IMG/VR virus record: IMGVR_UViG_3300009149_000037 | Location: 1 to 58,560 of that record | Strand: one strand, 5' to 3' | Length of the DNA: 58,560 nucleotides | Origin: a virus | Taxonomy: Duplodnaviria > Caudoviricetes | Shown here: piece by piece, positions 1 to 58,560 of the stretch | How the letters are laid out: the number at the start of each line of letters is the position of its first letter | Numbering within the stretch: the stretch's first letter is position 1 | The notes under the pieces: model-generated | Seen by the model: only the letters and a program-made list of their open reading frames with translations | What the model was told of the DNA's origin: nothing | Database searches by the model: none | Program-made: the position numbers and the translations under genes

Positions 1-1686
1 AAAGTCTTTGACTCTTCGGGCAAGATGCGAAACCTTGCAGACATCATCGAGAATCTTGAAGATATTACTGATGGAATGTCTGATGAAGTTCGTTCTGCAA
101 CTCTGAGTTTCCTTGGGTTTGAAGCCAGAGTTCAAGCCACTATTCTTCCACTGCTTGGAAGTTCTCAGGCAATCAAAGACTACGAAAAAGCTTTGAGAGA
201 CGCTGGTGGTACCACAGAAGACGTTGCTAAAAAGCAAATGGAATCTTTTGCTTCTCAAATGGAACGCCTCAAGAATCGAGTCAATGTTCTTGGAATCGAA
301 ATTGGTGAGAAGCTTATTCCGTACCTCAACAAACTTGTTGATGCAGTCAAAGCCGGTCTTGACAAATGGAATAATCTGGACGATTCAATTAAAGACGTTG
401 TCATTCAAGTTGGAATCTTCGTAGCAGTCGTTGGTCCAGCACTATTGATTATTGGAAAACTGATTTCTGCTTTGGGGCTTCTGTTAACTCCCTTTGGTCT
501 AATTGCTACTGCAACAGTTTTAGCGGCTGCCGCTTTTCCAGAATTTCGAGAAGAACTAAAAACAACTGTCGTTGAAGCAATCAGGCTTGGAAAAGAGTTA
601 CTCAACATTGTTGGACTTCAAGAAAAACTTGGTCTTGGTAAAAAGTCTGTAATGAAGTTTGGTACTCAAAAAGCAGCTCATAGACTTGACGGTAAAGATA
701 CTCTTGTTGGTGATGATTCTGATCCAAGATTGAAAGCTGAAAAAGCTATTCAAGAAGAAATGGAACAGATGCTGAAAGAGCAGGAGTCTGTGGAAAAAGC
801 TCATAGAGCACAACAGACTCTTAAAGAACTCGAAGCGGAAATGAAGCTAGAAAAGGATCACGCTAAGAAGCTGGAAGCAATGAAAAAGAAAGGTCAAGCA
901 TTAACTGCTCAATTTCTTCCTGAAGAAGAGAAGACAGCTCAGCTCAAACAAGAATACAAAGAGCTTTGGGAGACCGGAAACATTGGAGCAGAAACTTATC
1001 TGAGTGCTCTTGAAGAACTAGAACGTCAATCAAATAAAGATTATCAAATTCATCAATTCGGTATCAGCGATTCTGCTTTGGCTGGTACTTCTGCTGCCTT
1101 CGAAAAGCTTGCTCAATTCGGCGAGTTGAGAGGCAGCATGATTGATAAGACTGGTCCAAGACTTGAAGAATTAAAAACTCAAGAAGCTCAAAGAATCGCT
1201 TTTGATAAAGTAAAGAATCTTGACTCAAACGCTATTACTAACGCTGAAGGAACTTTGGTAGGTGTCGGAAACCCTTCACTTGATCCAAGAGCTTCCTCAG
1301 AAGCATCCATTCAAGATGAAGCGGAAAAGATGCTTGCAGAAAGAATGGCTGATCTTCAACGAATGAACAACGTAGTTAATAAGCAGCCTGCTGTTGAAAG
1401 AGCTATTGCTCAAGAAGTTCCTAACATTCAAGAGCCTTTATCCAGAAGCATACTTGATGGTCCGGGAGAAGGAACAAGAAATATCCGAGATGTCAAAATC
1501 AATAAACCCCTTGATTACCTCTTGGAAGGTGACAAAGTTGCTCAAAGATTTAATCCAGACAACGTAGGCCGTGGAGAATCTTTGTCAATCATACTGACAA
1601 GGCTTGTTGAAATCGCAGAAGAGTCTTTGGAACTTGATAAAAGCAAACCATCACTTGAAGTTGCTGACTCTGGACTATCCAGATAA
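1..1686 (+). CDS. Tail tape measure protein, C-terminal part (5' truncated by window)
   Basis: Frame is open from base 1 (KVFDSSGKMRNLADII). TP901-type segments 'AGGTTEDVAKKQMESFASQMERLKN' and the hydrophobic 'AVVGPALLIIGKLISALG' are present, followed by coiled coil. Confidence 0.9.
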   Translation, partial: KVFDSSGKMRNLADIIENLEDITDGMSDEVRSATLSFLGFEARVQATILPLLGSSQAIKDYEKALRDAGGTTEDVAKKQMESFASQMERLKNRVNVLGIEIGEKLIPYLNKLVDAVKAGLDKWNNLDDSIKDVVIQVGIFVAVVGPALLIIGKLISALGLLLTPFGLIATATVLAAAAFPEFREELKTTVVEAIRLGKELLNIVGLQEKLGLGKKSVMKFGTQKAAHRLDGKDTLVGDDSDPRLKAEKAIQEEMEQMLKEQESVEKAHRAQQTLKELEAEMKLEKDHAKKLEAMKKKGQALTAQFLPEEEKTAQLKQEYKELWETGNIGAETYLSALEELERQSNKDYQIHQFGISDSALAGTSAAFEKLAQFGELRGSMIDKTGPRLEELKTQEAQRIAFDKVKNLDSNAITNAEGTLVGVGNPSLDPRASSEASIQDEAEKMLAERMADLQRMNNVVNKQPAVERAIAQEVPNIQEPLSRSILDGPGEGTRNIRDVKINKPLDYLLEGDKVAQRFNPDNVGRGESLSIILTRLVEIAEESLELDKSKPSLEVADSGLSR

Positions 1687-1702
1687 CTGGAGCTGATCAT
1701 AA

Positions 1703-2875
1703 ATGACTGCGACTTTAATAGATGGCCAAAGAGCGTGGGCTTCCAATCGAGATGAGAGGGAAGGTCATCGGTTCTATGAAATCTCTCATCTAGTAAGAAC
1801 CACGACTGCCTTAGATGGTCCTGCAACTGTTATGCAGACGCCTGGGCTTCCCACAATTGGTAGTACATGGAACTTTGACAACGACATAGATGTGTGGGCG
1901 TTCTGCACTCCCTACATGCGAGTCTCAGTTCACAAAGAGAAGGAAGGTGATCCTGCCAAAATCTGGAAGGTCGATCAGAAATTTACTACTGCTCGACCAT
2001 CATTCCAGAAATGTCAGGATACTACGATTGAGAATCCTTTACTTGAACCTCAAAGGGTTTCAGGCTCTTTTGTCAAGTACACAGAAGAAGCAGTTCTTGA
2101 CCGTTACGGAAACGCAATCACTAATTCCGCACATGAATTGTATCGTGGTCCCAACGTCGAGTTTGATGCTTCAAGACCAACGGTCAGTATTGGCCAGAAC
2201 GTATTGAATCTCGGCCTTGCTACTTTTTCTGACATGATCAATAAGGTCAATTCAGTTCCTCAATGGGGTTTACCAGTCCGAACAATCAAACTCTCTAATG
2301 TCTCTTGGACTCGCAATGTCTATGGCGTCTGTTTCTTCTATTACACCAGAGACTTTGAATTTGATATTCGCTATGACACCTTTGATCGAAGCTTACTTGA
2401 CGAAGGTTCAAAAGCTCTCAATGGTGAATTCAATCAAACAGATGGTGGCTGGGATTTAATTGATATCAATGGAGCAGCTCCAGACCCTGGAAATCCAGAA
2501 CACTTCATCCGAATCAAAGACCGTCGAGATGAGAATATCAGAACGCCTCTTTGTAAAGGTATTCCCGGTGGAGCTTCTACGGTTCTAATCAACAACGCAG
2601 CAGCGGTTGATAAAGGTGATGGGACAGTTGGCATTCCTATTACTGGGCACACAATATCTGTAGGAGATGCTGTCACCATTTCTGGATCACTGAATTACAA
2701 CGGCAAATTTACGGTTATCAGTACTTCAGCAAATGAAATTGTGATCACTGCGACTTATGTAGCGGAAACTTTTGCTGGAACTGAAAGAGTCACGACATGG
2801 TCGGTCTGTTACATTCAAGTTGAGAAGTATGAAGAAGCCAATTTCTTCGACTTAGGAATTCCAATCACTCTCTAA
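1703..2875 (+). CDS. Putative distal tail/baseplate hub protein
   Basis: Directly follows the tape measure gene. Beta-rich, with a C-terminal 'GHTISVGDAVTISGSLNYNGKFTV' module seen in phage tail proteins. Confidence 0.6.
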   Translation: MTATLIDGQRAWASNRDEREGHRFYEISHLVRTTTALDGPATVMQTPGLPTIGSTWNFDNDIDVWAFCTPYMRVSVHKEKEGDPAKIWKVDQKFTTARPSFQKCQDTTIENPLLEPQRVSGSFVKYTEEAVLDRYGNAITNSAHELYRGPNVEFDASRPTVSIGQNVLNLGLATFSDMINKVNSVPQWGLPVRTIKLSNVSWTRNVYGVCFFYYTRDFEFDIRYDTFDRSLLDEGSKALNGEFNQTDGGWDLIDINGAAPDPGNPEHFIRIKDRRDENIRTPLCKGIPGGASTVLINNAAAVDKGDGTVGIPITGHTISVGDAVTISGSLNYNGKFTVISTSANEIVITATYVAETFAGTERVTTWSVCYIQVEKYEEANFFDLGIPITL

Positions 2876-2898
2876 CTTTTCCTCAGGGAGAAATAGCA

Positions 2899-3282
2899 AT
2901 GGCGAATGAAGCTCAACTTCATATCAGTCTTCGAATCAATAATCCTACTTCCAAATTCGAAGCTCAAAGTACAAATACTTCTTACACAGTAGACGTTGCA
3001 GGTTCTAGTGGACCAGTTCCGGGAATGGTAGTAGCAACAACCGCTGGACTCGACGTTGCTTTTACTGGATTGACTGTTCCTACATGGTGCGTTCTCAAAA
3101 ATCTGGATTCAACGAACTTTGTTGAGTACGGAATCTGGGATGGAGCAACTTTTCATGAATTGGGAGAACTGCCGCCTCTCAGTAAGCCTCAAATCATCAA
3201 GCTTTCAAGAAACATGACTGGCTTTCGTCTCAAAGCTGACACTGCTTCGTGCGACGTTTCTGTTGAGGCATACGAATTGTAA
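2899..3282 (+). CDS. Putative virion structural protein
   Basis: Good RBS (AGGGAG), beta-rich 127 aa, tail-module position. Confidence 0.5.
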   Translation: MANEAQLHISLRINNPTSKFEAQSTNTSYTVDVAGSSGPVPGMVVATTAGLDVAFTGLTVPTWCVLKNLDSTNFVEYGIWDGATFHELGELPPLSKPQIIKLSRNMTGFRLKADTASCDVSVEAYEL

Positions 3283-3307
3283 ATTTTCACTTAAGACTGG
3301 AGCAATT

Positions 3308-3484
3308 ATGAACAAGAACGTCGATGGACTCGTCTTTTACCAATCAAAAGAATTTCAAGCTTTGTGTAAACGGTTTGGAATAGACTGGGAAAAGAGAACA
3401 ACTAAGTTACAAATCACTATTGACATTAACTCAATTGTTACTGTTATTCAAAATTACAATGCGGAAAACATTGTTGAACCCTAA
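3308..3484 (+). CDS. Hypothetical protein
   Basis: GACTGGAGC RBS then ATG at 3308. Confidence 0.55.
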   Translation: MNKNVDGLVFYQSKEFQALCKRFGIDWEKRTTKLQITIDINSIVTVIQNYNAENIVEP

Positions 3485-3515
3485 CACTTAAAATCCTCTA
3501 AGACTGGAGCGTCTG

Positions 3516-3959
3516 ATGAGTGAACTGGCTGCCGAGAATAATCCACCATGCCATCTAGTAACGATTGAGCAGGTGTATTATCAAATGCCTTATGAAGAAC
3601 CTGAAGGGATTGATTCCCGAAGCTCTCACATGGTTTTTTCGGAAGAGGAACCCTTTATCAAAAGGAAAACTCTTTCAAATAATTGGGAGAAGCTTCCAAC
3701 AGGTTCCATTCAAGGTCAAGGCACTGTTGTTATTCAAAACGAAGTGCAACATCCTTCTCAAATACCAACTCCAGAGCAGAAATTGGAGCTTGAAAACCGC
3801 ATTATTGAAGTCTCTTGGGGCATCGAAATAGATAATCAGATTGCTTTGATAATTAGACCAGGTCATACGTGCCGATTTGAAGCTTTTGATCTTTCTGAAA
3901 TCTATTTACGCTCAAAAAATGCTCCATTGAGTTGCCGAATTTATGTTTTTCCTTCCTGA
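3516..3959 (+). CDS. Hypothetical protein (possible structural)
   Basis: GACTGGAGC RBS; 147 aa ORF in the tail operon. Confidence 0.55.
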   Translation: MSELAAENNPPCHLVTIEQVYYQMPYEEPEGIDSRSSHMVFSEEEPFIKRKTLSNNWEKLPTGSIQGQGTVVIQNEVQHPSQIPTPEQKLELENRIIEVSWGIEIDNQIALIIRPGHTCRFEAFDLSEIYLRSKNAPLSCRIYVFPS

Positions 3960-3971
3960 TTGGGCTTTGTC

Positions 3972-4655
3972 ATGTCACTAAGAGATTTTTCAGATGAAGA
4001 CATGGCAGAATTAGCTGCCGTTATCAAAGAAAGGAAGGCATCAAGAGGCAATTCCAAGAGCACTGCCAGAGCGGGAGACTCTTTCAACGAGAATACTGAC
4101 CATCAAGCACCAGAAGTCTTTATGGCTTTGACTCCAACAGGCGGAATTCCTGCAATTGATGGAGTTATTCCCGGTTCTGCGGTCTGCGATTTATATAGAA
4201 CAACTGGAGCTTTTGGTTCAGAGACACTTGAAGAGATGGTAGGAATTTCAAAAACCGTCTTCAACATTTCAGCAACGGCAATTGCTGCTGATATTTACGT
4301 TTTAATCAAGCGAACCAAGCAAGGAAAATGGGTTGCAGAAACTGGTGGGTCAGGTGGAGATGGTTCAGTATCAATCTGGTTCACTGTTGATGCAACTGGC
4401 TGTGATGATATTGGAAGATATTTGATAGTTACTCCCAATAGAATTGCTCCACCATGCACAGTCGTCCCTGGAGAAGATGAATATGGTCTCATCTATGTTT
4501 ATGATGACGGTTTTCTTTGTATCCTCAATGAATTCACAAACGCAGAACTCTTAGGACTCAATGGAAAAGCCACTTACGCAAGTGACGTAGACCAAAGCTA
4601 TGGATGCCTCAAAGGTTGGACGCTCGATGGTCTCTGTGATACAGGTAATTGTTAA
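3972..4655 (+). CDS. Tail-associated protein with Cys-containing C-terminal domain
   Basis: ORF coupled (TAATG) to the next gene. Gly linker GGSGGDG, then a DEYG/Cys-containing domain. Confidence 0.55.
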   Translation: MSLRDFSDEDMAELAAVIKERKASRGNSKSTARAGDSFNENTDHQAPEVFMALTPTGGIPAIDGVIPGSAVCDLYRTTGAFGSETLEEMVGISKTVFNISATAIAADIYVLIKRTKQGKWVAETGGSGGDGSVSIWFTVDATGCDDIGRYLIVTPNRIAPPCTVVPGEDEYGLIYVYDDGFLCILNEFTNAELLGLNGKATYASDVDQSYGCLKGWTLDGLCDTGNC

Positions 4656-6193
4656 TGAGTGGTGTTAATACAATCGGTGGATCAAGAGACCGTAGCAACT
4701 GCAACTACGGAATCACAGAATCTTCGTGTCCTGATCCAGATGCTTATTGTTGTTCCCTTTCTCCATGCTGTCTCTGTATCAAATACACAACAGCCAATGG
4801 AGAAATTACTAACGCTGAAGCTTGCCGAGACCCACTTGATAACGACACAACAATTCCTTCCTACACAACTGAAATCTATGCAGGCACAATCGTTCTTGAG
4901 TGGGCCAAAGACCAATATGGAAACTGCGAATTTGTAGTTACATATCTCGGAGTAGTCATTGCCAGACTCGACGTTTGTACGGAACAATTCTGTAAGAGTC
5001 CAGAAGGTTCTGTAGAATTAGAAAACGGCGATGTCATTGAATGGTACACATATCTCAAGCCTAGACGTCAAGTGATGAAAGGCTCTGCTGGCTGCGAGGA
5101 AGTTCCTTGCCTTGCCTGTACGTGCCTCTGTGATCGTCTCTGCATGATCTGGCGTAGAGATACAGGATACGCAACTGATTTACCTTGCGAGTATTGCGAT
5201 GTAGTCTGCGATTCTGTTTTAGCAGAAATGCCACTTGATGAAGATTGTGTTGGAGGCGGAGTTGTCTGGGGACCAATTATCTTTGAGCCAAACTGCTCTG
5301 ATAACATTGGGCCAGTCTCTGTATCAGTTGCTCTCGGAACAGACGAATATGGTAATTGCGAACTGAAGCTAATCGTTGATGGTGAAGAAAGAGCAACTCT
5401 GGAAGTTGATGAAGCGGGAGAAGCCTGCAAGAACGTAAACCTTTCAGCTTCTTACATTGATGATACAGGTTGCGTCGTCACTGTCGTTGTGGAGTGTAAG
5501 AAGTGTGGCGATCCTTGTTTCCCAACTATCAATGGTTGCGGTAAAGGTTGCTGCTTCACGGATAGAGACTGCTTCGACATTTCAAATCATATCGACACAA
5601 TCCCCTTCATGATTGAAGGTCTGGCTGGACTACCAACAGTCTATGGAGACTTTGTTCAATCGGGAACAGGCGTTAGAAGTCACTGTGGTCGTTGCGGTTG
5701 TCTTGAAGCTCTCATCACTGATAGTTCTACAAGATTTGGAATCTCATTCTTAGGCCAACAATGTTTAGGTGGATTTGCTACTTCTTGTGGCAAGGTATTC
5801 CACTTTGCTTTGAGTTGTGAAACAGACGTGACTGGAGATGCCGCAGAATCTGGATACAACGAAATAGACACTTGTGCTTCCAGGTTGCGATTACTTGTAG
5901 GAACTTCAACAACTCCTGGATTTTCAGGCACAATCAGAGATGAAACAGGCTGCGTCTTATTTGATCCACAATATCCTCATGTCTCTCTTCCCTTTGATAC
6001 TGTCTCTTGCAGTCCTGATGGCTTAACTGGCTCTGTCAGCCTTGACTCTGTTACTCTTCTGGAATGTGAACAAGAGGCTTATGCCGTCTGCGAGAGTCCA
6101 CCAAATCCTTCTGAGATATTTTCTGATAATTGCTGTGAGCTATTTACACCTCAACCTTTTGCTGGTGCTACGTTGACTCTTCTACTTCCTTAA
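4655..6193 (+). CDS. Cysteine-rich, acidic putative tail fibre/receptor-binding protein
   Basis: About 45 Cys in about 512 aa by manual count. Internal repeat KDQYGNCEF / TDEYGNCEL. Lies at the end of the tail module. Confidence 0.55.
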   Translation: MSGVNTIGGSRDRSNCNYGITESSCPDPDAYCCSLSPCCLCIKYTTANGEITNAEACRDPLDNDTTIPSYTTEIYAGTIVLEWAKDQYGNCEFVVTYLGVVIARLDVCTEQFCKSPEGSVELENGDVIEWYTYLKPRRQVMKGSAGCEEVPCLACTCLCDRLCMIWRRDTGYATDLPCEYCDVVCDSVLAEMPLDEDCVGGGVVWGPIIFEPNCSDNIGPVSVSVALGTDEYGNCELKLIVDGEERATLEVDEAGEACKNVNLSASYIDDTGCVVTVVVECKKCGDPCFPTINGCGKGCCFTDRDCFDISNHIDTIPFMIEGLAGLPTVYGDFVQSGTGVRSHCGRCGCLEALITDSSTRFGISFLGQQCLGGFATSCGKVFHFALSCETDVTGDAAESGYNEIDTCASRLRLLVGTSTTPGFSGTIRDETGCVLFDPQYPHVSLPFDTVSCSPDGLTGSVSLDSVTLLECEQEAYAVCESPPNPSEIFSDNCCELFTPQPFAGATLTLLLP

Positions 6194-6207
6194 TAACAAT
6201 TGCATAA

Positions 6208-9060
6208 TTGACTAGAGCCAATGTGCCAAAGGTTATTGAATTTCGACCATTCTACATTGGGAATAAAGCAGGCTCACGTTCTGAGTTTGTCTTTGAGCCT
6301 AAACTGAAAGAATGGATTGGACCAGATTCAAGCCTCATTAGACAAAATGGCTGGCATCTTTCTCAAGGTGATTCAGCGATTCCTTGCGAGCATACAGGCA
6401 CGGGAGCAAAGTGCGGCGAATGGGATTTTCCAGAACTATTACTTCCACCCGAAGATATCGTTAAAGGTAAACGCAAAACAGCAAGAAACCGCTCAAGACA
6501 ATCTACAACTAAACGAACCAAAGCCAGAGTTCACTCAAGAAAAGTTATTGTTCCGGGAGTAGGTTCCTGCATGGTGGAACTTATTTCAAACTTCTTTTCT
6601 ATCAAAGATTCCAGCGGCTGCAACTGTAAAGCCTACGCTTCCAAAATGGATAAATGGGGGCCAGAAGGTTGCGAACTTCATCGAGAAGAAATCATCAATC
6701 ATCTAGCCAAGAATACAGAAATTCTTCGGAAGGGAATTCAAGACCTCAACATTCCTGGTTGCGGCTTACTTTCAAAACTCGCCGGCACTTCCGCTGCAAT
6801 TCCTCTTCTCAAGATTGGAGCGAATTGGTTACTCACTAAAGCAATCTCCAGTCACAAATCGAAGAAAGAAGCAGCGACAAAGGTTGGTCCCAAAGATGCG
6901 ATCAAATGGATTGAACCAAATCCTTTGAACCTGACTCGGAATCTTGCAATTCATGTCTTCCCGGTCATTGGCAAATGGGAATGGCTCATTGAAGCTCTTA
7001 AAGACAAGACTCATCTTTTCAATGGTCGTAAGCTTGTCTCAATCGTCACTTCTAAAGGCGATTCTGTACGCTTCAAAAACCGAACGATCAGACTTCAAAA
7101 TCCTGAAACAGTCGCTGCTCAATTTCGAGAACTTGGCTTTGAGGTTTCTCTCAGGGAAAACTCGGTGAGGACGGGTGAGTTTGTTTCGTTTGCTCCAATG
7201 GTCAAAGAGCTTTACTCAACTGACCCTTCCCAAGTCACTTTGTACTTACACAGCAAAGGTTCAAAGCATCCAGACAATGAATTTCGATCTATTACAAAAT
7301 GGAATGAAACGATGTTGTCTGTCTTGCTTGATATTGAATCGGTCACAGCGAGTTTCAGCAGAGGCAATGATTTAGTTGGAGCGTTGGGTGGAGATGTTTT
7401 TGGTGATGGCAATGTTCCAATGGGGTCATTCTACTGGTTTAGAAATTCGACTGGTGAAGCAACAGTCACTCCTCACAAGAATCCTTTCTTCACTTCAGAG
7501 AGTTGGCCATCCAAGATATTCAATCAAGAGTATCTCTTAGGTGCAGTCGATGGAAGCAGACCATTCAAGCAACTCTATACAGCAAACTTCTGGGATAATG
7601 GTGAAGGTTCTGACAGACTCAAGAGATTCAATTCTCAAAGAGTCCATAGTATCGAAGAACCAAAAATCACTTTGATTACTCCAACAGGCGATCGACCAGA
7701 AGCTTTCAGACTCTGCGAGAAATGGATATCTCAACAAACTCTAAAACCTTTTGAGTGGATCGTCATTGACGATGGCGAAGTTCCTACTCAAATCACTCAA
7801 GGTCAAAACTACATCAGGCGACAAGGTAGAAAGAGTTCAGAACATACTCTTCCAGACCAGATGCTTGAAGCTCTCAAGTATGTGACTGGAGATTTTGTAA
7901 TCATGATCGAAGACGATGACTACTATCATCCAGAGTATCTTCAATTGATGGTTCAACAATTACAAACAGCGGAGCTTGTCGGAGAAGTTGGCGCTCGATA
8001 CTACTACCTTCCAACTGCAACTTTCAGACACTACACAGAACACACTCATAGCAGTTTCTGCCGAACAGGTTTCAGAAAGAATGTCATCCCACTGCTTTCA
8101 GAAATCTGTAAGGCTTCAAACGAGTCTTTGGATATCAATCTTTGGGAACAATGGACTGGAACCAAACAGCAGCAGTGGAAATCTACGACGATTGGTTGCA
8201 TTGGTATCAAAGGAATGCCTGGTCGAAAATCCCATAATAAGATCAGACCAGAAATTGATGATCACAATCTCAAGACGCTGAAGCAATGGTGTCCCGATTG
8301 GAATGACTACTTACCCTTCTTGAAACCTATCAAAAATCGAGTGGAAGAGACGGGAACACTCTTCAGTATTCTTCTCAGGGAGTATGACCGATTCAGGCCA
8401 GTCTCTGCTGACTCAAGATTTGATCGTCAACTATTAACTGATTCCAAAGAAGTCAAAGTTCAAGGATGGAATATCAATCCAGTCAAACACACTCCAAGTG
8501 ATCCTAAGCAATCAAGACATTTGAAGATTCTTGCTACTCAATCTTTTCCAGATGCTGATTGGATTCTTTATCATGATGCTCAACTTCAATTGAAGTGTAG
8601 TCCCTCATTCTGGTTTGATTGGGTACGTTCTCAAGGTGAAGCAGACATTTACTTTTATCATCATCATCAAAGGCATTGTGTCTACAAAGAAGCTAAAGAG
8701 GTGATGAAGATTCGAAAAGATAAGCCTCAAAATGTTCAACCTCAAATTGCTCGATACGCAAGCCAGAAGATTCCTGAAAACCTTGGATTGTATCTCGGTG
8801 GATTACACATTCGACGAAATACAGAAGCTGTAAAAGCCTTCGAAGAAATCTGGTGGCGTGAAGTTAAACGCGGTTCAGTCAGAGACCAGATTTCTTTGCC
8901 CGTCGCTCTTAGAGAAAGTGGCGTCAAGTTTTTAGCTTTACCGCCAATGTCATGGACTCAACATTTTCAAAGATATACTCACCTCACGAATACTCCAGTC
9001 ATTGAAAATATGTCGGCGAATGATATTCGTGTCTGGGAAAACTTTAAGAAAACGAAGTAA
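6208..9060 (+). CDS. Multidomain glycosyltransferase (Cys-motif N-region + GT-A-like + GT2 + DUF616-like)
   Basis: GT2 motifs 'ITLITPTGDRPE..EWIVIDDG..MIEDDDYY'; upstream GT-like 'YLHSKG'; C-terminal DUF616-like 'HHQRHCVYKEA..RDQISLP'; N-terminal 'CNC..MDKWGPEGC'. Confidence 0.8.
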   Translation: MTRANVPKVIEFRPFYIGNKAGSRSEFVFEPKLKEWIGPDSSLIRQNGWHLSQGDSAIPCEHTGTGAKCGEWDFPELLLPPEDIVKGKRKTARNRSRQSTTKRTKARVHSRKVIVPGVGSCMVELISNFFSIKDSSGCNCKAYASKMDKWGPEGCELHREEIINHLAKNTEILRKGIQDLNIPGCGLLSKLAGTSAAIPLLKIGANWLLTKAISSHKSKKEAATKVGPKDAIKWIEPNPLNLTRNLAIHVFPVIGKWEWLIEALKDKTHLFNGRKLVSIVTSKGDSVRFKNRTIRLQNPETVAAQFRELGFEVSLRENSVRTGEFVSFAPMVKELYSTDPSQVTLYLHSKGSKHPDNEFRSITKWNETMLSVLLDIESVTASFSRGNDLVGALGGDVFGDGNVPMGSFYWFRNSTGEATVTPHKNPFFTSESWPSKIFNQEYLLGAVDGSRPFKQLYTANFWDNGEGSDRLKRFNSQRVHSIEEPKITLITPTGDRPEAFRLCEKWISQQTLKPFEWIVIDDGEVPTQITQGQNYIRRQGRKSSEHTLPDQMLEALKYVTGDFVIMIEDDDYYHPEYLQLMVQQLQTAELVGEVGARYYYLPTATFRHYTEHTHSSFCRTGFRKNVIPLLSEICKASNESLDINLWEQWTGTKQQQWKSTTIGCIGIKGMPGRKSHNKIRPEIDDHNLKTLKQWCPDWNDYLPFLKPIKNRVEETGTLFSILLREYDRFRPVSADSRFDRQLLTDSKEVKVQGWNINPVKHTPSDPKQSRHLKILATQSFPDADWILYHDAQLQLKCSPSFWFDWVRSQGEADIYFYHHHQRHCVYKEAKEVMKIRKDKPQNVQPQIARYASQKIPENLGLYLGGLHIRRNTEAVKAFEEIWWREVKRGSVRDQISLPVALRESGVKFLALPPMSWTQHFQRYTHLTNTPVIENMSANDIRVWENFKKTK

Positions 9061-9083
9061 CAAAAACTTGACTGGAGCTACTC

Positions 9084-9761
9084 ATGTCTGCAATGCAATG
9101 GTCTTATGGAATTACAACAGTTCCTTCAAGACTACACACAACGTTTCCAAGAACTCTTAAATCACTTGCTAACACAGGATTTGACAAACCTCACTTGTTT
9201 GTTGATGGATGTTCAGATTCAGATAAGTATCTGAATTGCTCCAGCCATGGAATCACACTTCATCATCCAGCTCTCAGAACCGTTGGTAATTGGGTTGCAG
9301 CACTCTGGGAACTCTATTGCAAGAACCCAGACGCCCATCGGTATGCAATCTTTCAAGACGATTTAGTGACCTGTCTTTCTCTCAGGGAATACTTGGAAAA
9401 GTGCCCCTACATCACTAACACTTATCTCAATCTGTTTACTGCTCTAGCAAATCAATCAAGTCATGAAGGCTGGTACTTCTCAAATCAAAAAGGTCTGGGA
9501 GCAGTCGCACTCGTCTTTGATAATCAAACAGCAATTAAACTTCTGAAGAGTCCAAAGCTGATTGATAAACCTAAAAGCTCAAAAGGTCACAAAGCAATTG
9601 ATGGAGCAATCATTGATGCTCTCAAAGATTCTGGTGTCAAAGAATTAGTTCACAATCCTTCTCTTGTACAACACACAGGAGAAGTCACTTCAATCGTTGG
9701 TAACAAGCAACATCCAATTTCCTCATCATTCCCTGGAGAAGATTATGACCTTCTCAAATGA
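9084..9761 (+). CDS. GT-A fold glycosyltransferase
   Basis: 'GITTVPSR', DxD-like 'IFQDD', C-terminal 'PSLVQHTG'. Confidence 0.75.
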   Translation: MSAMQWSYGITTVPSRLHTTFPRTLKSLANTGFDKPHLFVDGCSDSDKYLNCSSHGITLHHPALRTVGNWVAALWELYCKNPDAHRYAIFQDDLVTCLSLREYLEKCPYITNTYLNLFTALANQSSHEGWYFSNQKGLGAVALVFDNQTAIKLLKSPKLIDKPKSSKGHKAIDGAIIDALKDSGVKELVHNPSLVQHTGEVTSIVGNKQHPISSSFPGEDYDLLK

Positions 9762-10746
9762 GAGGATTGGATTGATTGGCTATCACTGTGCTTCTGGTTT
9801 AGGCGAGAAGAATCGTCAGATGGCAACTTATCTGGATATTGATACGTGGCTCATCAAACCCCATAAACATTATCCAACTCTGCCGCTACACGAAGATGTT
9901 GATTCAATTATCTGTCCAACAGGTCGTTCAATAAAGCTTGAAGGATTTCTTAAAGCAGTTGATACAGTTCTCTTCGATGAAACTCCTTACTACCCAAACA
10001 TCACTCATCGAATCAAAGAAGCTAATAAGCGAATTGTTTGTATCGCCTGTATGGAGTGGATGCCCATAGAAGGAACTCCGTGGCTTAAAGATGTGGACCT
10101 TTTCATCTGCCCTACCAGACACTGCTATGACCTTTATCGAAAGGAGTTACCTTGTATCTACTTTCCCTGGCCTGTTGATACTCAGCGGTTTCAATTCAGG
10201 GAAAGGTCTGTCTGTGAGAGGTTTCTGTTTCTCAATGGAAGAGGGGGTTGGAAAGGTCGAAAAGGAGCTTCAGTAATCAATGAGACAATCTCTCTATGGC
10301 CTGAGATTCCTTTAGACATTATCAGTCAGGGCAGATGGGAAGGTTCTACAGGCCCTAATACTAGAATTCTCAAATCACCAATCAACAATGCAAACCTCTA
10401 CAAGACAAGTGACGTTTTAGTCTCCCCCCATTTCATGGATGGCACAGGCTTAGAGCAGATGGAAGCGATGGCTTCAGGCTTACCTGTCATTAACACAGAT
10501 GGTAGACCTTGGAACGAATTACCCTCAATCGCCTTTATCAACTCAACAGTCTCCACTATCAAAGTCAAAAGACAAATTGACTGGCATATTCCTTCCGCGA
10601 AGCATCTAGTAGAAATCTGCAAGTCACTTCTCAATCAAGACATTTTCAAAGAGTCCAGAGAAGCTAAAGAATGGGCAGACTCAAGGAGCTTTGATAAACA
10701 CTCTTCAACTCTCAATGACCTTATCCGAAAAGGAAAGCCAGAATGA
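9745..10746 (+). CDS. GT-B (GT4-like) glycosyltransferase
   Basis: 'DGTGLEQMEAMASGLPVI' E/D-x7-E motif; start reassigned to ATG 9745. Confidence 0.85.
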   Translation: MTFSNERIGLIGYHCASGLGEKNRQMATYLDIDTWLIKPHKHYPTLPLHEDVDSIICPTGRSIKLEGFLKAVDTVLFDETPYYPNITHRIKEANKRIVCIACMEWMPIEGTPWLKDVDLFICPTRHCYDLYRKELPCIYFPWPVDTQRFQFRERSVCERFLFLNGRGGWKGRKGASVINETISLWPEIPLDIISQGRWEGSTGPNTRILKSPINNANLYKTSDVLVSPHFMDGTGLEQMEAMASGLPVINTDGRPWNELPSIAFINSTVSTIKVKRQIDWHIPSAKHLVEICKSLLNQDIFKESREAKEWADSRSFDKHSSTLNDLIRKGKPE

Positions 10747-11024
10747 AGAATCTTCTAATTGTCTTGATTATTATTTCAACATCCTCAACAGCACTCGCTG
10801 ATTGGATTCAATATCGTTCTGGCTACACAATCTACTATCACACGCATCACTATCATCCCGACTTTGGAAACGCTGGTTGGGGCAGTTTAGTTCCAACCTA
10901 CAGACCCCCAATTTATCAGTATCAAACTCAATACAAATACTATCCAGGAACTGGCTGGATCAGTAATCAAGCATCAGACCGTCAGAAGCGAATGGAAGCT
11001 CATCACAATTCGTGGAGATACTAA
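10743..11024 (+). CDS. Small secreted Tyr/His-rich protein
   Basis: N-terminal signal peptide MKNLLIVLIIISTSSTALA. Confidence 0.55.
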   Translation: MKNLLIVLIIISTSSTALADWIQYRSGYTIYYHTHHYHPDFGNAGWGSLVPTYRPPIYQYQTQYKYYPGTGWISNQASDRQKRMEAHHNSWRY

Positions 11025-11042
11025 TTACAAAAGGAATCAAGG

Positions 11043-11291
11043 ATGGTTCTAGCAGTCTTCTTTGCTGGATTGATTGTAGCTCTCTTAGGAGCAATGTGTG
11101 AGAACGCATACCACGCTGGAGATATCAAAGCCACTGGCTTACTCTCTTTGGTCCAGTGTATTTCTCAGGGATTAATTGCGTGGGTCGTTATTGCGGATAA
11201 GTCATTACCCTACTTGATTGCTTCTGCGATGGCCTGGTCAATTGGTTCAATGGTTGGTTGCTACTGGAAAAAATTAAACCATGAAACCTGA
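11043..11291 (+). CDS. Small membrane protein (about 3 TM)
   Basis: Three hydrophobic segments. Confidence 0.55.
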   Translation: MVLAVFFAGLIVALLGAMCENAYHAGDIKATGLLSLVQCISQGLIAWVVIADKSLPYLIASAMAWSIGSMVGCYWKKLNHET

Positions 11292-11415
11292 AAAAGTTCC
11301 TCTAATAGAAAAACTTGTAATCTATTCTATTCTGATTTTTGTTTTCAGTCTGGGAGCAGTTGGGCTTTCTTTACCTGTTATCGGATTTCTCTATGTGATT
11401 GGAGCGTTACCCTGA
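11281..11415 (+). CDS. Small membrane protein (44 aa, not in ORF track)
   Basis: MKPEKVPLIEKLVIYSILIFVFSLGAVGLSLPVIGFLYVIGALP*; fills the gap and overlaps both neighbours. Confidence 0.5.
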   Translation: MKPEKVPLIEKLVIYSILIFVFSLGAVGLSLPVIGFLYVIGALP

Positions 11416-11975
11416 TGGCTAGATGCTTCATTGTTCTTGGGATGCCCAGAACAGGCACGTCACTCACGACGGGAATTCTCAACAATATGGGAGTCTATGT
11501 TGGAGAATCTCGAAAGGGAAAAAACAATCCTTGCTACTACGAAAACAAAGCTCTTTTTGATTTCATCAATCGAGTGCCTGGGGTTTCAGCAGGTCAAGTT
11601 GTTTCTTCAATCGAACGAGAAGCTCAAGGCAAAGACTATGGAATGAAGCATCCTTCAATCGTAGAAAGGTGGCACGAATTTAAGCCTCATATTCCAGAAC
11701 CAGTCTTTATTGTTACTCATCGAAGAGACGCTGATGCTCAATACAACTCTCATCGGTCAGCAATCAATAGACAGCATCGACCAGAATTCAATGAGAGAAA
11801 TCGAGTCTACTATCAGAAAGTCTTAGAAGCGATCAACGGTTATCCTTCATTCAATGTTTTCTATGAAGACTGGCTCAAAGACTTCACCCAATTACAAAAG
11901 ATGGCAGACTTCTTCAATCTGACTGTAACTCCTGAAGCCAGAAAACTCGCTGATCCAAAACTCAAACATTTTTAG
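11415..11975 (+). CDS. Sulfotransferase family protein
   Basis: PAPS-binding loop 'IVLGMPRTGTS', 'YYEN', 'MKHP', 'VFYED'. Confidence 0.8.
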   Translation: MARCFIVLGMPRTGTSLTTGILNNMGVYVGESRKGKNNPCYYENKALFDFINRVPGVSAGQVVSSIEREAQGKDYGMKHPSIVERWHEFKPHIPEPVFIVTHRRDADAQYNSHRSAINRQHRPEFNERNRVYYQKVLEAINGYPSFNVFYEDWLKDFTQLQKMADFFNLTVTPEARKLADPKLKHF

Positions 11976-11984
11976 ACTGGAGCA

Positions 11985-12311
11985 ATGATGGCTGACACAG
12001 AACTTACTAATGATCCTAATGGTATTCCTCACAGACAAATCAATCCAAAAACAGGGCAGCAAGCAGCCTATGTAGTTCTTTCTGAAGAAGAACGGAAAAA
12101 GGGTTTTGTTGAGCCTCTTCGCCGCAAATACATTCATAAATCTTGTGGTTGCATAACAACAATTGGTTTGTCAATTGCCGAAACCTACGCACGACAACCT
12201 GAATTTTACTCAGGAACTTTTTGTATTGGTTGTAAATTACATTTTCCTCTCGAAGAATTTGTGTGGGATGGTACGTCACAAACTGTAGGAACAAGGAGTA
12301 CAAATCAATGA
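11985..12311 (+). CDS. Phage hypothetical protein, putative Zn-binding
   Basis: 'YIHKSCG..TFCIGCKLHFP' HxxC/CxxC pairs; GACTGGAGC RBS. Confidence 0.6.
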   Translation: MMADTELTNDPNGIPHRQINPKTGQQAAYVVLSEEERKKGFVEPLRRKYIHKSCGCITTIGLSIAETYARQPEFYSGTFCIGCKLHFPLEEFVWDGTSQTVGTRSTNQ

Positions 12312-12949
12312 GTCAAACGATGGAAGACGTCAGAAAACGAAATGCCTTAATGGCATCAACCTACATTCCAGATTGTTCAAAAGGTCCAGGAGCTTTCTAC
12401 AACATTGGTGTTGGACCACTTATCAAATCAGAATGGAGACACTGGAAAGAACTGTATCCAGAAATGCAACTCTTTGGATGTGAGCCAAATCCAGTTCTCT
12501 ACTCACAACTGCTGATGAAGTTTCCTGGTAGACTTTTCAGTTGTGGTATCTCAGACAAAGAGTCCATTGAGATGTACATGGAACCTGAAAAAGAAAAGAC
12601 ATTCGGACGTTCCAGCATATTTCCAGTCAATGGTCTTTCAGATAAAACAATCAGGGTTGAGTGCATTACCCTCAATGAATTTGATCAAGAAGTCGGTTCT
12701 CTAGAATCAATTCTTCTTTGGATGGACATTGAAGGTTCAGAACTCATTGCTCTCAAATCTGGCGAGGAACTTCTCAAATCTGGAAGGGTTCACACTATCA
12801 ATCTTGAACTAAGAGACAAACCAGAAATAGAAGGTTGGCCAACAGCAACGGAAATCACAGAATACCTTTCCACAATTGGATTCAAGAAAGCTGTGGACTA
12901 CAACAATCAGGTTTCACATTGGGATACTATTTTCACGAAAGTGAAGTGA
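12308..12949 (+). CDS. FkbM family SAM-dependent methyltransferase
   Basis: 'NIGVG', 'GCEPNP', 'ITLNEF', 'WMDIEGSE'. Confidence 0.85.
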   Translation: MSQTMEDVRKRNALMASTYIPDCSKGPGAFYNIGVGPLIKSEWRHWKELYPEMQLFGCEPNPVLYSQLLMKFPGRLFSCGISDKESIEMYMEPEKEKTFGRSSIFPVNGLSDKTIRVECITLNEFDQEVGSLESILLWMDIEGSELIALKSGEELLKSGRVHTINLELRDKPEIEGWPTATEITEYLSTIGFKKAVDYNNQVSHWDTIFTKVK

Positions 12950-12952
12950 CTC

Positions 12953-13828
12953 ATGAGAATCTACTACATAGGCAAATTCAAAGAAGAACACAACACAGAA
13001 AACTACGTCACCGCTGCCTTCGAAGAATTAGGCCACAAAGTCTATCAATACAAACACAACAAAAAGGAAACTCTTGCTCAAATCTTCAATCGAATTCAAG
13101 AGTTTGGAGCAGACACAGTTCTCTTCAGTAAAGCAGAATTTCCAGAAGCAAAAAAGTTGATTGATCTTTGCTATGCGAAAGGAATTCTGACTGTCTGCTG
13201 GCAATTCGATTTATTCATTGGATATCGCTCAAAACTCCCAGAACAATTCTGGTCTGATTTTCTCTTTACAACAGATGGTGGACACCAAAGAGAGTTTATC
13301 AAGCTTCGATGCAATCATCGTTTGCTGCGTCAAGGAATTCATAAACCAGAAGCCATCAAGATAGACTCTACAGAATACAAATACGATGTAGCGTTCGTTG
13401 GTAGTTGCACTCACGTAAGTCATGAATCAAGACGGAACCTTTTGAAGTTCCTTCAACAAAGAAAAAGCTTCATTCATTATCAGACCATGAGAGGCTTGAA
13501 ACTGAATGAAGCTTTAAATCAAGTCAAAATCGTCGTCGGTGATTCTTATCCTTCACCAAATTACTGGAGCAATCGAATCTATGAAATCACTGGCCGAGGT
13601 GGATTCTTTCTACACCCATTCACAGAAGGCTTAGACTCAGAGTTTGAAGATGGCGAACACTACGTTGGTTATCAGCGAGGCAACTACAAACAACTCTGTG
13701 ATCGCATTGATCTTCTTCTCAGGGAAGATTCGGCGAGGGAAAGAATCCGCCAAGCTGGGTTTGAGAAGACTCGCAATTGCTACACCTACACTCACAGAGT
13801 TCAAGAATTGCTTTCAATAATTTCTTGA
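12953..13828 (+). CDS. GT-B glycosyltransferase (CgeB/Glyco_trans_1_2-like)
   Basis: 'YDVAFVGS', 'YWSNRIYEITGRGGF', 'YTYTHRVQELL'. Confidence 0.85.
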   Translation: MRIYYIGKFKEEHNTENYVTAAFEELGHKVYQYKHNKKETLAQIFNRIQEFGADTVLFSKAEFPEAKKLIDLCYAKGILTVCWQFDLFIGYRSKLPEQFWSDFLFTTDGGHQREFIKLRCNHRLLRQGIHKPEAIKIDSTEYKYDVAFVGSCTHVSHESRRNLLKFLQQRKSFIHYQTMRGLKLNEALNQVKIVVGDSYPSPNYWSNRIYEITGRGGFFLHPFTEGLDSEFEDGEHYVGYQRGNYKQLCDRIDLLLREDSARERIRQAGFEKTRNCYTYTHRVQELLSIIS

Positions 13829-13837
13829 AGCTCCTTC

Positions 13838-13898
13838 GCCAGCAGCCTCCCTCTTTTCCGTTCAGCTCCAGTCCGGTTCTGAGGTAGAGGCTGCTGGC
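13838..13898. terminator. Inverted repeat at convergence of late and early transcription
   Basis: GCCAGCAGCCTC (13838-13849) / GAGGCTGCTGGC (13887-13898), 12-bp perfect stem with a large loop. Confidence 0.45.
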
Positions 13899-14113
13899 TC
13901 TTCTTAGGTTTCTTTCGTATACCTAATTGGTGGGAAAAGGCGTCTGGAAGCTTCTAGGGTTAATCTAGGAGGTTTAAGACACGATTCTAGGCACCCTGCT
14001 CGCGTTTTAAGGCCTGTTTCGAGCCTCAGCCGTAGGTTATATCTAATCTGGGGCTTAGAGGCTCTAAAATCGCGTCTGAGGGCTTCGGAGAAAAGAAGGG
14101 TACGTTCGTTTTC

Positions 14114-14251
14114 TTATTTGAAGAGGCGTCTGAGGAACGATCCTGTGACCTTGCCGGCTGCTCGTCTGGCGATTCTCCGTCCAACTCTACCTTTCTGGAT
14201 AGCGTTGAAGTCACCCATCAGTCGAGCGATGAAGTAAAGGAAGCTTCTCAT
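14114..14251 (-). CDS. Small highly cationic amphipathic protein (45 aa, not in ORF track)
   Basis: MRSFLYFIARLMGDFNAIQKGRVGRRIARRAAGKVTGSFLRRLFK*, preceded by AGGAG RBS. Confidence 0.7.
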   Translation of the reverse strand: MRSFLYFIARLMGDFNAIQKGRVGRRIARRAAGKVTGSFLRRLFK

Positions 14252-14276
14252 GATATCTCCTGAAGAAAAAGGGAAA

Positions 14277-14326
14277 GGTCCGATGGATGGAATTGAACCA
14301 TCGTATACGCAAACCTGCCATCGGAC
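14277..14326 (-). ncRNA. tRNA-like minihelix (acceptor stem + T-arm only)
   Basis: Minus strand: GTCCGATG-(16 nt)-GATGG TTCAATT CCATC-CATCGGAC. Confidence 0.55.
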
Positions 14327-14511
14327 GACTCTTCAAAACTTTGTCATGATGCACCTAGCTTTCTTGTATTGGACTCTTCCGAAGCGAAGTAGTCAGGATT
14401 GTTAATCAGGTAGCACACTCTGTAGTCTGGTTTGCGAATACTATGTTGACTCCAGAACTTCTACAGACTTGATTTAGCTTTCGATCACTTGGCTATCATG
14501 CGTTCCCTGAT

Positions 14512-16065
14512 TTAAGATTCAAGACTATCAGTCACGTAGACCAATTCGTTGATTGCTCTAGTGATTGCGACATAGACAAGATTGTATTCCTGTTCCTTTG
14601 CTGATGGAGTTTTCGCCATTGGATGAGGGCAAGGACAATTCTTCATCTGGAGAAAGAAGACTCTTGAAGCTTCGAGACCTTTGGCCTTGTGTATGCTACT
14701 GAGAACGATTCCCGTGTCTTGTTTATCCTGAAACATCTTTTCGATTTTAGCAATCACGTCTGCAACAGACTTGGAATCTTCAATGAAGTAGCAGAGGCAT
14801 TCGTGGCGATCATTGAGAGCTTCAATCCGATTTTCGTTCGGATTTTTCTTTGAGGTTTCCTTGTCAACTTCTCCGTCAATCCAGAGCGACAATCGCTCAA
14901 CTAGTTCTACGATGGTTGAGGCTTTCATTTTCTGGACGGTTGAGACAAGACCTTGACCAATGTCTCTGCCTTTGATCGTTGCTTTGCGTCCGGCTCGAAT
15001 GAAGCCAAAACATTCTTTGACGAGTGGAGCATTGACTCGGCAGAGGATCATGTCACCTGATTGAGCGAGTGATTGGTAATCGTCGATCGTAACCGTCTTG
15101 ACCGAACCTTCTGAGTTTGATTCGTGAGCTTCGAAGTCTGGAACGAATTGCCTTGCCTCTTCAACGATTGTTCTACCACAACGGCGAGTCTCAGTGAGAG
15201 GCAATATAACGCATCCTTTCAGAGTTTTTTCCATGCGAGGAATACTGTCGGAATCTGCTCCAGCGAAACCGTAGATGGCCTGGTTGACATCACCTACAAG
15301 AACAATTCGCTTGCCCGCTTTGAGAGCCAAAGCCTGTTGACAACGATTCAAATCTTGGGCTTCATCAACTAGGAGCAAATCGTATTTTGGAATGCTCAAA
15401 CCCAGAGCGATTGGCAACCAGACCATATCGTCGTAATTGAGTTTTCGGTCTTCAGAAACTTTCTTGCAACGATCAAGAATCTGGATGACCAAATCGAAGA
15501 TTTTGGATTGACTATCGTTAAGGTCGATGTCGTAGCGGTGAGCAAGGTGGAGCAGATCAGAATCTGAGGCTTCCTCAAACGTACCAACCAGGTTCATCTT
15601 GCAGAGGCTGACAAGACGCTCAGTGGCTCGCAATGCAGTCGTGTGACGCTTGCGGATTTCTCGCAAGTCTTTGCCAAGAATTTCCGAGACCATGTTCGGC
15701 ACTCGCCACGGGTCCATAGCGACTTTGCCAACAGCGTTTCGGACAGCCGCAAATCCCATACTGTGCATGGTCATCGCTTCGCAATCAGCCGGAACCCGTT
15801 TTTGAAGTTCAACGGCAATGGCTTTGTTGAAGGCGACGAAACAGACTGAATCGTTCTTACCAGACTTGCTGATTTCATCCCAGACGGCTTGTTGCTGAGC
15901 CGAGGGAGTGAGGCTTGAGCCAATTCCCCGTAGGACGTTCAAGCCTTCGACAATTGTCGTTGTTTTGCCTGTGCCCGCCAAAGCCTTGACGATCAAATGA
16001 GGTCCAGCTTGTCTCTTCGATTTCAGTTTCACGTTTTTCAGAACTGACTTTTTTGTTGTTGTCAT
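14512..16065 (-). CDS. UvrD/Rep-like superfamily 1 DNA helicase
   Basis: Walker A 'ALAGTGKTT', 'VDEAQD', 'VGDVNQAIYGFAGA', 'SSIHKAKGLE', 'YVAITRA'. Confidence 0.93.
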   Translation of the reverse strand: MTTTKKSVLKNVKLKSKRQAGPHLIVKALAGTGKTTTIVEGLNVLRGIGSSLTPSAQQQAVWDEISKSGKNDSVCFVAFNKAIAVELQKRVPADCEAMTMHSMGFAAVRNAVGKVAMDPWRVPNMVSEILGKDLREIRKRHTTALRATERLVSLCKMNLVGTFEEASDSDLLHLAHRYDIDLNDSQSKIFDLVIQILDRCKKVSEDRKLNYDDMVWLPIALGLSIPKYDLLLVDEAQDLNRCQQALALKAGKRIVLVGDVNQAIYGFAGADSDSIPRMEKTLKGCVILPLTETRRCGRTIVEEARQFVPDFEAHESNSEGSVKTVTIDDYQSLAQSGDMILCRVNAPLVKECFGFIRAGRKATIKGRDIGQGLVSTVQKMKASTIVELVERLSLWIDGEVDKETSKKNPNENRIEALNDRHECLCYFIEDSKSVADVIAKIEKMFQDKQDTGIVLSSIHKAKGLEASRVFFLQMKNCPCPHPMAKTPSAKEQEYNLVYVAITRAINELVYVTDSLES

Positions 16066-16094
16066 TTCATTGCTCCAGAATTTGAACTGAGCCA

Positions 16095-16331
16095 CTAATA
16101 TGATTTGAAAAATCCACCGGCTTCTGTAACTCTCTTTGCTGTTGTCCATGCAAAGTCAACGGATAGGTGAATTGCATCAAGCCGAAACACAGTTGCATAC
16201 TGATTTTTAATTCCTTGAATTCGAGCAGGATAACCATCCAAAAATACTTGCCTCTGCGTGAGGTCCCTTCTTTCTTCCTCTGTAACAATACTACCCTTTT
16301 TCAGTTTCACGTTTTTCAGAGCAGATGCCAT
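16095..16331 (-). CDS. Hypothetical early protein
   Basis: AAGGA RBS; N-terminus MASALKNVKLKK shares LKNVKLK with the helicase. Confidence 0.6.
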   Translation of the reverse strand: MASALKNVKLKKGSIVTEEERRDLTQRQVFLDGYPARIQGIKNQYATVFRLDAIHLSVDFAWTTAKRVTEAGGFFKSY

Positions 16332-16377
16332 GTCGTTTTCCTTTGAGCGTTTTGGTTGTCGTTTTTGAATCTCTGAA

Positions 16378-16835
16378 TTAGCAGATATTGAGCAATCCCC
16401 AAAGCTGATTGTCTCCGACCCAGATTTCCAAATCGGCTCTTTGATCATCACTCATCCGTTCTTCGAAATCTTCAATCTTCGAATCAAGGTGCTCCAAACG
16501 CTCATCCATTTTGATTTGCTGAGCTTCAGTTCGGTTCCAATCAGACTGCACTGAAAGTTCGCCAAGTTTGTAAGCTTGTCGAGCGACTCTTTTGAAGTTC
16601 CCGATTTCTTTTGAAGTCAGCATTTCGTTTCTCCAGGTTTTGGGTTGGGTTACCGCGTGTCTGAGAGTTAGTTCATTGCTTTCCGCACTTTGAGGATATT
16701 CTCGTCGCTGTCCTCAAGATGTTGATCAACCAGATACATACCAAGTTCGCCATCTGACATAGTATTGACTGATTGGCAAAATTCTTCGTTAGCCACCAGA
16801 CTGCAAACTACGTTTTGGAGTTGTTCTTTGGTCAT
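16378..16835 (-). CDS. Two small early hypothetical proteins (16378-16623, 16668-16835)
   Basis: Both have GGAG/GGGA-AAACG-ATG-type initiation regions and lie downstream of the promoter at 16883-16911. Confidence 0.55.
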
Positions 16836-16882
16836 CGTTTCTTTTCCCGTTTGAGTTCGTTTCGTCCGCATCACTAAGAGGA

Positions 16883-16928
16883 GTTATCGGTTAATAGTCG
16901 CCCCAAGTAAAGCCCAAAGGCGACTATT
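16883..16928 (-). promoter_or_regulatory. Early promoter TTTACT-N17-GATAAC with overlapping inverted operator-like arms
   Basis: Same hexamers and exact 17-nt spacer at 19445-19473 and 39762-39790. AATAGTCGCC (16893-16902) / GGCGACTATT (16919-16928) flank the -35. Confidence 0.75.
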
Positions 16929-16960
16929 TCAGGGAAGATTTTCAAAGTTTTTTGAAATGC

Positions 16961-17197
16961 TCATTTTCCCTTGGTTTTTGAGCCTTTTCGAGACTGACCT
17001 CTGGGAAATCCTTTGGTCTGAGGCTTCTCGGCGTACCTCTGAGCTTCAGATTCCGAGATTGAATAGCTGTATTGCCAGTTCCCGTTCCGGTCTTTTCGCC
17101 GTTGCGTTTTTCGGGCCTTGAGAGTTCCCGTACGGATTAGAGTGCGAACTTGCTGAGGGGAACATCCGATGATCGTAGAGGCTTCTGTAGGAGTCAT
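16961..17197 (-). CDS. Helix-turn-helix DNA-binding protein (excisionase/MerR-like HTH_17)
   Basis: 'MTPTEASTIIGCSPQQVRTLIRTGTLKA'. Confidence 0.8.
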   Translation of the reverse strand: MTPTEASTIIGCSPQQVRTLIRTGTLKARKTQRRKDRNGNWQYSYSISESEAQRYAEKPQTKGFPRGQSRKGSKTKGK

Positions 17198-17209
17198 TTT
17201 CGAATCTTT

Positions 17210-19389
17210 CTAACCGTGAAGCATGAGAAGGTAAATCGTCTCTGAGAACCCACCACAACGAAACACGTAACCACCCTTCACTCGATTAGCAGTGTGGTGA
17301 CAATCCAAACGACCTACCGACGTGTATTGCTGAGTTCCGTATAAACGAATTTGAATCACTGTTTTGGATTCTTGTCGAAGTTCTTGCAGAGTTTTCATTT
17401 TCGAATCTTTCTTGAGGCTGCGAGCAGAATGAAGCAGCCAATAACGAGGTAAGGAGTTGCGGCGAGAATCTGTTCAGTCATCGGAAGCCTCCATCAGGAT
17501 TAGTTTTTCGAGCATTGCGTTGAGAACTTTAAGGTCTTCAACGTGACGGGTTTCGGTGAGCCGTTTTTGAACGATGGCGATTCGAGTTTCAATTTGCTGC
17601 CTAGTCATATTGAAGTTTCCTTAATACTCGATAGTTGGAAGAGTTATAAGGCAGGGGCAAATCATAACCGATTAACAACACTTCATTTTTCTCTTCGGAG
17701 TAATAGAAGACGTTTGGAGTTGTCTCTAACGGATTACCCTCACTGTCTAACGTGAAGAACCAATAATACCCGCTGGTAGAAATTTGCCTGGCCATTATTG
17801 AGTTTCTCCTCTATAAGCTTTCAGAAGGTCAGTCAGTTTGTCACAAATGGTTTCCGCTTGAGGCCTACCAATCTTCAAGAATTCTGCAACAGCATTGACT
17901 GAGATACCCTCTTCGGTATCTGCATTGAGTTTTCTAGAGACAATTGCATCGACGATTTTATCAATGCAAATATCAATCGCTGTTCCGTGTTGGCGTTTCA
18001 TTAACTTCTACCTTGTTGGTGAATGGAAAAGCGTACTCATGGAAAGAAACAGAAACTACGTTGTTGGTCCTAGACAACGAATCGAAAAGACCTTTAGCGA
18101 TTACAGCTAAGTCATCAGGATTGTGAATACACTCACAATCCACATCAGTTTTGATTTTACCATTAGAGGAACGGGTGACGATAACTCGGATGAAAGTTTG
18201 TAGCATTTTAATCCTCAAGGCAAAGGTGAGAGTAGTGATCGAGACTTCCGCAATGGCTGCAACGAGCAGCGTTGGTATCTCGATTGATCTGAATGTGCTC
18301 CAGTCTCAAGGGCAGGTAACCGCAAGGTCCATAAGAGGCGAGAACCTCACAAGCGACTTCCGCCGTCTCATAGAGATTATCGTCGAGAGGTTCAACCAGC
18401 GTATCGCAGCAGACTGGACAGATCGGAATAAAGGTTTCATCGACCACAAAAATCTTAGAGCAGAGACGGCATTTGCAGGTATCAGCCATGACTAGATTCC
18501 CTGAAGAAAAAGGTAAGAAATCGAAATGGTGGATCAAATTACTTCAATGACATCACAAGCTCTGACTCTTCGACGAACTTCAATGCCATCCCCAGGTCCA
18601 GAAGGTCCAGTTGCTCCAACATACCAGACGATTCCATCTTCGAAGAGAAATCCACCATCCCAGACTCCGTCAGCCCAATCATCAGTTCCATCTGTGCTAT
18701 CAAATTCCGATTGAGTTAAATGAGGTGTGGCACGAGCATAAGTGTCATAAAAATTGTCTCCAAGCTTCTCGACAGCAAGAGACACATCCCAGTCGCATGC
18801 TTCCAACCATTGACCGAAAGTGAATTTGCCTTCAGCGATCAAAGAGAATCGTTCAGTGCGAGCAGCTGGAAAAGGTTGAATGCGAATCGTCATCGTTTCA
18901 GCTCCAGAACTTGAGGGAAGGAACCCGCCGGAGCGGGCCAAGAGAAAAACCAAAAAAGCTACCAAACCCGTTCACCACATTTGGTCAGGCAGATCGCATT
19001 TGCAACTGCCTCAGCTTCTGACTTGAACGGACAATCCATCCCATCAATATCTCCACCTTCCCAGTAGATGAAGAAAACTGATTTCCCAGAACCATTCCAG
19101 CCCTGTTTGATTTCGAATGTCTCTTTTTTGACTTTGAGGGTTGAAAAAATCATCGTTTCAGCTCCAGATTTGAGGGAAGAAACCCGCCGAAGCGGGCTGA
19201 GAGGATTTCGGGATGTTACGACATCTCTTGAACGAATCGCAGTGACCAATTTCCGCTGAACAGCGACATCATGAACAGACGAAACTTTGAATCAGCCTGC
19301 TCCTGAGTTTCCGCTTCGATGACTTTCGAATCATCAAAAGACTTGTTCAGAACCTTCGAAAACGTCGTGTAGTGAAAATTAAAACGCAT
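17210..19389 (-). CDS. Array of about 10 small early hypothetical genes (17210-17398, 17395-17481, 17474-17608, 17601-17795, 17795-18001, 17973-18218, 18208-18489, 18534-18893, 18959-19153, 19216-19389)
   Basis: Tightly packed or overlapping minus-strand ORFs with repeated initiation regions; 18208-18489 is CxxC-rich. Confidence 0.55.
18891..19198 (-). repeat. Duplicated ~47-bp hairpin+RBS leader (18891-18937 and 19151-19197)
   Basis: CATCGTTTCAGCTCCAGA..TTGAGGGAAG.AACCCGCCG.AGCGGGC occurs twice; CCCGC-TTCG/TCCG-GCGGG hairpin on the minus strand. Confidence 0.85.
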
Positions 19390-19444
19390 CAGTCGTCTCC
19401 AAGTTTTGGGTTTCAGTTTTTCGCCGCGTCGTTGCGACAAGGGA

Positions 19445-19516
19445 GTTATCGTCTAAATAGTTGGGGGAGTAAAGGCCAAGGGCGACTATTTTAGAAGATT
19501 CCCGAAAATAGTTGCC
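19445..19516 (-). promoter_or_regulatory. Early promoter TTTACT-N17-GATAAC plus operator-like arms
   Basis: GTTATC 19445-19450, AGTAAA 19468-19473; GGCGACTATT 19481-19490 and AATAGTTGCC 19507-19516. Confidence 0.75.
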
Positions 19517-19538
19517 CTGCCTCAAAAATCCCTTGGTT

Positions 19539-20903
19539 TCAGACAGATTTCAGATGCTCCAAAGAAACCTCAATAACCGTTCCGGCACCCGCATAGCCGT
19601 TCCCGACTGAGACTTTCGCCCTTTTGGGGTAGAGTTCTTTGATGGTTCCCTTCCATCGTGAGGCTTCGTCGTCAGTCTCTTGGACCCAAACTTCATCGCC
19701 CTCTAAATGCTTGCCTTTTCGCTTCGTAGGCTTCTCTTCGAGGGTTTTATCGTCGTCTTCTGGCTCATCTTCCTCTTCGGGTTTCTCTGGCTTGCCAAGG
19801 TCAATACCGCCAACTGTCGGACACTCAATCAGAGTCTGATAACCGTCTTCGTTGATCTTGTATTCCAACTTGAGTTTTTCTCTGGTCACTGTCTTCCCTG
19901 AAGAAAATAGATTCCAAGCTTTGATCAGCAGAGCCACTGTATCCTCAGTTGTGATTCTTTCGTCGTCATCGACTTCTGCCATCATTTCAAAAAGGTGTTG
20001 GAGTTTATTCGAACGAGCAGCGATCAAAACGAAGAATTCTTGAGCGAGTTCTTCCATGCTCCAATCAAGAACAGATTCACTTCTGACATCATCATCAGAA
20101 TAGTATTCATGGAAAATGGATTTGGAAGATGCCATTAAGTAAAGCAGAGCAGCACACTTGCCAGGAACCAGCCATTTCGTGATATTGCCATCAGTGTCCT
20201 CTTCAAAAATAAAGCCTACGCAATCAATCAATTTCAGATGTCGTTCAACGAAGCCGATTGATTCGCTGTGAGTTCGTTTTGCAGCGTTGAAGGGATCAAA
20301 ACAAGCTCCAGTTCTTTCCCAGAGATTTCTGATACAGAAGTCTGCGATTCGGGCAACTCGTTTTTTCTGAGTTCCGTTGAGCTTCATGGATTGGAAATAA
20401 GCTGAACGATACATCACGTCAGTCAGGCTCCGTGGTTTGCAGGTATCCATCGTGTTCACCGTCTCGTCGCCTTCATCGACTCCATACACAATCAACTTCT
20501 CGATGAAAGGTTCTTCAGACCAGAACTGACCCTCGGGCCATTCAGCGTATTCCTCTGCTGCGAGAATCAAACCAATCAGAGTGTGTTGACCATTGAGTAC
20601 CAATCCCGTTTTACCAATAATGATTGGCTCGCCGTTGAACATCCACCGATAACGAAGAATTTCTTGCTTCAGCGAATCGTAATTGCTCTTGGAAATTGGC
20701 CGATTCGTGATGTTGTTAGCGAGGAATACTTTCCTTGATCCAACTTTGAAATTGTGAATTTCCAAAGGCGTCTCATCTGTTGCTTCAGTCCATCCCAGAA
20801 GTTCTTTGGCTTCGTCCGCTGAGATGTAATCTCCTGGAGAAGAATAAGCGATTTCAGCAAACAGAACTTCACGGGCAGCAGCAGTCGTTTTCTTGGTAGC
20901 CAT
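19539..20903 (-). CDS. ParB/Srx-like (DGQHR-related) N-terminal domain protein with acidic linker and SH3-like C-terminus
   Basis: 'NNITNRPIS..WMFNGEPIII..LNGQHTL'. Confidence 0.65.
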   Translation of the reverse strand: MATKKTTAAAREVLFAEIAYSSPGDYISADEAKELLGWTEATDETPLEIHNFKVGSRKVFLANNITNRPISKSNYDSLKQEILRYRWMFNGEPIIIGKTGLVLNGQHTLIGLILAAEEYAEWPEGQFWSEEPFIEKLIVYGVDEGDETVNTMDTCKPRSLTDVMYRSAYFQSMKLNGTQKKRVARIADFCIRNLWERTGACFDPFNAAKRTHSESIGFVERHLKLIDCVGFIFEEDTDGNITKWLVPGKCAALLYLMASSKSIFHEYYSDDDVRSESVLDWSMEELAQEFFVLIAARSNKLQHLFEMMAEVDDDERITTEDTVALLIKAWNLFSSGKTVTREKLKLEYKINEDGYQTLIECPTVGGIDLGKPEKPEEEDEPEDDDKTLEEKPTKRKGKHLEGDEVWVQETDDEASRWKGTIKELYPKRAKVSVGNGYAGAGTVIEVSLEHLKSV

Positions 20904-20947
20904 TTGTCGTTTCCTTGAATCAAAGAGTTAAGGGAGAAAAGCAGAGA

Positions 20948-21920
20948 CTAGAGTTCTGGACCAGTCCAAGTCAGAACGTGATTCTTGCGACTGACAAGAC
21001 CAGTGTTGACAAGAGTCTCAATAAACCGGTCGAACTGATCGGCAGTCAGGTCTGGAAAAGATTCCATCATCAAAGCGTAGAGATGACCAGCAGGAACTGA
21101 TTTGAGTTCTCGAATTGCTTCACAGACGGCGACAGAGATTAAGAAACGAGTGTTTTGAGATTTGGTCAACATGAGAAACTCCTAAGTAAGCCAAGAGGGA
21201 ATAGTGACACTGCCGTCTCGATGCAGCAGATACATTTCAGGGTCTAACCTCGACTCCAGATCAGCAGGATAGAGGAAAAAAGCTGAGACCGCAGTAGCGT
21301 AGTCGCTGAAAATTTCCTCTTCAGAAGGTGGTCCATCAACAGCCTCTTTCTGAAGTGTGTAGATCAGTTTTCGGTCAAGGAAAAACGCATCATCAGTTCT
21401 GCATTTTCCAGAGAGAACTTCTGACCGAACCCATTTGTCAAAGCTCTCGGCGGGTTGATTGTCGAGAGTACAATCGAATGTTCTTCGAAATTCTGCCATC
21501 AGACTTCTCCTCAGGAAATTCGGTCAGTGCGGGTCCAGTAACAGTAGTTGCAGATGTGTGCTCCGTCAGAATCTTCGAAACACTTGCCATTCGCCGTCTC
21601 TGGTCGTTTGCAGCACTCACAAGGCAACTGATCGTCGTTGTGCTGATCAATCAATCCCAATGGGAAAATCTCAGCGTTCTGTTTCTGTCGTCTCTTCGAT
21701 TCTGCTTTGGTGATCGTCTTCATTTCGTTTCTCCAGAGGGTTTCAAAAATGGGGTAAGAAAACTTGGTGACTACCAGATTGAAACAATCCAGTCAGAACC
21801 AAGTTCCTTACGAAGTTCATCCCCTGAATTCACCGTGAAGAATCGAACCTGACCAGTCGTCTTGTGGGATGCTCGGAAGTTTGCGAAAGCTTTATTTCCG
21901 ATTGTTTGTTCAATGATCAT
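20948..21920 (-). CDS. Four small early hypothetical genes (20948-21172 wHTH-like, 21182-21499, 21511-21723 CxxC, 21771-21920)
   Basis: Consecutive minus-strand ORFs, each with a GGAG/AGGA RBS. Confidence 0.55.
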
Positions 21921-22410
21921 TTTTCGTTTCCTTGGTTTGGGTTTCGTTTCAGCCAGTCGTTGTTTCGACTGAGGGAAGTATTATAATAGTCGGCGTTCCC
22001 ATAAAGCCTGGGATAGACTTTTTTCCAATTTTGCGAGAAATAGTTGCCTTTCCCTACTTTTCCCTGTGAAAAAGGCCCTTTTCAATCTTGGAAATCTTCC
22101 TTCAAAACGTCTTTTGAGGCTCAATCGAGAAAAATGAGAGACAAAAAGGTTTTGAAAGGGGCGAGCGGCGATCGTCGAAGCAAGTTTGAAAACGTCTTTG
22201 AAAAAACTTGCTTGAAAAGATGAGACCGGCTGCGAAAAAAGTGAGAGAAATTTCTGAGACGCGAGGCAAGCCCCAAACTAGCCCTATGTATTAGTTCTTT
22301 TATTGTCCCTTTACTTTCCCCTACTACGTTACTACGTTACGTGGGTGGGTTTTGGGAGCGAAGAGGTTAATAGTTAATATATAGTTATCTATATAGAGAT
22401 AAGAGATAGT
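21921..22410. other. Non-coding divergence region (candidate origin/terminus/control region)
   Basis: About 490 bp without a good ORF between leftward and rightward arms, containing short repeats and an AT-rich tract. Confidence 0.5.
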
Positions 22411-22761
22411 ATGTCTAAGAAGTCTTCAGAGATATGGAAAGTGATCCCAGCTCAAAGTCTTTCTCGCCGCGAAGGATATTTTGAGGCATCTTCTTTTGGA
22501 CGAATCAGAGAGGAAACAGATGACGGATATCTGTATCTGGAACCTTTTTTCTCCAGAGTGAATAAACTTCAGATAATTCGCTTCTCTAAAAATAGGCAAA
22601 GGCCAGTTCATCAACTGGTGCTCCACGCCTTCAAAGGTCTGAAGCCTCAAGGCTGCTCTGAGTTTGTCTATCGAGCAAAACACCTTGATGGAAACTTCTT
22701 GAACAACACTCCAGAAAATCTTGCTTGGATCAAAGTTCCGAGAGAGGAAGCTGCCGTCTGA
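22411..22761 (+). CDS. NUMOD4/HNH homing-endonuclease-like protein
   Basis: 'WKVIP..YFEASSFGRIR..VHQLVLHAF..HLDGNFLNNTPENLAW'. Confidence 0.8.
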   Translation: MSKKSSEIWKVIPAQSLSRREGYFEASSFGRIREETDDGYLYLEPFFSRVNKLQIIRFSKNRQRPVHQLVLHAFKGLKPQGCSEFVYRAKHLDGNFLNNTPENLAWIKVPREEAAV

Positions 22762-22822
22762 TTTGCTTGCTCTTTTTCTTCAGGGAATTGCGAGGAAGGC
22801 TGCCGAGAAATCGAGCAGCGTT

Positions 22823-22847
22823 TTTTATTTCTAAGCTACGTTATAAT
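22823..22847 (+). promoter_or_regulatory. Rightward promoter motif TTTTATTT(T)CTRAGMTACGTTATAAT, copy 1
   Basis: Near-identical copy at 25653-25678; perfect TATAAT; both lie upstream of gene starts. Confidence 0.65.
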
Positions 22848-22886
22848 ACGCGGCACCAAATCACCTCTGACTTCGAAAGGTACATA

Positions 22887-24028
22887 ATGACGAATGGCAA
22901 CAACAAGTATTCATGGGATGAGTGGTTCAAGAAAAACTATTTCACCCTGAAGCATGGCAGACACTTTGAGGGTGATCCTTCTACGATGTGCCAACAGGTT
23001 CGGAACGCCGCGAGTAGAAGAGGTCTTTCAGTTTCTGTAAGGCAAGACCCAGCAACTAACTCAATCAAGGTGACAATCAATGGCCCGCGTTAAAGGCTGC
23101 TCTCATGGCAACGATCCTCAAGACTGCGACGAATGCCAGATTGAAAAGATTCAACATCCCCCAAATGGAAATGACAGATAAAGGAAAATCCAATGGGAAT
23201 GCACGCTGATGATTGCCTTAATGAAACTCTTCAACATGAAATGAATTTTCAGAACTACAGTGAAGGAAATCTAAGTTTGGAAGAAGCCTATGAATTTGGG
23301 CTGATTGATGAGCGAGGATACGCTCCAAAAGAATTAGTAGACTCTTCTCTCAGACTTGGAGTTATGGATGCAGAATCACTTGAAAATGAACTTGCTCTTT
23401 GCGAAGGAGCTTTCAAGGGTTCATCCAGTTGTCTGACCCAATTGCTAGGATCAAACTTTCTTTTTAAGCAGCGTCAAAAATCTTCTGAGGTAATCCACTA
23501 TTGGAGATCAGGAACAAAACTCCTACTTCCAAAAGACATGACTAATTCTCATTTGGAGAACGCAATTACCTATTGCAAGAAAAATGGAATTGAAAAAACT
23601 CCAATTGCCAAAAATATGGTCAAAGAATTAAAGAAAAGGAAGTCTAAATGACTAAGGAAGTGAAAAGAATCGAAAGAGGTTGGCCTGGGCACTTTATTTG
23701 TGCGCACAGATGTAGATTCAGAAGAAATACTCTTTTAGAACTGAAATCTCTAAGGTTAATTGTCAGTACAGTTGGTTGTATGGAGGACCCTTTGAATCCA
23801 GATAAATTTTTTGAGATTGGATTCAATAGACATTATGAAACCATGGTATTCTTTGCTTCCTGGCAAGAAGGAAAATACTGGGATGCTGATTGTCAAAGAG
23901 GAGAAGTCAGTTTTGACTCTCCTTGGATGGTTAAGGATTTGGAAAATGATAATCTAGCGAATAATCAACACGAAGAAGTTGTTAAAGAAATTCAAACTAG
24001 AATGCTTCAAGGAGACTCCTTCAAATGA
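22887..24028 (+). CDS. Three hypothetical proteins (22887-23093 possible DNA-binding, 23193-23651, 23648-24028)
   Basis: ORFs with RBSs and translational coupling. Confidence 0.55.
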
Positions 24029-24513
24029 CATACTTCATTGGAATTGATCCAGGAAAATCAGGCGGTCTGGTTGCTCTTTCTTCTTCAGGGAAGATTGAGG
24101 AAGCCTCAGTGATGCCTTCAACTGAAACAGATATCGCAAATTGGTTTGGCGGTTACTCAAATCTTATCAACGGTCACAATTACGCTCTAATTGAAAAAGT
24201 TCATGCGATGCCAGGACAAGGTGTGACGAGCATGTTTACTTTTGGACGTAATTTTGGTTTTTTGAGGGCTTGTCTTTGCTGCAATGAAATACCTTTTAAT
24301 GAAATTCAACCAAGAGAATGGCAGAAAGCTTTTGGAATTCCTTCTAAGAAGAAAACTGAAAACAAGAGACAATTCAAAATCAGACTGCTAGAAAAAGCTC
24401 AACAACTGTTTCCAAGTTTTCCGCTTTGGAAAGAACCAAGGGCATTGGGTAGGCAACTTTCAATCTGTGATGCTTTGTTAATTGCAGAATTCTGTAGGAG
24501 GATTTATGGATGA
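24025..24513 (+). CDS. ruvC: RuvC-like Holliday junction resolvase
   Basis: 'IGIDPGKSGG', 'ALIEKV', 'FTFGRNFG', 'QPREWQK', 'DALLIA'. Confidence 0.88.
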   Translation: MTYFIGIDPGKSGGLVALSSSGKIEEASVMPSTETDIANWFGGYSNLINGHNYALIEKVHAMPGQGVTSMFTFGRNFGFLRACLCCNEIPFNEIQPREWQKAFGIPSKKKTENKRQFKIRLLEKAQQLFPSFPLWKEPRALGRQLSICDALLIAEFCRRIYG

Positions 24514-24628
24514 GCACTAACTCAAAAAACAAATGGAGAGTTTGTAGGAATTGTAGAAACAAATGGAAGTCTACTAAACAACAATGTCCAAATTGCGGAC
24601 GTAGAAACTCGTTTAGGATTCCAAAGAA

Positions 24629-25101
24629 ATGAAAGATTTAGCCTCTCAAATAGCCTCTATGGTTGAAGACAAACCTGATTCAACTCTCACGATTAGAGTT
24701 GTTAAAGATAGACTTAGAATGGACTTTGTAGTTCCTTGGGACAAAAAGGAATTAAGAAGAAGCTCAGAGATTGTCTTAAGTAATTTGTTTCGACATAGAT
24801 TCCCCTCGATTCAAGTAAGTAAGTTACTAAGAAAAACTGAACAAGACATTGATAAGATTTTACTTTCAGATCCAAATTATATTGAAAAATATATTGGAAA
24901 GGACTGAGAGAAATGAAAATTGTTCAAATAATTGTTTCGCATACTCTGAAGAGAAATGGAATTGACAAACATCGAAAATGTACTTTGACAATTCCAAAAG
25001 CTTTCTCTGATCAATATCCAAAGTCTCAACAATTCGTTGTTGAACAACATGGTTTGAATCTTCTTTATGTTCCTGTGGAAAACTTCAAGAGACAAACATG
25101 A
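24629..25101 (+). CDS. Two hypothetical proteins (24629-24907, 24913-25101)
   Basis: ORF track; AT-rich. Confidence 0.45.
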
Positions 25102-25646
25102 AAACGATAAACTGGAAACGACACAAAGAAAATTGGATGGATTGCGACAAATGCAGTCTTTGTGAACGTCGAAGCAAAGTAGTTTTGTTGAAAGGTAAAG
25201 TTCCTTGTGATGTTCTTTTCGTTGGAGAAGCTCCAGGAGTTGGAGAAGATACAATTGGAAAACCTTTTGTTGGTCCTGCTGGTTATCTATTAGACCAAAT
25301 GATTGAAGCTGCTGAACCACTAGAGATAAGACTTGCCTTCACAAATCTGGTTGCTTGCATTCCCAAAGATGAAGAGGGAATAAAGATGAAAAATCCACCA
25401 AAAGATGCAATCATGAAATGCTCTAAGAGACTTCAGGAAGTGGTCAAGCTTTGTAAGCCAACTCATGTTATTTGCGTTGGTAAGCTTTCTTCAAAATGGT
25501 GTCGTCAATTTATTGAAGGAGTTACCTTTGAGGATATCATTCATCCAGCCTCAATCCTCAGAGCAGACATTACTCAACAAGGATTAGCAATTCAGAGAAA
25601 TGAAACTCTGATGGGAAATCTCTTCAGAAGTCTGATTCCTTTTTGA
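25098..25646 (+). CDS. udg: Family 4 uracil-DNA glycosylase (SPO1 polymerase-associated type)
   Basis: Fe-S 'CDKCSLC', 'FVGEAPG', 'GKPFVGPAG', 'TNLVAC', 'HPA'. Confidence 0.9.
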   Translation: MKTINWKRHKENWMDCDKCSLCERRSKVVLLKGKVPCDVLFVGEAPGVGEDTIGKPFVGPAGYLLDQMIEAAEPLEIRLAFTNLVACIPKDEEGIKMKNPPKDAIMKCSKRLQEVVKLCKPTHVICVGKLSSKWCRQFIEGVTFEDIIHPASILRADITQQGLAIQRNETLMGNLFRSLIPF

Positions 25647-25652
25647 GTCGCC

Positions 25653-25678
25653 TTTTATTTTCTGAGATACGTTATAAT
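25653..25678 (+). promoter_or_regulatory. Rightward promoter motif, copy 2
   Basis: TTTTATTTTCTGAGATACGTTATAAT. Confidence 0.65.
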
Positions 25679-25697
25679 TCGCCTCAAAGGAAACGAG

Positions 25698-26492
25698 ATG
25701 AAAAAAGAAGAACCTCAAGAGTCTGAAGAAGAAAAAGAAGAGAGACTTGATAAACTGAGAATGGAAGCAAGGGACTATGAACTATTTAGATGGAAGTGTC
25801 CAAAATGTGGAAGCGTCCATCAATTCAAAGCCAATCAATGCTTTAACCGATCCTGCCTCTACAAAGGTAAACTCAAAAAGGTGAAACGATGATAAGTGAA
25901 GAAATCATTTTGCAACGCGATCGTGTAGAGTGTTTCATCAATGAACTGCAACAAATAATTGAGTTGAGTTCAGTCTACGAAATAAAGCTAAGATTTACTG
26001 AAGCTCAAATTGTGATTGTTCCGTTACATTCCCCAATTGTGGTGAAGCGATGATTGAACAAATTTATTGTTACACTTTTGAAGGAACAGGGGCTGTAACA
26101 AAATCAACTATCATCATTCTTGAAACACAAGAATATCATGCTTTGAGAAACGCTAAAGCATGGGCCTATAAAAATGGTCTTGACCCTGAATCTCTTAAGA
26201 GGGTTTGCTGTAAACCAATTGAGATAGGGTTAGTCGTTTATGCTCACGATGGAAATGATTGTTAACCAGTAACTAAAAAGGTAAAACGATGATTTCTGAA
26301 AATGAACCTTTTGACTTGTCCAAATATAGACAATTGCAAGTTGGTGAATTCATTGACGTGGGTGATATTTGGAGTAGAACAACAAAGCCATTTCGATGGG
26401 AAGAAATTAATAACTCAACTGTTGCGTCTGGAGTTAAGTTACTAGGTTTAATGTGGCTTGACAGTTACCCATTAGTTTTTCGAAAAAAGTAA
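25698..26492 (+). CDS. Four small hypothetical genes (25698-25892 Zn ribbon, 25889-26053, 26050-26265, 26289-26492)
   Basis: Joined by repeated AAAAAGGTRAAACGATGA-type junctions. Confidence 0.55.
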
Positions 26493-26496
26493 AACG

Positions 26497-27609
26497 ATGA
26501 AAAAGAAATCAGCAACTTCAAAACTGAAAAAGATCAAAGTTGAGAAAAGGGAACCAGTTTGGAAAGGTCCAATTGAAGAAGGTGTTACTCAAAGTTTGTT
26601 GAGTATGTTTTTGACTTGCCGAGAACGATTCAGACTGAGGGTGGTTGAAGGCTTGCGAGTGGTAGAGGGATTTTCCAAAGCTCTTGAATATGGAAACATG
26701 TGGCATCTCTGCGAAGAGAATCATGCTCACGGAATTGATTGGGAGAAGCCTCTCAAAGAGTATGCTCAAAAACTGGTTGGTCTGTATCAAGGTCAACAAG
26801 AGGAAGTCAGCAAGTGGTATTCAATCTGCAAGATGCAATTTCCCCATTATGTGAAATACTGGAAGCAACATCCAGACGTTAAGAAGCGAACGCCAGTCTT
26901 GTCTGAGGAAGTCTTTTGCGTGCCTTATGTTCTTCCTTCAGGGAGAGTAGTGAAGCTGAAGGGTAAATGGGACAGTGTTGATATCGTTGGTAAGGGAAGA
27001 AATCGACAACTCTGGCTCCAAGAGAATAAATCCAAAGGAACCGTTGACGAAGAAAATATGGAACTGCAATTGGCCTTCGATCCTCAAACGATGATTTATG
27101 TCGTGGCTCTTGAAGCAGCGATCAAATGCGGTCAAGTAAAATCTCCAGAAGAAAAGATTACTGGCGTACGTTATAATGTCGTGCGGAGACCACTGAGTAG
27201 CGGGAAAGGTTGTATCAGACAACACAAACCGACGAAAAGTAATCCTGCTGGAGAAAGCCTTGAGAGTTTCTATGATAGGCTGGAGCAATATATCGTTGAC
27301 GAGCCAGAACACTATTTCAAACGATGGAACGTAGAACTCTCTCAAACAGACATTGATAAGTTCAAAACTCAATTTTTCAATCCAATTTTGGAACAACTCT
27401 GCGATTGGTGGGAGTTCATCGCCGTAGAGCCTTTCAATCCTTGGACTAAACGAATGGGACATGCTCAAGGAATTCATTGGAGACATCCTTATGGAATGTA
27501 CAATCCAGTGAATGAAGGAAGAGACCAATACAGTGAGTTTTTGAAGAATGGAAACGAAACAGGATTGACTAGAATTCCAGAACTGTTCCCCGAACTGAAA
27601 GAAGAATAA
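26497..27609 (+). CDS. PD-(D/E)xK exonuclease (RecB/Cas4-like recombination nuclease)
   Basis: 'TQSLLSMFLTCRERF', 'YGNMWH', 'LKGKWDSV..LQENKS', 'QTMIY'. Confidence 0.8.
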   Translation: MKKKSATSKLKKIKVEKREPVWKGPIEEGVTQSLLSMFLTCRERFRLRVVEGLRVVEGFSKALEYGNMWHLCEENHAHGIDWEKPLKEYAQKLVGLYQGQQEEVSKWYSICKMQFPHYVKYWKQHPDVKKRTPVLSEEVFCVPYVLPSGRVVKLKGKWDSVDIVGKGRNRQLWLQENKSKGTVDEENMELQLAFDPQTMIYVVALEAAIKCGQVKSPEEKITGVRYNVVRRPLSSGKGCIRQHKPTKSNPAGESLESFYDRLEQYIVDEPEHYFKRWNVELSQTDIDKFKTQFFNPILEQLCDWWEFIAVEPFNPWTKRMGHAQGIHWRHPYGMYNPVNEGRDQYSEFLKNGNETGLTRIPELFPELKEE

Positions 27610-27854
27610 TGCAAAAGACTGGACTAACTATGGATGAGGCTAAAGACCTCATAAAAGAGCCTACTCTAAGAGGGGAAAGCTCTTGTGGTACTTGTGGATT
27701 TTTTAGAAAAGGTCATTACTACTCAGACAGTACAAAAAACTTTGCAGATTTTGTGTTTGATAGTAGTCTTGGAAATTGTTGTAGATTTCCTGAAACTGCT
27801 CTAAAAACAAAGACCCATTGGTGCGGAGAATTTTCATTAGAGGACAAAAAATAA
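27609..27854 (+). CDS. Small Cys-rich hypothetical protein
   Basis: 'CGTCGFF..GNCCRFP..HWCGEF'. Confidence 0.6.
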   Translation: MQKTGLTMDEAKDLIKEPTLRGESSCGTCGFFRKGHYYSDSTKNFADFVFDSSLGNCCRFPETALKTKTHWCGEFSLEDKK

Positions 27855-27862
27855 TCTCAATA

Positions 27863-28038
27863 GGCAAGGTGGCGAAATGGTAGATGCTGATGACATAGAA
27901 GACTTATGAAGGTGTGCTATGTCCCCGAGAACAGTGAATAAACGCGAGTGACAAGAGGGTCTGGAAGGTCACTGGTTTTGATCCAGCAGCACTGTCGCGA
28001 ATTAGTAAGTCATGCAGGTTCGAATCCTGCCCTTGCCA
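27863..28038 (+). ncRNA. tRNA-like RNA with ~120-nt structured insert replacing anticodon/variable arms
   Basis: Acceptor GGCAAGG/CCTTGCC+A, Leu-like D arm GCGAAATGGTAGATGC, perfect T arm GCAGG-TTCGAAT-CCTGC. Confidence 0.75.
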
Positions 28039-28073
28039 TTTTACAAATCCCTGAAACTGACTGGAGAAATCTG

Positions 28074-28931
28074 ATGGCCGTTGTTACGAAGCAGAAACGA
28101 AAAGGCGTTAAGAAACTCACTGGAGATATCTTCGATCAAATTCAACCAATTGAGTTTGACGATTACTTGAAGATGAATCTTTATGGGAAAAGTGGAACAG
28201 GAAAAACTTCTTTGTGGAGCAGTTTTCCTGGACCAATTCTTGGAATCATTACTTCTGGCTCAAACAAATCTGGTGAGTTGAGAAGTATTTCAAAAGCAAC
28301 AATCAAGAAAAACAGAATTGAACAGTTCCCTCTTCAAGACCCAGACCAGATTCGGGAAATTGTTAAAGCCCAAAGAGACTCTGGACGATTCAAAACTCTA
28401 GTCGTGGATCATATCTCCTCGCTTCAGGATCAAGTGTTAAAGAGTGTTTTGGGACTGGATGAAGCTCCTACTCAACTCTCATGGGGATTGGCAACTCAAC
28501 AGCAATATGGAACGCTGGCTCATCGCATGAAGGATTACATGCGAGACCTTCTTGGATTGGAAAACTGCAACATTGTTTTCGTAGCTCAAGAAAGAGTCTT
28601 TGAACCTAACAATGAAGATTCTGAATTAGATTTGCTACCTTATGTGGCTTCTGCGGTGAGTCCTTCAATTGTTGGATGGCTCAATCCTGCGGTAGACTAC
28701 ATCTGTGAGACGTTTATCCAAGCAAAAACGGCAGAGAAAACGATTAAGGTTGCTGGAAAAACGAAGACTAAAACTATTCGCCTGTCTGGAGTAGAATACT
28801 GCCTGCGAACTGGACCTTCAGAAGTCTACACTACAAAATTCAGAAAGCCTCACGACAGTGGAATTGATCTTCCAGAATACATTGTTGATCCAACATATGA
28901 TAAAATCATGAAACTCATTCAAGGAGAATAG
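28074..28931 (+). CDS. AAA_24 / Sak4-like ssDNA annealing ATPase
   Basis: 'LYGKSGTGKT', 'TLVVDHISSLQ', 'IVFVAQE'; adjacent to the exonuclease. Confidence 0.85.
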   Translation: MAVVTKQKRKGVKKLTGDIFDQIQPIEFDDYLKMNLYGKSGTGKTSLWSSFPGPILGIITSGSNKSGELRSISKATIKKNRIEQFPLQDPDQIREIVKAQRDSGRFKTLVVDHISSLQDQVLKSVLGLDEAPTQLSWGLATQQQYGTLAHRMKDYMRDLLGLENCNIVFVAQERVFEPNNEDSELDLLPYVASAVSPSIVGWLNPAVDYICETFIQAKTAEKTIKVAGKTKTKTIRLSGVEYCLRTGPSEVYTTKFRKPHDSGIDLPEYIVDPTYDKIMKLIQGE

Positions 28932-28932
28932 A

Positions 28933-29103
28933 ATGGCGACTACACAGAAACAGGACATTGATTTCATTGATACGGTGATTCCAAGCGACCTGCTTGAACA
29001 GGCAATCGACTGGATCGCGGCAAACATGGCCCCGGAAGAGGTATTCCCTGATTCCAAGTTGGAACAGTGGGCGGAAGAAGCTGGGCACATTCAAGGAGAA
29101 TAA
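28933..29103 (+). CDS. Small hypothetical protein (56 aa, not in ORF track) flanked by 15-bp direct repeats
   Basis: MATTQKQDIDFIDTVIPSDLLEQAIDWIAANMAPEEVFPDSKLEQWAEEAGHIQGE*; CATTCAAGGAGAATA at 28916 and 29088. Confidence 0.7.
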   Translation: MATTQKQDIDFIDTVIPSDLLEQAIDWIAANMAPEEVFPDSKLEQWAEEAGHIQGE

Positions 29104-29104
29104 A

Positions 29105-29287
29105 ATGCTTTGTCTGACACGGAGGCTAAAAGAAGCAATCATGATTAACGACAACATTGAAATCGTTGTTTTGGAAACAAGAGAAGATCGTGTAATGATT
29201 GGAATTCAAGCACCAAAAGAAATGAAGATTTATAGAAAGGAGATTTGGCTCAAAAGAAAATCCGCTGAGAAAGATTCTACAGAGTAG
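29105..29287 (+). CDS. csrA: Carbon storage regulator CsrA/RsmA homolog
   Basis: MLCLTRRLKEAIMINDNIEIVVLETREDRVMIGIQAPKEMKIYRKEI matches the CsrA pattern, including the RNA-binding R44-equivalent. Confidence 0.92.
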   Translation: MLCLTRRLKEAIMINDNIEIVVLETREDRVMIGIQAPKEMKIYRKEIWLKRKSAEKDSTE

Positions 29288-29332
29288 CTGGGTTGATCAA
29301 CCAAAATTGTTTTTGTTCAAAAGGAATTAAGA

Positions 29333-30223
29333 ATGGCTAAGAAGAAACAGAAAAGTGCGTTGGCTGGAGTGTCCGTTAAAGCGATCAAAAAAGCTGCAAA
29401 GGAACCAACGAAAGCAACAGGACAGATTCCTGGAGGTATTTCCAAGGGAGTCGCTCAACTGAAGAGTTGCTATTTTGCTCTGTACGAGAACGGAGTGAAT
29501 AAGGGCAAACCTTATTTCAGAGCATCAGGCGTTGTGGTTGCTGGTAATCATGCAACACGAAATGTGATTGGCTTGACGACGTCAATCATGGAACCAATTT
29601 GTGATACAACAACGAGGGCAGGAAAAACGACGACTGAAGATGAGCATATCTCCAGCATCATGAATACGCTTCGACTGCTTGGAGCAGATACAGAAGATGT
29701 TGACGATGTTTCCAATCTTGAAGAGCTTGCTGCCGATCTGGTAGAAGCTGCTCCTCACTTCTCGTTTTCAACTTCACAATCAGAGCCTACTACAGAATTT
29801 CCTGATCCAAGGGTTTGGGAAAATTGGTATGGAGCAGTCGATGATTTTGAAGCGGACGCTGGAGACGATGGAGTAGATGAAACTCCAGAAGACACTGATG
29901 AAGAGGAAGACGACGAAGAGGAAACTGAAACTGAAGATGATGATGATGATGATGAGGAAGAAGAGACGGCAGAAGCTGAAGAAGAAGAGGATGACGACGA
30001 TGACGAAGAAGAAGACGATGATGAAGAAGAGGAAGAGGAAACTGAAAAAGTTGAGCCACCGGAAAAAGGTGACGTGTATCTTTACAAACCACCAAAGAAG
30101 AAAAAGAAGATTGAGGTGGAAGTCACAGCAGTCTTTCCCGGCAAACAAACTTGTAATGTAAAAAGTGTTGATGATGGAAAGGTTATCAAGAGTATTTCAT
30201 GGGATGCTCTTGAAACAGAATAG
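29333..30223 (+). CDS. Putative ssDNA-binding protein with long acidic tract and SH3-like C-terminal domain
   Basis: Position after exonuclease + Sak4; D/E tract of about 60 aa; C-terminal 'KGDVYLY..VEVTAV..CNVK..ISWDAL'. Confidence 0.5.
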   Translation: MAKKKQKSALAGVSVKAIKKAAKEPTKATGQIPGGISKGVAQLKSCYFALYENGVNKGKPYFRASGVVVAGNHATRNVIGLTTSIMEPICDTTTRAGKTTTEDEHISSIMNTLRLLGADTEDVDDVSNLEELAADLVEAAPHFSFSTSQSEPTTEFPDPRVWENWYGAVDDFEADAGDDGVDETPEDTDEEEDDEEETETEDDDDDDEEEETAEAEEEEDDDDDEEEDDDEEEEEETEKVEPPEKGDVYLYKPPKKKKKIEVEVTAVFPGKQTCNVKSVDDGKVIKSISWDALETE

Positions 30224-30233
30224 TTGAGGGGAG

Positions 30234-30279
30234 AGAGGCAGGAGAGTTCATGGAAGTTTAATATCTCCTGCCTCTTTTT
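30234..30279 (+). terminator. Rho-independent terminator-like hairpin
   Basis: AGAGGCAGGAGA / TCTCCTGCCTCT followed by TTTT. Confidence 0.6.
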
Positions 30280-30281
30280 AT

Positions 30282-30354
30282 GGTCCTGTAGTTCAATTGG
30301 GAGAACAGCGGGGTGCATCCCGGACGAATGCTGGTTCGAATCCAGCCAGGACCA
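30282..30354 (+). tRNA. tRNA-like gene with distorted anticodon arm (nominal GCA/Cys, identity uncertain)
   Basis: Acceptor GGTCCTG/CAGGACC+A, D arm GTTC-AATTGGGA-GAAC, T arm GCTGG-TTCGAAT-CCAGC. The anticodon arm pairs only as CGGG/CCCG around a 6-nt loop GTGCAT. Confidence 0.7.
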
Positions 30355-30475
30355 ATGTTATATTCGGCATGGACAAGGCCGATAACTTGATGCCTCTGAC
30401 TTAACCAGTCCCGTTTCCTTATTGGCATCTCAAAATGAGTGGGTGAAGCTCATTTCTTTTCTTTAAGGATTCAAC

Positions 30476-30706
30476 ATGAATAGAAAACAGGCTGTTTGTT
30501 TGTTCTGTATATTGTGGGTTGTAATCCCTCTTTTGATTATTGAAATTTCCGCAGCTTCAAAAATGATTGAGAGATACTATGTAACCTCTGTAGGAATAGA
30601 GGATTGGTGTTTACTGATTTTAGCAATGACATTTTTTGTTTTCTTGAATGTCTGCTTGATTGGCACTTCCATCGCCCTTTACTTAACTTTTTCTTCAGGG
30701 AAATAA
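30476..30706 (+). CDS. Small membrane protein (2 TM)
   Basis: Two hydrophobic helices. Confidence 0.55.
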   Translation: MNRKQAVCLFCILWVVIPLLIIEISAASKMIERYYVTSVGIEDWCLLILAMTFFVFLNVCLIGTSIALYLTFSSGK

Positions 30707-30798
30707 TGTGAAGAAGAAATATCCATACAAACGAAAAGTGAATTACGTTTGCGTTGCTTGTTCTGATACAGGCTTGAATTCAAAAGGTGGAGTTTGCT

Positions 30799-31422
30799 AT
30801 GCCTGCCAGAAAAGAGATCAAGGGAAAAGAATCGAAGCTAAGCAAGACGCTCAAAAACATAAAAATAAAAAGAAGTGAATGGGTTCTAAGACCTGAAGTG
30901 TTACTTTGCCCTAATACCCCTAAGCCAATGCACGGAATCGCTCCAAGGGTAATCCTAGGACAGAAGTGGTGGGATGCTACAAGGAAAGCTGCTTATCAAT
31001 CCACTGATTTACATTGTGTCGCTTGTGGAACTCCCAAACATAAAGTCAAGGGAAGTCGCAAACACTTAGAGGGTCATGAGATTTATGACGTTGATTATCA
31101 AAGAGGAACTTTGACTTACATTGAGACTGTTCCTCTTTGCCCTTACTGTCACATGTATATTCATGATGGTAGATTGCTGGCGTTGATGCAGAAAAAAGTT
31201 CTCACTCAAAGAAAGTTCACAGCAGTCATTCAACATGGCGATTCAGTTTTGAAGGCAGCAGGATTAAATCGACCAACAAAATTCAGTCGAGACGAAGCTA
31301 TAATCTCTGCAATCTCAAATGGAAAAGTTGCTGAATGGGCTGAGTGGAGATTGATACTCAAGGGCAAAACGTATCCACCTAAGTTCAAGACTCTGAAAGA
31401 ATGGGAGAAAGCTCATGCCTGA
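30799..31422 (+). CDS. HNH-like endonuclease
   Basis: 'WWDATRKAAY..CVACG..LEGHEIY..LCPYCHMYIH'. Confidence 0.75.
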   Translation: MPARKEIKGKESKLSKTLKNIKIKRSEWVLRPEVLLCPNTPKPMHGIAPRVILGQKWWDATRKAAYQSTDLHCVACGTPKHKVKGSRKHLEGHEIYDVDYQRGTLTYIETVPLCPYCHMYIHDGRLLALMQKKVLTQRKFTAVIQHGDSVLKAAGLNRPTKFSRDEAIISAISNGKVAEWAEWRLILKGKTYPPKFKTLKEWEKAHA

Positions 31423-32072
31423 AATTTGTGAGTATTGTAAAGCTGAGTTTTTATGTTCTAGCAGACCAGTGAGACTCTTGTTTGGAAAACACATTTGTAA
31501 AACTTGTAGTAACAAGTTTCGAAGACATCAATTGGGGCCAGACACTTCAAAAACAGAAACTGAAATGGAGTATGAAAAGTTTCTGAAAGGTAAAGTACAA
31601 TTGCCTCTAATAATCAAACACAAAAATCGTCATGGCGATGTAGCAGCTGGACCTCTGAAACCTTCAACCAAATTTTTCAAGATGTAGGTTCAAAATGAAA
31701 GACAATGTACGAGCCGCAATAGAGCGACTAAGACAGGACGATTTGACATTTGGAAATGACCGCAGAAACAGTTGCCGGATGAATTATGATGGACGAGTTG
31801 TTTGGGAAGATGTGCAAACTTTGCTTTCAGAACATCTGGCAGACGATGACGAGCCCGTGACTGTCGAGTGGCTGGAATCGGTCGGGTTCAAGGGCATCTC
31901 CGTGATGGCCGAGGTGATTCTGTCGGCTTACGTGCGGCTTCAAAGGCCGTCCTACGATGTCGTCGTTCGCGGAAATGGCGCGGCGTTTTCCCCGCCTCTA
32001 GCGACAGCCGAAACCCGTGGCGACGTCCGCCGATTGTGTGCAGCACTGGGGATCGAACTAAAGGAAATCTGA
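31415..32072 (+). CDS. Two hypothetical proteins (31415-31687 CxxC; 31695-32072 GC-rich 3' half)
   Basis: ORF track and coupling. Confidence 0.5.
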
Positions 32073-34082
32073 ATGATTTCATGTGACACGGAAACGACAG
32101 GGCTGGATTTCAAACATGGAACAAAACCTTTTCTAGTTACGATCTGCGATGAGAAACAAAATAATACATGGTGGGAGTGGGATGTTGATCCTTTAACAAG
32201 ACAACCTCAAATCCCGGAAAAAGATATTTCGCAGATTCGAAAGAAGCTCTATCAACAAGAATTGGTATTCCATAATCCGAAATTTGATTTCAGAGCGTTG
32301 GATACTATTTCTTCTGATTGGCCTGATAGAGATTGGAATTTAGTTGATGACACTCTGACTGCTTCACATTTACTTGCTTCCAATCAGCCTCCTGACTTAA
32401 CCAACTTGAGCATGATTTATCTTGGGGTGAATATCAAACCTTATGAAGATGCAGTTCAAGAAGCTTCGAATCAAGCTAGACGAATTGCCCGAAGTAAATT
32501 TCCAGAATGGAAAATTGCTAAAAAAGGAATGAAGGAACTTCCATCTTCTACGGGAGACCTCTGGGCCAACGATATGTGGCTTCCAAGAGCCATTGCAATG
32601 GAGTTGAATTATCCGGGAGATCATCCCTGGTGGACTGTTACTTCTGACTACGCAAATGTTGATACTGCTTCAACGATGCTTCTACATCAAGTTTTTGTAG
32701 AGCAACTTGAAGAAGAAGGATTGACGGAAATCTACAAAGAGCGATTGAAGTTACTTCCAATCATTTATGATATGGAAAGTAAAGGCATTTCACTGAGCAA
32801 AAAACGGCTGGAAGAACTCTACACTCAATACAAAGAAGAGTTTGATGCTTACAGCAAAACTTGTTTGAAGATTTCAGAGAAGGCTGGTTGTGAATTGGTA
32901 TTACCAAAAGGAGCTTCACCAACCAAGACCCTCAAAGAATTCTGCTTCACAGAACCGAAAGGTTTGAAGCTACCAGTTTTGAAGACAACAGATACTGGTC
33001 AACCCTCAATGGACAAAGAGACCAAAGCTTTGTATCTGTTGACGCTGCCTGAGAAATCCAAGCAATACAAGTTCATGCGAGCGTTGGATTCCAGAGCATC
33101 TCTTGCTACCTCAATCAACTACATGGACAGCTACAGAAAGTTCATGGTTGATGGTAGACTCTATTCTTCGATCAATCCGACTGGTACAACTACGCTGAGG
33201 ATGAGCAGTAACAATCCAAACCAACAGCAGATCAGTAAGAGGATTGATAAGCATGGAAGGAATCTGAGATATCTGTTTGGTCCAGAAAAAGGCAAGGTTT
33301 GGGTCTCAATTGACTACGACAATCTGGAGTTGAGAATTCCAGCTTATGAGTGTCGAGAGATTGCAATGCTCGACCTCTTTGAGAATCCAGATAAGGCTCC
33401 ATTTTTTGGTTCTTACCATTTGCTGATTGCTTCGATAATTCATCCCAAAGAGTGGAAAGTTTGCTTGAAAGAAGCTGGTCCTCAATACGTTGCTGAACTC
33501 TTGAAGAAGAAATTCAAGGATACTCTGTACCAATGGACGAAGAATGGAAACTTCGCTGAAATGTATGGAGCAGTTGATACTCACGACGGTCAAGGAACGG
33601 CTGATAAAGCTTTTCATGTGCCTGGTGCTCAAGAGATAATCTCTAAGAAGCTGACCAGGAAAAACGCTCTCAATAGTCAGTACATCAAATTCGCAAACGA
33701 ACACGGATATGTTGAGACGCTGCCAGACACTGAGGTTTCTGAGCGAGGATATCCGTTATACTGCTCACGAACCAATAGAGGCTACGTGAAGCCCACGATA
33801 CCACTCAATTACCACGTACAAGGAACAGCTTGTTGGATTATGATGCGAGCGATGGTTAAGGTTCAAAACTACTTCAACACTTTGCCTGATTCTATTGGAG
33901 CTAGAATCGTAATGAATGTTCATGATGAATTGGTGCTAGAGTTTTCTTCAGGGAGTAACTGGAAACCAAAAGTAAGAAGGGTAAGGACTTTGATGGAGTC
34001 TATTGGTAAAGTTCTTCAACCTCAAATCAAACTTACTTGTGGCGTAGACATTCACACTAACAATTGGAGTCAATCAGCATGA
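32073..34082 (+). CDS. polA: Family A DNA polymerase with 3'-5' exonuclease
   Basis: ExoI 'DTETTG', ExoII 'FHNPKFD', 'TTTLRMSSNNPNQQQI', motif A 'IDYDNLELR', motif B 'KNGNFAEMYG', motif C 'VHDEL'. Confidence 0.95.
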   Translation: MISCDTETTGLDFKHGTKPFLVTICDEKQNNTWWEWDVDPLTRQPQIPEKDISQIRKKLYQQELVFHNPKFDFRALDTISSDWPDRDWNLVDDTLTASHLLASNQPPDLTNLSMIYLGVNIKPYEDAVQEASNQARRIARSKFPEWKIAKKGMKELPSSTGDLWANDMWLPRAIAMELNYPGDHPWWTVTSDYANVDTASTMLLHQVFVEQLEEEGLTEIYKERLKLLPIIYDMESKGISLSKKRLEELYTQYKEEFDAYSKTCLKISEKAGCELVLPKGASPTKTLKEFCFTEPKGLKLPVLKTTDTGQPSMDKETKALYLLTLPEKSKQYKFMRALDSRASLATSINYMDSYRKFMVDGRLYSSINPTGTTTLRMSSNNPNQQQISKRIDKHGRNLRYLFGPEKGKVWVSIDYDNLELRIPAYECREIAMLDLFENPDKAPFFGSYHLLIASIIHPKEWKVCLKEAGPQYVAELLKKKFKDTLYQWTKNGNFAEMYGAVDTHDGQGTADKAFHVPGAQEIISKKLTRKNALNSQYIKFANEHGYVETLPDTEVSERGYPLYCSRTNRGYVKPTIPLNYHVQGTACWIMMRAMVKVQNYFNTLPDSIGARIVMNVHDELVLEFSSGSNWKPKVRRVRTLMESIGKVLQPQIKLTCGVDIHTNNWSQSA

Positions 34083-34924
34083 AAATTTCTGATGTTAAAA
34101 AGTTGACTACACAAAAGAGATTTTTGTATTGGATTAAAGAACGGGAATCTATCAGAAAAAAGAAAGAGGCAAAAAAGTCTAAGCCATGGACTGATGATGA
34201 AATTTTTGTAACATACAAATTCTGTAATGTTAGAAGAATGGATGATAGAGTTAGCCAATGGCTTCTCAAAAACTGGTTCATTCCTTATTATGATCACCCA
34301 AACATGTTAACTGCTTGTACACTAGCAAGGGAAATTAACAACACTGATTCTTTAGAAGAAATTGGATTTCCTAATTCTTGGCGTCCAAAAAGAGTTCAAA
34401 AAATTCTTGAATCAAGAGTTGAAAGAGGGTTGAAAGTTTTTTCTGGAGCCTATATGATTACAGGCACTCTTGGAGGAACAAAAATAGAACAAGTTGTCAA
34501 TAAAGTTGTTACCCCTATTCACAAAAGTAAAATAAAATTGAACAAAAATTCAATGCAAGAATCTTGTACAATGTTGTTACCTTTTGCGGGGTTTAGCCAT
34601 TTCATTTCTGGGCAAGTAATTGCAGACATGAGACAATCTTCAGAAGGCCATTGGTCTGATGCTAAAGAATGGGCTCCTATGGGTCCTGGTTCTAAGAGAG
34701 GGATGAATCGTTTGTTAGGGAATGATAAAGACAAACCAATGAAACAAGATGTATTTCTTGGTTTTCTAAAAGATGTAATTGAATTGGTTGAAAAAAATCT
34801 TCCGGAAATTGCTTTAAGACTTGAAGCAATTGATGTACAAAACTGTCTTTGCGAGTTTGATAAGTACAGCCGAACAATATTTGGTGAAGGTCGTCCAAAA
34901 TCTAAATATCCAGGAGGTGTCTAA
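34079..34924 (+). CDS. 5-hmdU DNA kinase helical component (aGPT-PPlase1 family)
   Basis: 'FLYWIKERESIR..PWTDDEIFVTYKFCNVRRMDDRVS', 'GPGSKRG', 'QNCLCEFDKY'; ATGA overlap with polA. Confidence 0.85.
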   Translation: MKISDVKKLTTQKRFLYWIKERESIRKKKEAKKSKPWTDDEIFVTYKFCNVRRMDDRVSQWLLKNWFIPYYDHPNMLTACTLAREINNTDSLEEIGFPNSWRPKRVQKILESRVERGLKVFSGAYMITGTLGGTKIEQVVNKVVTPIHKSKIKLNKNSMQESCTMLLPFAGFSHFISGQVIADMRQSSEGHWSDAKEWAPMGPGSKRGMNRLLGNDKDKPMKQDVFLGFLKDVIELVEKNLPEIALRLEAIDVQNCLCEFDKYSRTIFGEGRPKSKYPGGV

Positions 34925-34925
34925 C

Positions 34926-35501
34926 ATGATAGTTAGTCTGAGAGGGACACATGGTAGTGGAAAATCAACTGCTGTAAGAAGGTTTCTTTCCAGATATCCA
35001 GGATACGAATCAATTCCTGGAAAGAAACATCCAGAAGGATATAGAGTTACTATATCAGAACTTTCAAAACCTCTTTATATTGTTGGTCATTATGAGACAC
35101 CTTGTGGTGGGTGTGACAGCATTCAACCCTATAGTTTGATTTGGCCAAGAGTTGTTTCTTATGCTGAAAAAGGACATGTACTTTTTGAAGGTGCTCTTGT
35201 TAGTAGTAGCTATGGTAACATTGGAAGAGCCAGTGAAGTTTATGGTGATGAAGTGGTATTTGCTTTCATGGACACACCCTTAGAGAAATGTATAGAAAGA
35301 ATCAAAAAACGAAGAGAACAATCAGGTAAGTCTTACACCAAACCATTCAACCCAGCTAACACAATTTCAAAAGCTAAAAATGTAACAAGGAGCATTGAAG
35401 TCATAACAAAAATTGGTCGTAGAGTTGTAATTGTTAATCACAAAAAAGCAACAAACATAATTCTTAGATTGTTTAAGGAGTTTGACAATGTTGAAAACTA
35501 A
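34926..35501 (+). CDS. P-loop kinase (5-hmdU DNA kinase catalytic partner)
   Basis: 'SLRGTHGSGKST', 'GHYETPCGGCD', 'VLFEG', 'DTPLEKCIERIKKRR'. Confidence 0.8.
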   Translation: MIVSLRGTHGSGKSTAVRRFLSRYPGYESIPGKKHPEGYRVTISELSKPLYIVGHYETPCGGCDSIQPYSLIWPRVVSYAEKGHVLFEGALVSSSYGNIGRASEVYGDEVVFAFMDTPLEKCIERIKKRREQSGKSYTKPFNPANTISKAKNVTRSIEVITKIGRRVVIVNHKKATNIILRLFKEFDNVEN

Positions 35502-36660
35502 AGACTGGAGATTACCAGAAAACAGGATAGAAGCTTTTACAAGAGTTGTTCATAGTAGGATGGTTGAAGGGGATTTAGATCATCATCATTCTGCACAAGT
35601 TATATCTTCTGAGATGTCTTTATCAGATGATGACAAGCTTCTATATGCATTGTTGTTTGGCCAAAGCTATAGAAATCATTGGGCTATGCTATCTTTACAA
35701 TTATGGCCTGATCTTCTTTCTAGAAAACATTCAGAGCTTGTAAAATGGCACAACAAAAATTACAAGAGATTGGTATTTGCCAAAGATACAAAATGGAATT
35801 TAAGGAAGTGGCCTGATTTTGTTGAATGTATCCGAAAGAAGTACAAAGGTGTTTCTCTGTGTGAGCATTTTGGAAACTTGTGCAGTAGCGATTCTGCCAA
35901 GGTAAACTATGACAGAGTCAATAAAGAGTTGAGATCAATCTGGTCAATTGGTAGAATGTGTGCCTGGCTTGCACAACAAACTATGTATGAGTTGTTTGAT
36001 TGGAATTTAGATCATTGGGATCAACAGTTGTATGACTCAGGAACCTGGTCACAGTATGATTCTTTGTGTTATTTGTTTGATAGAATAGACTTGGCCAGGA
36101 CTCAGATAGTTTCTGGAAAAAGAGTAAAAAGAAAACCTTCTAGAGAAGACATATCTTTGATGGAAGTCAACACCCAAAAATTGATGGGAATCTTGAACAA
36201 AAGAATACCATTTCATGTTGATATCTATAATGTTGAAAGTGCTGAATGTGAATACAGAAAAACTGCCTATGGACCTAATAGAATAAAGGAGTTCACTTTC
36301 TGGACTACAAATGAATTGGTAGAAGAATATCAACACTTGAAATCTTTGTGGAATCCTGAAGAACAATCTGGAAAAATAACTTGGAATCCTTACATGATTG
36401 CACTAATGACTAAGGGAAAAAATGTTAGAGATTATGGTTGGCATCCAGATTACTTCAGGGTTCTCTATGATTATGGAATGAATTTGAATACACATTACAT
36501 TTATAAGGATGAACCTGATGCACATGAGGTCTTAAGCTTACCAAAGAATATTTCAGACTCTTTCAGGATTCTCAAACGTGAATGGTTAGATATTTCTAAG
36601 TCCGAAAGATTAAACCTTAGAAAAATGTACAACCCCAAAAACTTTTTAAGGAGTAACTGA
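35488..36660 (+). CDS. Amino acid:DNA transferase homolog (aGPT-PPlase2 / ADDT)
   Basis: 'DWRLPENRIEAF', HhH-like 'IWSIGRMCAW', 'VESAECEYRK'; adjacent to the 5-hmdU kinase genes. Confidence 0.75.
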   Translation: MLKTKDWRLPENRIEAFTRVVHSRMVEGDLDHHHSAQVISSEMSLSDDDKLLYALLFGQSYRNHWAMLSLQLWPDLLSRKHSELVKWHNKNYKRLVFAKDTKWNLRKWPDFVECIRKKYKGVSLCEHFGNLCSSDSAKVNYDRVNKELRSIWSIGRMCAWLAQQTMYELFDWNLDHWDQQLYDSGTWSQYDSLCYLFDRIDLARTQIVSGKRVKRKPSREDISLMEVNTQKLMGILNKRIPFHVDIYNVESAECEYRKTAYGPNRIKEFTFWTTNELVEEYQHLKSLWNPEEQSGKITWNPYMIALMTKGKNVRDYGWHPDYFRVLYDYGMNLNTHYIYKDEPDAHEVLSLPKNISDSFRILKREWLDISKSERLNLRKMYNPKNFLRSN

Positions 36661-37418
36661 TGTCCAAAGTTAAAAATGCAACTGATTCAAGTTATGAAAT
36701 GAAAGAAGAAGGAAAATTCAAATGTTACATTAGGGAAAATTCTTCCGATGCTGTAGTCTTTAAAGATAACCTTCAAAAATGTCCTATTGAAAAGCACATT
36801 GAAGTAAATGAGAATCAGAAATGGGTTGACTTAGGTGGATACATTGGTACATTTGCAATGTTTCTCAGGTCTAGAGGTGTTGTTCCAACTTTTTCTGTAG
36901 AAGCTGATCCAGACAATGCTGAAATGTATGTAAAGAATATGGATCTCAATGGGATTAAGGATTACAAGCTTTTAAACAAAGCAGTGTTTCTAAATCCTCA
37001 AAAACCTGTAATGACTCTTTACAAGGGGAGCAAAGGAAGTAGAAAGAATCATGCAGCAAATACGTTTTTCTCTAGATGGAAAACTGAAAGGGACACATTA
37101 GAAATTCCAACAATTTCGTTTGATAAGGTTATGAAACAAGCGATCAAATATCTAGGAAAAGGAGGTGAATGGAATTTGAAGCTTGATATTGAAGGTGCTG
37201 AAATTGATATTCTTGAACGTGCTGATTTATCAATGTTTAACAACTTTTTCTTTGAGTATCATTTTCAAGCCGATAAATCTGTGAAACGAGCAAAAAGAAT
37301 ATTCAAGATGTTCAGATCAAAAGGATACACAGTAAAGACTAGTATCTCCCTTCCAAAAACTGCCGAACCTGAATACTGGACTCAAGAAGTGTTCATTGCT
37401 TGGATTTTCAAATCTTAG
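36660..37418 (+). CDS. FkbM family methyltransferase
   Basis: 'VDLGGYIGTF', 'VEADPDN', 'LKLDIEGAE', 'FEYH'. Confidence 0.88.
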   Translation: MSKVKNATDSSYEMKEEGKFKCYIRENSSDAVVFKDNLQKCPIEKHIEVNENQKWVDLGGYIGTFAMFLRSRGVVPTFSVEADPDNAEMYVKNMDLNGIKDYKLLNKAVFLNPQKPVMTLYKGSKGSRKNHAANTFFSRWKTERDTLEIPTISFDKVMKQAIKYLGKGGEWNLKLDIEGAEIDILERADLSMFNNFFFEYHFQADKSVKRAKRIFKMFRSKGYTVKTSISLPKTAEPEYWTQEVFIAWIFKS

Positions 37419-37431
37419 AAAGAAGTTAAAA

Positions 37432-38586
37432 ATGTCAAACCCTATTCGTGTTGCTGTAATTGGAGTGGGCAATTGTGCTAAGTCACTTATCTGTGGTGTT
37501 GCTTCTTACAAAGAAACAAAATCCACACAAGGACTTGCTTTTGCAAAAATTGGAGGTTACAAACCAGGAGATATTGAATTTGTGGCAGCCTATGATGTAG
37601 ACACAAGAAAAGTTGGTAGGCCCCTTAAAAAAGCAATTTATGGATTGCCAAATTGTTCTGACGATTTCGATGTTAATCAAGAAGAATTGAGTTCAATTTG
37701 TTCTGGAACAATTGTTAAGAAAGGAGCGGTATATGATGGGGTTGCTTCTCACATGTTAATTGCTCCAGAAGATGAAGGATTCAGAATAACAAAAGATCCA
37801 GAACCTTCTTTAGAAGATGTTGTTCAAGAACTCAAAAACTCCAAGGTAGATATCTTATTGAACTATCTTCCTGTTGGGTCTGAAGTAGCAACAAGATTCT
37901 ATGTTGAAGCTTGCTTGAAGGCAAAAGTTCCTTTTGTGAATTGTATTCCTGTGTTCATTGTTTCCGATCCTTTCTGGGAAGAAAAATTAAAGGAAAGAGG
38001 TATCCCTGCAATTGGAGATGACATGAGGTCACAGTTGGGTGCTTCAGTAGTATCACAGGCTCTTCAGGAATTGTTTTTCAACAGAGGAATGAATATACAA
38101 TTCCACTGTCAAACGAATCATGGAGGAAATACAGATTTCTTGAATATGGTAGATCAAACTCGTCTAGCTTCTAAGAAGATTTCAAAAGAAAATGTCATTC
38201 GGTCTCAAAATGACCTGAGAGGAATTCCTGTTCCAAAGAACGGAATTTATGCTGGTCCATCTTCGTACATTGCCCATCATGGGGACAATAAAATCGCTCA
38301 CTTCAGAATAGAAGCTACTGGTTTTGGAGGGGCAAAAGTTGAATTTGATGCTAAGCTCTCTGTACAAGACTCACCTAACTCTGCAGGAGTCGTGATTGAC
38401 GCTATAAGGTATCTACAGGTCGCTAAAGAAATGGGCCTCACTGGGTCTCTCAGAGGTCCTAGTGCAGCCACTCAAAAAACTCCCCCAGAACAGATGATGA
38501 TACAGGACGCTCACGAGGAATGTAAGACTCTTGCTGAGAGAAAACTTACTTCTTCCCTCTTACAACACAATAAGGTGTCTAAATGA
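37432..38586 (+). CDS. ino1: myo-inositol-1-phosphate synthase
   Basis: 'GVGNCA', 'NYLPVGS', 'GDDMRSQLGA', 'GGNTDFLNM', 'SKKISK', 'DSPNSAG'. Confidence 0.95.
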   Translation: MSNPIRVAVIGVGNCAKSLICGVASYKETKSTQGLAFAKIGGYKPGDIEFVAAYDVDTRKVGRPLKKAIYGLPNCSDDFDVNQEELSSICSGTIVKKGAVYDGVASHMLIAPEDEGFRITKDPEPSLEDVVQELKNSKVDILLNYLPVGSEVATRFYVEACLKAKVPFVNCIPVFIVSDPFWEEKLKERGIPAIGDDMRSQLGASVVSQALQELFFNRGMNIQFHCQTNHGGNTDFLNMVDQTRLASKKISKENVIRSQNDLRGIPVPKNGIYAGPSSYIAHHGDNKIAHFRIEATGFGGAKVEFDAKLSVQDSPNSAGVVIDAIRYLQVAKEMGLTGSLRGPSAATQKTPPEQMMIQDAHEECKTLAERKLTSSLLQHNKVSK

Positions 38587-38960
38587 TTAATTCCTACGAC
38601 ATAGATGGTGTTATCTACATGGGTCCTGAATACCTCGGAGTGAGTCCAGAGGAAGAAGACGTAATAATTACGGGGAGGTCATTTGAAGAGGCATCTGAGA
38701 CGTCTCAGATGCTTTGTGAGAGAGGCATCAACAACAAGGTACACTATAACCCAAAGCTCTTTAGCAATAAGACTAGAGAATCCTCAGGATTTCACAAAGT
38801 GACAATTTTGAAAAAGTTAATCTCTGAAGGTATGCCTATTGGGATACATTTTGAAGATGATCCAATCCAAGCTGAGATAATACAAAAAAATGTTTCAGGA
38901 CTCCAAGTTGTGTTGTTAGTACATAACCTTGTAGAAAAAGAGAATGTTCGTCATTTATAG
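38583..38960 (+). CDS. Capless HAD-superfamily phosphatase
   Basis: Motif I 'YDIDGV', II 'ITGR', III K, IV 'HFEDD'; ATGA-type overlap with ino1. Confidence 0.85.
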   Translation: MINSYDIDGVIYMGPEYLGVSPEEEDVIITGRSFEEASETSQMLCERGINNKVHYNPKLFSNKTRESSGFHKVTILKKLISEGMPIGIHFEDDPIQAEIIQKNVSGLQVVLLVHNLVEKENVRHL

Positions 38961-38965
38961 ATGTG

Positions 38966-39005
38966 AAAAAAGCCTCTCAGATATCTAACTGAGAGGCTTT
39001 TGTTT
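38966..39005. terminator. Bidirectional rho-independent terminator
   Basis: AAAAGCCTCTCAG / CTGAGAGGCTTTT between convergent genes. Confidence 0.85.
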
Positions 39006-39022
39006 GTGGTACGGGAAATTGT

Positions 39023-39430
39023 TCAGTCAAACTTCACAGCAAGACCTTTCTTTGTTAGATAATAACATGTTCCTCTTACTTCTTCAGAAACAATTGATGA
39101 AACAAACCCTTGAACCACAAGATCATATTTCAGATTCAATTGGTTACGTACCAGAGCAAAATCTACTTTACCCTTTTCTGCAATGACAGCAACTGTCGCA
39201 GCAGTCTTGGAAGAAATTGCTCCGGCATTTTTCATTGCTTCGAACAACGCTTTCTTCTTTGGTGACCACTTGATTTTTTTGTTCAATTGGTCAGAAATTT
39301 CTTTTGGTCCCTTAGATTTTTTGACTACAGATTTTGGAGAAGCCTTTTTCGTCGTCTTCTTTTTCTTTGTTGTTTCAATTGCAGTGGTTTTCTTCGTCGT
39401 CTTCTTTTTCTTTGGGGTTGCAGTCGTCAT
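39023..39430 (-). CDS. Lys/Thr-rich (histone H1-like tail) winged-helix DNA-binding protein
   Basis: N-terminal 'PKKKKTTKKTT..KKKKTTKKASPK'; C-terminal wHTH-like '..YYLTKKG'. Confidence 0.65.
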   Translation of the reverse strand: MTTATPKKKKTTKKTTAIETTKKKKTTKKASPKSVVKKSKGPKEISDQLNKKIKWSPKKKALFEAMKNAGAISSKTAATVAVIAEKGKVDFALVRNQLNLKYDLVVQGFVSSIVSEEVRGTCYYLTKKGLAVKFD

Positions 39431-39459
39431 TTCAAGTCTCCAGTCTAAGAACAATGGAA

Positions 39460-39527
39460 GGCTGCCATCTTCAGGCCAGAGGAACCAAACCTCTGACGAC
39501 TCTCTCCCGCCATGAGAGAGTTTCGGC
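39460..39527 (-). ncRNA. Type II hammerhead ribozyme
   Basis: Minus strand: GCC-GAAA-CTCTCTC(ATGGCGG)GAGAGAG-TC^-GTCAGAGG(TTTGGTT)CCTCTGGC-CTGAAGA-T-GGC-AGCC; complete core plus L1/3'-tail pseudoknot. Confidence 0.9.
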
Positions 39528-39528
39528 T

Positions 39529-39702
39529 TTACTTAACACACTCTACAAGACCAAAAAACCTTTGAACTGTTTCATCAGCAAATTCACAATACGTGTAGGT
39601 CCTAGTCTTGACAACCGATTCAACGCGAGACATTCTGTTCTCGTTGAACACTACGGTATCGCCCACTTGAAGTTCTGAGTAAGTTCGCTTGATTGTTTCC
39701 AT
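39529..39702 (-). CDS. Small SH3-like hypothetical protein
   Basis: CTGGAG RBS; 'ELQVGDTVVF..RVESV'. Confidence 0.6.
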   Translation of the reverse strand: METIKRTYSELQVGDTVVFNENRMSRVESVVKTRTYTYCEFADETVQRFFGLVECVK

Positions 39703-39761
39703 TTTAGTGCTCCAGTTTTCGTTTCGGGTTTCGGTTATAATTCGTCTCTCCAACAAAAGCA

Positions 39762-39790
39762 GTTATCGTCACTCTTGGACGAAAAGTAAA
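39762..39790 (-). promoter_or_regulatory. Early promoter TTTACT-N17-GATAAC, third copy
   Basis: GTTATC 39762-39767 and AGTAAA 39785-39790, 17-nt spacer. Confidence 0.75.
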
Positions 39791-39849
39791 GTTCAAATGA
39801 TAAAAATCTTCAAAGAAAATCTAAAGTTTTCAAAACTACAGGAAATCCA

Positions 39850-41001
39850 ATGCATTTAAAGACAAAAAACGTCAACACCGCGTTCGCTGATCTGGTCAAA
39901 TCCTTCTGCGATTCCGAAGAGGTTGAAGAGACGGAGACCAGAAATGGCAAAGTCAAAGTCTTCTCAGAGCCTGTCACGATTACGTTTGAGAATCCTACAG
40001 AACGGGTTCTCTTCAATCGAGCAAGAGACGCCAATCCATTCTTCCACGTCTTTGAATCTCTATGGATGCTCGCTGGCAGAAATGATTTGAAACCTCTACT
40101 GAAATACGTTTCGACCTTTGGAGATTTCAGCGATGACGGCGAGACTCTCAATGGAGCCTATGGTTATCGTTGGAGACAAGCTAATGCTTCGGAAAATCAT
40201 CCTGAAGGAAGTTGGCAGGGAGACCAATTGAATATACTTGTAAGCCATCTTAAGAAGAATCCAACAAGTCGCAGAGCAGTTCTGCAAATGTGGAATGTAG
40301 AAGACGATCTGTTGAATGTTGATTCTTCAAAAGACGTTTGTTGTAATCTCTCTGCTTGCTTTTCAATTAGAGTTACAGGAGAAGTTTGCTCCAGATGCGG
40401 TAAAGAAACAGACCCAGAGCTTGGAATACCAAATCACACAAGTACTTGTAATCTTTCAAAAGGAAAACCTGTAAAGACTCCAATCAAATACTTAGACATG
40501 ACTGTTTTCAACCGCAGTAATGATATGGTCTGGGGAACTTGCGGAGCCAACGCTGTTCACTTTTCTTTTCTCCAGGAGTATATGGCCAAGCGTCTTGGAG
40601 TTAGAGTTGGTAAGTATCATCAAGTTTCTAACAACCTTCACGTCTATACTGAAACAAATTCTGGTTGGACTCCAGATAAGTGGTTAGATTATGCTGACGA
40701 ATACTCTTATGAGCAAGACGTTAAAATACAAGTTCCTCTGGTAGATGACCCTGAGACCTTTGATAGAGAAGTTCAGAAGTTCATTGACTACGGCGACTCA
40801 AGTAGAAGTTGGAAAGAACCTTTCCTTCATAAAGTAGCTGCTCCTATGGTCTGGGCCTTTGAACATCATAAAAGACGATCTTACAGTGACGCTTTAACAG
40901 CTTGTATCGTTATCAAAGATGACGCTTGGAGACTCGCTGCAACCAATTGGATTTTGAAACGACAAGAAAATTGGAAAAAGAAAAATGAAAGTAACAGTTG
41001 A
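39850..41001 (+). CDS. Thymidylate synthase homolog, probable dUMP hydroxymethylase
   Basis: 'SRRAVLQMW', catalytic 'CCN', 'RSND', 'GANAVHF' (Asn, dUMP-specific position), 'NNLHVY'; context of 5-hmdU kinase genes. Confidence 0.85.
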   Translation: MHLKTKNVNTAFADLVKSFCDSEEVEETETRNGKVKVFSEPVTITFENPTERVLFNRARDANPFFHVFESLWMLAGRNDLKPLLKYVSTFGDFSDDGETLNGAYGYRWRQANASENHPEGSWQGDQLNILVSHLKKNPTSRRAVLQMWNVEDDLLNVDSSKDVCCNLSACFSIRVTGEVCSRCGKETDPELGIPNHTSTCNLSKGKPVKTPIKYLDMTVFNRSNDMVWGTCGANAVHFSFLQEYMAKRLGVRVGKYHQVSNNLHVYTETNSGWTPDKWLDYADEYSYEQDVKIQVPLVDDPETFDREVQKFIDYGDSSRSWKEPFLHKVAAPMVWAFEHHKRRSYSDALTACIVIKDDAWRLAATNWILKRQENWKKKNESNS

Positions 41002-41323
41002 TGATTTGAAACCGGAAGATGTTCGAACTCAACATTCTAAATGTCGAGGGTGTGATGCTAAAATAGGAACACCTCATTTTGACAATTGTGATTTATCTCC
41101 AATTCCAGAAATCAATTCAAAACAAATTGGAGGGAATCACTACAAAGGAGAAGGAGAACAACACTGGGATATGATGTGGCGTCTCTATGGAGAATCCTGG
41201 TTTGTAGGCAACATCACGAAGTATGTATTGAGATACAAAAAGAAGAATGGATTGCAAGATTTAGAAAAAGCAAAACACTATCTTGACAAACTCATTGAAC
41301 TGGAGACTTCAAATGAATCTTAA
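40985..41323 (+). CDS. DUF3310 (T7 gp1.7-related nucleotide kinase-like) protein
   Basis: 'QIGGNHY', 'GNITKYVLRYKKKNGLQDLEKAKHYL'. Confidence 0.85.
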   Translation: MKVTVDDLKPEDVRTQHSKCRGCDAKIGTPHFDNCDLSPIPEINSKQIGGNHYKGEGEQHWDMMWRLYGESWFVGNITKYVLRYKKKNGLQDLEKAKHYLDKLIELETSNES

Positions 41324-42233
41324 CGACTACGCTGAGAAGGCAATGGAGACTGAAGCAGACCAAGAAGTGATTGCAAACAGACTTGGACGATTGACTGAAA
41401 GCAATTACAAAGTGTTTGTTAGACTCAATAATGGTATCACTGGTCTATCTGATGAGATTGGAGAACTTAATTCTGCTTTGAAGAAATGGATTGAGTATGG
41501 TCAACCTCTTGATCGAGAAAACGTCAAAGAGGAAGTTGGAGATTGTCTTTGGCGTCTCGCTCAAATTTGTAAAGCTTGCGACTTTACTCTGGACAAAGCA
41601 GCAGAAGCCAACATCGAAAAACTCCAAAGGCACCGATACAAAGAAGGTTACTCTGATGAAGCGGCCAGAGAAGAAAACAGAGACCGTATCTCTGAGGCTT
41701 CTGTAATGCGTTCCACAGATGAATTGACTCAAGAAGTAATTGATCAAGTGAACGAAAAGAAATGCAAAGGAAAACTCTGTAGTCCTGTAGCAAACTCTCA
41801 AATGATGCAAACTGGTCAAGGTTTCGCTGAACCTCCAGAAGCTTACGACGATTATCAAACAGACCCTCTACCCAATGAATCAATTCAAATTCAACCATCT
41901 CAAACTTATCAAGAAGCTTATGATAATAATGGGCCAGAAGAAGAAGATGGTCCTTGGGCAGAAGGGTGGGAAAAAAGAAGCGGAATTGAAGAATCTTACG
42001 ACGATTATCAAACAGACCCTCTACTCAACAAAGCAGAATCCCATCGTTACCATATTCCAAAGTTTCCAGAAAGTTTTAATGAAACTCTGCCTGGGCGTTT
42101 AATCAAATCAAAACTAGATCAAGTCATTTCAGTCTGGGAAGATGCTGCGATAGCAATTGCAGGAATGGTAGAAGGTCAAGATCATAAAATGGCTTTGAAA
42201 ATGATTGAGAGAGCAAAGGAGCAAACTCAATGA
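41313..42233 (+). CDS. MazG-like dNTP pyrophosphohydrolase with acidic C-terminal extension
   Basis: 'GLSDEIGEL..EEVGDCLWRLA..ANIEKL..RY'. Confidence 0.85.
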   Translation: MNLNDYAEKAMETEADQEVIANRLGRLTESNYKVFVRLNNGITGLSDEIGELNSALKKWIEYGQPLDRENVKEEVGDCLWRLAQICKACDFTLDKAAEANIEKLQRHRYKEGYSDEAAREENRDRISEASVMRSTDELTQEVIDQVNEKKCKGKLCSPVANSQMMQTGQGFAEPPEAYDDYQTDPLPNESIQIQPSQTYQEAYDNNGPEEEDGPWAEGWEKRSGIEESYDDYQTDPLLNKAESHRYHIPKFPESFNETLPGRLIKSKLDQVISVWEDAAIAIAGMVEGQDHKMALKMIERAKEQTQ

Positions 42234-43057
42234 GTGATCTTCCCGAAGCTTTGAAGCCATATCGTTTTCATGGACTGGACTTTGATTGGAACGGTAATCT
42301 TGAAGAGCAAGTTCAAGCCGAATGCCCGTTCTGTGCAAAAGAGAAATTCTTCATCAATCCAAAGAATGGGCTATGGAAGTGTTTTACCTGTGATGCTGGA
42401 AGCGAAAAAGGTGGTGGCAACTCAACTGAGTTTATGAGGAGTCTTTGGAACTTAGCGTCTGATGCGACTTCCAATTATGCGTCTTTGGCTAAAGAGAGAA
42501 TGGTTGAAGAAACAACTCTCATTCGGTGGGAAGTCGTCAAAAATCCTCTGAATGATCGTTGGATGGTTCCTGGATATTCAATCAAGAAAACTCTTACCAA
42601 CCTTTACAAGTATACAATGATCAATGGTAAGAGACGACTGTTATCAAGTCCGACCAAAGATCATTCACATTGTTTATTTGGAATGAATCTTTACAAGCAT
42701 GATGAGAACATCATCTATCTCTGCGAAGGTCCATGGGATGCTATGGCTCTTTGGGAGTTGAAACCCGGTGGAACTGTTCTTGGAACTCCTGGAGCTAATA
42801 CCTTCAAAGAAACTTGGGCCAGTTTATTCTCCGGGAAAATCGTTAACATACTCTTCGACAACGATCATCCCAAGACGAATAGAAAGACTGGTAAGGTAAT
42901 TGAAGGAGCGGGAATCGCTGGAGTGAAAAGAACAACAGCAATCTTAACTTCTAGTCCAAAACCACCTTTGGAAATCAATTACATTAAGTGGGGTGAAGAA
43001 GGATTTGATTCAGACTTACCCTCAGGCACAGACGTTAGAGATTTCATTAATACTTAA
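42230..43057 (+). CDS. DNA primase (Zn finger + TOPRIM)
   Basis: 'CPFC..CFTC', 'LCEGPWDAMAL', 'LFDND', 'DVRD'. Confidence 0.88.
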   Translation: MSDLPEALKPYRFHGLDFDWNGNLEEQVQAECPFCAKEKFFINPKNGLWKCFTCDAGSEKGGGNSTEFMRSLWNLASDATSNYASLAKERMVEETTLIRWEVVKNPLNDRWMVPGYSIKKTLTNLYKYTMINGKRRLLSSPTKDHSHCLFGMNLYKHDENIIYLCEGPWDAMALWELKPGGTVLGTPGANTFKETWASLFSGKIVNILFDNDHPKTNRKTGKVIEGAGIAGVKRTTAILTSSPKPPLEINYIKWGEEGFDSDLPSGTDVRDFINT

Positions 43058-43071
43058 CCAAAGGAAAGACA

Positions 43072-43670
43072 ATGGGTACTCCAAAACATCCAATACAACC
43101 ACTTGTGCAAGATGAATATGGAACTCAGAGATTTCAAGATAATAAAATCGTGAGATATTTGTTGGACAACGGACCATTTGACCTGAATGATTTAGCAGGG
43201 TTACCTTTTTGCCGTGAAGACCGAGAACAATTTGCCCAATTGATAGGCTATAGTCTTTCAGGTTTTGGGGAATTAAGTTATGTCAGTCGCGACACATATG
43301 ATATTGCAGAAAAAATGTTAACAATTACTGATGAAAAGGTAGCAGAATTAACCGTATTGAGGGAAAAGCTAAACGAGATAAGAAACCTCATTAGGCAATT
43401 AACAACAACGGCGTTTCAAATTCATCCAGACGATTTAAGAGACTAACAAAATTCTTTTCTTCAAGGATTTCATCAATGCAACGTAAACCATTAGCCCTGC
43501 CTCAAGGCGGTTGTTGGTATTGTGGAGAAGATCAAACAGATACTTTCAGTGGAGAGTTTGATACAAATCTGCATCTTGAATGTTTAGAAAAACACCTCAA
43601 AGAATATCCAGATGACCCTGAAGCAAAGATCATGTATCGAGAACTTGAGCACCTTTTTCTTCAGGGATAA
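43072..43670 (+). CDS. Two hypothetical proteins (43072-43446, 43476-43670)
   Basis: ORFs with RBS, located between primase and ATPase. Confidence 0.6.
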
Positions 43671-43672
43671 TA

Positions 43673-44986
43673 ATGCAGGCGAAAAAAGAGAGACTGGAAT
43701 TGCTGCTGAGGATGTTAACGCCTGTTCCTGAAGAATGGGTAAAAAAAGCAGGGACAAAAAGTAGTGGGGGAGAAGTCAGATGCGAACCTTGTGACACTTA
43801 CAAGAAGCTGATCAACTCTTGGAGAAAAGCTCTTAAGTGGACTCCCGGATTGGACAATGCTCTTTCCGTGATGTTGTCTTCGATTACTTCAACGATGAGC
43901 GTTGGAGATCAATTGTGGATTAAAATAATTGGGCCAGCTAGTTGCGGAAAATCGACGCTTTGTGAAGCTGTTTCAGTCAATACAAAATACGTTCTGGCAA
44001 AATCTACTATTCGCGGTTTTCATTCGGGGTTCGGCGATGGACAAGAGGATCATTCACTCATCAGCAAAGTATCAGGGAAAACTCTTGTCACCAAAGATGG
44101 GGACACACTACTTCAATCTCCCAATTTGGGACAAATACTTTCTGAAGCAAGGGATGTCTATGACACTGTTTCCCGTACCTCTTACCGAAACAAAAGCAGC
44201 AGAGACTACCAAGGAATCCGAATGACGTGGCTATTGTGTGGTACTTCCTCTTTGAGAAGTATTGACAGCAGCGAATTGGGAGAACGATTCCTTGATTGCG
44301 TTATCATGGAAGGAATCGACGAAGATTTGGAAGACGAAATTCTTTGGCGAGTCGTCAACAAGTCAATCAAGAATATGGGCATCGAAGCAGATGGAACTCC
44401 AGAGTCTCAGCAGTCGCCTGAAATGACAGAGGCAATGAGTTTGACGGGTGGATACATTGACTTTCTGAGGAACCAGACTCAAAGAAAATTAGAGGCGATT
44501 ATTGTTCCTGATTGGGCGTTGCATAAGTGCATGAAGCTTGGAAAGTTTGTTTCGTTGTTGAGAGCAAGACCTTCACGGATGCAGGAAGAGACGGCTGAGA
44601 GGGAATTTGCTGCAAGACTTGTTAGTCAATTGACTCGATTGATGATGTGCTTATCTCTGGTGTTGAATCGAAAGACAATTGATAAGGAAGTCCTGAAGAG
44701 AACCGTTAAGGTGGCAATGGATACAAGCAGGGGTAATACGCTTCTGCTGGTGAAAGAGCTTTACGAGAGGGGCCAGTTATCTATACCCTTGCTTGCAACG
44801 TATACTGGTTTGACTGATACAGAAGTGAGGAAGTTGCTGAAGTTCTTAAGGAAGATTAATGTAGTTGCTTTCACAGCGGTTAAGTTGAATGGAGTTGTCA
44901 ATCGGTCTAAGAAGCCTCAATGGCAACTCACTTCAATGATGCGAAAGCTTTACGAATCCGTTTGCCATTTGGAGAAAGACTTGTGA
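43673..44986 (+). CDS. AAA+ ATPase, probable replicative helicase, C-terminal wHTH
   Basis: Walker A 'GPASCGKST', Walker B-like 'LVTKD', Arg-finger-like 'LGERFL'. Confidence 0.7.
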   Translation: MQAKKERLELLLRMLTPVPEEWVKKAGTKSSGGEVRCEPCDTYKKLINSWRKALKWTPGLDNALSVMLSSITSTMSVGDQLWIKIIGPASCGKSTLCEAVSVNTKYVLAKSTIRGFHSGFGDGQEDHSLISKVSGKTLVTKDGDTLLQSPNLGQILSEARDVYDTVSRTSYRNKSSRDYQGIRMTWLLCGTSSLRSIDSSELGERFLDCVIMEGIDEDLEDEILWRVVNKSIKNMGIEADGTPESQQSPEMTEAMSLTGGYIDFLRNQTQRKLEAIIVPDWALHKCMKLGKFVSLLRARPSRMQEETAEREFAARLVSQLTRLMMCLSLVLNRKTIDKEVLKRTVKVAMDTSRGNTLLLVKELYERGQLSIPLLATYTGLTDTEVRKLLKFLRKINVVAFTAVKLNGVVNRSKKPQWQLTSMMRKLYESVCHLEKDL

Positions 44987-46478
44987 GTAAAAGGGGAACT
45001 GAGCATTTAGAGACGGAGATCAATATTTTGATTGACAGATTTCGTAAAGAGTATGAAATGACTTATGCAGAAGTCGTTGGAACTTTGTTGATAGTTGCTA
45101 ACTCTTTGTGTACCGAAACTCAAGAAAACAATGAACCAGAAAGTGAGTAGATTATGTCAGTTCCAAACATTCAGATTCTGAGCACGACAGTAAACATTTT
45201 GAGAGAAAGGAATCTGGGAGTTCATGCTCAAGCAGTCGAAGATTGCATTCAATACATTGAGTTGAAAGAAGCAGGAATTCCAATTGAGACACCAACAACA
45301 GAGATTGTCTTGACGGCGGTGGAAATCAATAAAGTTGAAGAGGGAGAAACTGATGGTAACTCAGACGAAGATTGAAAATGCAGAACAACTTTTGAATCAG
45401 ATTGAGGCAGCTCTGGAATTCAGTGGAGAAAGTAAATGGGAATCGAGAGTGGCTCATTTGTTTCGACAAGAGTTCATGCCAAGATTGAGGATTAATCGGT
45501 TCTTCACTTATTTGAGGCAATTGGAAAAAGAAGGCAAACTTGAAATGTTTGTGGATAACTATTTTGATGAGAGTTCTCGACAGGGAGTGAAGTTGACTTT
45601 CTTTAGATTGATTCCTGAAAAAGAAAAGGCAACTCAATGAAAGAATTCATAGTTGATCGAAGGGAGAAAAATACACTAGAACAAGTCAGAGTTCCGATTG
45701 AAACTCCAATGGTTGCTAGAGAAGAAAATCAAGTTCCAGTAATCAAAGATGGTTCTACAATTCAACTAAGTGTAAGGGGGAAAGTGTTTCAGCAAAGCAC
45801 CACTGCAAAAGACTACAACCTTTGGATGGACATGGAAACTGGAGAGTGGGTAACTATTTTTTGGGAAGGAGCATTAAAGCAATGATCAACGCACTAACTC
45901 AACTTGAGGAATGGGTTCATGAGAATAGATATCATTCCGTTCAAATTTTTAGGGCAGACATTCTTGAAAGACTTGCTACATGGAATGTTGAATTGTGGAT
46001 AGGAGATAATCTGTTTGTGAATGTTGTTGAAAATGAACTGCCTTTAGTGGATGGAGATAATTTAGCAGGATTGGAAGCAACTATTCTTGAGGCACTTGAG
46101 AAGGTTAAAAAGAAAGTTGGTGCTCCAACAACAAAGCCGGCTTCAGCAGAGAAAATTGTCTAAAAAGAAGTGAGGAAAACAATGAACGTATTTGAGAAAC
46201 TAGAGGAAGCAAAAAAAGTATCAATCGTTGCCGCGAATGCAGTGATTGCGGCGACAGCGAAAGTGGAATCTGTTAAGGATAACCTTCGTAGAGTTTTGAC
46301 GGTTGGTGCAAATAAGCCGATTGCCGTAGGAATTCTGCCAAATGGTAAAGTGGCAGTTGTTGTAAAGACAGACGATTCAAAAGCGAACCAACTGAAGATT
46401 CTGGAAGCTGTTCAATTGAATGACAATGGAAACATCGTGACGGAGAAAAATACGTTTGAGGTGAAGGAAATCATCTAA
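44983..46478 (+). CDS. Six small hypothetical genes
   Basis: Consecutive coupled ORFs. The last (46182-46478) is flanked by the 16-bp direct repeat TCTAAAAAGAAGTGAG. Confidence 0.5.
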
Positions 46479-46544
46479 AAAGAAGTGAGTTGTATATAAG
46501 AGTGTAGGTGGAGTTAATTAAGAAATTTTGAATGTGGAAAATTG

Positions 46545-47135
46545 ATGACAAAAAGAACAAGAGGAGTCAAACAAAGAGCAAAAATGGTTCATAAAAATGC
46601 GATGACAAAGCATTTGACGGAGAACCAAAAAAGGTTTTGTGAAGAGTTAGTAGCCTCAACTTCATTCAGTCCAAAAGAAGCGGCAGAGAAAGCAGGATAC
46701 AAACAAGGAGCAGTCGCGGGAGCGAAGATACTCAAGAATCCTTATGCCAATGCTTACATCTCAGACCTCATCCGTATTAGATCAGAAAAGACTGAACTCA
46801 AAGCAGAGACCGTATTAAAGGAACTAATGCACTGCTGCTTGAGAGACCCAATTGGCCTGGTAGATGAAGAAGGTTACTTCCATACTAATCTTCATGACAT
46901 ACCTGAAGAATTGAGACGAGCAATTGATGGTATCAAGGTCAAGCAGACCAGGGATGAAGAAGGAAACATGACACAAACTCTTGAGATAAAATTTGTTTCA
47001 AAAGCAAGTATGATAGAGCTTGCTATGAAGCATTTAGGCTTACTCGATGCCGATGGAAACGGTGAAGAACAATTGAAACGATTGGATTGGGATAAACTCT
47101 TAGAAGGAGAACCAAACAATGTCATTGAAATCTAA
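46545..47135 (+). CDS. terS: Terminase small subunit
   Basis: 'LTENQKRFCEE..AAEKAGY..KILKNP..I'; 'ELAMKHLGL'. Confidence 0.85.
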   Translation: MTKRTRGVKQRAKMVHKNAMTKHLTENQKRFCEELVASTSFSPKEAAEKAGYKQGAVAGAKILKNPYANAYISDLIRIRSEKTELKAETVLKELMHCCLRDPIGLVDEEGYFHTNLHDIPEELRRAIDGIKVKQTRDEEGNMTQTLEIKFVSKASMIELAMKHLGLLDADGNGEEQLKRLDWDKLLEGEPNNVIEI

Positions 47136-47466
47136 ACTGCCCAAATTGACTCTTGACGTTCTATTGAAGTTTGCAGAAGAACATTCAAAAGACAAATTTG
47201 ATATTAACCATAGTAAAACCTGACTGGCCGTTCAATGTGCTGCCCAGTTAGGGTACACCGACCCAGGTATGGGTGGATATTCTACACTCCAATACCAAGA
47301 TGGGTTTAACGATTGGAAAGAGCGTTCCATTGATGAAGTCTACGCCAAATGGTGTGAAGATACAGTCAAATTGAGAGGAACTAACAAATCACAAGTCTGG
47401 ATGACTGGAGCAAAAATAGTTACTTCAATCAAGGAATACGTTAAGGATCACAATCATGAAGGTTGA
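47119..47466 (+). pseudogene. Hypothetical gene interrupted by in-frame TGA (47221-47223)
   Basis: GAAGGAGA RBS, MSLKSKLPK..HSKT*LAVQCAAQLG.., continuing in frame into the 47269-47466 ORF. Confidence 0.5.
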
Positions 47467-47995
47467 AAAAGAGAACAAATTCCTTTTCAAAGAAACTCTG
47501 GCACTACTCAAACCAGAATCAACGATCGTAGAACTTGGAACAATTCGAGACAGCAATCCCAAAGCAGAATTCACAGATGGCTGGAGCACTCTTCAATGGT
47601 ATCTTGCAGGACACGAAGTACATTCAATTGACACAGACTTTAGAGCACTCAAAATATGTGAGTTGACATTGAGACTTGAGACAACTCCTCGAACAAAACT
47701 CCCAGTGTTTCCTTATTTGGTTCACTGCAATGCTTTAGCTTTTCTCAGGGAAATGTGGCCTAAGTTAGACGCTCCAATTGATCTTCTCTACATTGATGCT
47801 CCAATAGGTCAGGAAGCTGCTGATTGTTTCATGCTCGCTGATAAATGGATTCAAGAAGGTGGCTTAGTTCTCGTAGATGATATTGAAGAGAACCACACTC
47901 AAAGAAAAGAGTTGTTACTGCCTGCAATCCTTGAAGCTGGATACGTTGAACTACATAACAATGGCAGACAATCACTACTTCAAAAACAAGGCTGA
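47456..47995 (+). CDS. Class I SAM-dependent methyltransferase (Methyltransf_24-like)
   Basis: 'IVELGT', 'HSIDTD', 'IDLLYIDA', 'GGLVLVDD'. Confidence 0.85.
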   Translation: MKVEKENKFLFKETLALLKPESTIVELGTIRDSNPKAEFTDGWSTLQWYLAGHEVHSIDTDFRALKICELTLRLETTPRTKLPVFPYLVHCNALAFLREMWPKLDAPIDLLYIDAPIGQEAADCFMLADKWIQEGGLVLVDDIEENHTQRKELLLPAILEAGYVELHNNGRQSLLQKQG

Positions 47996-47998
47996 GGT

Positions 47999-48625
47999 AT
48001 GAAACTATTTGATAGAGAAGTTGCTCGACAGACTCTGATTGATGTGTATCCAATCTTGAGTCCCTACTTTGCTTTGGCTCATGGAACAGTCTTAGGAGCT
48101 TACAGAGACAAAGATTTCACTCCAACAGAAGTAGATATTGATTTGCTAACAACGGTCGAAGTGATGGCAGAAAATGCTGAACTACTTCTTATAGCTTTGG
48201 AGCGTGAAGGATTTGTCAGTAGGGTAATTGAGAAACCCAATGGGGCTATCAGAGCGTTTTCAGTAAAGAGAAACGGTATCAAGATTGATTGTGCCGGATA
48301 CACGAAACATATTTTGAAGAGCAGCCAGGAATACAACACGTCTCTACACTCACTGATCAATTCTCGACCTAGATGTCTTTCGGCTTATAGAGAAGTAGGC
48401 TACTCAACTTCAACGCTTAAGGATTTTTCGATCGTTCATCCTTATTCCTTTTTCCTCAGGGAGAATATGGAGACGATTGATTTTCAGGGATTACCTTGGA
48501 AGATTCCTTCCCCAATTGAAGAGTATCTTGAAAGGGAGTATGGATCAGAATGGGAGACACCAATTCGTACTCACATGCAACAATCACGTATCTATCACTT
48601 TGAAACTCTGGAAGGAATATCATGA
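47999..48625 (+). CDS. licD: LicD/fukutin-family phosphoryl-ligand transferase
   Basis: 'HGTVLGAYRDKDFTPTEVDID', 'IPSPIEEYLEREYGSEWETP'. Confidence 0.82.
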   Translation: MKLFDREVARQTLIDVYPILSPYFALAHGTVLGAYRDKDFTPTEVDIDLLTTVEVMAENAELLLIALEREGFVSRVIEKPNGAIRAFSVKRNGIKIDCAGYTKHILKSSQEYNTSLHSLINSRPRCLSAYREVGYSTSTLKDFSIVHPYSFFLRENMETIDFQGLPWKIPSPIEEYLEREYGSEWETPIRTHMQQSRIYHFETLEGIS

Positions 48626-48897
48626 AAACAAGGCGATCTAATATAGAACTTGAACTAATAGGTAAGCTTTGTTGCAAACTTCTAAGGTCAAGAGTGAATC
48701 CAGAAAAAGGTTATTGTGAATTCTTTTTTCTAAAGGATCATTGCTGCGACATGCAAGGAGCAATCAATCTGGCAAAATACCTTATGGGAGAGTCTCTGAG
48801 ATACATTAGAACGTATTCTGGAGAAGATTTAGATACTTCCTACATTTGTCTAGGAGATGACTCTTGGGTAGCACACAACAGGAAATTTGATGAGTGA
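48622..48897 (+). CDS. Hypothetical protein
   Basis: Coupled ORF, 'HCCDMQGAI'. Confidence 0.5.
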   Translation: MKTRRSNIELELIGKLCCKLLRSRVNPEKGYCEFFFLKDHCCDMQGAINLAKYLMGESLRYIRTYSGEDLDTSYICLGDDSWVAHNRKFDE

Positions 48898-50446
48898 GCT
48901 TGCATTGGACCCTGTAGGATTTGTGGCTAGGGTTTGGCCTAAAGTCATTCTGTATGACAAGCAGGCTGAGATTATGGAATCGGTAAGGGACAACGATGAC
49001 ACGATCGTTATTGCAGGGAACCAACTTGGCAAAGACTTTATCTCAGGTCTTATTGCTCTATGGTTCTTTTGTTCTAGGCGACCTGCAAGGGTTGTCACCT
49101 CATCTGTTAAATTTGATCAACTCAATGACGTTCTATGGGGTGAAATCAGAAACTTCTTATCAACCTCAGCAATGCCCTTACCAGTTCAAAACAACCACAT
49201 GAAGTTGAGACAAACTTACAATGATGGGCGTATTGTTGATAAATCAGAAATGGTTGGTCAGGTTGTTTCTACAGAGGAAGGTTTGCTGGGTCGTCACTTG
49301 GCAAGAGGTGATAACAATCTTCCAATGACGCTGGTTATCTTCGATGAATGCTCTGGAGTTGATGATGGAGTCTGGGAAAAATGCTCAACATGGTCTCATC
49401 GAAGATTAGCAATTGGAAATCCTTTTGATTGTGAGAACTTCTTCAAGAAAGCGTATGACAAAGGAGATATTCCAAGAGACCCGAAAGACTTGAGCAAAGG
49501 CTACTATCAAAAAGTCATTTACATTAACGCTGAAGATTCTCCAAACGTGAAGCTGGCTCGAAAGCAGATCGCAGAAGGTTTAGAACCTACAAATGAAATC
49601 GTAGTGCCTGGAGTAAAGGACTGGCTGACCTACGTTAAGCAACGGCAACTCTGGGACGTTAAACTAGCTACGATTGGCCTAGATGCTAAATTCTACGAAG
49701 GGGCAGACGTTAGACTCTACCCTCAAGAATGGCTTCAACTTGCTGCGAGACATTCAGAGACTTACAAGATTTCAAGTAACGATACAGCAGAGTCAATTGG
49801 TATTGATGTTGCAGAGGGTGGAGACTCAACGGTTTGGACGGTCATTGATTGGCGAGGAATCCTAGAACAAATTTCTTTGAAGACTGAAGACACTTCGATT
49901 ATTCCAAGCCATACGATTGCTCTTGGACTGAAATGGAATGTGCCGCCTGAAATGTGGTGGTTTGATAGAGGTGGTGGTGGAAAGCAACATGCAGACGTTT
50001 TGAAGCGGCAGGGATATCAAGTCAAAACAGTAGGATTTGGAGAACCTTCATCTGACCCTCATAAGTTCAAAAGAGGTAAAGTCAGTTTTAAGAAAAGAGA
50101 GTCAAGAGAAGACGCAAGGTATGCTTTCAAGAATCGTCGAGCAGAAATGTTTGGATTGATACGATATGAATTTCTTGATCCTTCTGCTGAGAATTATCCT
50201 TTCGGTATTCCCAGACAGCTTTCTGAGTTACACTCTCAACTATCGAAATTCCCTTTGGACTATGAAGAGGGCAAACTTATCCTTCCACCAAAGAACGCAA
50301 TCAGTGACAAGCAGCGAAAAAGGGGCGTGACTAGAACACTTACTCAAATGATTGGTCATAGTCCAGATGAAGCAGACTCCTTAGCATTAGCAATCTACGG
50401 CATGCTAAGGAAAAGACATATCAAAGTTCTTGGAAGAGGAATTTAA
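48890..50446 (+). CDS. terL: Terminase large subunit
   Basis: 'KQAEI', Walker A 'AGNQLGKD', Walker B 'VIFDEC', 'GNP', nuclease 'GIDVAEGGD', 'SPDEADS'. Confidence 0.92.
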   Translation: MSELALDPVGFVARVWPKVILYDKQAEIMESVRDNDDTIVIAGNQLGKDFISGLIALWFFCSRRPARVVTSSVKFDQLNDVLWGEIRNFLSTSAMPLPVQNNHMKLRQTYNDGRIVDKSEMVGQVVSTEEGLLGRHLARGDNNLPMTLVIFDECSGVDDGVWEKCSTWSHRRLAIGNPFDCENFFKKAYDKGDIPRDPKDLSKGYYQKVIYINAEDSPNVKLARKQIAEGLEPTNEIVVPGVKDWLTYVKQRQLWDVKLATIGLDAKFYEGADVRLYPQEWLQLAARHSETYKISSNDTAESIGIDVAEGGDSTVWTVIDWRGILEQISLKTEDTSIIPSHTIALGLKWNVPPEMWWFDRGGGGKQHADVLKRQGYQVKTVGFGEPSSDPHKFKRGKVSFKKRESREDARYAFKNRRAEMFGLIRYEFLDPSAENYPFGIPRQLSELHSQLSKFPLDYEEGKLILPPKNAISDKQRKRGVTRTLTQMIGHSPDEADSLALAIYGMLRKRHIKVLGRGI

Positions 50447-50589
50447 CATGAATGACGCTTTAGAAAAATTCCAAGAAGCGAAGAGGCAATTTGTAATCTC
50501 TGTTGCTCATGCTTTGAAGATTGACAAGCTCTGTGACTGGCTCACAAAGACAATTCGAAAATTCAATCCTTAACACTTAGGAATCTAAC

Positions 50590-52167
50590 ATGGCTAAGAA
50601 GAAATCAGCAGTTCCAAAGAAGGTGAAGAATACAAGTCTGGAATTGACGGTCAAAGAAGCTACTCAAAAAGTTGAGATGGCTATCAATCAGTTGATGTCC
50701 AGAAGTAAGTACCTCAACAAAAATCTCGATGACCGACGATCAATCAATGACGATTGTGGTTATCCTGATAATCCAGATATTGATTCGCATTTCCTGCCTC
50801 TCTATGAGCGTGAAGGAGTCGCACGAAGAACAGTCAATATCTATCCCGATGAATGTTGGAAGTCTATCCCTTCAGTTTTTGAGACAGACGATACAGACGA
50901 AGAGACTGAATTTGAAAAAGCTTTCGGAGAACTTGGCAAATCTCTAATGGGAGAAGAGGATCACTACAATCCTGAAGACAGTGGACATCCATTGTGGGAG
51001 TATCTTCATCGCCTTGATATTGTTTCTGGAATTGGAAGATATGGCGTTCTGCTTCTAGGCTTTGATGACTCTGAAGATTTCAGCAAAGAGGTTCAACCTA
51101 GAAACGGAAAAATCAAGCTGGTTTATGTGAGAGTCTTTCACGAAGCGAATGCTCAAATCACAAAGCTTGATGAGAACAAAAACAGTTCAAGATACGGACA
51201 ACCAGTTGAGTATAGTCTCTCAACAACGAACGTCTCTTCAGTCACAGACAGCGAGACTTCTGTTGATGCAATGAAGGTTCATTGGACAAGAGTTATCCAT
51301 GTCGCTGATACGCTTGTCACAAATGAGTTGTATGGAACTCCAAGGCTCAAATCGAATCTCAACAGGCAACTCGACCTTAGAAAACTCTATGGTGGTTCAG
51401 CCGAAATGTATTGGCGAGGAGCTTTCCCCGGTCTTGCTCTTCAGACAAATCCTAATATGGACCCAGACTACGTCATTGATAGAACTGCTCTCAAAGACAA
51501 CATGGAGAACTTCTTCAATTCGCTCCAAAGGTATTCACTGCTTGAAGGTCTTGAAGCAAATATGCTTGCTCCAACGGTCGTTGATCCTTCTCCTCAAGTA
51601 GCAGTTCAAATTGACGCTATCTGTATTGATATTCAATGCCCACGAAGAATCTTTACAGGCTCTGAACGTGGTGAATTAGCTTCTTCTCAGGATAGCGAAG
51701 CGTGGGAAGGTCGATTGAAATCTCGGAGAACAGAATACATCACTCCAAAGATTATTGTGAAGGTCATCAATCGGCTTATTAAAGTTGGTATTCTTCCAGT
51801 TCCACCAGAAGGATTCAAAGTAGCCTGGGAAGAAACACAGCAACTCTCAGAAGAACTTCAGGCTAAAATTGCAGAGATTAAAACCAAAGCCATCGCTGCT
51901 TATCTTCAGGGAGACGGCAGCAACCTGATTGCTCCTGAAGATTTCTTGACTCGCATTCTTGGATTTACAGGCGAGGAAACTCAAGAGATTCTCGATGCCA
52001 CTGAAAAGTATCTGATTGATAATCCTATTGAAGAGGAGTTCGATGATGGACTCGACGAATTCGGAAACCCCCAACAGTTTCCTGAAGAAAATATCAAGCC
52101 ACCAAAGCAACCATCAAGCAATCCCTTTCCAACAACAACCAAGCCAAAACCAACAGTCTCCAAATGA
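50590..52167 (+). CDS. Portal protein (DUF1073-type)
   Basis: Follows TerL; 'YEREGVARRTVNIYPDECW', 'VHWTRVIH', 'GGSAEMYW', 'PRRIFTG'. Confidence 0.88.
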   Translation: MAKKKSAVPKKVKNTSLELTVKEATQKVEMAINQLMSRSKYLNKNLDDRRSINDDCGYPDNPDIDSHFLPLYEREGVARRTVNIYPDECWKSIPSVFETDDTDEETEFEKAFGELGKSLMGEEDHYNPEDSGHPLWEYLHRLDIVSGIGRYGVLLLGFDDSEDFSKEVQPRNGKIKLVYVRVFHEANAQITKLDENKNSSRYGQPVEYSLSTTNVSSVTDSETSVDAMKVHWTRVIHVADTLVTNELYGTPRLKSNLNRQLDLRKLYGGSAEMYWRGAFPGLALQTNPNMDPDYVIDRTALKDNMENFFNSLQRYSLLEGLEANMLAPTVVDPSPQVAVQIDAICIDIQCPRRIFTGSERGELASSQDSEAWEGRLKSRRTEYITPKIIVKVINRLIKVGILPVPPEGFKVAWEETQQLSEELQAKIAEIKTKAIAAYLQGDGSNLIAPEDFLTRILGFTGEETQEILDATEKYLIDNPIEEEFDDGLDEFGNPQQFPEENIKPPKQPSSNPFPTTTKPKPTVSK

Positions 52168-52346
52168 AAAGGTTATTGAGGGAAGTTGTCAGCCTGAAAG
52201 GTATCTTCCAACTCAAGAAGAGATACTTGAAGGGACTCGATTGATTCGAGAGACTTGGTCAGAAGAGGAAATGCGTAGACGATACGTTGGAGAAATACCT
52301 GCTCCAGATACTTTCACTATTCCTCAATGCTCGATAGGCGTCGAAG

Positions 52347-52568
52347 ATGGTCGAAGAAAATAGAATTGAATGTATTGATATCTATCTGGCAAATGGCCAT
52401 ATCTACGCTTACCGATTCCAGAATACTGTGACGGACAGACTCGCTTTACTGTTTAGTTTGAAGAGACAACTCAGAGACAAATCATTGGAAGGTTTTTCCA
52501 AAGACATTTACACAATTGTCTATGAGCGAATGGCAACACTTGCCTTAGAAGATCAAGGATTTCAATGA
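52347..52568 (+). CDS. Hypothetical protein
   Basis: Coupled to the next gene (ATGA). Confidence 0.45.
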   Translation: MVEENRIECIDIYLANGHIYAYRFQNTVTDRLALLFSLKRQLRDKSLEGFSKDIYTIVYERMATLALEDQGFQ

Positions 52569-54301
52569 CAACTCTAAACGCTAAACATACTCACAGAAGA
52601 GTTTCAAGAAATCCTTTGAAGATTGATCCTTCAAGGACAAAAACTATTCGTGATGCCTACCAAAGAATTCTTAGAGTCAAATTCGGCAAATTAAAAAGAG
52701 CAATTACCAAACTGATACTTCAAGAAAATGCTTTTGGATTAGGCCCAAGAGTAACCTTCAACGAACTTCAATTGGTTGAGAATACTCGATTTGCTTTTGA
52801 GTCTGATCCTAGAAAGCTGCAACTGTTTCAAGAATGGCTTGCTGAAGAATACTCTAAAGACATACTTCCAGGCTCGATTGAAAACGCCAATGATGCTTAC
52901 TGGACGAAGTATGTCAATGAAGCTTATGAGAAGGGTCAAGGTAGAGCATTCGATGGGGTCAACAAACCGGCTCTTACTGACGCTAACTTTCTCGGGGGAG
53001 CAAAGGGAGAATTTCTAAGGCAGTCTCTTGGTGGACCAGTTGCAATTGATCGAGTCAAATCTTTGGCAGCAAGAAACTTCACTGAATTGAAAGGAGTTAC
53101 AGAAGCAATCTCTCAACAACTTTCAAGACATCTCGTTGAAGGTATGGCTCAAGGATTAGGTCCAAGAGAAATCGCCAGCCGAATGAACAAGACGATTGAT
53201 ACAATCACAAAAAACAGAGCATTGGTTATCGCTCGTACAGAAACTGTGAGGGCACATGCAGAAGGACAATTAGATGCCATTGAAAATCTTGGAGTAGAGA
53301 AAGTCAGAGTGGCAGTTGAGTGGTCTACTGTAGGTGATGATAGAGTCTGTCCTCTCTGCTCACCGATGGAAGGCGTGGTACTCGATATCAAAAAAGCTAG
53401 AGGTATCATCCCACGGCACCCCAATTGCAGATGTGCTTACATACCCGCAAATGTCGGTGAGCCTAAACTGGGACAGAAGAGAAGCAAGCAGGAAACACAA
53501 CAGGCGTTCGACGAATCCATCAAAGCAGAAATCCCAAAACGAGACAAAGACAAGATCACGATTACCGATCAAAAGAAACGATCAAAATGGACTGGAGCAG
53601 ATACCAAACCCGGAGCAGCTCCAAGGTCCATACTCGATACAGATATTGCTCCAAAATCTACACCAACAGGAAAAACTCTTGCTAAACCAACTCAATTAAA
53701 AACTGCTATAAAGACCTCAAAAACAACGAGACAATTTCCTAAAGCAATTAGCGAAGAAGAATTCAATAAGTCAAAGAAAAGAGGCGACGAAATTTGGTAT
53801 AGAGGTATAAAAGGCCCAAAAGCTAAACAATACGCTAATGAATTGGCAGAAGGAATCCAGTATATTCCTAATGACATTTTTGGTTCAGGGACGTTTATCG
53901 CTGTTGGGGATAATGCTGAAGACATGGCAAAGTTTTTTGCAGGTAAAAATGGGGTAATTGTTAAAGGTGTTTTAGAAAAAGACGCCAAAATTATTAGTAG
54001 AAAAAACGCCTTAGAAAGAATCTCTGAGAATGGAAATAAGTTTAATGAGCTTCATGATAAAAAATTGGCTGAGTTAATTAGCCGAGGTCAATCAGGAGAT
54101 ATGAAAGCCTTTGAAGAAATGACTGAATTATTTAACAAGAAAAATAAGTTTGATGCTCTTCAAACAACCTATAACTCCGATCCAACTAAGTGGGCCAAAG
54201 AAAATGGGTTTCACGGATTGAGGCAATTTAATGGTCAGTCATTGAGTGAAGAGATAGTTTTATTTGATTTGAACAAAACTAAAATAGTTAATCCGGAGTA
54301 G
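52565..54301 (+). CDS. MuF/SPP1 gp7 minor head protein with C-terminal ADP-ribosyltransferase-like extension
   Basis: MuF 'RALVIARTETVRAH..DDRVCPLC..PRHPNCRC'; tail 'WYRG..FGSGTF..GFHG..EEIVLFD'. Confidence 0.8.
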   Translation: MTTLNAKHTHRRVSRNPLKIDPSRTKTIRDAYQRILRVKFGKLKRAITKLILQENAFGLGPRVTFNELQLVENTRFAFESDPRKLQLFQEWLAEEYSKDILPGSIENANDAYWTKYVNEAYEKGQGRAFDGVNKPALTDANFLGGAKGEFLRQSLGGPVAIDRVKSLAARNFTELKGVTEAISQQLSRHLVEGMAQGLGPREIASRMNKTIDTITKNRALVIARTETVRAHAEGQLDAIENLGVEKVRVAVEWSTVGDDRVCPLCSPMEGVVLDIKKARGIIPRHPNCRCAYIPANVGEPKLGQKRSKQETQQAFDESIKAEIPKRDKDKITITDQKKRSKWTGADTKPGAAPRSILDTDIAPKSTPTGKTLAKPTQLKTAIKTSKTTRQFPKAISEEEFNKSKKRGDEIWYRGIKGPKAKQYANELAEGIQYIPNDIFGSGTFIAVGDNAEDMAKFFAGKNGVIVKGVLEKDAKIISRKNALERISENGNKFNELHDKKLAELISRGQSGDMKAFEEMTELFNKKNKFDALQTTYNSDPTKWAKENGFHGLRQFNGQSLSEEIVLFDLNKTKIVNPE

Positions 54302-54326
54302 CCTCAAAATCAATTCTGGACGAATA

Positions 54327-54524
54327 ATGAAATACCCTAAAGATCATCCTGTTTGGACTATTGCAAGGCATAGTGTCTATCTTGGATTTGCAACTTTGAT
54401 TCTCTACACAAATGCAAGCAATTTTGACCATACAGAAATAAAGACAATTCTTGAAATGGGTTTGGTGTTCATTGGAGCTGATTATGCCAAATCCAAATTA
54501 TCAAAGTCTAAGGAGAAAGACTAG
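54327..54524 (+). CDS. Small 2-TM membrane protein (holin candidate)
   Basis: Two hydrophobic segments and a basic C-terminus. Confidence 0.4.
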   Translation: MKYPKDHPVWTIARHSVYLGFATLILYTNASNFDHTEIKTILEMGLVFIGADYAKSKLSKSKEKD

Positions 54525-54526
54525 AG

Positions 54527-54790
54527 ATGGCTAAACGACATAAAGGCGGCAGAGAATTCACGGACACTGAAGAAAGGATTCTTGCTCTATTGCAAGATGG
54601 AAAGCCTCATACAAGAAAAGAAGTCAGATGCTCAATTGGAGACGAACATACTTCTTTGAAGAGTGTCTCATTCCATCTGTCTAACATTCGAAAAGTGTTG
54701 AATCCCAAAGGCCACGACATCATTTGTGAGTTTCGACACAAGAATATCAGCTATCGTTGGGTGAGATTATTGCCATCAGCTTGTGAATAG
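54527..54790 (+). CDS. Winged-helix DNA-binding protein
   Basis: 'FTDTEERILALLQDGKPHTRKE..VSFHLSNIRKVL'. Confidence 0.7.
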   Translation: MAKRHKGGREFTDTEERILALLQDGKPHTRKEVRCSIGDEHTSLKSVSFHLSNIRKVLNPKGHDIICEFRHKNISYRWVRLLPSACE

Positions 54791-54894
54791 CTTAGTTGTA
54801 CTATCTTTCGAAGGCTTGCAGTTTACGGATTGCTTTGAACAGACTTAGTATTCCTCAGTGAATACAAATTTCGTCTGTTCTCCGTAGGCTCTCT

Positions 54895-56163
54895 ATGACT
54901 ATTGAAAATCTAGTAGTCAATCTTTCTGGCAAAGTGCGAAGAGTGAAGAGCAAAGGGATTCAATACCTTGTTGCTCCTGTTCGCATGATTGTGCCTGGCG
55001 TACTCAATGGTTCATTGGGTCCGCTGCTTTATCCGCCTGAAGAAATCAAAGCCACTTTCCGTAAATGGAATGGTGTACCTCTCACGAACAATCATCCTTC
55101 TGGCTCAGCTATGGAAGCTGGTCACCTCATTATGGGTGAAGTTCGAAATGCTGGTACGGATGGAGCAGACCTCATTGGAGAAGCCTGGTTCAACGTAGAG
55201 AAAACGAAAAAAGTCAACAACGATATTTATGCTGCATTAACTCAAGGCCAGAAGATTGAATTGAGTACAGGCTTAGGAGTTGACAAAGAAGAAGCTCCTG
55301 CTGATTCCGTTTTCAATGGCGAAGTCTATACACATATTGCTCGAAACTTTAAGCCAGACCACCTTGCAATTCTCATCGACTCAATTGGAGCTTGCTCCGT
55401 GAAAGCCGGTTGTGGAGTATTCAATGAAGAATCAAAGGTTGATTCTGAAGCAGAAGAAACTCTTGTCCCTGTAAGTAATTCAGAAGAAGAGGAAGACTCA
55501 ATGAAGTTGAAACCAGAGGAACGAACAGCAATCGTCAACGGTCTGATTGCTAACAATTGCGGCTGTTGGACACAAGATGATACTGAAGTTCTGAATGGTT
55601 TCTCCGATGAGAAGCTGACCAGCCTTCAGGAATCATCTGTCAAGAATTCAGAGATGAAAGAAACTCTGAATGCTGCAACGAAAGAATTCAAAACTGAAGA
55701 TGGTACCACTCTTACTTTCAATGTTGAGAATAAGAAGTGGATTTCTAAGACTCCTGAAAAGGAGGTTGATAAGGAGGGTTCTGTGGTGAACAAGCATGGT
55801 CAAGGTATGGGTGATGAGCCTCAAACGACCGATCAATGGCTGGCGTCTGCTCCGCCTGAAGTTCGGGAGGCTGTCTCTAACTCAATGCAGATTCAGAACG
55901 AAGCAAAGGAAGCTCTTGTTCGTCGTCTCATCGCAAATGTTGCAGACGCTGACAAGCACGCTAAGGGTGAATCTCTTATGAAGAGGTCACTCGCCGAACT
56001 TCGTGAAATCGAAGCTCTCTTGCCTGCTCCTGCGGCACAGAACTCTTCTTCAGGGATTAACTGGGGGGCAGCTTCTGGTGGCTCTGACCGAACTGTCATG
56101 AATGAATTTGGCAGCGATGAATTCATTCCAGAAACCTCTTTGAGCTTTTCGAACGGCAAGTGA
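54895..56163 (+). CDS. Prohead protease/scaffold (DUF2213-like)
   Basis: 'VPLTNNHP', 'ELSTG', 'PDHLAIL..GACSV..GCG', followed by a helical scaffold region. Confidence 0.85.
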   Translation: MTIENLVVNLSGKVRRVKSKGIQYLVAPVRMIVPGVLNGSLGPLLYPPEEIKATFRKWNGVPLTNNHPSGSAMEAGHLIMGEVRNAGTDGADLIGEAWFNVEKTKKVNNDIYAALTQGQKIELSTGLGVDKEEAPADSVFNGEVYTHIARNFKPDHLAILIDSIGACSVKAGCGVFNEESKVDSEAEETLVPVSNSEEEEDSMKLKPEERTAIVNGLIANNCGCWTQDDTEVLNGFSDEKLTSLQESSVKNSEMKETLNAATKEFKTEDGTTLTFNVENKKWISKTPEKEVDKEGSVVNKHGQGMGDEPQTTDQWLASAPPEVREAVSNSMQIQNEAKEALVRRLIANVADADKHAKGESLMKRSLAELREIEALLPAPAAQNSSSGINWGAASGGSDRTVMNEFGSDEFIPETSLSFSNGK

Positions 56164-56215
56164 TTTCATAAGTCACTTTCAATATAACAAACCTACACGA
56201 TAGAGGAAAATTCCG

Positions 56216-56695
56216 ATGGCTAAGGGAAATGGAATTGTGGTTAGCTACCCTGAAAGGGGTGTGCGTTTTGAAGGGACAATCACTGGAGCATTGCTTCCAG
56301 GCACGATTGTTCAGATTGATGTTTCTGAAGGGATTGATACCAACGGAAACTTTACTTGGGAAGCGTATAACGCTGCCGCTGATGGTAACCAGCGACTGAT
56401 TGCAGTTCTTCTGCCTTCAGAACTCAAAGGTGCAATCGCAACGGCTGCGTATGTCAATGGTGATCACTGCTTTGTGTATGTTCCTGCCGCTGGCGAACAA
56501 CTGAATTGCATCGTTGGCGACGTTGCTGGTACTGGCGATGATCACGCATTCGGTGATCTTCTGATTGTCGATGATGGAACAGGCGAACTGGTTGCTACAA
56601 CTGGTACTCCAGAATCTGAACCATTCATTCTGCTTGAAGCTATTACTGATCCGACTGCGGATACTCTGGCTCACGTTCTGTTCACAGGATATTGA
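56216..56695 (+). CDS. Head decoration/cement protein
   Basis: Small beta-rich protein between scaffold and capsid genes. Confidence 0.65.
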   Translation: MAKGNGIVVSYPERGVRFEGTITGALLPGTIVQIDVSEGIDTNGNFTWEAYNAAADGNQRLIAVLLPSELKGAIATAAYVNGDHCFVYVPAAGEQLNCIVGDVAGTGDDHAFGDLLIVDDGTGELVATTGTPESEPFILLEAITDPTADTLAHVLFTGY

Positions 56696-56747
56696 TACTT
56701 CCCCTGAGTGGGATTACTAGAAAAAACCTTTTTGGGAGAAGTTGAAA

Positions 56748-57896
56748 ATGTTTGTTGAATCTGACTACATCCTCAACGGGCAAGGTCATGGAGAAGTCGC
56801 TGAGGCTTTTCAGAATGCTCGATTTGAAAAAGGGCTGATGCGACCCTTCTACGCTCGCAATAAAGCAGGACGAATGGTGTCTGTTGTTCAAGTTCAGAAC
56901 GGTACAAAATCTGATGGAACACCAGACTACGAATTGATTCCAACGGCTGATCTTCAAAGTCGTGGAATGCAGTCTCGAGTAGCAAACGCGACATCACTTC
57001 GAAAAGATGATTGGATTCGATTTGATAAGGCAGTTGTAAAGTCTGCTCGTCAACGTCTCAGGGCTTGGTCTGATCTAGCTGCTGCGAATACCCTCAGTGG
57101 TTTCGACGGTATGTCTCAGACGATTCTTGAGCATGAGACGGTGAGTGATCCGGGTGAAGCTCTGGTTGACATGGATGGTACGGCAGAAGGTCGCACCGAT
57201 GAGCCACGATTCCAGCTTGAAGGTTTGCCTCTTCCGATTACTCACAGTGGCTTTTCTTTCTCTGAGAGGAAGCTTGCTGTCAGTCGGAAAAGCGGAACGC
57301 CTCTCGATGTAACTCAGGCAGAAGCTGCTGGCCGACGAGTTGCAGAGCACGTTGAGAAAACTCTGATCGGCGTTAATACTGGTCTAATCTATGGAACGGC
57401 TGCCGATTATGGTCGTAGTCCTCAAGTCTATGGTTACACGAATTTTCCTGCTCGTCTAACCGATACGACTGGTACTGACCCAACGGGAGCAAACGGTCCA
57501 ACAGTCCTGAGTGACTGGCTTGGATATCGTGATGCTCTTTACAACAACAACTTCTATGGGCCATTCATGGTTTATACGAGTCGTGATTGGGATCAATACC
57601 TTGATAATCTGTTTTCAACAACTGAGCCTTCTGCTGGCACTCTTCGAAGTCGCCTCTTGCAGATTGATGGTATTCAAGACATCCGTCGTCTTGATTTCCT
57701 CACAAGCGATTTCCAAGTGATCTTCGTTCAGATGACTTCGGATGTTGCTCGGGCTGTTGTTGGTATGGATATTACGACCATCCAGTGGGATTCAATGGGC
57801 GGACTGCGAAAGAACTTCAAAGTCATGTCTATTATGGTTCCTCAACTGCGAGCAGACTTCAGTGACAACTGTGGAATTCTCCACGCTTCTCATTGA
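56748..57896 (+). CDS. Major capsid protein (HK97 fold, linocin/encapsulin-like subgroup)
   Basis: 'LRKDDW..DKAV', 'PLPITHSGF', 'AGRRVAE', 'YGYTNFP'; canonical position. Confidence 0.85.
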   Translation: MFVESDYILNGQGHGEVAEAFQNARFEKGLMRPFYARNKAGRMVSVVQVQNGTKSDGTPDYELIPTADLQSRGMQSRVANATSLRKDDWIRFDKAVVKSARQRLRAWSDLAAANTLSGFDGMSQTILEHETVSDPGEALVDMDGTAEGRTDEPRFQLEGLPLPITHSGFSFSERKLAVSRKSGTPLDVTQAEAAGRRVAEHVEKTLIGVNTGLIYGTAADYGRSPQVYGYTNFPARLTDTTGTDPTGANGPTVLSDWLGYRDALYNNNFYGPFMVYTSRDWDQYLDNLFSTTEPSAGTLRSRLLQIDGIQDIRRLDFLTSDFQVIFVQMTSDVARAVVGMDITTIQWDSMGGLRKNFKVMSIMVPQLRADFSDNCGILHASH

Positions 57897-57992
57897 TGGT
57901 TTCTAATTCTTAGGAAGCATCTTAAACCGGATGCTCTGGCCAAGGATGGCCTTTAATACAACTTCCAAAACGGCAAAAGACAGGAGCTTCAA

Positions 57993-58391
57993 ATGGCTAC
58001 AGCAACTGCAACTCCAGTAATGAAATTCAGGCTGAAGGTTGGTACTCACGTTTCGATAATGCGAGACAAAGAAGGTAAGCCAGTTATTGATCCAAAGACT
58101 GGCCGAAACAAAACGATCAAGCATGAGGCAAGTAATCCACGAACTTGCCTGATTGATAGTACCGATGATCTGGCAGCAAGGTTTGGACGAACTAAGTTTG
58201 AACCTATCTATGGTCAGTCAACCAGAGCATTGGAAGAGTCTCATCCCGAAGTTTATGCCTTCGAAAAAATGACTGTCTCTCAGTTGAAGGAATATGCTGA
58301 GGAAGACGAGATCGACATTGAAGGCATGAAAACCAAAGTCGATATTATCAATGGTTTGCGAAAAGCCATCGCTGAACGAGAAGCAGAATAA
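57993..58391 (+). CDS. Protein with C-terminal HeH/Rho-N-like domain
   Basis: 'EKMTVSQLKEYAEEDEIDIEGMKTKVDII'. Confidence 0.65.
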   Translation: MATATATPVMKFRLKVGTHVSIMRDKEGKPVIDPKTGRNKTIKHEASNPRTCLIDSTDDLAARFGRTKFEPIYGQSTRALEESHPEVYAFEKMTVSQLKEYAEEDEIDIEGMKTKVDIINGLRKAIAEREAE

Positions 58392-58435
58392 TTCCTGGCA
58401 AGGAATGATCCTTTCTTCCAGGGAGATACTTCAGA

Positions 58436-58560
58436 ATGGCTGTAAGAACAAACGCAACCAACGTCAAAGCAGTCCTTTTGAGTCTGTACGATCTGGTCAA
58501 TACTCCTGACTTGACAGCTTTCATTTCTGAAGCTTCTCTCCTGGTTGATTGGGTTGACTC
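58436..58560 (+). CDS. Head-tail connector protein (3' truncated)
   Basis: MAVRTNATNVKAVL..DLTAFISEASLLVD; position after the capsid gene. Confidence 0.6.
   Translation, partial: MAVRTNATNVKAVLLSLYDLVNTPDLTAFISEASLLVDWVD

Follow-up and report, generated by a model that had tools for sequence, protein, structure and literature searches.

A sense-oriented, ribosome-binding-site-like 13-mer dispersed through a csrA-carrying phage genome, and its candidate readers

The 58.6-kb phage stretch analyzed here (58,560 nucleotides; the window) is a virus contig recovered from subsurface metagenome sequence. The phage carries a thymidine-hypermodification gene set plus its own CsrA. The word TCAGGGA, usually preceded by pyrimidines, recurs throughout the window, and the first-pass annotation had taken these copies as a possible CsrA regulon. 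This raises the question of whether the repeated word is a real signal and what would read it. The 13-base signal is real; its candidate readers are CsrA, some other reader of RNA and an enzyme that nicks DNA.

TCAGGGA occurs 26 times in the window, 21 times on the plus strand and 5 times on the minus strand. A T-rich pyrimidine tract (YYY prefix) precedes 19 of these copies, which were treated as the members of the motif (Table 1). Their consensus is TTTTYY-TCAGGGA-D-D-A. At unconstrained positions the motif takes the longer form MC-TTTTT-C-Y-TCAGGGA-R, and the longest consensus was found in the intergenic copies. The seven tract-less copies, at 16929, 44072, 10196 and 53885 and, on the minus strand, at 14504, 28048 and 29045, look like background. 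Their number equals the chance expectation; the whole excess is tract bearing, and the tract is obligatory. Every copy listed in the first-pass annotation was present, but its list had missed 10196, 11165 and 53885 on the plus strand and 14504, 28048 and 29045 on the minus strand. Two members of its set of about 19, those at 16929 and 44072, lack the tract; the others bear it.

The enrichment was robust to the null model. Dinucleotide shuffles of both strands (n = 100) gave a mean of 9.58 copies and a maximum of 18, and none reached 26. An order-3 Markov model predicted 4.15 copies on the plus strand, where 21 were observed; the earlier estimate of two to three per strand was thus somewhat low, but the conclusion of enrichment holds. 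Codon-preserving shuffling had been named beforehand as a check that could refute the enrichment, which survived it: the called ORFs contain 19 sense copies of TCAGGGA against 3.99 ± 1.85 expected from synonymous-codon shuffles, none of 500 reaching 19. In the same shuffles the 12-mer YYYYYTCAGGGA was expected 0.45 times in called ORFs and was observed 13 times (0/500). Codon-order shuffles did not reach the observed counts either (0/500). Antisense TCAGGGA was at background in the called ORFs (2 versus 4.37 expected). The trinucleotide GGA is depleted in the genes (z = -5.3), indicating that Shine-Dalgarno-like words are generally avoided there and that the excess of TCAGGGA is not an effect of composition. 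The core is sharp, with tract-bearing one-letter variants at background and none exceeding three copies. C and T interchange at motif positions -1 and -2, and substitutions in the T tract are mostly C, which may point to pyrimidine-class reading of a single strand or to G-U-tolerant pairing.

All 19 tract-bearing copies (17 plus, 2 minus) are in the sense orientation relative to the local genes, and both minus-strand copies fall within the minus-strand gene block. The polarity is therefore strict, and the motif flips with transcription direction as had been proposed. Sixteen copies lie within ORFs and three are intergenic. The intra-ORF copies occupy the three reading frames 6:6:4; together with the excess over synonymous shuffles, this frame independence indicates selection at the nucleotide level. 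The peptides that permit the motif are [LF]-R-E, S-S-G and [LF]-Q-G. In contrast, the most-repeated 9-mers of six portal-family relatives were mostly frame-locked (for example, 6/7 in one frame in L139, 6/6 in L136 and 5/6 in L137). Copies occur about once per 3 kb across all operons (early-like, replication, packaging, head and tail), with a spacing compatible with random placement (CV of 0.69 versus 0.93; P = 0.076). The motif-free 9.7 kb between 33,954 and 43,655, which include the low-GC modification genes, were considered as a special region and proved to be an ordinary gap (P = 0.6). Contigs of one DNA run, compared as assembled contigs rather than reads, were continuous across the motif sites, with one nearby C>T change at 51915.

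Table 1. Tract-bearing motif copies and the csrA gene in the window
Feature	Coordinates	TCAGGGA at	Strand	Context
Motif copy	2877..2889	2883	+	Intergenic; GGGAG as Shine-Dalgarno 9 nt before ATG 2899
Motif copy	7145..7157	7151	+	Within ORF 6208-9060, frame 1
Motif copy	8369..8381	8375	+	Within ORF 6208-9060, frame 1
Motif copy	9376..9388	9382	+	Within ORF 9084-9761, frame 1 (by arithmetic from ORF start)
Motif copy	11159..11171	11165	+	Within ORF 11043-11291, frame 2
Motif copy	13713..13725	13719	+	Within ORF 12953-13828, frame 1
Motif copy	18498..18510	18498-18504	-	Intergenic; 8 nt before ATG 18489 of minus-strand ORF
Motif copy	19895..19907	19895-19901	-	Within minus-strand ORF 19539-20903, frame 0
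Motif copy	22774..22786	22780	+	Most likely intergenic; 13 nt past stop of HNH gene 22411-22761; upstream of TACGTTATAAT, a promoter-like box
Motif copy	24079..24091	24085	+	Within RuvC-like resolvase ORF 24025-24513, frame 0
Motif copy	26932..26944	26938	+	Within exonuclease ORF 26497-27609, frame 0
csrA, 60 aa	29105..29287		+	Own RBS TTCAAGGAG, differs from motif
Motif copy	30689..30701	30695	+	At 3' end of ORF 30476-30706 (frame 0); HNH gene 30787-31422 starts 86 nt downstream
Motif copy	33942..33954	33948	+	Within DNA polymerase ORF 32073-34082, frame 0
Motif copy	43655..43667	43661	+	3' end of ORF 43476-43670, frame 2; Shine-Dalgarno 5 nt before ATG 43673
Motif copy	47739..47751	47745	+	Within ORF 47456-47995, frame 1
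Motif copy	48450..48462	48456	+	Within ORF 47999-48625, frame 1
Motif copy, weaker tract	48478..48490	48484	+	Within ORF 47999-48625, frame 2; 28 nt after preceding copy
Motif copy, weaker tract	51900..51912	51906	+	Portal ORF 50590-52167, frame 2; over family-conserved Y-[VL]-Q-G
Motif copy	56044..56056	56050	+	Within ORF 54895-56163, frame 0

The motif resembles the ribosome-binding sites (RBSs) of the phage, which consist of a U-rich tract followed by AAGGA(G/A), for example, at 30476 and 43476; ORF 56742 is preceded by CCTTTTTGGGAG. At three starts the motif is itself the RBS, 5 to 9 nt before the ATG. The overlaps at 2899 and 43673 had been pointed out earlier and were borne out, and the minus-strand start at 18489 is an additional one. 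A start codon lies 4 to 9 nt downstream of 11 of the 19 copies, compared with 5.8 expected (P = 0.014, post hoc), an excess that is weak once the three real gene starts are left out. Reading the motif as a sigma-70 promoter was rejected, since there is no conserved second element and the distances to the next start are scattered. AATAAT promoter flags follow two copies (30678-30707 and 43645-43674).

The best reading, which we hold tentatively, takes the motif for an RBS-like element that a sequence-specific reader recognizes on the transcript. The element would be a nonpalindromic cis-acting signal of 13 to 17 nt, (A/C)C-TTTTT-C-Y-TCAGGGA-R, kept by nucleotide-level selection wherever the protein sequence permits. 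It is built like an RBS, with a U-rich tract and then a Shine-Dalgarno-like AGGGA(G/A), and in three places doubles as the working RBS of a gene. Candidates for the reader that would dock on it in phage transcripts are RNA-binding proteins, small RNAs that act by base pairing, and the 30S subunit with S1; the phage CsrA would be one such protein but is not favored. The effect on phage mRNA would likely be genome-wide, for example marking, translation control or a shield against decay, and not gene-specific control. We infer reading as RNA rather than as DNA, as well as the identity of the reader and the effect of its binding. Reading as RNA is supported by the sense polarity of all 19 copies, including those of the minus-strand block, by the RBS-like build, by the three real starts, and by frame independence. 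A search of the phage for a complementary RNA partner returned nothing beyond the complement of the motif itself. Bacterial RNA-binding proteins do not usually recognize a linear core this sharp, with variants at background; DNA enzymes more typically do. The sense polarity could also be a historical by-product of an ancestor whose genes and motif sites all shared one strand and in which the block of 7.8 kb was later inverted. The dispersed strand-specific intragenic phage motifs documented in the cited reports are nick sites, not RNA elements (PMC3517423; PMC11780129).

A site-specific nick motif is the leading alternative, possible though unlikely. A phage nickase would cut one strand at each copy, leaving localized single-strand interruptions in virion DNA. 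The HNH endonucleases encoded at 22411-22761 and 30787-31422 are candidate nickases; PDB sequence searches with these two proteins gave nothing informative. A motif copy lies less than 100 nt from one end of each HNH gene (P = 0.004, post hoc). Since RNA polymerase is hindered by nicks in the template strand, the sites would be retained on the non-template strand. As far as the cited descriptions go, the nick motifs of T5, phiKMV-like and tf/LUZ24-like phages are likewise sharp, short, asymmetric words, enriched manyfold at about one per 3 kb, spread through coding sequence and strongly strand biased, mostly to the coding strand in the tf group (PMC3517423; PMC11780129). In the 46 kb of phage tf, TACTRTGMC occurs 14 times, always on the same strand, and one-letter variants are few (PMC3517423); all 13 WACTRTGAC copies of phage Rembedalsseter are nicked (PMC11780129). 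The motif studied here is comparable: its 19 copies are spread over 58.6 kb, 16 of them within ORFs, its core is sharp with variants at background, and its spacing, including the largest gap, is compatible with random placement. However, its sequence is unrelated, and its RBS-like build has no counterpart among the nick motifs. The described cases all have sites on one strand whatever the gene direction, in tf despite two convergent transcription units (PMC3517423), whereas 2 of the 19 sites here are on the other strand, inverted exactly with the gene block. The nicks of phiKMV-like phages are described on the non-coding strand (PMC3517423), indicating that confinement to the non-template strand is not a general rule. 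Nicking also leaves the RBS-like build and the use at three starts unexplained.

Binding of phage or host CsrA to UCAGGGA on phage mRNAs, as a regulon or a mark, is improbable judging from the sequence features. The csrA gene reported at 29105 was confirmed: its product matches phrog_9500 (E = 4e-19), its best PDB matches are CsrA chains, and it is canonical, with the conserved L2, L4, R6/R7, GIxAPK and R44 present. The CsrA/RsmA site pattern is (A/U)CANGGA, and the core of all 19 copies fits it, as had been claimed. The motif thus shares with CsrA/RsmA sites the core, a Shine-Dalgarno-like word and overlap with three RBSs, in a genome that has csrA. A second GGA at +12 to +16 occurs in 6 of 19 copies versus 1.85 expected (P = 0.0075, post hoc); over +10 to +45 there was no excess (12 versus 9.9). 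The CsrA regulon proposal is supported only in part: a single 7-mer is enriched, no hairpin presents its GGA, 3 of the 19 copies are at RBSs, 16 are intra-ORF, and most are single. Among the eight WCANGGA words, TCAGGGA alone is enriched (z = 7.8), compared with z scores of 1.5 for TCAAGGA and 2.2 for TCATGGA. ACAGGGA, the SELEX-type CsrA word, is absent versus 2.8 expected, and the ANGGA class, like GGA, is depleted in genes (z = -2.1). Neither N nor the first base is degenerate in the motif, a sharpness far beyond known CsrA specificity, and from an ordinary-looking CsrA such strictness is not expected. To our knowledge, a U-rich tract is not part of any known CsrA site; here it is obligatory and tends to pair with GGGA, not to expose it. 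The proposed GGA-presenting hairpin was not found: the mean probability of unpaired GGGA was 0.36 versus 0.35 in flank-shuffled controls, the mean MFE around the motif was -12.7 versus -11.9, the mini-stem between tract and GGGARR varied inconsistently from 0 to 6 bp, and no conserved RNA structure was found around the copies. True TCAAGGA(G)-type RBSs, including that of csrA itself, would be better classical CsrA targets.

A related and quite improbable idea is that the element is an RNA "self-mark", an RBS-like address of 13 to 17 nt in every phage operon, placed within genes in all frames, through which the phage's CsrA or another phage RNA-binding factor would protect or preferentially translate phage messages during host shutdown. 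If true, a CsrA-type regulator would be acting across the whole virus instead of controlling a few leaders.

A polar DNA site acting on transcription is improbable as well. It could be stoperator-like, an asymmetric site at which a monomeric DNA-binding protein stops elongating RNA polymerase in one orientation, or ops/RfaH-like, a non-template-strand loading or pause site for an elongation factor. The 19 asymmetric 13-mers are all co-oriented with transcription, and the cited account of stoperators in Cluster A mycobacteriophages (L5 gp71-type) describes more than 20 asymmetric 13-mers genome-wide whose orientation is strikingly correlated with transcription direction (PMC9283540). Those sites, however, are described in promoters and short intergenic spaces (PMC9283540), whereas only 3 of the 19 copies here are intergenic and 16 are intra-ORF. 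Stoperators also belong to temperate phages with a dedicated repressor. A scan of 72 phage ORFs, many of them without a family, revealed neither an integrase nor an immunity repressor nor a NusG/RfaH-like protein; there is a lone small HTH_17 protein at 16961-17197. The thymidine-hypermodification genes would also suggest a virulent phage.

It is very improbable that the phage accumulates the 7-mer core as a Chi-like sequence controlling the host RecBCD/AddAB, or as a signal for priming or translocation. The statistical hallmarks of Chi are a short, sharp, enriched, frame-independent and dense word, and the core, about 5-fold enriched, shares them. But all above-background copies need the 5' pyrimidine tract, which Chi does not, and the polarity follows gene direction: under rolling-circle or end-entry logic every copy should be on one strand, with no flip in the minus-strand block, and one bidirectional origin in the divergent region would not lead one to expect a switch at 13.9 kb.

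That the motif is functionless and arose through codon usage, a bias in dipeptides or a recurrent peptide is most unlikely: dispersed 9-mers with at least five copies, typically five to eight, are common (31/47 portal-family loci and 22/34 unrelated IMG/VR loci of at least 12 kb), but neither kind of codon shuffle reached the counts, the motif occurs in three frames and stays at background in antisense, and the intergenic copies carry the longest consensus.

No near relative was recovered from cultured phages or IMG/VR. A megablast of 25 kb against cultured phages gave no match, the portal protein was at most 32% identical to those of cultured phages, and a search of IMG/VR with the single portal protein gave no match. 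A portal alignment search of IMG/VR recovered 80 loci (37 to 48% identity; 1.04 Mb in total), none of which was enriched; TCAGGGA occurred 105 times on the plus and 45 times on the minus strand, and in tract-bearing form 16 and 6 times. The best protein relatives, at 57% identity, are on contigs of 58,246 and 19,203 bases. A 15-mer scan of IMG/VR returned 117 stretches, of which the best 80 each had a single match. One locus, L070, had 28 core copies, which are collagen-like repeats. The idea that each relative has its own motif was dropped because repeated 9-mers were as common in unrelated controls and mostly frame-locked. Searching IMG/VR for CsrA gave one weak locus, a word-indexed protein search with the phage CsrA returned only CsrA itself, and its atlas neighbors were mixed (Pseudomonadota, viruses and Bacillota). 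A literature search for the TCAGGGA word yielded only primers and unrelated matches, and one on motifs in the same orientation as transcription nothing apt.

Dispersed orientation-specific words are rare in phage genomes, and the known classes, nick sites and stoperators, are unexplained or confined to one phage group. The present case combines strict sense polarity, mostly intragenic copies in all frames, and an RBS-like build. If read as RNA, the motif would represent a genome-wide post-transcriptional signal of a new type. As a nick motif, it would add a new marine/subsurface siphovirus lineage to the phages with nicked genomes and would be the first case of nick polarity following transcription, which would bear on the 50-year-old question of the purpose of phage nicks.

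The motif exceeds both chance and codon usage. Its core, TCAGGGA, occurs 26 times in the window, 21 times on the plus strand and 5 times on the minus strand. Dinucleotide shuffles gave 9.58 ± 3.15 copies over the two strands and never more than 18, and an order-3 Markov model predicted 4.15 copies on the plus strand. No other 7-mer in the genome that has more than a few copies is as over-represented. When codons were shuffled synonymously within each ORF (500 shuffles, with proteins and codon usage preserved), 3.99 ± 1.85 sense 7-mers were obtained, compared with 19 observed, and 0.45 ± 0.61 copies of YYYYYTCAGGGA, compared with 13 observed. Permutation of codon order gave 3.15 and 0.11, respectively, and none of the 500 shuffles of either kind reached the observed counts. 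Antisense core copies (2, compared with 4.4 expected) were at or below expectation. The first-pass annotation, which had reported a tract-preceded TCAGGGA repeated on the sense strand, is thus confirmed, its enrichment having survived codon-preserving shuffling, and is extended here.

The pyrimidine prefix is present in 19 core copies. The seven copies lacking it (10196, 16929, 44072 and 53885 on the plus strand; 14504, 28048 and 29045 on the minus strand) equal the chance expectation, indicating that the whole excess of the core is tract bearing. In the aligned motif copies, positions −6 to −1 read T, T, T, T, Y, Y, all seven core positions are invariant, and positions +7 to +9 avoid C, with A at +9 in 13 of 19 copies. 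The copies least bound by coding (2883, 18504, 22780, 30695, 43661 and 48456) share a longer consensus, MC-TTTTT-C-Y-TCAGGGA-R. One-letter core variants with a pyrimidine prefix have 0 to 3 sense copies each, compared with 17 + 2 for the motif; the exception is TCAGGAA, which occurs 5 times on the other strand. TCAGGGA is the sole member of the eight WCANGGA words to be enriched relative to synonymous shuffles (z = 7.8). No ACAGGGA occurs (2.8 copies expected), and the GGA and ANGGA classes are depleted within genes (z = −5.3 and −2.1, respectively).

The 16 copies within ORFs are distributed 6:6:4 over the three frames (that of copy 9382 was computed by hand from the ORF start) and encode S-S-G, [LF]-R-E or [LF]-Q-G. 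As a control, the top-repeat 9-mers of six portal-family relatives were largely confined to one frame (6 of 7 in L139, 6 of 6 in L136 and 5 of 6 in L137, all IMG/VR loci); such frame locking is the signature of codon or dipeptide bias. The copy in the portal gene overlies the family-conserved Y-[VL]-Q-G, which suggests that motif copies arise wherever the protein sequence permits. A protein motif, a tandem repeat and a mobile insertion were each ruled out as the identity of the motif.

All 19 tract-bearing copies have the sense orientation of the genes around them. Genes run on the plus strand except for a minus-strand block at about 13.9 to 21.7 kb; the only minus-strand copies (18498-18510 and 19895-19907) are both within this block, which contains none of the 17 plus-strand copies. 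The long motif is expected about equally often in either orientation (sense, 0.45; antisense, 0.40), so composition fails to explain the polarity. Ancestral one-strand genes and sites, followed by inversion of the 7.8-kb block, would, however, yield the same polarity without a link to transcription. Spacing fits random placement, perhaps slightly more even (coefficient of variation, 0.69 compared with 0.93; P = 0.076), and a 9.7-kb motif-free stretch across the low-GC modification genes is ordinary (P = 0.6).

Three copies are intergenic (2883, 18504 and 22780), and another two (30695 and 43661) overlap the preceding gene's stop codon. A real ATG lies 9, 5 and 8 nt downstream of copies 2883, 43661 and 18504, respectively, and at these three positions the motif, judged by its placement, is evidently a ribosome-binding site (RBS). 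Over all copies, a start codon 4 to 9 nt downstream was found in 11 of 19, compared with 5.8 expected (P = 0.014; post hoc and weak), and a second GGA at +12 to +16 in 6 of 19, compared with 1.85 expected (P = 0.0075; likewise post hoc and weak). As RBSs, the early and middle genes of the phage otherwise have a U-rich tract with AAGGA(G/A), and its tail and late genes have (A)CTGGAGC or (GA)CTGGAGC; CCTTTTTGGGAG lies upstream of ORF 56742. The motif therefore has the build of the phage's own RBSs. An excess of TGCTCCA/TGGAGCA (20 per strand) is due to the (GA)CTGGAGC class. Several minus-strand genes have a near-identical start region, CTGGAGAAACGAAATGAAGAC (16616-16636, 21716-21736 and 39423-39443).

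A sigma-70-type promoter was ruled out as the identity of the motif, which has no second conserved block. Generic sigma-70-like matches were below those in shuffles (15 compared with 26.9, 31 with 35.9 and 15 with 29.3). Three TACGTTATAAT boxes, each after a T-rich stretch (22822-22854, 25653-25685 and 39716-39748), are likely promoters without a −35 box. No partner RNA complementary to the motif is encoded in the phage, and the Rfam matches in the window were limited to one tRNA and one type II hammerhead ribozyme, both away from motif copies. The ribozyme (39456-39528, minus strand; 42.7 bits, gathering threshold 37) sits between two small minus-strand ORFs in an otherwise plus-strand region. 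The tRNA (30282-30354, plus strand; 50.4 bits), for which ARAGORN gave no anticodon name, follows a terminator-like hairpin (approximately 30237-30278). Just 5' of the Sak4-like gene lies a weak tRNA-like element (27950-28038, plus strand; 20.7 bits, below threshold) that has a long extra arm and that ARAGORN called tRNA-Gln.

Judged from its genes, the phage is siphovirus-like. The window is the whole of a 58,560-base record, a virus contig without an exact terminal repeat. Family searches identified a tape-measure protein, portal, large and small terminases and head-morphogenesis proteins, together with a family-A DNA polymerase, helicase, exonuclease, Sak4-like annealing protein, RuvC-like resolvase, UDG-superfamily protein and two HNH endonucleases. 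Genes of a thymidine-hypermodification set, whose members also include two large unknown enzymes (phrog_3271, phrog_33138), an FkbM-type methyltransferase and DUF3310, span 34064-38586 and 39850-42233; the GC content of the 34- to 38-kb part is 35%, compared with about 41% elsewhere, and a terminator-like hairpin 3' of this part (38968-39001) is stronger than any other in the genome.

Genes and ribosome-binding sites located in the window
Feature	Position	Remark
5-hmdU DNA kinase helical and kinase domains	34064-35501	helical domain E = 9e-43
Neighbouring modification enzymes	up to 38586	
Thymidylate-synthase-like protein	39850-41001	
MazG-like protein	41283-42233	
HNH endonuclease genes	22411-22761 and 30787-31422	both free-standing
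RBS-class examples	1687, 3297, 3504, 9072, 11977, 28061	

No near relatives were found among cultured phages or in IMG/VR, where the top portal identity was 48%; the closest portal proteins, 57% identical, come from marine and other assemblies. The sole sequencing run containing the phage, as contigs, is a subsurface metagenome. That run also contains second, diverged versions (80 to 95% alike) of 56400-58100, around a capsid-like gene (56742-57896); elsewhere in the compared 18.5 kb there is almost no variation, which places the microdiversity mainly in one structural gene. GCGC is nearly absent from the window (3 compared with 50.6 expected; ratio, 0.06), the ratios of GTAC and GATC are about 0.56, and ten 6-mer palindromes, including AGATCT and ATCGAT, are absent, with 9 to 18 copies of each expected. 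This scarcity looks like restriction-site avoidance. The core also recurs in L017, an IMG/VR contig of 9,510 bases that is an unrelated temperate-phage fragment with an integrase, an amidase endolysin and a tail fibre; it has 13 TCAGGGA in 9.5 kb, 7 and 6 on the two strands (reversed-word control, 1 and 1), and tblastx gave zero matches between it and the window.

Two documented kinds of signal have much of this pattern in common with the motif: the nick-associated motifs of phages and stoperators. A nick motif on the non-template strand is a rather doubtful reading. In density, sharpness and intragenic spread, the motif matches the known nick-associated motifs. Excerpts of PMC3517423 describe 14 TACTRTGMC in the 46 kb of phage tf, on the top strand only despite two convergent transcription units and with few one-letter variants. 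According to excerpts of PMC11780129, WACTRTGAC is carried by Rembedalsseter and 60 related phages, 88% within coding sequences and mostly on the coding strand. The sites of the present phage differ in that they invert together with a gene block. Each HNH gene has one end within 100 nt of a motif copy (post hoc simulation, P = 0.004), and the products of the two genes would be candidate nickases if this reading is right.

Binding by CsrA, proposed in the first-pass annotation, is unlikely. The phage's own csrA gene at 29105 is real, and the core fits the site pattern of the CsrA/RsmE literature. The proposed presentation of GGA in a hairpin loop did not hold. In 62-nt windows, the mean minimum free energy was −12.7 kcal/mol, compared with −11.9 in flank-shuffled controls, and the probability of being unpaired was 0.36 compared with 0.35 for GGGA and 0.38 compared with 0.41 for the tract. 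Pairing of the tract with GGGARR to close a UCAG loop is possible, but it yields a contiguous stem of just 0 to 6 bp, which is broken in copies with C at −3. With such a stem and unpaired probabilities at control level, no hairpin is conserved. Further points against CsrA are the restriction to a single strict word, the upstream tract that every copy needs, the mostly intragenic copies and the ordinary look of the phage protein. Its classical targets here would rather be the TCAAGGA(G) RBSs, including those of csrA itself and the preceding gene. Directly 3' of csrA lies a gene (29333-30223) for a protein of 296 aa that has long, acidic repeats rich in E/D; no FliW-like CsrA partner was seen adjoining csrA.

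A polar DNA site for transcription control is similarly improbable. Stoperators, as excerpts of PMC9283540 describe them, are more than 20 asymmetric 13-mers whose orientation follows transcription, a likeness to this motif, but they occupy promoters and the short gaps between genes and depend on a dedicated repressor. Of the 19 copies of this motif, 16 are intragenic, and no integrase or repressor families were found among the 72 phage ORFs scanned. A Chi-like or other DNA signal is very unlikely; Chi shares the core statistics but, unlike this motif, does not need a flank. That the motif is functionless is scarcely credible against the shuffled controls. The remaining probability belongs to something outside these readings.

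In weighing the two levels, the sharpness of the core and the base rate of explanations already known speak for DNA, and the strict sense polarity, the pyrimidine-class degeneracy, the RBS-like build and the real use as RBS speak for the transcript. On these sequence features, we tentatively favour a signal at the transcript level, which some sequence-specific reader, the CsrA case included, may recognize.

What the first reader, a model, noticed from the sequence alone, without database searches (positions are those of the whole stretch)
34079..42233. Candidate new DNA hypermodification: (methyl)inositol attached to thymidine
Seen: one tightly coupled run directly after polA of aGPT-PPlase1-type 5-hmdU DNA kinase, P-loop kinase, amino-acid:DNA transferase (ADDT) homolog, FkbM methyltransferase, myo-inositol-1-P synthase and HAD phosphatase. 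Nearby are a dUMP-type thymidylate synthase homolog, DUF3310 and MazG. Established: in phages PhiW-14, SP10, ViI and M6, 5-hmdU in DNA is phosphorylated and the phosphate is displaced by a nucleophile (putrescine, glutamate, serine-O, glycine-N) via ADDT, with neighbouring genes tailoring the product. Inference: here the tailoring slot holds a complete glucose-6-P -> inositol-1-P -> inositol route plus an O-methyltransferase. The transferred group is therefore probably inositol (or inositol phosphate, or methyl-inositol), giving a cyclitol-thymidine base that I do not know to be described, probably for anti-restriction. No PLP decarboxylase or radical SAM gene typical of the amino-acid pathways is present.
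Basis: partly seen in the sequence, partly recalled or inferred. Interest (0 to 1): 0.97.

Follow-up and report, generated by a model that had tools for sequence, protein, structure and literature searches.

The report
Inositol genes inside thymine-hypermodification operon
An uncultured phage places an inositol-phosphate synthase, a small phosphatase and a methyltransferase inside the operon that activates and decorates thymine in its DNA, and the same pairing recurs in dozens of other phage lineages, pointing to an inositol-type DNA base that has not been shown chemically.

Summary
Straight after polA lie six translationally coupled genes (34079-38960): an HMUDK_hel/aGPT-Pplase1 protein, a P-loop 5-hmdU DNA kinase, an ADDT-like transferase, an FkbM methyltransferase, an inositol-phosphate synthase (MIPS) and a 125-aa capless HAD phosphatase. 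A dUMP-hydroxymethylase-type TS homolog, DUF3310 and MazG follow.

- In 34 of 36 viral contigs fetched through the ADDT-like protein, MIPS follows it directly. The other two contigs end at the ADDT gene.
- Starting from MIPS instead, 24 of 51 lineages have the ADDT-like gene within 6 kb. Another 20 have a second PUGT-superfamily protein, 5 have a QueC-like gene, and 2 have none.
- The cultured Caulobacter phage Cr30 carries TET/JBP, ADDT-like, MIPS, HAD and kinase.

The ADDT-like protein has the PUGT fold and the Glu-(Ser/Thr)-x-x-Cys catalytic motif.

Best reading, about 0.6: an inositol-derived group, O-methylated in this phage, replaces the phosphate on 5-phosphomethyl-dU. No chemistry exists. 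MIPS+HAD also occurs without ADDT, for example in Stenotrophomonas phage Moby, inside a 7-deazaguanine cluster.

No paper in the searchable library links inositol to DNA modification. This scan has noted the same idea on at least 8 other genomes.

The parts
32073..34082 (+). Family A DNA polymerase (context; expected to incorporate 5-hmdUTP)
   Evidence: Pfam DNA_pol_A 119 bits and 3'-5' exonuclease 24.8 bits. Its stop overlaps the next gene's ATG by 4 bases.
34079..34924 (+). HMUDK_hel / aGPT-Pplase1 helical protein, a PUGT-superfamily paralog of unknown role
   Evidence: Pfam PF18723, 147 bits. 28% identical, E 7e-30, to PaMx11 gp50. C263, E264 and K267 (286-aa ORF numbering) are conserved in 5 homologs.
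34926..35501 (+). P-loop 5-hmdU DNA kinase
   Evidence: 35% identical, E 2e-32, to PaMx11 gp49, listed as a 5-hmdU DNA kinase in Lee 2021 Table 1. Pfam HMUDK_HMUD1 scores only 18.8 bits, below the cut-off. The start at 34926 has an AGGAGG upstream.
35488..36660 (+). ADDT-like transferase (PUGT fold), the predicted group-transfer enzyme acting on 5-phosphomethyl-dU
   Evidence: Pfam ADDT 30.0 bits against 26.2. AlphaFold model pLDDT 90.8. The best PDB fold match is PUGT 8z2n: E 2e-3, probability 1.0, TM 0.55. Invariant E250-S251-x-x-C254 aligns with PUGT E243-T244-x-x-C247.
36660..37418 (+). FkbM-family SAM methyltransferase (accessory tailoring enzyme)
   Evidence: Pfam Methyltransf_21 39.6 bits; TIGR01444 50.5 bits against 37.7. 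FkbM homologs lie in MIPS cassettes of 13 of 60 lineages.
37432..38586 (+). myo-inositol-phosphate synthase homolog (MIPS/Ino1)
   Evidence: Pfam PF01658 84 bits. The best PDB sequence match is M. tuberculosis Ino1 1gr0, 272 bits, E 7e-80, over nearly its full length. TIGR03450 scores 303.5 bits, below the equivalog cut-off of 638.
38583..38960 (+). 125-aa capless HAD (DxDxT) phosphatase
   Evidence: No HMM hit. HAD motifs are invariant in 27 homologs. Model pLDDT 95. The top fold hits are T4 Pnkp 3'-phosphatase 5uj0 (E 2.6e-3) and lipin/Pah phosphatase. It follows MIPS in 51 of 60 lineages.
39850..41001 (+). Thymidylate-synthase homolog, probable dUMP hydroxymethylase (source of 5-hmdU)
   Evidence: Pfam Thymidylat_synt 79 bits. 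39% identical, E 6e-84, to PaMx11 gp51. All NCBIfam thymidylate synthase equivalogs score far below their cut-offs.
40985..41323 (+). DUF3310 protein (recurrent neighbour in these cassettes)
   Evidence: Pfam PF11753 45.6 bits. It recurs in L027-L030 and in the ADDT-less cassettes.
41283..42233 (+). MazG-type nucleotide pyrophosphohydrolase (inferred to clear competing dNTPs); start uncertain, 41283-41343
   Evidence: Pfam MazG 37.4 bits. Start candidates are listed.

Best explanation
The region is a post-replicative thymidine-hypermodification pathway of the 5-HMUDK/ADDT kind. Its nucleophile-supply and tailoring slot is filled by a cyclitol route.

Proposed steps:
1. The TS homolog makes 5-hmdUMP. 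MazG helps remove competing nucleotides. PolA puts 5-hmdU into DNA.
2. The P-loop kinase phosphorylates it to 5-phosphomethyl-dU, possibly with the HMUDK_hel protein.
3. The ADDT-like enzyme attacks C6 with its conserved cysteine and expels phosphate.
4. A hydroxyl of an inositol-derived molecule adds to the exocyclic methylene, giving an ether-linked cyclitol-thymidine. This parallels O-serinyl-thymidine in phage ViI.
5. MIPS makes inositol phosphate from glucose-6-phosphate.
6. The capless HAD removes the phosphate, either before transfer or on the DNA.
7. FkbM O-methylates a ring hydroxyl.

What is shown here: the gene families, the PUGT fold and motif, and the conserved linkage. What is inferred: every chemical step, the identity of the nucleophile, and anti-restriction as the purpose.
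For: - Families and coupling.
- Homology to the proven pathway: the kinase, the HMUDK_hel protein and the TS homolog are 35%, 28% and 39% identical to PaMx11 gp49, gp50 and gp51. Lee 2021 lists gp49 as a 5-hmdU DNA kinase and gp46 as a glycine:DNA transferase (sections 16 and 21 read).
- The ADDT-like protein: Pfam hit above the cut-off. PUGT is the top fold match, with DNA glycosylases far behind. The invariant E-S-x-x-C lies on PUGT's metal-binding Glu243/Thr244 and its nucleophile Cys247 (Wen 2024, sections 14 and 22).
- Linkage from the ADDT side: of 36 viral contigs found with the ADDT-like profile, 34 have MIPS directly downstream and 33 also have the HAD. They make up 19 lineages at 90% identity when the window, Cr30 and RP13 are included. 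29 of the 36 also have a Tet_JBP dioxygenase and 26 a Ploopntkinase3 kinase.
- Linkage from the MIPS side: in the best 80 of 576 viral contigs, 44 of 79 loci (24 of 51 lineages) have the ADDT-like gene within 6 kb.
- Two unrelated routes to 5-hmU carry the same ADDT-MIPS-HAD core. One is TS plus PolA, as here and in L064 and L027-L030. The other is TET/JBP in T4-like contigs and in Cr30.
- Accessory genes suit a polyol: FkbM, GT4, TAGT-like, cytidylyltransferase plus cupin, and GFO/IDH/MocA. This is the oxidoreductase family that I recall as including inositol dehydrogenase.
- MIPS is closest to M. tuberculosis Ino1.
Against: - No chemical or expression data of any kind.
- The ADDT-like clade is only remotely related to characterised ADDTs. 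Its profile finds no PDB sequence at E<=1. hhalign to PUGT aligns only 21 columns at E 0.17. tblastn finds none of M6, ViI, PaMx11 or PhiW-14. Its substrate and nucleophile are therefore inferred.
- MIPS+HAD also occurs without it. The whole Moby genome has neither an ADDT-like gene nor Tet_JBP, and there the pair sits between FolE and QueC/DpdA/QueE. On the MIPS side, 20 of 51 lineages have c13+c9 instead, 5 have a QueC-like gene and 2 have none.
- MIPS scores below the NCBIfam equivalog cut-off. Its second-best PDB relative is a five-membered-cyclitol-phosphate synthase (6k96), so the product is not certain.
- The HAD's closest folds act on DNA ends and lipids, not on inositol phosphates.
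- FkbM occurs in only 13 of 60 lineages, and its target is unknown.
Confidence: 0.6

Rival explanations
1. The cassette is the same, but the group transferred is not free myo-inositol. Either inositol phosphate is the nucleophile and the capless HAD then dephosphorylates the DNA-bound adduct, or the MIPS homolog makes a different carbocycle, such as a five-membered cyclitol phosphate from another sugar phosphate.
For: The HAD model is closest to T4 Pnkp 3'-phosphatase, which acts on DNA, and to lipin. Both are capless HADs acting on large substrates. The second-best PDB relative of the MIPS is the five-membered-cyclitol-phosphate synthase 6k96, at 177 bits. The MIPS scores below the Ino1 equivalog cut-off.
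Against: The MIPS is clearly closer to M. tuberculosis Ino1 (272 against 177 bits). Nothing in the sequence decides the order of the steps.
Confidence: 0.2
2. MIPS+HAD supplies inositol for something other than the DNA adduct, such as host lipid or thiol metabolism, a virion glycan or a regulatory role. It lies beside DNA-modification genes only because all are early or nucleotide-metabolism genes. The ADDT-like enzyme would then use an ordinary cellular nucleophile, an amino acid or a polyamine.
For: MIPS+HAD occurs with three different neighbour sets and, in Moby, with no ADDT-like gene in the genome. In T4-like contigs the cassette lies among replication genes: clamp, clamp loader, helicase and MazG. 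The window also has a LicD-family gene and a glycosyltransferase elsewhere.
Against: MIPS is immediately adjacent and translationally coupled to the ADDT-like gene in 34 of 36 contigs, across myovirus-like and PolA-type genomes and despite rearranged surroundings. 58 of 60 MIPS lineages sit beside DNA-base-modification genes. No PLP, radical SAM, FAD or acetyltransferase tailoring gene was found among the accessory proteins tested. No relative of the ADDT-like protein was found in 185,579 prokaryote genomes.
Confidence: 0.15
3. The ADDT-like clade is not a 5-phosphomethyl-dU transferase. It is a PUGT-fold enzyme with another activity, for example on 5-hmC or on another base, or a glycosylase-like function, and the cassette makes a different product.
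For: It is very distant from characterised ADDTs. Its next-best fold matches are DNA glycosylases. T4-like contigs with TET/JBP could oxidise 5mC rather than T, which was not tested.
Against: The Glu-(Ser/Thr)-x-x-Cys motif is invariant. In this window the enzyme lies directly after a homolog of a proven 5-hmdU DNA kinase and near a TS homolog of the PaMx11 type. No C5-cytosine methyltransferase was seen in the ADDT-type cassettes examined.
Confidence: 0.05

Closest known systems
Pseudomonas phage PaMx11 5-AcNmdU cluster (gp46 PUGT/ADDT, gp47 FAD lyase, gp48 acetyltransferase, gp49 5-HMUDK, gp50, gp51 TS homolog)
   Same: The kinase, the HMUDK_hel protein and the TS homolog are recognisable homologs at 35%, 28% and 39% identity. 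The transferase has the same fold and the same Glu-(Ser/Thr)-x-x-Cys motif. Both are PolA-type phages.
   Different: The transferase here is about 100 residues longer and is related only at the level of fold and Pfam profile. There is no FAD lyase or acetyltransferase. MIPS, HAD and FkbM stand in their place.
Salmonella phage ViI 5-NeOmdU pathway (5-HMUDK gp67/gp243, serine:DNA transferase gp247, PLP decarboxylase gp226)
   Same: The logic of kinase plus ADDT. ViI shows that an ADDT can use a hydroxyl oxygen as nucleophile to give an ether at the C5 methyl (Lee 2021 section 16).
   Different: No PLP decarboxylase. The proposed nucleophile is a phage-made cyclitol, not a cellular amino acid. 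ViI gp247 was not detected by tblastn with the window protein.
TET/JBP-linked thymidine-hypermodification clusters of metaviromes (Lee 2021, section 21 and legend of Figure 2, sequences 22-25)
   Same: The T4-like relatives found here have TET/JBP, ADDT-like and P-loop kinase, the architecture that paper describes in words.
   Different: The main text of that paper does not contain 'inositol' or 'cyclitol'. I could not see its figure or supplements, so I cannot tell whether MIPS-bearing contigs are drawn there. The window itself uses a TS homolog, not TET.
Glucosylated hydroxymethyl-pyrimidines (T4 glucosyl-5hmC, base J; recalled)
   Same: A polyhydroxylated six-membered ring attached through the C5 hydroxymethyl oxygen, with likely the same anti-nuclease purpose.
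   Different: Those use glycosyltransferases with UDP-glucose and form an acetal. Here a carbocycle would be joined by displacement of phosphate, forming an ether.

Membership tests
5-HMUDK/ADDT thymidine hypermodification pathway (Lee 2018, 2021) | A source of 5-hmdU in DNA (dUMP hydroxymethylase or TET/JBP) | tested here: met
   TS homolog, 79 bits, 39% identical to PaMx11 gp51. Hydroxymethylase rather than methylase activity is inferred.
5-HMUDK/ADDT thymidine hypermodification pathway (Lee 2018, 2021) | P-loop 5-hmdU DNA kinase | tested here: met
   35% identical, E 2e-32, to PaMx11 gp49. Pfam HMUDK_HMUD1 scores 18.8 bits, below the cut-off of 27.
5-HMUDK/ADDT thymidine hypermodification pathway (Lee 2018, 2021) | aGPT-Pplase2/ADDT transferase with an active-site cysteine | tested here: met
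   Pfam ADDT 30.0 against 26.2. PUGT is the top fold match. The E-S-x-x-C motif is invariant. Pairwise and profile sequence comparison with PUGT itself is not significant.
5-HMUDK/ADDT thymidine hypermodification pathway (Lee 2018, 2021) | Amino-acid or polyamine nucleophile with PLP, radical SAM, FAD or acetyltransferase tailoring | tested here: not met
   None among the 30 window proteins scanned or among the accessory proteins of related cassettes tested.
5-HMUDK/ADDT thymidine hypermodification pathway (Lee 2018, 2021) | Modified thymidine detected in virion DNA | not testable with these tools
   Needs nucleoside LC-MS.
myo-inositol-phosphate synthase (Ino1) | Family HMM and full-length similarity to a solved Ino1 | tested here: met
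   PF01658, 84 bits. 1gr0, 272 bits, covering residues 12-354 of 367.
myo-inositol-phosphate synthase (Ino1) | Score above the NCBIfam equivalog cut-off (TIGR03450) | tested here: not met
   303.5 bits against a cut-off of 638.
myo-inositol-phosphate synthase (Ino1) | Converts glucose-6-phosphate to inositol-3-phosphate | not testable with these tools
   The conserved blocks GDDxxSQxGA, SKKISK and DSxNSAG are shared with 1gr0, and largely also with the five-membered-cyclitol synthase 6k96. Sequence therefore does not settle the substrate.
HAD (DxDxT) phosphatase | Motifs I-IV: DxD, T/S, K, DD | tested here: met
   D6, D8, K72, D92 and D93 are invariant and T30 is at least 90% conserved in 27 sequences.
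HAD (DxDxT) phosphatase | Family HMM hit | tested here: not met
   No Pfam or NCBIfam family for the window protein. A homolog gives only Acid_phosphat_B at 15.9 bits.
HAD (DxDxT) phosphatase | Rossmannoid HAD fold | tested here: met
   Model pLDDT 95. Top fold hits are T4 Pnkp phosphatase and lipin/Pah, probability 1.0, E 2.6e-3 to 1e-2.
FkbM methyltransferase | Family HMMs above their cut-offs | tested here: met
   PF05050 39.6 against 22.7. TIGR01444 50.5 against 37.7.

The most novel reading that the evidence does not exclude
Phages make a methylated inositol ether of thymine in DNA. More broadly, MIPS plus mini-HAD is a portable 'cyclitol donor' module that at least three different DNA-base-modification systems have recruited:
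- ADDT acting on 5-hmU;
- a second PUGT-superfamily enzyme (c13) with an unknown partner (c9) and a C5-methyltransferase;
- QueC/DpdA 7-deazaguanine systems.
Cyclitol-bearing bases would then be a whole undescribed class of DNA hypermodification.
Probability: 0.3. Interest if true: 0.92.

Novelty: new variant of a known kind. Interest (0 to 1): 0.8.

Why it matters
All thymidine hypermodifications with a known pathway come from amino acids or polyamines. All known bulky polyol adducts on DNA are sugars added by glycosyltransferases. A carbocyclic polyol joined by phosphate displacement would be a new chemical class of natural DNA base, with consequences for restriction and CRISPR evasion, for sequencing of environmental viral DNA, and for enzymatic DNA labelling.

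The cassette is widespread. 576 viral contigs encode a relative of the MIPS. A cultured, harmless system, Caulobacter phage Cr30, carries it complete. The question can therefore be settled by one LC-MS run.

Tried and rejected
- Megablast of the region against 50,697 phage records found nothing.
- The search for related loci with single proteins found nothing. The alignments A1 and A2 did work.
- The scan of genome contigs with A1 matched 22 pattern stretches, and none was a relative.
- The A1 profile against PDB sequences gave no hit at E<=1. hhalign of A1 against PaMx11 gp46 gave only a 21-column match at E 0.17. I use it only to place the motif.
- hhalign of the recurrent unknowns against ADDT and HMUDK_hel: c14, c34, c9, c180 and c181 showed no relation. 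Only c13 against HMUDK_hel did (probability 89.5, E 2e-6).
- c9 in the ESM Atlas returned only viral hypothetical clusters.
- Pfam at E<=10 and NCBIfam gave no HAD hit for the 125-aa protein.
- I considered a frameshifted fusion of the HMUDK_hel and kinase genes and rejected it. The kinase has its own ATG with an AGGAGG one base after the upstream stop, and the two are separate genes in L064.
- I considered that FkbM might be a DNA methylase and rejected it. Its DNA_methylase hit is 16.6 bits, below the cut-off, and covers only the N-terminal part.

Literature searches:
- 'inositol' with hypermodification, phage and thymidine gave 2 papers. Both mention inositol only as the name of glycosyltransferase structural hits (passages seen).
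- 'inositol-1-phosphate synthase' with bacteriophage and DNA modification gave 0 papers.
- 'inositol' with TET, JBP and phage gave 3 papers, unrelated by title and abstract.
- 'inositol' with hydroxymethyluracil and bacteriophage gave 7 papers, 6 listed, unrelated.
- 'inositol' with hypermodified and phage gave the same two papers.
- The searches for Cr30 found no paper about its DNA modification (listings only). Term searches in two of the listed papers found no mention of inositol either.
- The main texts of Lee 2021 and Lee 2018 contain neither 'inositol' nor 'cyclitol'.
- Iyer 2013 (NAR 41:7635) and Ely 2015 (the Cr30 genome paper) are not held. What I say of them is recalled, and they could mention the linkage.
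Figure 2 and the supplements of Lee 2021 may show such contigs.

I did not use complex prediction, the sequencing-run tools or the metagenome-contig scan.

Full report
**What is in the window.** The window is an IMG/VR virus record of 58,560 bases, estimated 82% complete, with no near-identical phage in GenBank.

On the + strand, directly after a family A DNA polymerase (32073-34082), lie six genes. With their most likely starts they overlap or are separated by at most 13 bases:
- HMUDK_hel/aGPT-Pplase1 protein (34079-34924; Pfam 147 bits)
- P-loop kinase (34926-35501)
- ADDT-like protein (35488-36660; Pfam ADDT 30.0 bits, cut-off 26.2)
- FkbM methyltransferase (36660-37418)
- inositol-phosphate synthase homolog, MIPS (37432-38586; 84 bits)
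- a 125-aa protein (38583-38960)

After a short stretch that includes a minus-strand ORF conserved in the closest relative come three more genes:
- TS homolog (39850-41001)
- DUF3310 (40985-41323)
- MazG (41283-42233)

Two refinements apply. The helical protein is separate from the kinase. The 'HAD' is not recognised by any HMM.

**Checking the individual proteins.**
- *Kinase, helical protein and TS homolog.* They are 35% (E 2e-32), 28% (E 7e-30) and 39% (E 6e-84) identical to gp49, gp50 and gp51 of Pseudomonas phage PaMx11. Lee et al. 2021 list gp49 as a 5-hmdU DNA kinase and gp46 as a glycine:DNA transferase (Table 1 in section 16).
- *ADDT-like protein.* It is distant from the characterised transferases. 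Its clade profile hits no PDB sequence at E<=1, and tblastn against phage genomes finds only Cr30, RP13 and four weak records. An AlphaFold model built on 25 homologs (pLDDT 90.8) nevertheless has the crystal structure of PaMx11 gp46/PUGT as its best match: E 2e-3, probability 1.0, TM 0.55. DNA glycosylases follow at E about 1. The only stretch that hhalign aligns (E 0.17, so used only for placement) puts the clade's invariant E250-S251-x-x-C254 on PUGT's E243-T244-x-x-C247. Wen et al. 2024 identify those residues as the metal ligands and the cysteine proposed to attack C6 (sections 14 and 22).
- *MIPS.* Its best solved relative is M. tuberculosis Ino1 (272 bits, E 7e-80, nearly full length). 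Second is a five-membered-cyclitol-phosphate synthase (177 bits). It scores below the NCBIfam Ino1 equivalog cut-off (303.5 against 638).
- *The 125-aa protein.* It has the four HAD motifs conserved in 27 homologs. Its model (pLDDT 95) is closest to the capless HAD phosphatases of T4 Pnkp and lipin/Pah.

- *From the ADDT side.* The ADDT-like protein has 76 homologs at 38-62% identity in the 5.8-billion-protein collection. Its profile finds 175 clusters at 50% identity among 1.84 billion representatives, 29 of them at E<=1e-30. No relative was found in 185,579 prokaryote genomes. A profile scan of IMG/VR gave 36 loci. In 34 of them a MIPS homolog follows the ADDT-like gene, and in 33 the mini-HAD follows as well. 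The two loci without MIPS end at the ADDT gene, and one locus ends before the HAD. With the window, Cr30 and RP13 these make 19 lineages at 90% identity and 11 at 70%.
- *Neighbours.* In most of these T4-like contigs the neighbours are a Tet_JBP dioxygenase (84 bits; 29 of 36 loci) and a Ploopntkinase3 kinase (50.5 bits; 26 of 36).
- *Cultured phages.* Caulobacter phage Cr30 has all five genes. Its TET homolog is annotated as an SNF2 protein. Ralstonia phage RP13 has ADDT-like, HMUDK_hel, MIPS and HAD.
- *From the MIPS side.* 576 viral contigs encode a relative of the MIPS, and the 80 most similar were kept. Of the 79 with a called MIPS ORF, 44 have the ADDT-like gene within 6 kb, 26 have another protein (c13), 5 have a QueC-like gene and 4 have none of these. 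Two of those four are short contigs whose lineage mates do have c13. By lineage at 90% identity the figures are 24, 20, 5 and 2 of 51.
- *c13.* It is related to HMUDK_hel (hhalign probability 89.5, E 2e-6) and keeps a conserved Glu-x3-Cys (E382, C386). On this count 44 of 51 MIPS lineages sit next to a PUGT-superfamily protein.
- *Limits of the sample.* The 80 loci are the nearest relatives of this window's MIPS, not a random sample of the 576. The 36 loci were chosen through ADDT.

**Cassette types**.
- A: TET/JBP - [FkbM, GT4 or nothing] - ADDT-like - MIPS - HAD - kinase, in T4-like contigs.
- B: PolA - HMUDK_hel - kinase - ADDT-like - [FkbM here; an unknown protein plus a TAGT-like glycosyltransferase in L064] - MIPS - HAD ... 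TS homolog - DUF3310 - MazG. This is the window's type. L064 is its closest relative, with MIPS 69%, kinase 61%, HMUDK_hel 58%, TS 53% and ADDT-like 45% identical. L027-L030 are similar.
- C: DUF1599 - short TS homolog - dCMP deaminase - [UDG] - MIPS - HAD - c13 - c9 (unknown) - C5 DNA methyltransferase - DUF3310.
- D: MIPS - HAD - QueC-like, as in Stenotrophomonas phage Moby. There the pair lies between FolE and QueC/DpdA/QueE, and the genome has no ADDT-like or Tet_JBP gene.

**Accessory genes.** Those found inside ADDT-type cassettes are FkbM methyltransferases, GT4 and TAGT-like glycosyltransferases, a cytidylyltransferase-cupin protein, an NT5C-type HAD, a GFO/IDH/MocA oxidoreductase and homing endonucleases. 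No PLP, radical SAM, FAD or acetyltransferase family appeared among those tested. FkbM homologs occur in 13 of 60 MIPS lineages.

**Interpretation.**
- *Firmly supported:* this is a 5-HMUDK/ADDT-type thymidine-hypermodification operon.
- *Strongly supported by linkage:* MIPS and the HAD belong to the same functional unit as a PUGT-superfamily transferase, across two independent ways of making 5-hmU (TS homolog or TET/JBP).
- *Inferred:* the cyclitol is the nucleophile, added through a hydroxyl as serine is in ViI (Lee 2021 section 16), and FkbM O-methylates it. From my own knowledge, the founding FkbM enzyme methylates a hydroxyl on a cyclohexane ring.
- *Open point raised by the HAD fold:* capless HADs such as T4 Pnkp act on large substrates. 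Inositol phosphate may therefore be transferred first and dephosphorylated on the DNA.
- *Main caution:* cassette types C and D show that MIPS+HAD is not tied to ADDT alone. Either cyclitols feed several DNA-modification chemistries, or the pair has a more general role.

I give the cyclitol-on-thymine reading 0.6, including its methylated form here.

**Novelty.** Five searches of the paper library for inositol together with phage DNA-modification terms found nothing relevant. The main texts of Lee 2018 and Lee 2021 do not contain the word. Iyer 2013 and Ely 2015 could not be read, and figures and supplements were not available.

Earlier notes of this scan record the same idea on at least eight other genomes. 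One of them gave me the lead to the PUGT structure, which I tested here.

I class it as a new variant of a known kind: the known kinase/ADDT machinery with a new class of appended group. What this window adds to the general cassette is the PolA/TS-type architecture with both PUGT-superfamily paralogs and an in-operon FkbM.

Noticed in passing
L001 (Stenotrophomonas phage Moby) 7213-12627; also L073, L074, L080, L103, L112: MIPS plus mini-HAD lies inside or beside 7-deazaguanine DNA-modification genes: FolE - MIPS - HAD - QueC - DpdA/TGT - QueE in Moby, and MIPS - HAD - QueC-like in five other lineages. Moby has no ADDT-like or Tet_JBP gene in its genome. A cyclitol-bearing 7-deazaguanine derivative is conceivable but untested.
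   Followed up: partly
L045-L063, L069, L075, L083, L084, L098, L101, L104, L108-L113 (e.g. L060 5697-14568): A second MIPS cassette lacks ADDT: DUF1599 - short TS homolog - dCMP deaminase - [UDG] - MIPS - [nucleoside deoxyribosyltransferase-like] - HAD - c13 - c9 - C5 DNA methyltransferase - DUF3310. c13 is related to HMUDK_hel and keeps a conserved Glu-x3-Cys. c9 (about 366 aa) has no Pfam family, and the Atlas shows only viral hypotheticals.
   Followed up: partly
window 47456-48625: A Methyltransf_24 protein (25.1 bits, just below the cut-off) and a LicD-family phosphotransferase (28.9 bits) lie directly after the small terminase gene. Their target is unknown. A LicD enzyme could in principle use an activated polyol.
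   Followed up: no
window 25098-25646: A UDG-superfamily protein (65 bits) is encoded in a phage predicted to replace thymine by 5-hmU derivatives. A UDG-like gene also lies in some of the ADDT-less cassettes (L060 7488-7913).
   Followed up: no
window 39023-39454 (- strand): A minus-strand ORF of 143 aa between the HAD and the TS homolog is conserved in the closest relative L064 (171 aa, same position and strand). It has no family. It interrupts the otherwise one-directional block.
   Followed up: no
L064 6489-8055: The closest relative of the window has an unknown 230-aa protein and a TAGT-like glycosyltransferase (35 bits) where the window has FkbM. This suggests interchangeable tailoring of the same adduct by methylation or glycosylation.
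   Followed up: partly
L026 742-2385 and 5244-6029: One T4-like cassette has a 547-aa protein with a GFO/IDH/MocA oxidoreductase domain (78.5 bits) just upstream of the ADDT-like gene, and a weak TAGT-like protein after the HAD. An oxidised or epimerised cyclitol is possible.
   Followed up: no
L002 (Cr30) 2709-4037; L114 (PaMx11) 14218-14787: Two database annotations look wrong. The Cr30 Tet_JBP homolog (77 bits) is annotated 'putative SNF2 DNA repair protein'. PaMx11 gp49, the 5-hmdU DNA kinase of Lee 2021, is annotated 'terminase small subunit'.
   Followed up: yes
window 12953-13828: A Glyco_trans_1_2 glycosyltransferase (62 bits) lies far from the hypermodification operon. Its substrate is unknown.
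   Followed up: no

Follow-up and report, generated by a model that had tools for sequence, protein, structure and literature searches.

A type II hammerhead ribozyme predicted to separate two co-oriented genes of an uncultivated tailed phage

A putative self-cleaving RNA lying between two phage genes raises two questions: whether it is a ribozyme, and what cleavage at this place would do to the messages on either side. The window, by which we mean the whole stretch of DNA analysed here, is the 58,560-nt IMG/VR record IMGVR_UViG_3300009149_000037 (positions 1–58,560) of an uncultivated tailed phage (Caudoviricetes). The original prediction placed a type II hammerhead at 39460–39527 on the minus strand, in the leader of a histone-like gene. 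The features of this locus, listed 5′ to 3′ along the minus strand, are as follows.

39797..39825, minus: weak promoter-like TTTAGA-17-TATCAT upstream of the 57-aa ORF, placed by position only
39529..39702, minus: upstream 57-aa ORF (ATG at 39702 with GGAG upstream, TAA at 39531–39529), with a homologue in the viral locus L134
39456..39528, minus: type II hammerhead ribozyme, full extent (Rfam RF02276 and our own subclass model R1; the minimum free energy (MFE) fold is a three-way junction)
39528 and 39527–39525, minus: first nucleotide A39528, then the 5′ strand of stem II, GCC (direct reading)
39524–39522, minus: G12, A13 and A14 (direct reading)
39500..39521, minus: A15.1 (39521) and the stem III hairpin (reading, structural parse, MFE fold)
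39520–39514 with 39506–39500, minus: stem III, 7 bp CUCUCUC/GAGAGAG, closed by the 7-nt loop AUGGCGG
39499 and 39498, minus: U16.1 (39499), the partner of A15.1, and C17 (39498)
39497..39498, minus: predicted self-cleavage site, GUC (39500–39498)/G39497 (reading, and the position of C17/N1.1 in the Rfam alignment)
39475..39497, minus: stem I hairpin, 8 bp GUCAGAGG/CCUCUGGC, 39497–39490 with 39482–39475, loop UUUGGUU (reading, structural parse, MFE fold)
39474–39468, minus: core C3 to A9, CUGAAGA, in which N7 is A (reading, cmscan alignment)
39467 and 39466–39464, minus: extra U39467, then the 3′ strand of stem II, GGC, pairing with GCC 39527–39525 ('ug' insert in the cmscan alignment)
39460..39463, minus: 3′ tail AGCC, pseudoknot partner of GGUU (39486–39483) in loop I (structural parse)
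39023..39430, minus: downstream 135-aa ORF (ATG at 39430, GGAG at 39441–39438), with a Lys/Thr-rich N-terminal tail and a C-terminal domain of ~85 aa, a probable winged helix
38966..39001, minus: hairpin GCCUCUCAG/CUGAGAGGC followed by U6, a likely bidirectional intrinsic terminator of the two-gene unit (T6 run read directly; the terminator scan listed the plus strand only)

Direct reading of the minus strand found the predicted CUGAAGA and GAAA elements and the GUC site with cleavage between 39498 and 39497, and the predicted helices, an 8-bp stem I, a 7-bp stem III plus the core A-U pair and a 3-bp stem II, agreed with the reading, the structural parse and the MFE fold. The extra U proposed after A9 was present at 39467, within the 'ug' insert of the cmscan alignment, and the structural parse recovered the GGUU/AGCC pseudoknot between loop I and the 3′ tail, which has four pairs (two G-C, one G-U and one A-U). 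By reading and cmscan, the conserved type II core was complete (CUGAAGA, GAA at 39524–39522, A39521-U39499 and C39498). The permutation is that of type II: stem II is open with 3 bp, and stem III (7+1 bp) and stem I (8 bp) are both closed by loops in the MFE fold, with which the cmscan structure line agrees. At the canonical junction A9 stands directly before G10.1-C11.1; here, U39467 intervenes. We did not treat this nucleotide as family-defining, because RF02276 scores the window above threshold, the insert is present in every class stretch matched and an additional base occupies that place in a natural viroid hammerhead.

The Infernal search of Rfam proposed as a check returned Hammerhead_II (RF02276) at 39456–39528 (minus) with 42.7 bits (gathering score 37; E = 2e-5), one of two Rfam matches over threshold when cmscan was run on the whole window. 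In a second scan the same RF02276 match had an E value of 4.7e-9, and none of the 14 control genomes gave a match. With the subclass model R1, which was built in this analysis, the window's hammerhead scored 58.7 bits (E = 6.2e-11). Both Rfam and model R1 found a single copy in the 58,560 nt, and both placed its ends outside 39460–39527, 1 nt further 5′ and 4 nt further 3′. The RF02276 score, model R1 and the class covariation described below uphold the proposed identity, and on this sequence evidence minus 39528..39456 is confirmed as a genuine, textbook-class type II hammerhead, with cleavage predicted.

A pattern scan matched the window's architecture in 109 stretches of viral contigs, for which a rough hand estimate, computed with no tool, gives a chance expectation of ~1, and in more than 120 stretches of prokaryote genomes. 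Members of this widespread subclass have a GCC/GGC stem II of 3 bp, a single inserted nucleotide, usually U, following A9, and a pseudoknot between loop I and the AGCC tail. Among 86 unique class members the insert was U in 75, C in 6, A in 4 and G in 1. Of 102 unique members, 100 had a pseudoknot of at least four contiguous pairs, and its partners covary across the class (UGGCU/AGCCA, UGGGCU/AGCCCA and GGGUU/AGCCC). In an alignment of 122 distinct sequences, 97.3% of cells were paired compared to 65.2% in shuffles, a percentage that is inflated because the alignment was fitted to the model structure. Double-change cells numbered 587 compared to 180 in shuffles, none of 500 shuffles matched the observed paired percentage, double-change count or covariation score, and slid controls of the alignment were 33.5–48.1% paired. 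Changes on both sides occurred at 15 of the 18 pairs across the class, including all 8 pairs of stem I, and the columns of stem III also covaried. The covariation is a property of the class; for the window's own ribozyme we found no orthologue. The architecture of the subclass is under selection.

The position of the element between genes was equally regular. Of 114 viral instances with an upstream ORF, 86 had its stop codon 0–3 nt ahead of the CCGAAAC motif, and the same spacing was seen in 48 of 89 genomic instances among the matches listed. A start codon with a Shine–Dalgarno (SD)-like motif followed, at a median of 30 nt downstream, in 119 of 125 viral instances and, among the matches listed, 83 of 93 genomic ones. 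The window conforms to this geometry, with 2 nt from stop to motif and 29 nt to the start codon, and the operon-internal arrangement is a class feature. The ribozyme fills 73 nt of the 98-nt spacer between the two ORFs. It had been predicted to begin 1 nt after the stop of 39529–39702 and to end about 30 nt before the ATG; at full extent it adjoins the TAA at 39531–39529 and ends 25 nt before the ATG at 39430. Sequence reading also bore out the proposed bicistronic layout: the genes are co-oriented, the region upstream of them is AT-rich and divergent, and downstream of them come a hairpin and a T6 run. Promoter-like sites were no better than chance (2 found, 2.0 expected from shuffles), so we infer transcription of the minus strand from the conserved genes alone.

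Both flanking ORFs are real genes. The 57-aa ORF has a homologue at the syntenic locus L134 (41% identity, E = 1e-9) and matched no Pfam or PHROG family; its membership in a family with the N-terminal domain MKKxE[IV]K[IV]G was considered and rejected after a negative homology test. Counting the window's protein, the family of the 135-aa ORF has 36 members at E ≤ 1e-3, and in all of them the ~85-aa domain is C-terminal. This gene had been described as Lys-rich, winged-helix and histone-like. The first part stands, as 17 of the first 48 residues are Lys (hand count), and the second is consistent with the profile of 35 family members, which gave nine matches at E ≤ 1 against PDB sequences, mostly to MarR-family proteins, the best of them weak (6jbx, E = 0.0016). 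'Histone-like' describes composition and architecture alone; no Pfam family scored over the cut-off. In the ESM Atlas there was no match at ≥ 0.9 for the 135-aa protein, whose own model was poor (pLDDT 0.42). The 135-aa ORF was also tried as a HARE-HTH protein (PF05066) and rejected, with no Pfam match and less than 3% probability when the protein and the 35-member profile were compared by hhalign to the HARE-HTH proteins of the class.

The best explanation of the locus, and in our judgement a probable one given its sequence, is that a competent type II hammerhead within a two-gene minus-strand unit cleaves the shared transcript into two unlinked monocistronic messages. The unit would run from a promoter region near 39800 through the 57-aa ORF, the ribozyme and the 135-aa ORF to the terminator hairpin near 38970–39001. 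Once transcribed, its RNA would fold and cleave itself between C39498 and G39497. The upstream product would consist of the 57-aa ORF and a tail of 31 nt that closes with the stem III hairpin and a 2′,3′-cyclic phosphate. The downstream product would start with a 5′-OH within the 8-bp stem I hairpin, its leader of 67 nt bearing a free GGAG along with the ATG. Since nothing but stem II (3 bp) and the tertiary contact would hold them, these products should separate. Each cistron would then have its own monocistronic message, with stability and translation uncoupled from those of the other. The effect of the 5′-OH end depends on host RNases, and whether it stabilises the message, as proposed, would vary with the host. 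An 8-nt complement between the cleavage site (39501–39494) and the start region (39429–39422) was evaluated as a masking helix and rejected as chance, because 96 class members were no different from permuted controls.

The subclass has a recurrent gene partner, a HARE-HTH gene, in 56 of 119 viral instances and in 51 of 83 genomic instances among the matches listed. When loci were found through the HARE-HTH protein alone, a hammerhead was present at 46 of 80, and all 51 hammerhead matches at these loci were on the gene's strand and upstream of the protein match. The upstream neighbours varied (11 families among 53 instances). At the 34 loci lacking a hammerhead, another ribozyme class was sought as a replacement, and no Rfam family scored over threshold. 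The subclass frequently, though not always, forms the leader of Lys-rich HARE-HTH genes. Genomic records with the subclass were mostly Planctomycetota, and the strains carrying the arrangement include planctomycetes and Streptomyces, in both cases among the matches listed. A literature search returned no paper linking the hammerhead to HARE-HTH, a link that may already stand in Perreault's supplementary gene-context figures, and nothing relevant on hammerhead ribozymes and Planctomycetes.

One could speculate, and we regard this as doubtful, that the subclass is a dedicated, transferable 5′-leader module for linker-histone-like phage genes (Lys-rich tail plus winged helix), recruited to at least two families without detectable sequence relationship, namely the HARE-HTH genes and the window's own family, with a Lys/Ala-rich winged-helix-like gene in L023 as a third. 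If this were true, such messages would need a 5′ end made by a ribozyme, and the purpose might be a dose set independently of upstream cistrons, or feedback of the basic protein on cleavage of its own leader.

Among the alternatives to transcript splitting, the one that survives best is that the hammerhead is active without an adaptive role, a horizontally spreading intergenic insertion that is tolerated since cleavage between cistrons does little harm. Its presence/absence polymorphism fits this account. With an alignment of a subset of the proteins as query we found one viral locus, L134, in the 57,327-nt record G018, where both genes are present ~45 nt apart and the whole record lacks a hammerhead; the ribozyme is thus dispensable for the 57-aa/135-aa gene pair. 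The same alignment gave no locus in metagenome contigs or genome contigs, and neither did P0002 in metagenome contigs. No match was found among 50,697 phage records with the locus (blastn) or the 135-aa ORF (tblastn), none of 599 pattern stretches obtained with the 135-aa ORF in viral contigs was confirmed, and a word-index homology search with the 135-aa protein recovered itself alone among 788 candidates. Synteny through the thymidylate synthase gene (thyA) led to the loci of 17 distant relatives, where no Rfam match occurred within 4 kb; in their whole records a hammerhead matched in just 5 of 17, over the cut-off in 3 of 17, and always in other contexts. The missing hammerheads at 34 of the 80 HARE-HTH loci agree with insertion, as do the GC-rich composition of the element (0.58 compared to ~0.41 in the window) and its close likeness to members from unrelated, mostly high-GC contigs. 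However, a freely spreading insertion accords poorly with a highly regular geometry (an adjoining stop and a start ~30 nt on), with retention ahead of a single gene family despite changing upstream neighbours, and with the uniform strand and upstream position of all 51 matches at protein-found loci. Furthermore, the intact core and the extensive compensatory changes argue for selection on activity. We consider a role-free insertion unlikely.

A regulated form of cleavage seems to us more improbable still. Ribosomes terminating at the adjoining stop could cover stem II and the GAAA core, an alternative hairpin could form between GAUGG (39469–39465) and CCAUU (39457–39453), or the Lys-rich product could bind its own leader. 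The closeness of the stop codon to CCGAAAC in both the viral and, among the matches listed, the genomic instances is compatible with the first route, and the recurrence of basic DNA-binding-type proteins downstream with the last. For the hairpin, a 5-bp complement between G8-A9-insert-G10.1-G10.2 and the tail after AGCC was present in 51 of 102 unique members, including the window, compared to ~6 expected from shuffled tails, a count that does not represent 51 independent events because class members are phylogenetically related. One C-insert member has a matching CCGUU tail, but the other 13 members with a non-U insert lack such pairing of at least 4 bp. In addition, loop I is an equally good complement of the CCAUC tail, and the MFE fold of the 3′ product does not use the GAUGG/CCAUU hairpin.

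The 79-nt MFE fold is an exact three-way junction (−27.1 kcal/mol) with a weak z-score of −1.15, as 29 of 200 shuffles folded equally well or better, and with 113 nt of context the hammerhead fold was not recovered in the MFE structure. That the locus holds no ribozyme, its likeness being due to chance or its hairpins serving as RNase or terminator signals alone, draws on this lack of advantage of the two hairpins over many shuffles and is nevertheless highly improbable, given a score above the curated Rfam threshold, an E value of 6e-11 with the subclass model, a bare core pattern expected 0.05 times per shuffled window (one match in 5 of 100 shuffles), and the joint occurrence of all 13 invariant core nucleotides and the pseudoknot.

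Splitting of the bicistronic mRNA by the window's hammerhead is most likely, as was proposed for phage hammerheads by Perreault et al. (2011; PMC3088659). The RF02276 type II hammerheads described there share with the window their topology, core and AGCC-type tail pairing with a UGG-containing loop I. Relative to the Rfam RF02276 consensus, the 3′ strand of the window's stem II is 2 nt longer ('ug'), giving a 3-bp stem II and an unpaired U, a form common in the class. In that paper, clustered prophage hammerheads (the Agrobacterium tumefaciens ardA region, Clostridium scindens and Azorhizobium caulinodans) resemble the window's in their intergenic sites within co-oriented phage blocks and their proposed role in polycistronic processing; they cleaved polycistronic constructs of ~2 kb in vitro, and one set cleaved in vivo (PMC3088659). 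Those hammerheads flank genes in multiple copies, whereas the window has a single copy, which could split one transcript in two and could not excise a gene-length RNA. The viral hammerhead HHphage, found in haloviruses HF1/HF2 (PMC3088659), likewise precedes a start codon by a few tens of nucleotides; for a halovirus hammerhead the distance to the start codon is 13 nt, and a transcript 5′ end has been mapped to within 3 nt of where it cleaves. HHphage differs in having core insertions near C3, in belonging to an archaeal virus and in preceding a helicase gene that heads a polycistronic transcript, whereas the window's ribozyme lies between cistrons and departs from the canonical core in the extra U alone.

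The closest parallel to U39467 is the CChMVd (+) viroid hammerhead, which has an extra A10 between A9 and G10.1, the same core position (PMC3705267). According to De la Pena and Flores (2001), as cited there, U at this position raises the cleavage rate 3–4 fold, and C or G is detrimental. This ranking, with U best, A tolerated and C and G poor, parallels the insert counts of the class (U 75, C 6, A 4 and G 1 of 86). In contrast to the window, the viroid ribozyme is of type III, serves rolling-circle replication and, in that account, has neither a pseudoknot nor an mRNA context. By analogy with the viroid study, and from conservation in the class, U39467 would be tolerated.

Cleavage in vivo is reported in PMC8782182 for three type II hammerheads on the Desulfovibrio vulgaris chromosome, which neighbour phage-like genes and genes of the DNA-binding and HTH kinds; both cleavage fragments were captured from cellular RNA by cyPhyRNA-seq. 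We liken the window to these by hammerhead type and gene context, not by sequence, and the window is known from DNA alone. The glmS ribozyme is also a self-cleaving RNA in an mRNA leader in which cleavage, followed by degradation of the message, sets the fate of the downstream message (PMC6765202). It differs in its GlcN6P cofactor and its tie to one gene; the hammerhead has no known ligand.

A 2019 review considered the purpose of bacterial and phage hammerheads largely elusive (PMC6765202). The window adds one example to a ribozyme class known since 2011, which standard Rfam annotation would flag. The case is unusually clean: the ribozyme occurs once, its unit has two genes, and a syntenic relative is naturally without it. 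The gene partner that recurs in the subclass is also easy to test. Should the association with Lys-rich winged-helix genes be functional, comparing the wild-type with a dead ribozyme could reveal a role of self-cleavage for a phage message. Multiple copies occur in related contigs, for which we counted by hand 10 matches to model R1 in L038, 10 in L097 and 9 in L074.

The hammerhead lies on the minus strand between an ORF of 57 aa and one of 135 aa:

39531-39529, minus strand: TAA of the 57-aa ORF (39529..39702)
39528-39456, minus strand: type II hammerhead (Rfam Hammerhead_II, RF02276)
39498/39497, minus strand: predicted scissile bond, after the GUC
39441-39438, minus strand: GGAG of the 135-aa ORF
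39430, minus strand: ATG of the 135-aa ORF (39023..39430)
38980-38966, minus strand: GC-rich 9-bp hairpin followed by T6, by reading

All elements named in the original prediction were present in the minus-strand sequence, and the observation was confirmed. Direct reading gave the 8-bp stem I, the core CUGAAGA, a GCC/GGC stem II with U39467 unpaired after A9, the GAAA, a 7-bp stem III with the A15.1-U16.1 pair, and an AGCC tail complementary to GGUU of loop I; the predicted cleavage falls at the bond that had been proposed. An Rfam scan, named as a check in that prediction, returned Hammerhead_II at 39456-39528 (minus strand), scoring 42.7 bits where the gathering score is 37. This was one of two over-threshold Rfam matches in the whole window, and a relaxed local scan gave no further near-threshold match. 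The MFE fold of 79 nt was the hammerhead junction, with an energy ordinary for its composition (z -1.15). Judged from sequence, the element is a member of RF02276 on every testable feature except the canonical A9-G10.1 junction, which the extra U interrupts. This exception is accommodated by the family model and by a natural viroid precedent: the CChMVd (+) hammerhead is described as carrying an extra A between A9 and G10.1, where a change to U raised the rate 3-4 fold and C or G was detrimental (PMC3705267).

The window variant was used as a search pattern (CCGAAAC, GTC, then CTGANGA-N-GGCAGCC), which matched 109 stretches in viral contigs and more than 120 in prokaryote contigs (one genome per species). 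The viral set comprised 125 instances with 86 unique cores, the window included. The base inserted after A9 in these cores was U in 75, C in 6, A in 4 and G in 1, frequencies that the CChMVd (+) ranking parallels. When 102 unique instances were parsed, stem I had 8-9 bp in 90, stem III ranged from 3 to 11 bp, and 100 had a pseudoknot of four or more contiguous pairs; the structural parse failed for three alternative regex matches. A covariance model built from 19 gapless members scored the window ribozyme at 58.7 bits and gave 155 matches across 100 sources. In an alignment of 122 distinct rows, fitted to the model structure and counting related sequences rather than independent events, 97.3% of cells paired (65.2% when shuffled, 33.5-48.1% in slid controls), changes occurred on both sides in 15 of 18 pairs, and double-change cells numbered 587 versus 180 shuffled. 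None of 500 shuffles reached the observed paired percentage, double-change cell count or covariation score.

Two further complementarities were seen around the core. GAUGG (G8, A9, the extra U, G10.1 and G10.2) complements CCAUU, 2 nt past the AGCC tail (39453-39469, minus strand). Of 102 unique class members, 51 share this 5-bp complement, mostly with CCAUC, where shuffled tails would give about 6; after cleavage it might fold into an alternative hairpin, or it might offer loop I a second partner. Additionally, the cleavage site (39494-39501, minus strand; AGUCGUCA) is perfectly complementary over 8 nt to the start-codon region of the downstream ORF (39422-39429, minus strand; UGACGACU). This pairing dominates the 113-nt MFE fold; it was rejected as a class feature, being absent at class level, and probably stems from Thr codons.

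The ribozyme begins directly past the stop codon of the 57-aa ORF, as claimed, and ends 25 nt ahead of the downstream ATG. Both flanking ORFs are real genes, since the 57-aa ORF has a homologue (41% identical, E 1e-9) in L134, a syntenic locus of the 57,327-nt record G018, and the C-terminal domain of the 135-aa ORF recurs in 36 proteins at E<=1e-3 (full HMMER search, the window's own included), each with an N-terminal Lys/Ala/Thr-rich tail ahead of it. No Pfam family exceeded the cut-off for this domain among 35 aligned members, one of which, by virtue of its low-complexity tail, touched the HC2 model (histone-H1-like). The family profile weakly matched winged-helix regulators of the MarR type (E 0.0016 at best). 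Of the description as a Lys-rich, histone-like wHTH gene, the Lys-rich tail was thus borne out, the winged helix is weakly suggested by these profile matches, and "histone-like" applies to the architecture; given the tail, the C-terminal family and the MarR-type matches, the label is fair but unproven. The hairpin and T6 downstream of the 135-aa ORF resemble a terminator that the convergent plus-strand gene would share. Upstream of the 57-aa ORF, a 147-nt AT-rich divergent region held one promoter-like site, a count no better than chance. The proposed bicistronic arrangement agrees with the layout, which from gene order and the putative terminator would be an operon of two genes spanning about 0.8 kb.

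Hammerheads self-cleave after C17, leaving a 2',3'-cyclic phosphate upstream and a 5'-OH downstream. By this mechanism the present RNA would cleave itself after C17. The upstream message would then have the stem III hairpin at its 3' end, 31 nt past the stop codon, and the downstream message would begin paired, its first nucleotide inside the stem I hairpin, leaving the pseudoknot and the 3-bp stem II as the sole bridges between the two products. On the most economical reading, a polycistronic phage transcript would be processed into messages that each have their own stability or translation efficiency. Perreault et al. (PMC3088659) put forward such processing of polycistronic phage transcripts by hammerheads, and a 2019 review repeats the proposal (PMC6765202). 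Whether the 5'-OH and hairpin would stabilise the message of the Lys-rich gene hinges on the host's RNases; in glmS, cleavage leads to degradation (PMC6765202). Less likely rivals, in falling order of odds, are a selfish insertion that the phage tolerates, a cleavage that is regulated, and a chance match. For the bare core pattern, 0.05 matches are expected per shuffled window.

The ribozyme is, across the records compared, an indel between related phages and not fixed in this gene pair, because hammerheads were lacking at this place in L134 and near the thymidylate synthase gene of more distant relatives. L134, the one syntenic relative on which locus conservation rests, keeps the small ORF, a Lys-rich gene (product P0002, 51% identical to the window protein over the C-terminal domain) and the opposite-strand HAD/PNK-like neighbour. 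Its spacer of about 45 nt holds just a short hairpin, and no hammerhead was found there by the subclass model (E<=1) or in the whole G018 record by RF02276. In the ribozyme's place (L134 1801-1845) the hairpin has 5 bp, GGACC/GGTCC. Among 17 more distant relatives retrieved by thymidylate synthase (42-50% identity), none had a hammerhead near that gene and five had one elsewhere in the record, three of them over the cut-off. At one of the six hammerhead sites in these relatives (L023), the product of the next gene is rich in Lys and Ala, has a C-terminus resembling a winged helix, and aligned only weakly with the window family (hhalign probability 32%).

Type II hammerheads in intergenic regions of phages and prophages are well known. 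In vivo activity of such type II hammerheads is described for D. vulgaris (PMC8782182), and with these precedents the window ribozyme falls among known hammerheads. The less expected result lies at class level, in the link of the subclass, as a leader, to Lys-rich winged-helix genes. The geometry of stop codon, ribozyme and start codon is regular across the subclass. In the viral set, the upstream stop ended 0-3 nt ahead of CCGAAAC in 86 of 114 instances with an upstream ORF, and 119 of 125 had a start codon behind an SD-like motif, the median distance from GGCAGCC being 30 nt; among the genome matches listed, the figures were 48 of 89 and 83 of 93 (median 30 nt). The gene most often found downstream encoded a HARE-HTH protein (PF05066; two examples matched at E 3e-13), usually with a Lys/Ala-rich tail in front or fused to a small N-terminal domain. 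It followed in 56 of 119 viral instances, forming one family at >=50% identity with upstream neighbours from 11 families among 53, and in 51 of 83 genomic instances among the matches listed. The window's 135-aa family had no detectable homology to HARE-HTH. In the reverse direction, 80 viral loci were retrieved through a HARE-HTH protein alone, an independent criterion, with contigs not all independent and some also in the pattern set; at least one hammerhead match was present in 46, and all 51 matches lay on the gene's strand, upstream of the HARE-HTH match. The other 34 loci had no Rfam family over threshold. By record title, 59 of 80 genome loci (L135-L214, among the matches listed) were from Planctomycetota, eight less obvious names being checked and the others assigned by name only. 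In these loci the subclass often, though not always, forms the leader of a Lys-rich winged-helix gene, and it is common in planctomycete genomes. We found no published link of hammerheads with HARE-HTH or Planctomycetes in sources that did not cover the gene listings most likely to name it, and we do not claim the link as unreported.

Several Planctomycetota loci share one genome, for instance four in Anatilimnocola sp. NA78, and their hammerheads are typically upstream of Lys-rich HARE-HTH genes. A gene of about 52 aa (start MTEKDWD...) lies between two hammerheads spaced 250-700 nt from each other in L026, L029, L037, L077 and similar loci. The gene that follows has an N-terminal domain MKKxE[IV]K[IV]G, free-standing (63 aa) or fused to HARE-HTH, for which there was no Pfam match. 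Dense arrays were also seen, with 5, 5, 2 and 4 pattern matches within 8 kb in the Streptomyces contigs L137, L138, L153 and L154 (among the matches listed), and about 9-10 model matches each in the viral contigs L038, L074 and L097 and 7 in L102; in these arrays, hammerheads separate nearly all small genes.

The window is a linear IMG/VR virus record of 58,560 nt (CheckV completeness estimate 82%; GC about 0.41), a tailed dsDNA phage by PHROG matches that include tape measure, portal, head morphogenesis, DNA polymerase and helicase. Almost every long ORF runs on the plus strand, and the ribozyme locus is a small minus-strand island among them, flanked on one side by a myo-inositol-1-phosphate-synthase-like gene and a small HAD/PNK-like gene, and on the other by thymidylate synthase, DUF3310 and MazG genes. 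A tRNA-like gene at 30281-30355 (plus strand) scored 50.4 bits in Rfam and was reported by ARAGORN as 'tRNA-???' with a two-letter anticodon (gc); its anticodon loop is one residue short of consensus in the Rfam alignment and may be unusual or defective. ARAGORN also called a 91-nt tRNA-Gln (ttg) at 27949-28039 (plus strand), absent from the Rfam matches at gathering threshold and overlapping the start of ORF 27948..28931; this may be a tRNA with an intron, or else a false call. The myo-inositol-1-phosphate-synthase-like gene (37396-38586, plus strand; PF01658, E 7.8e-24; phrog_33138, E 2e-149) adjoins the ribozyme cassette and is an uncommon auxiliary metabolic gene for a phage to carry.
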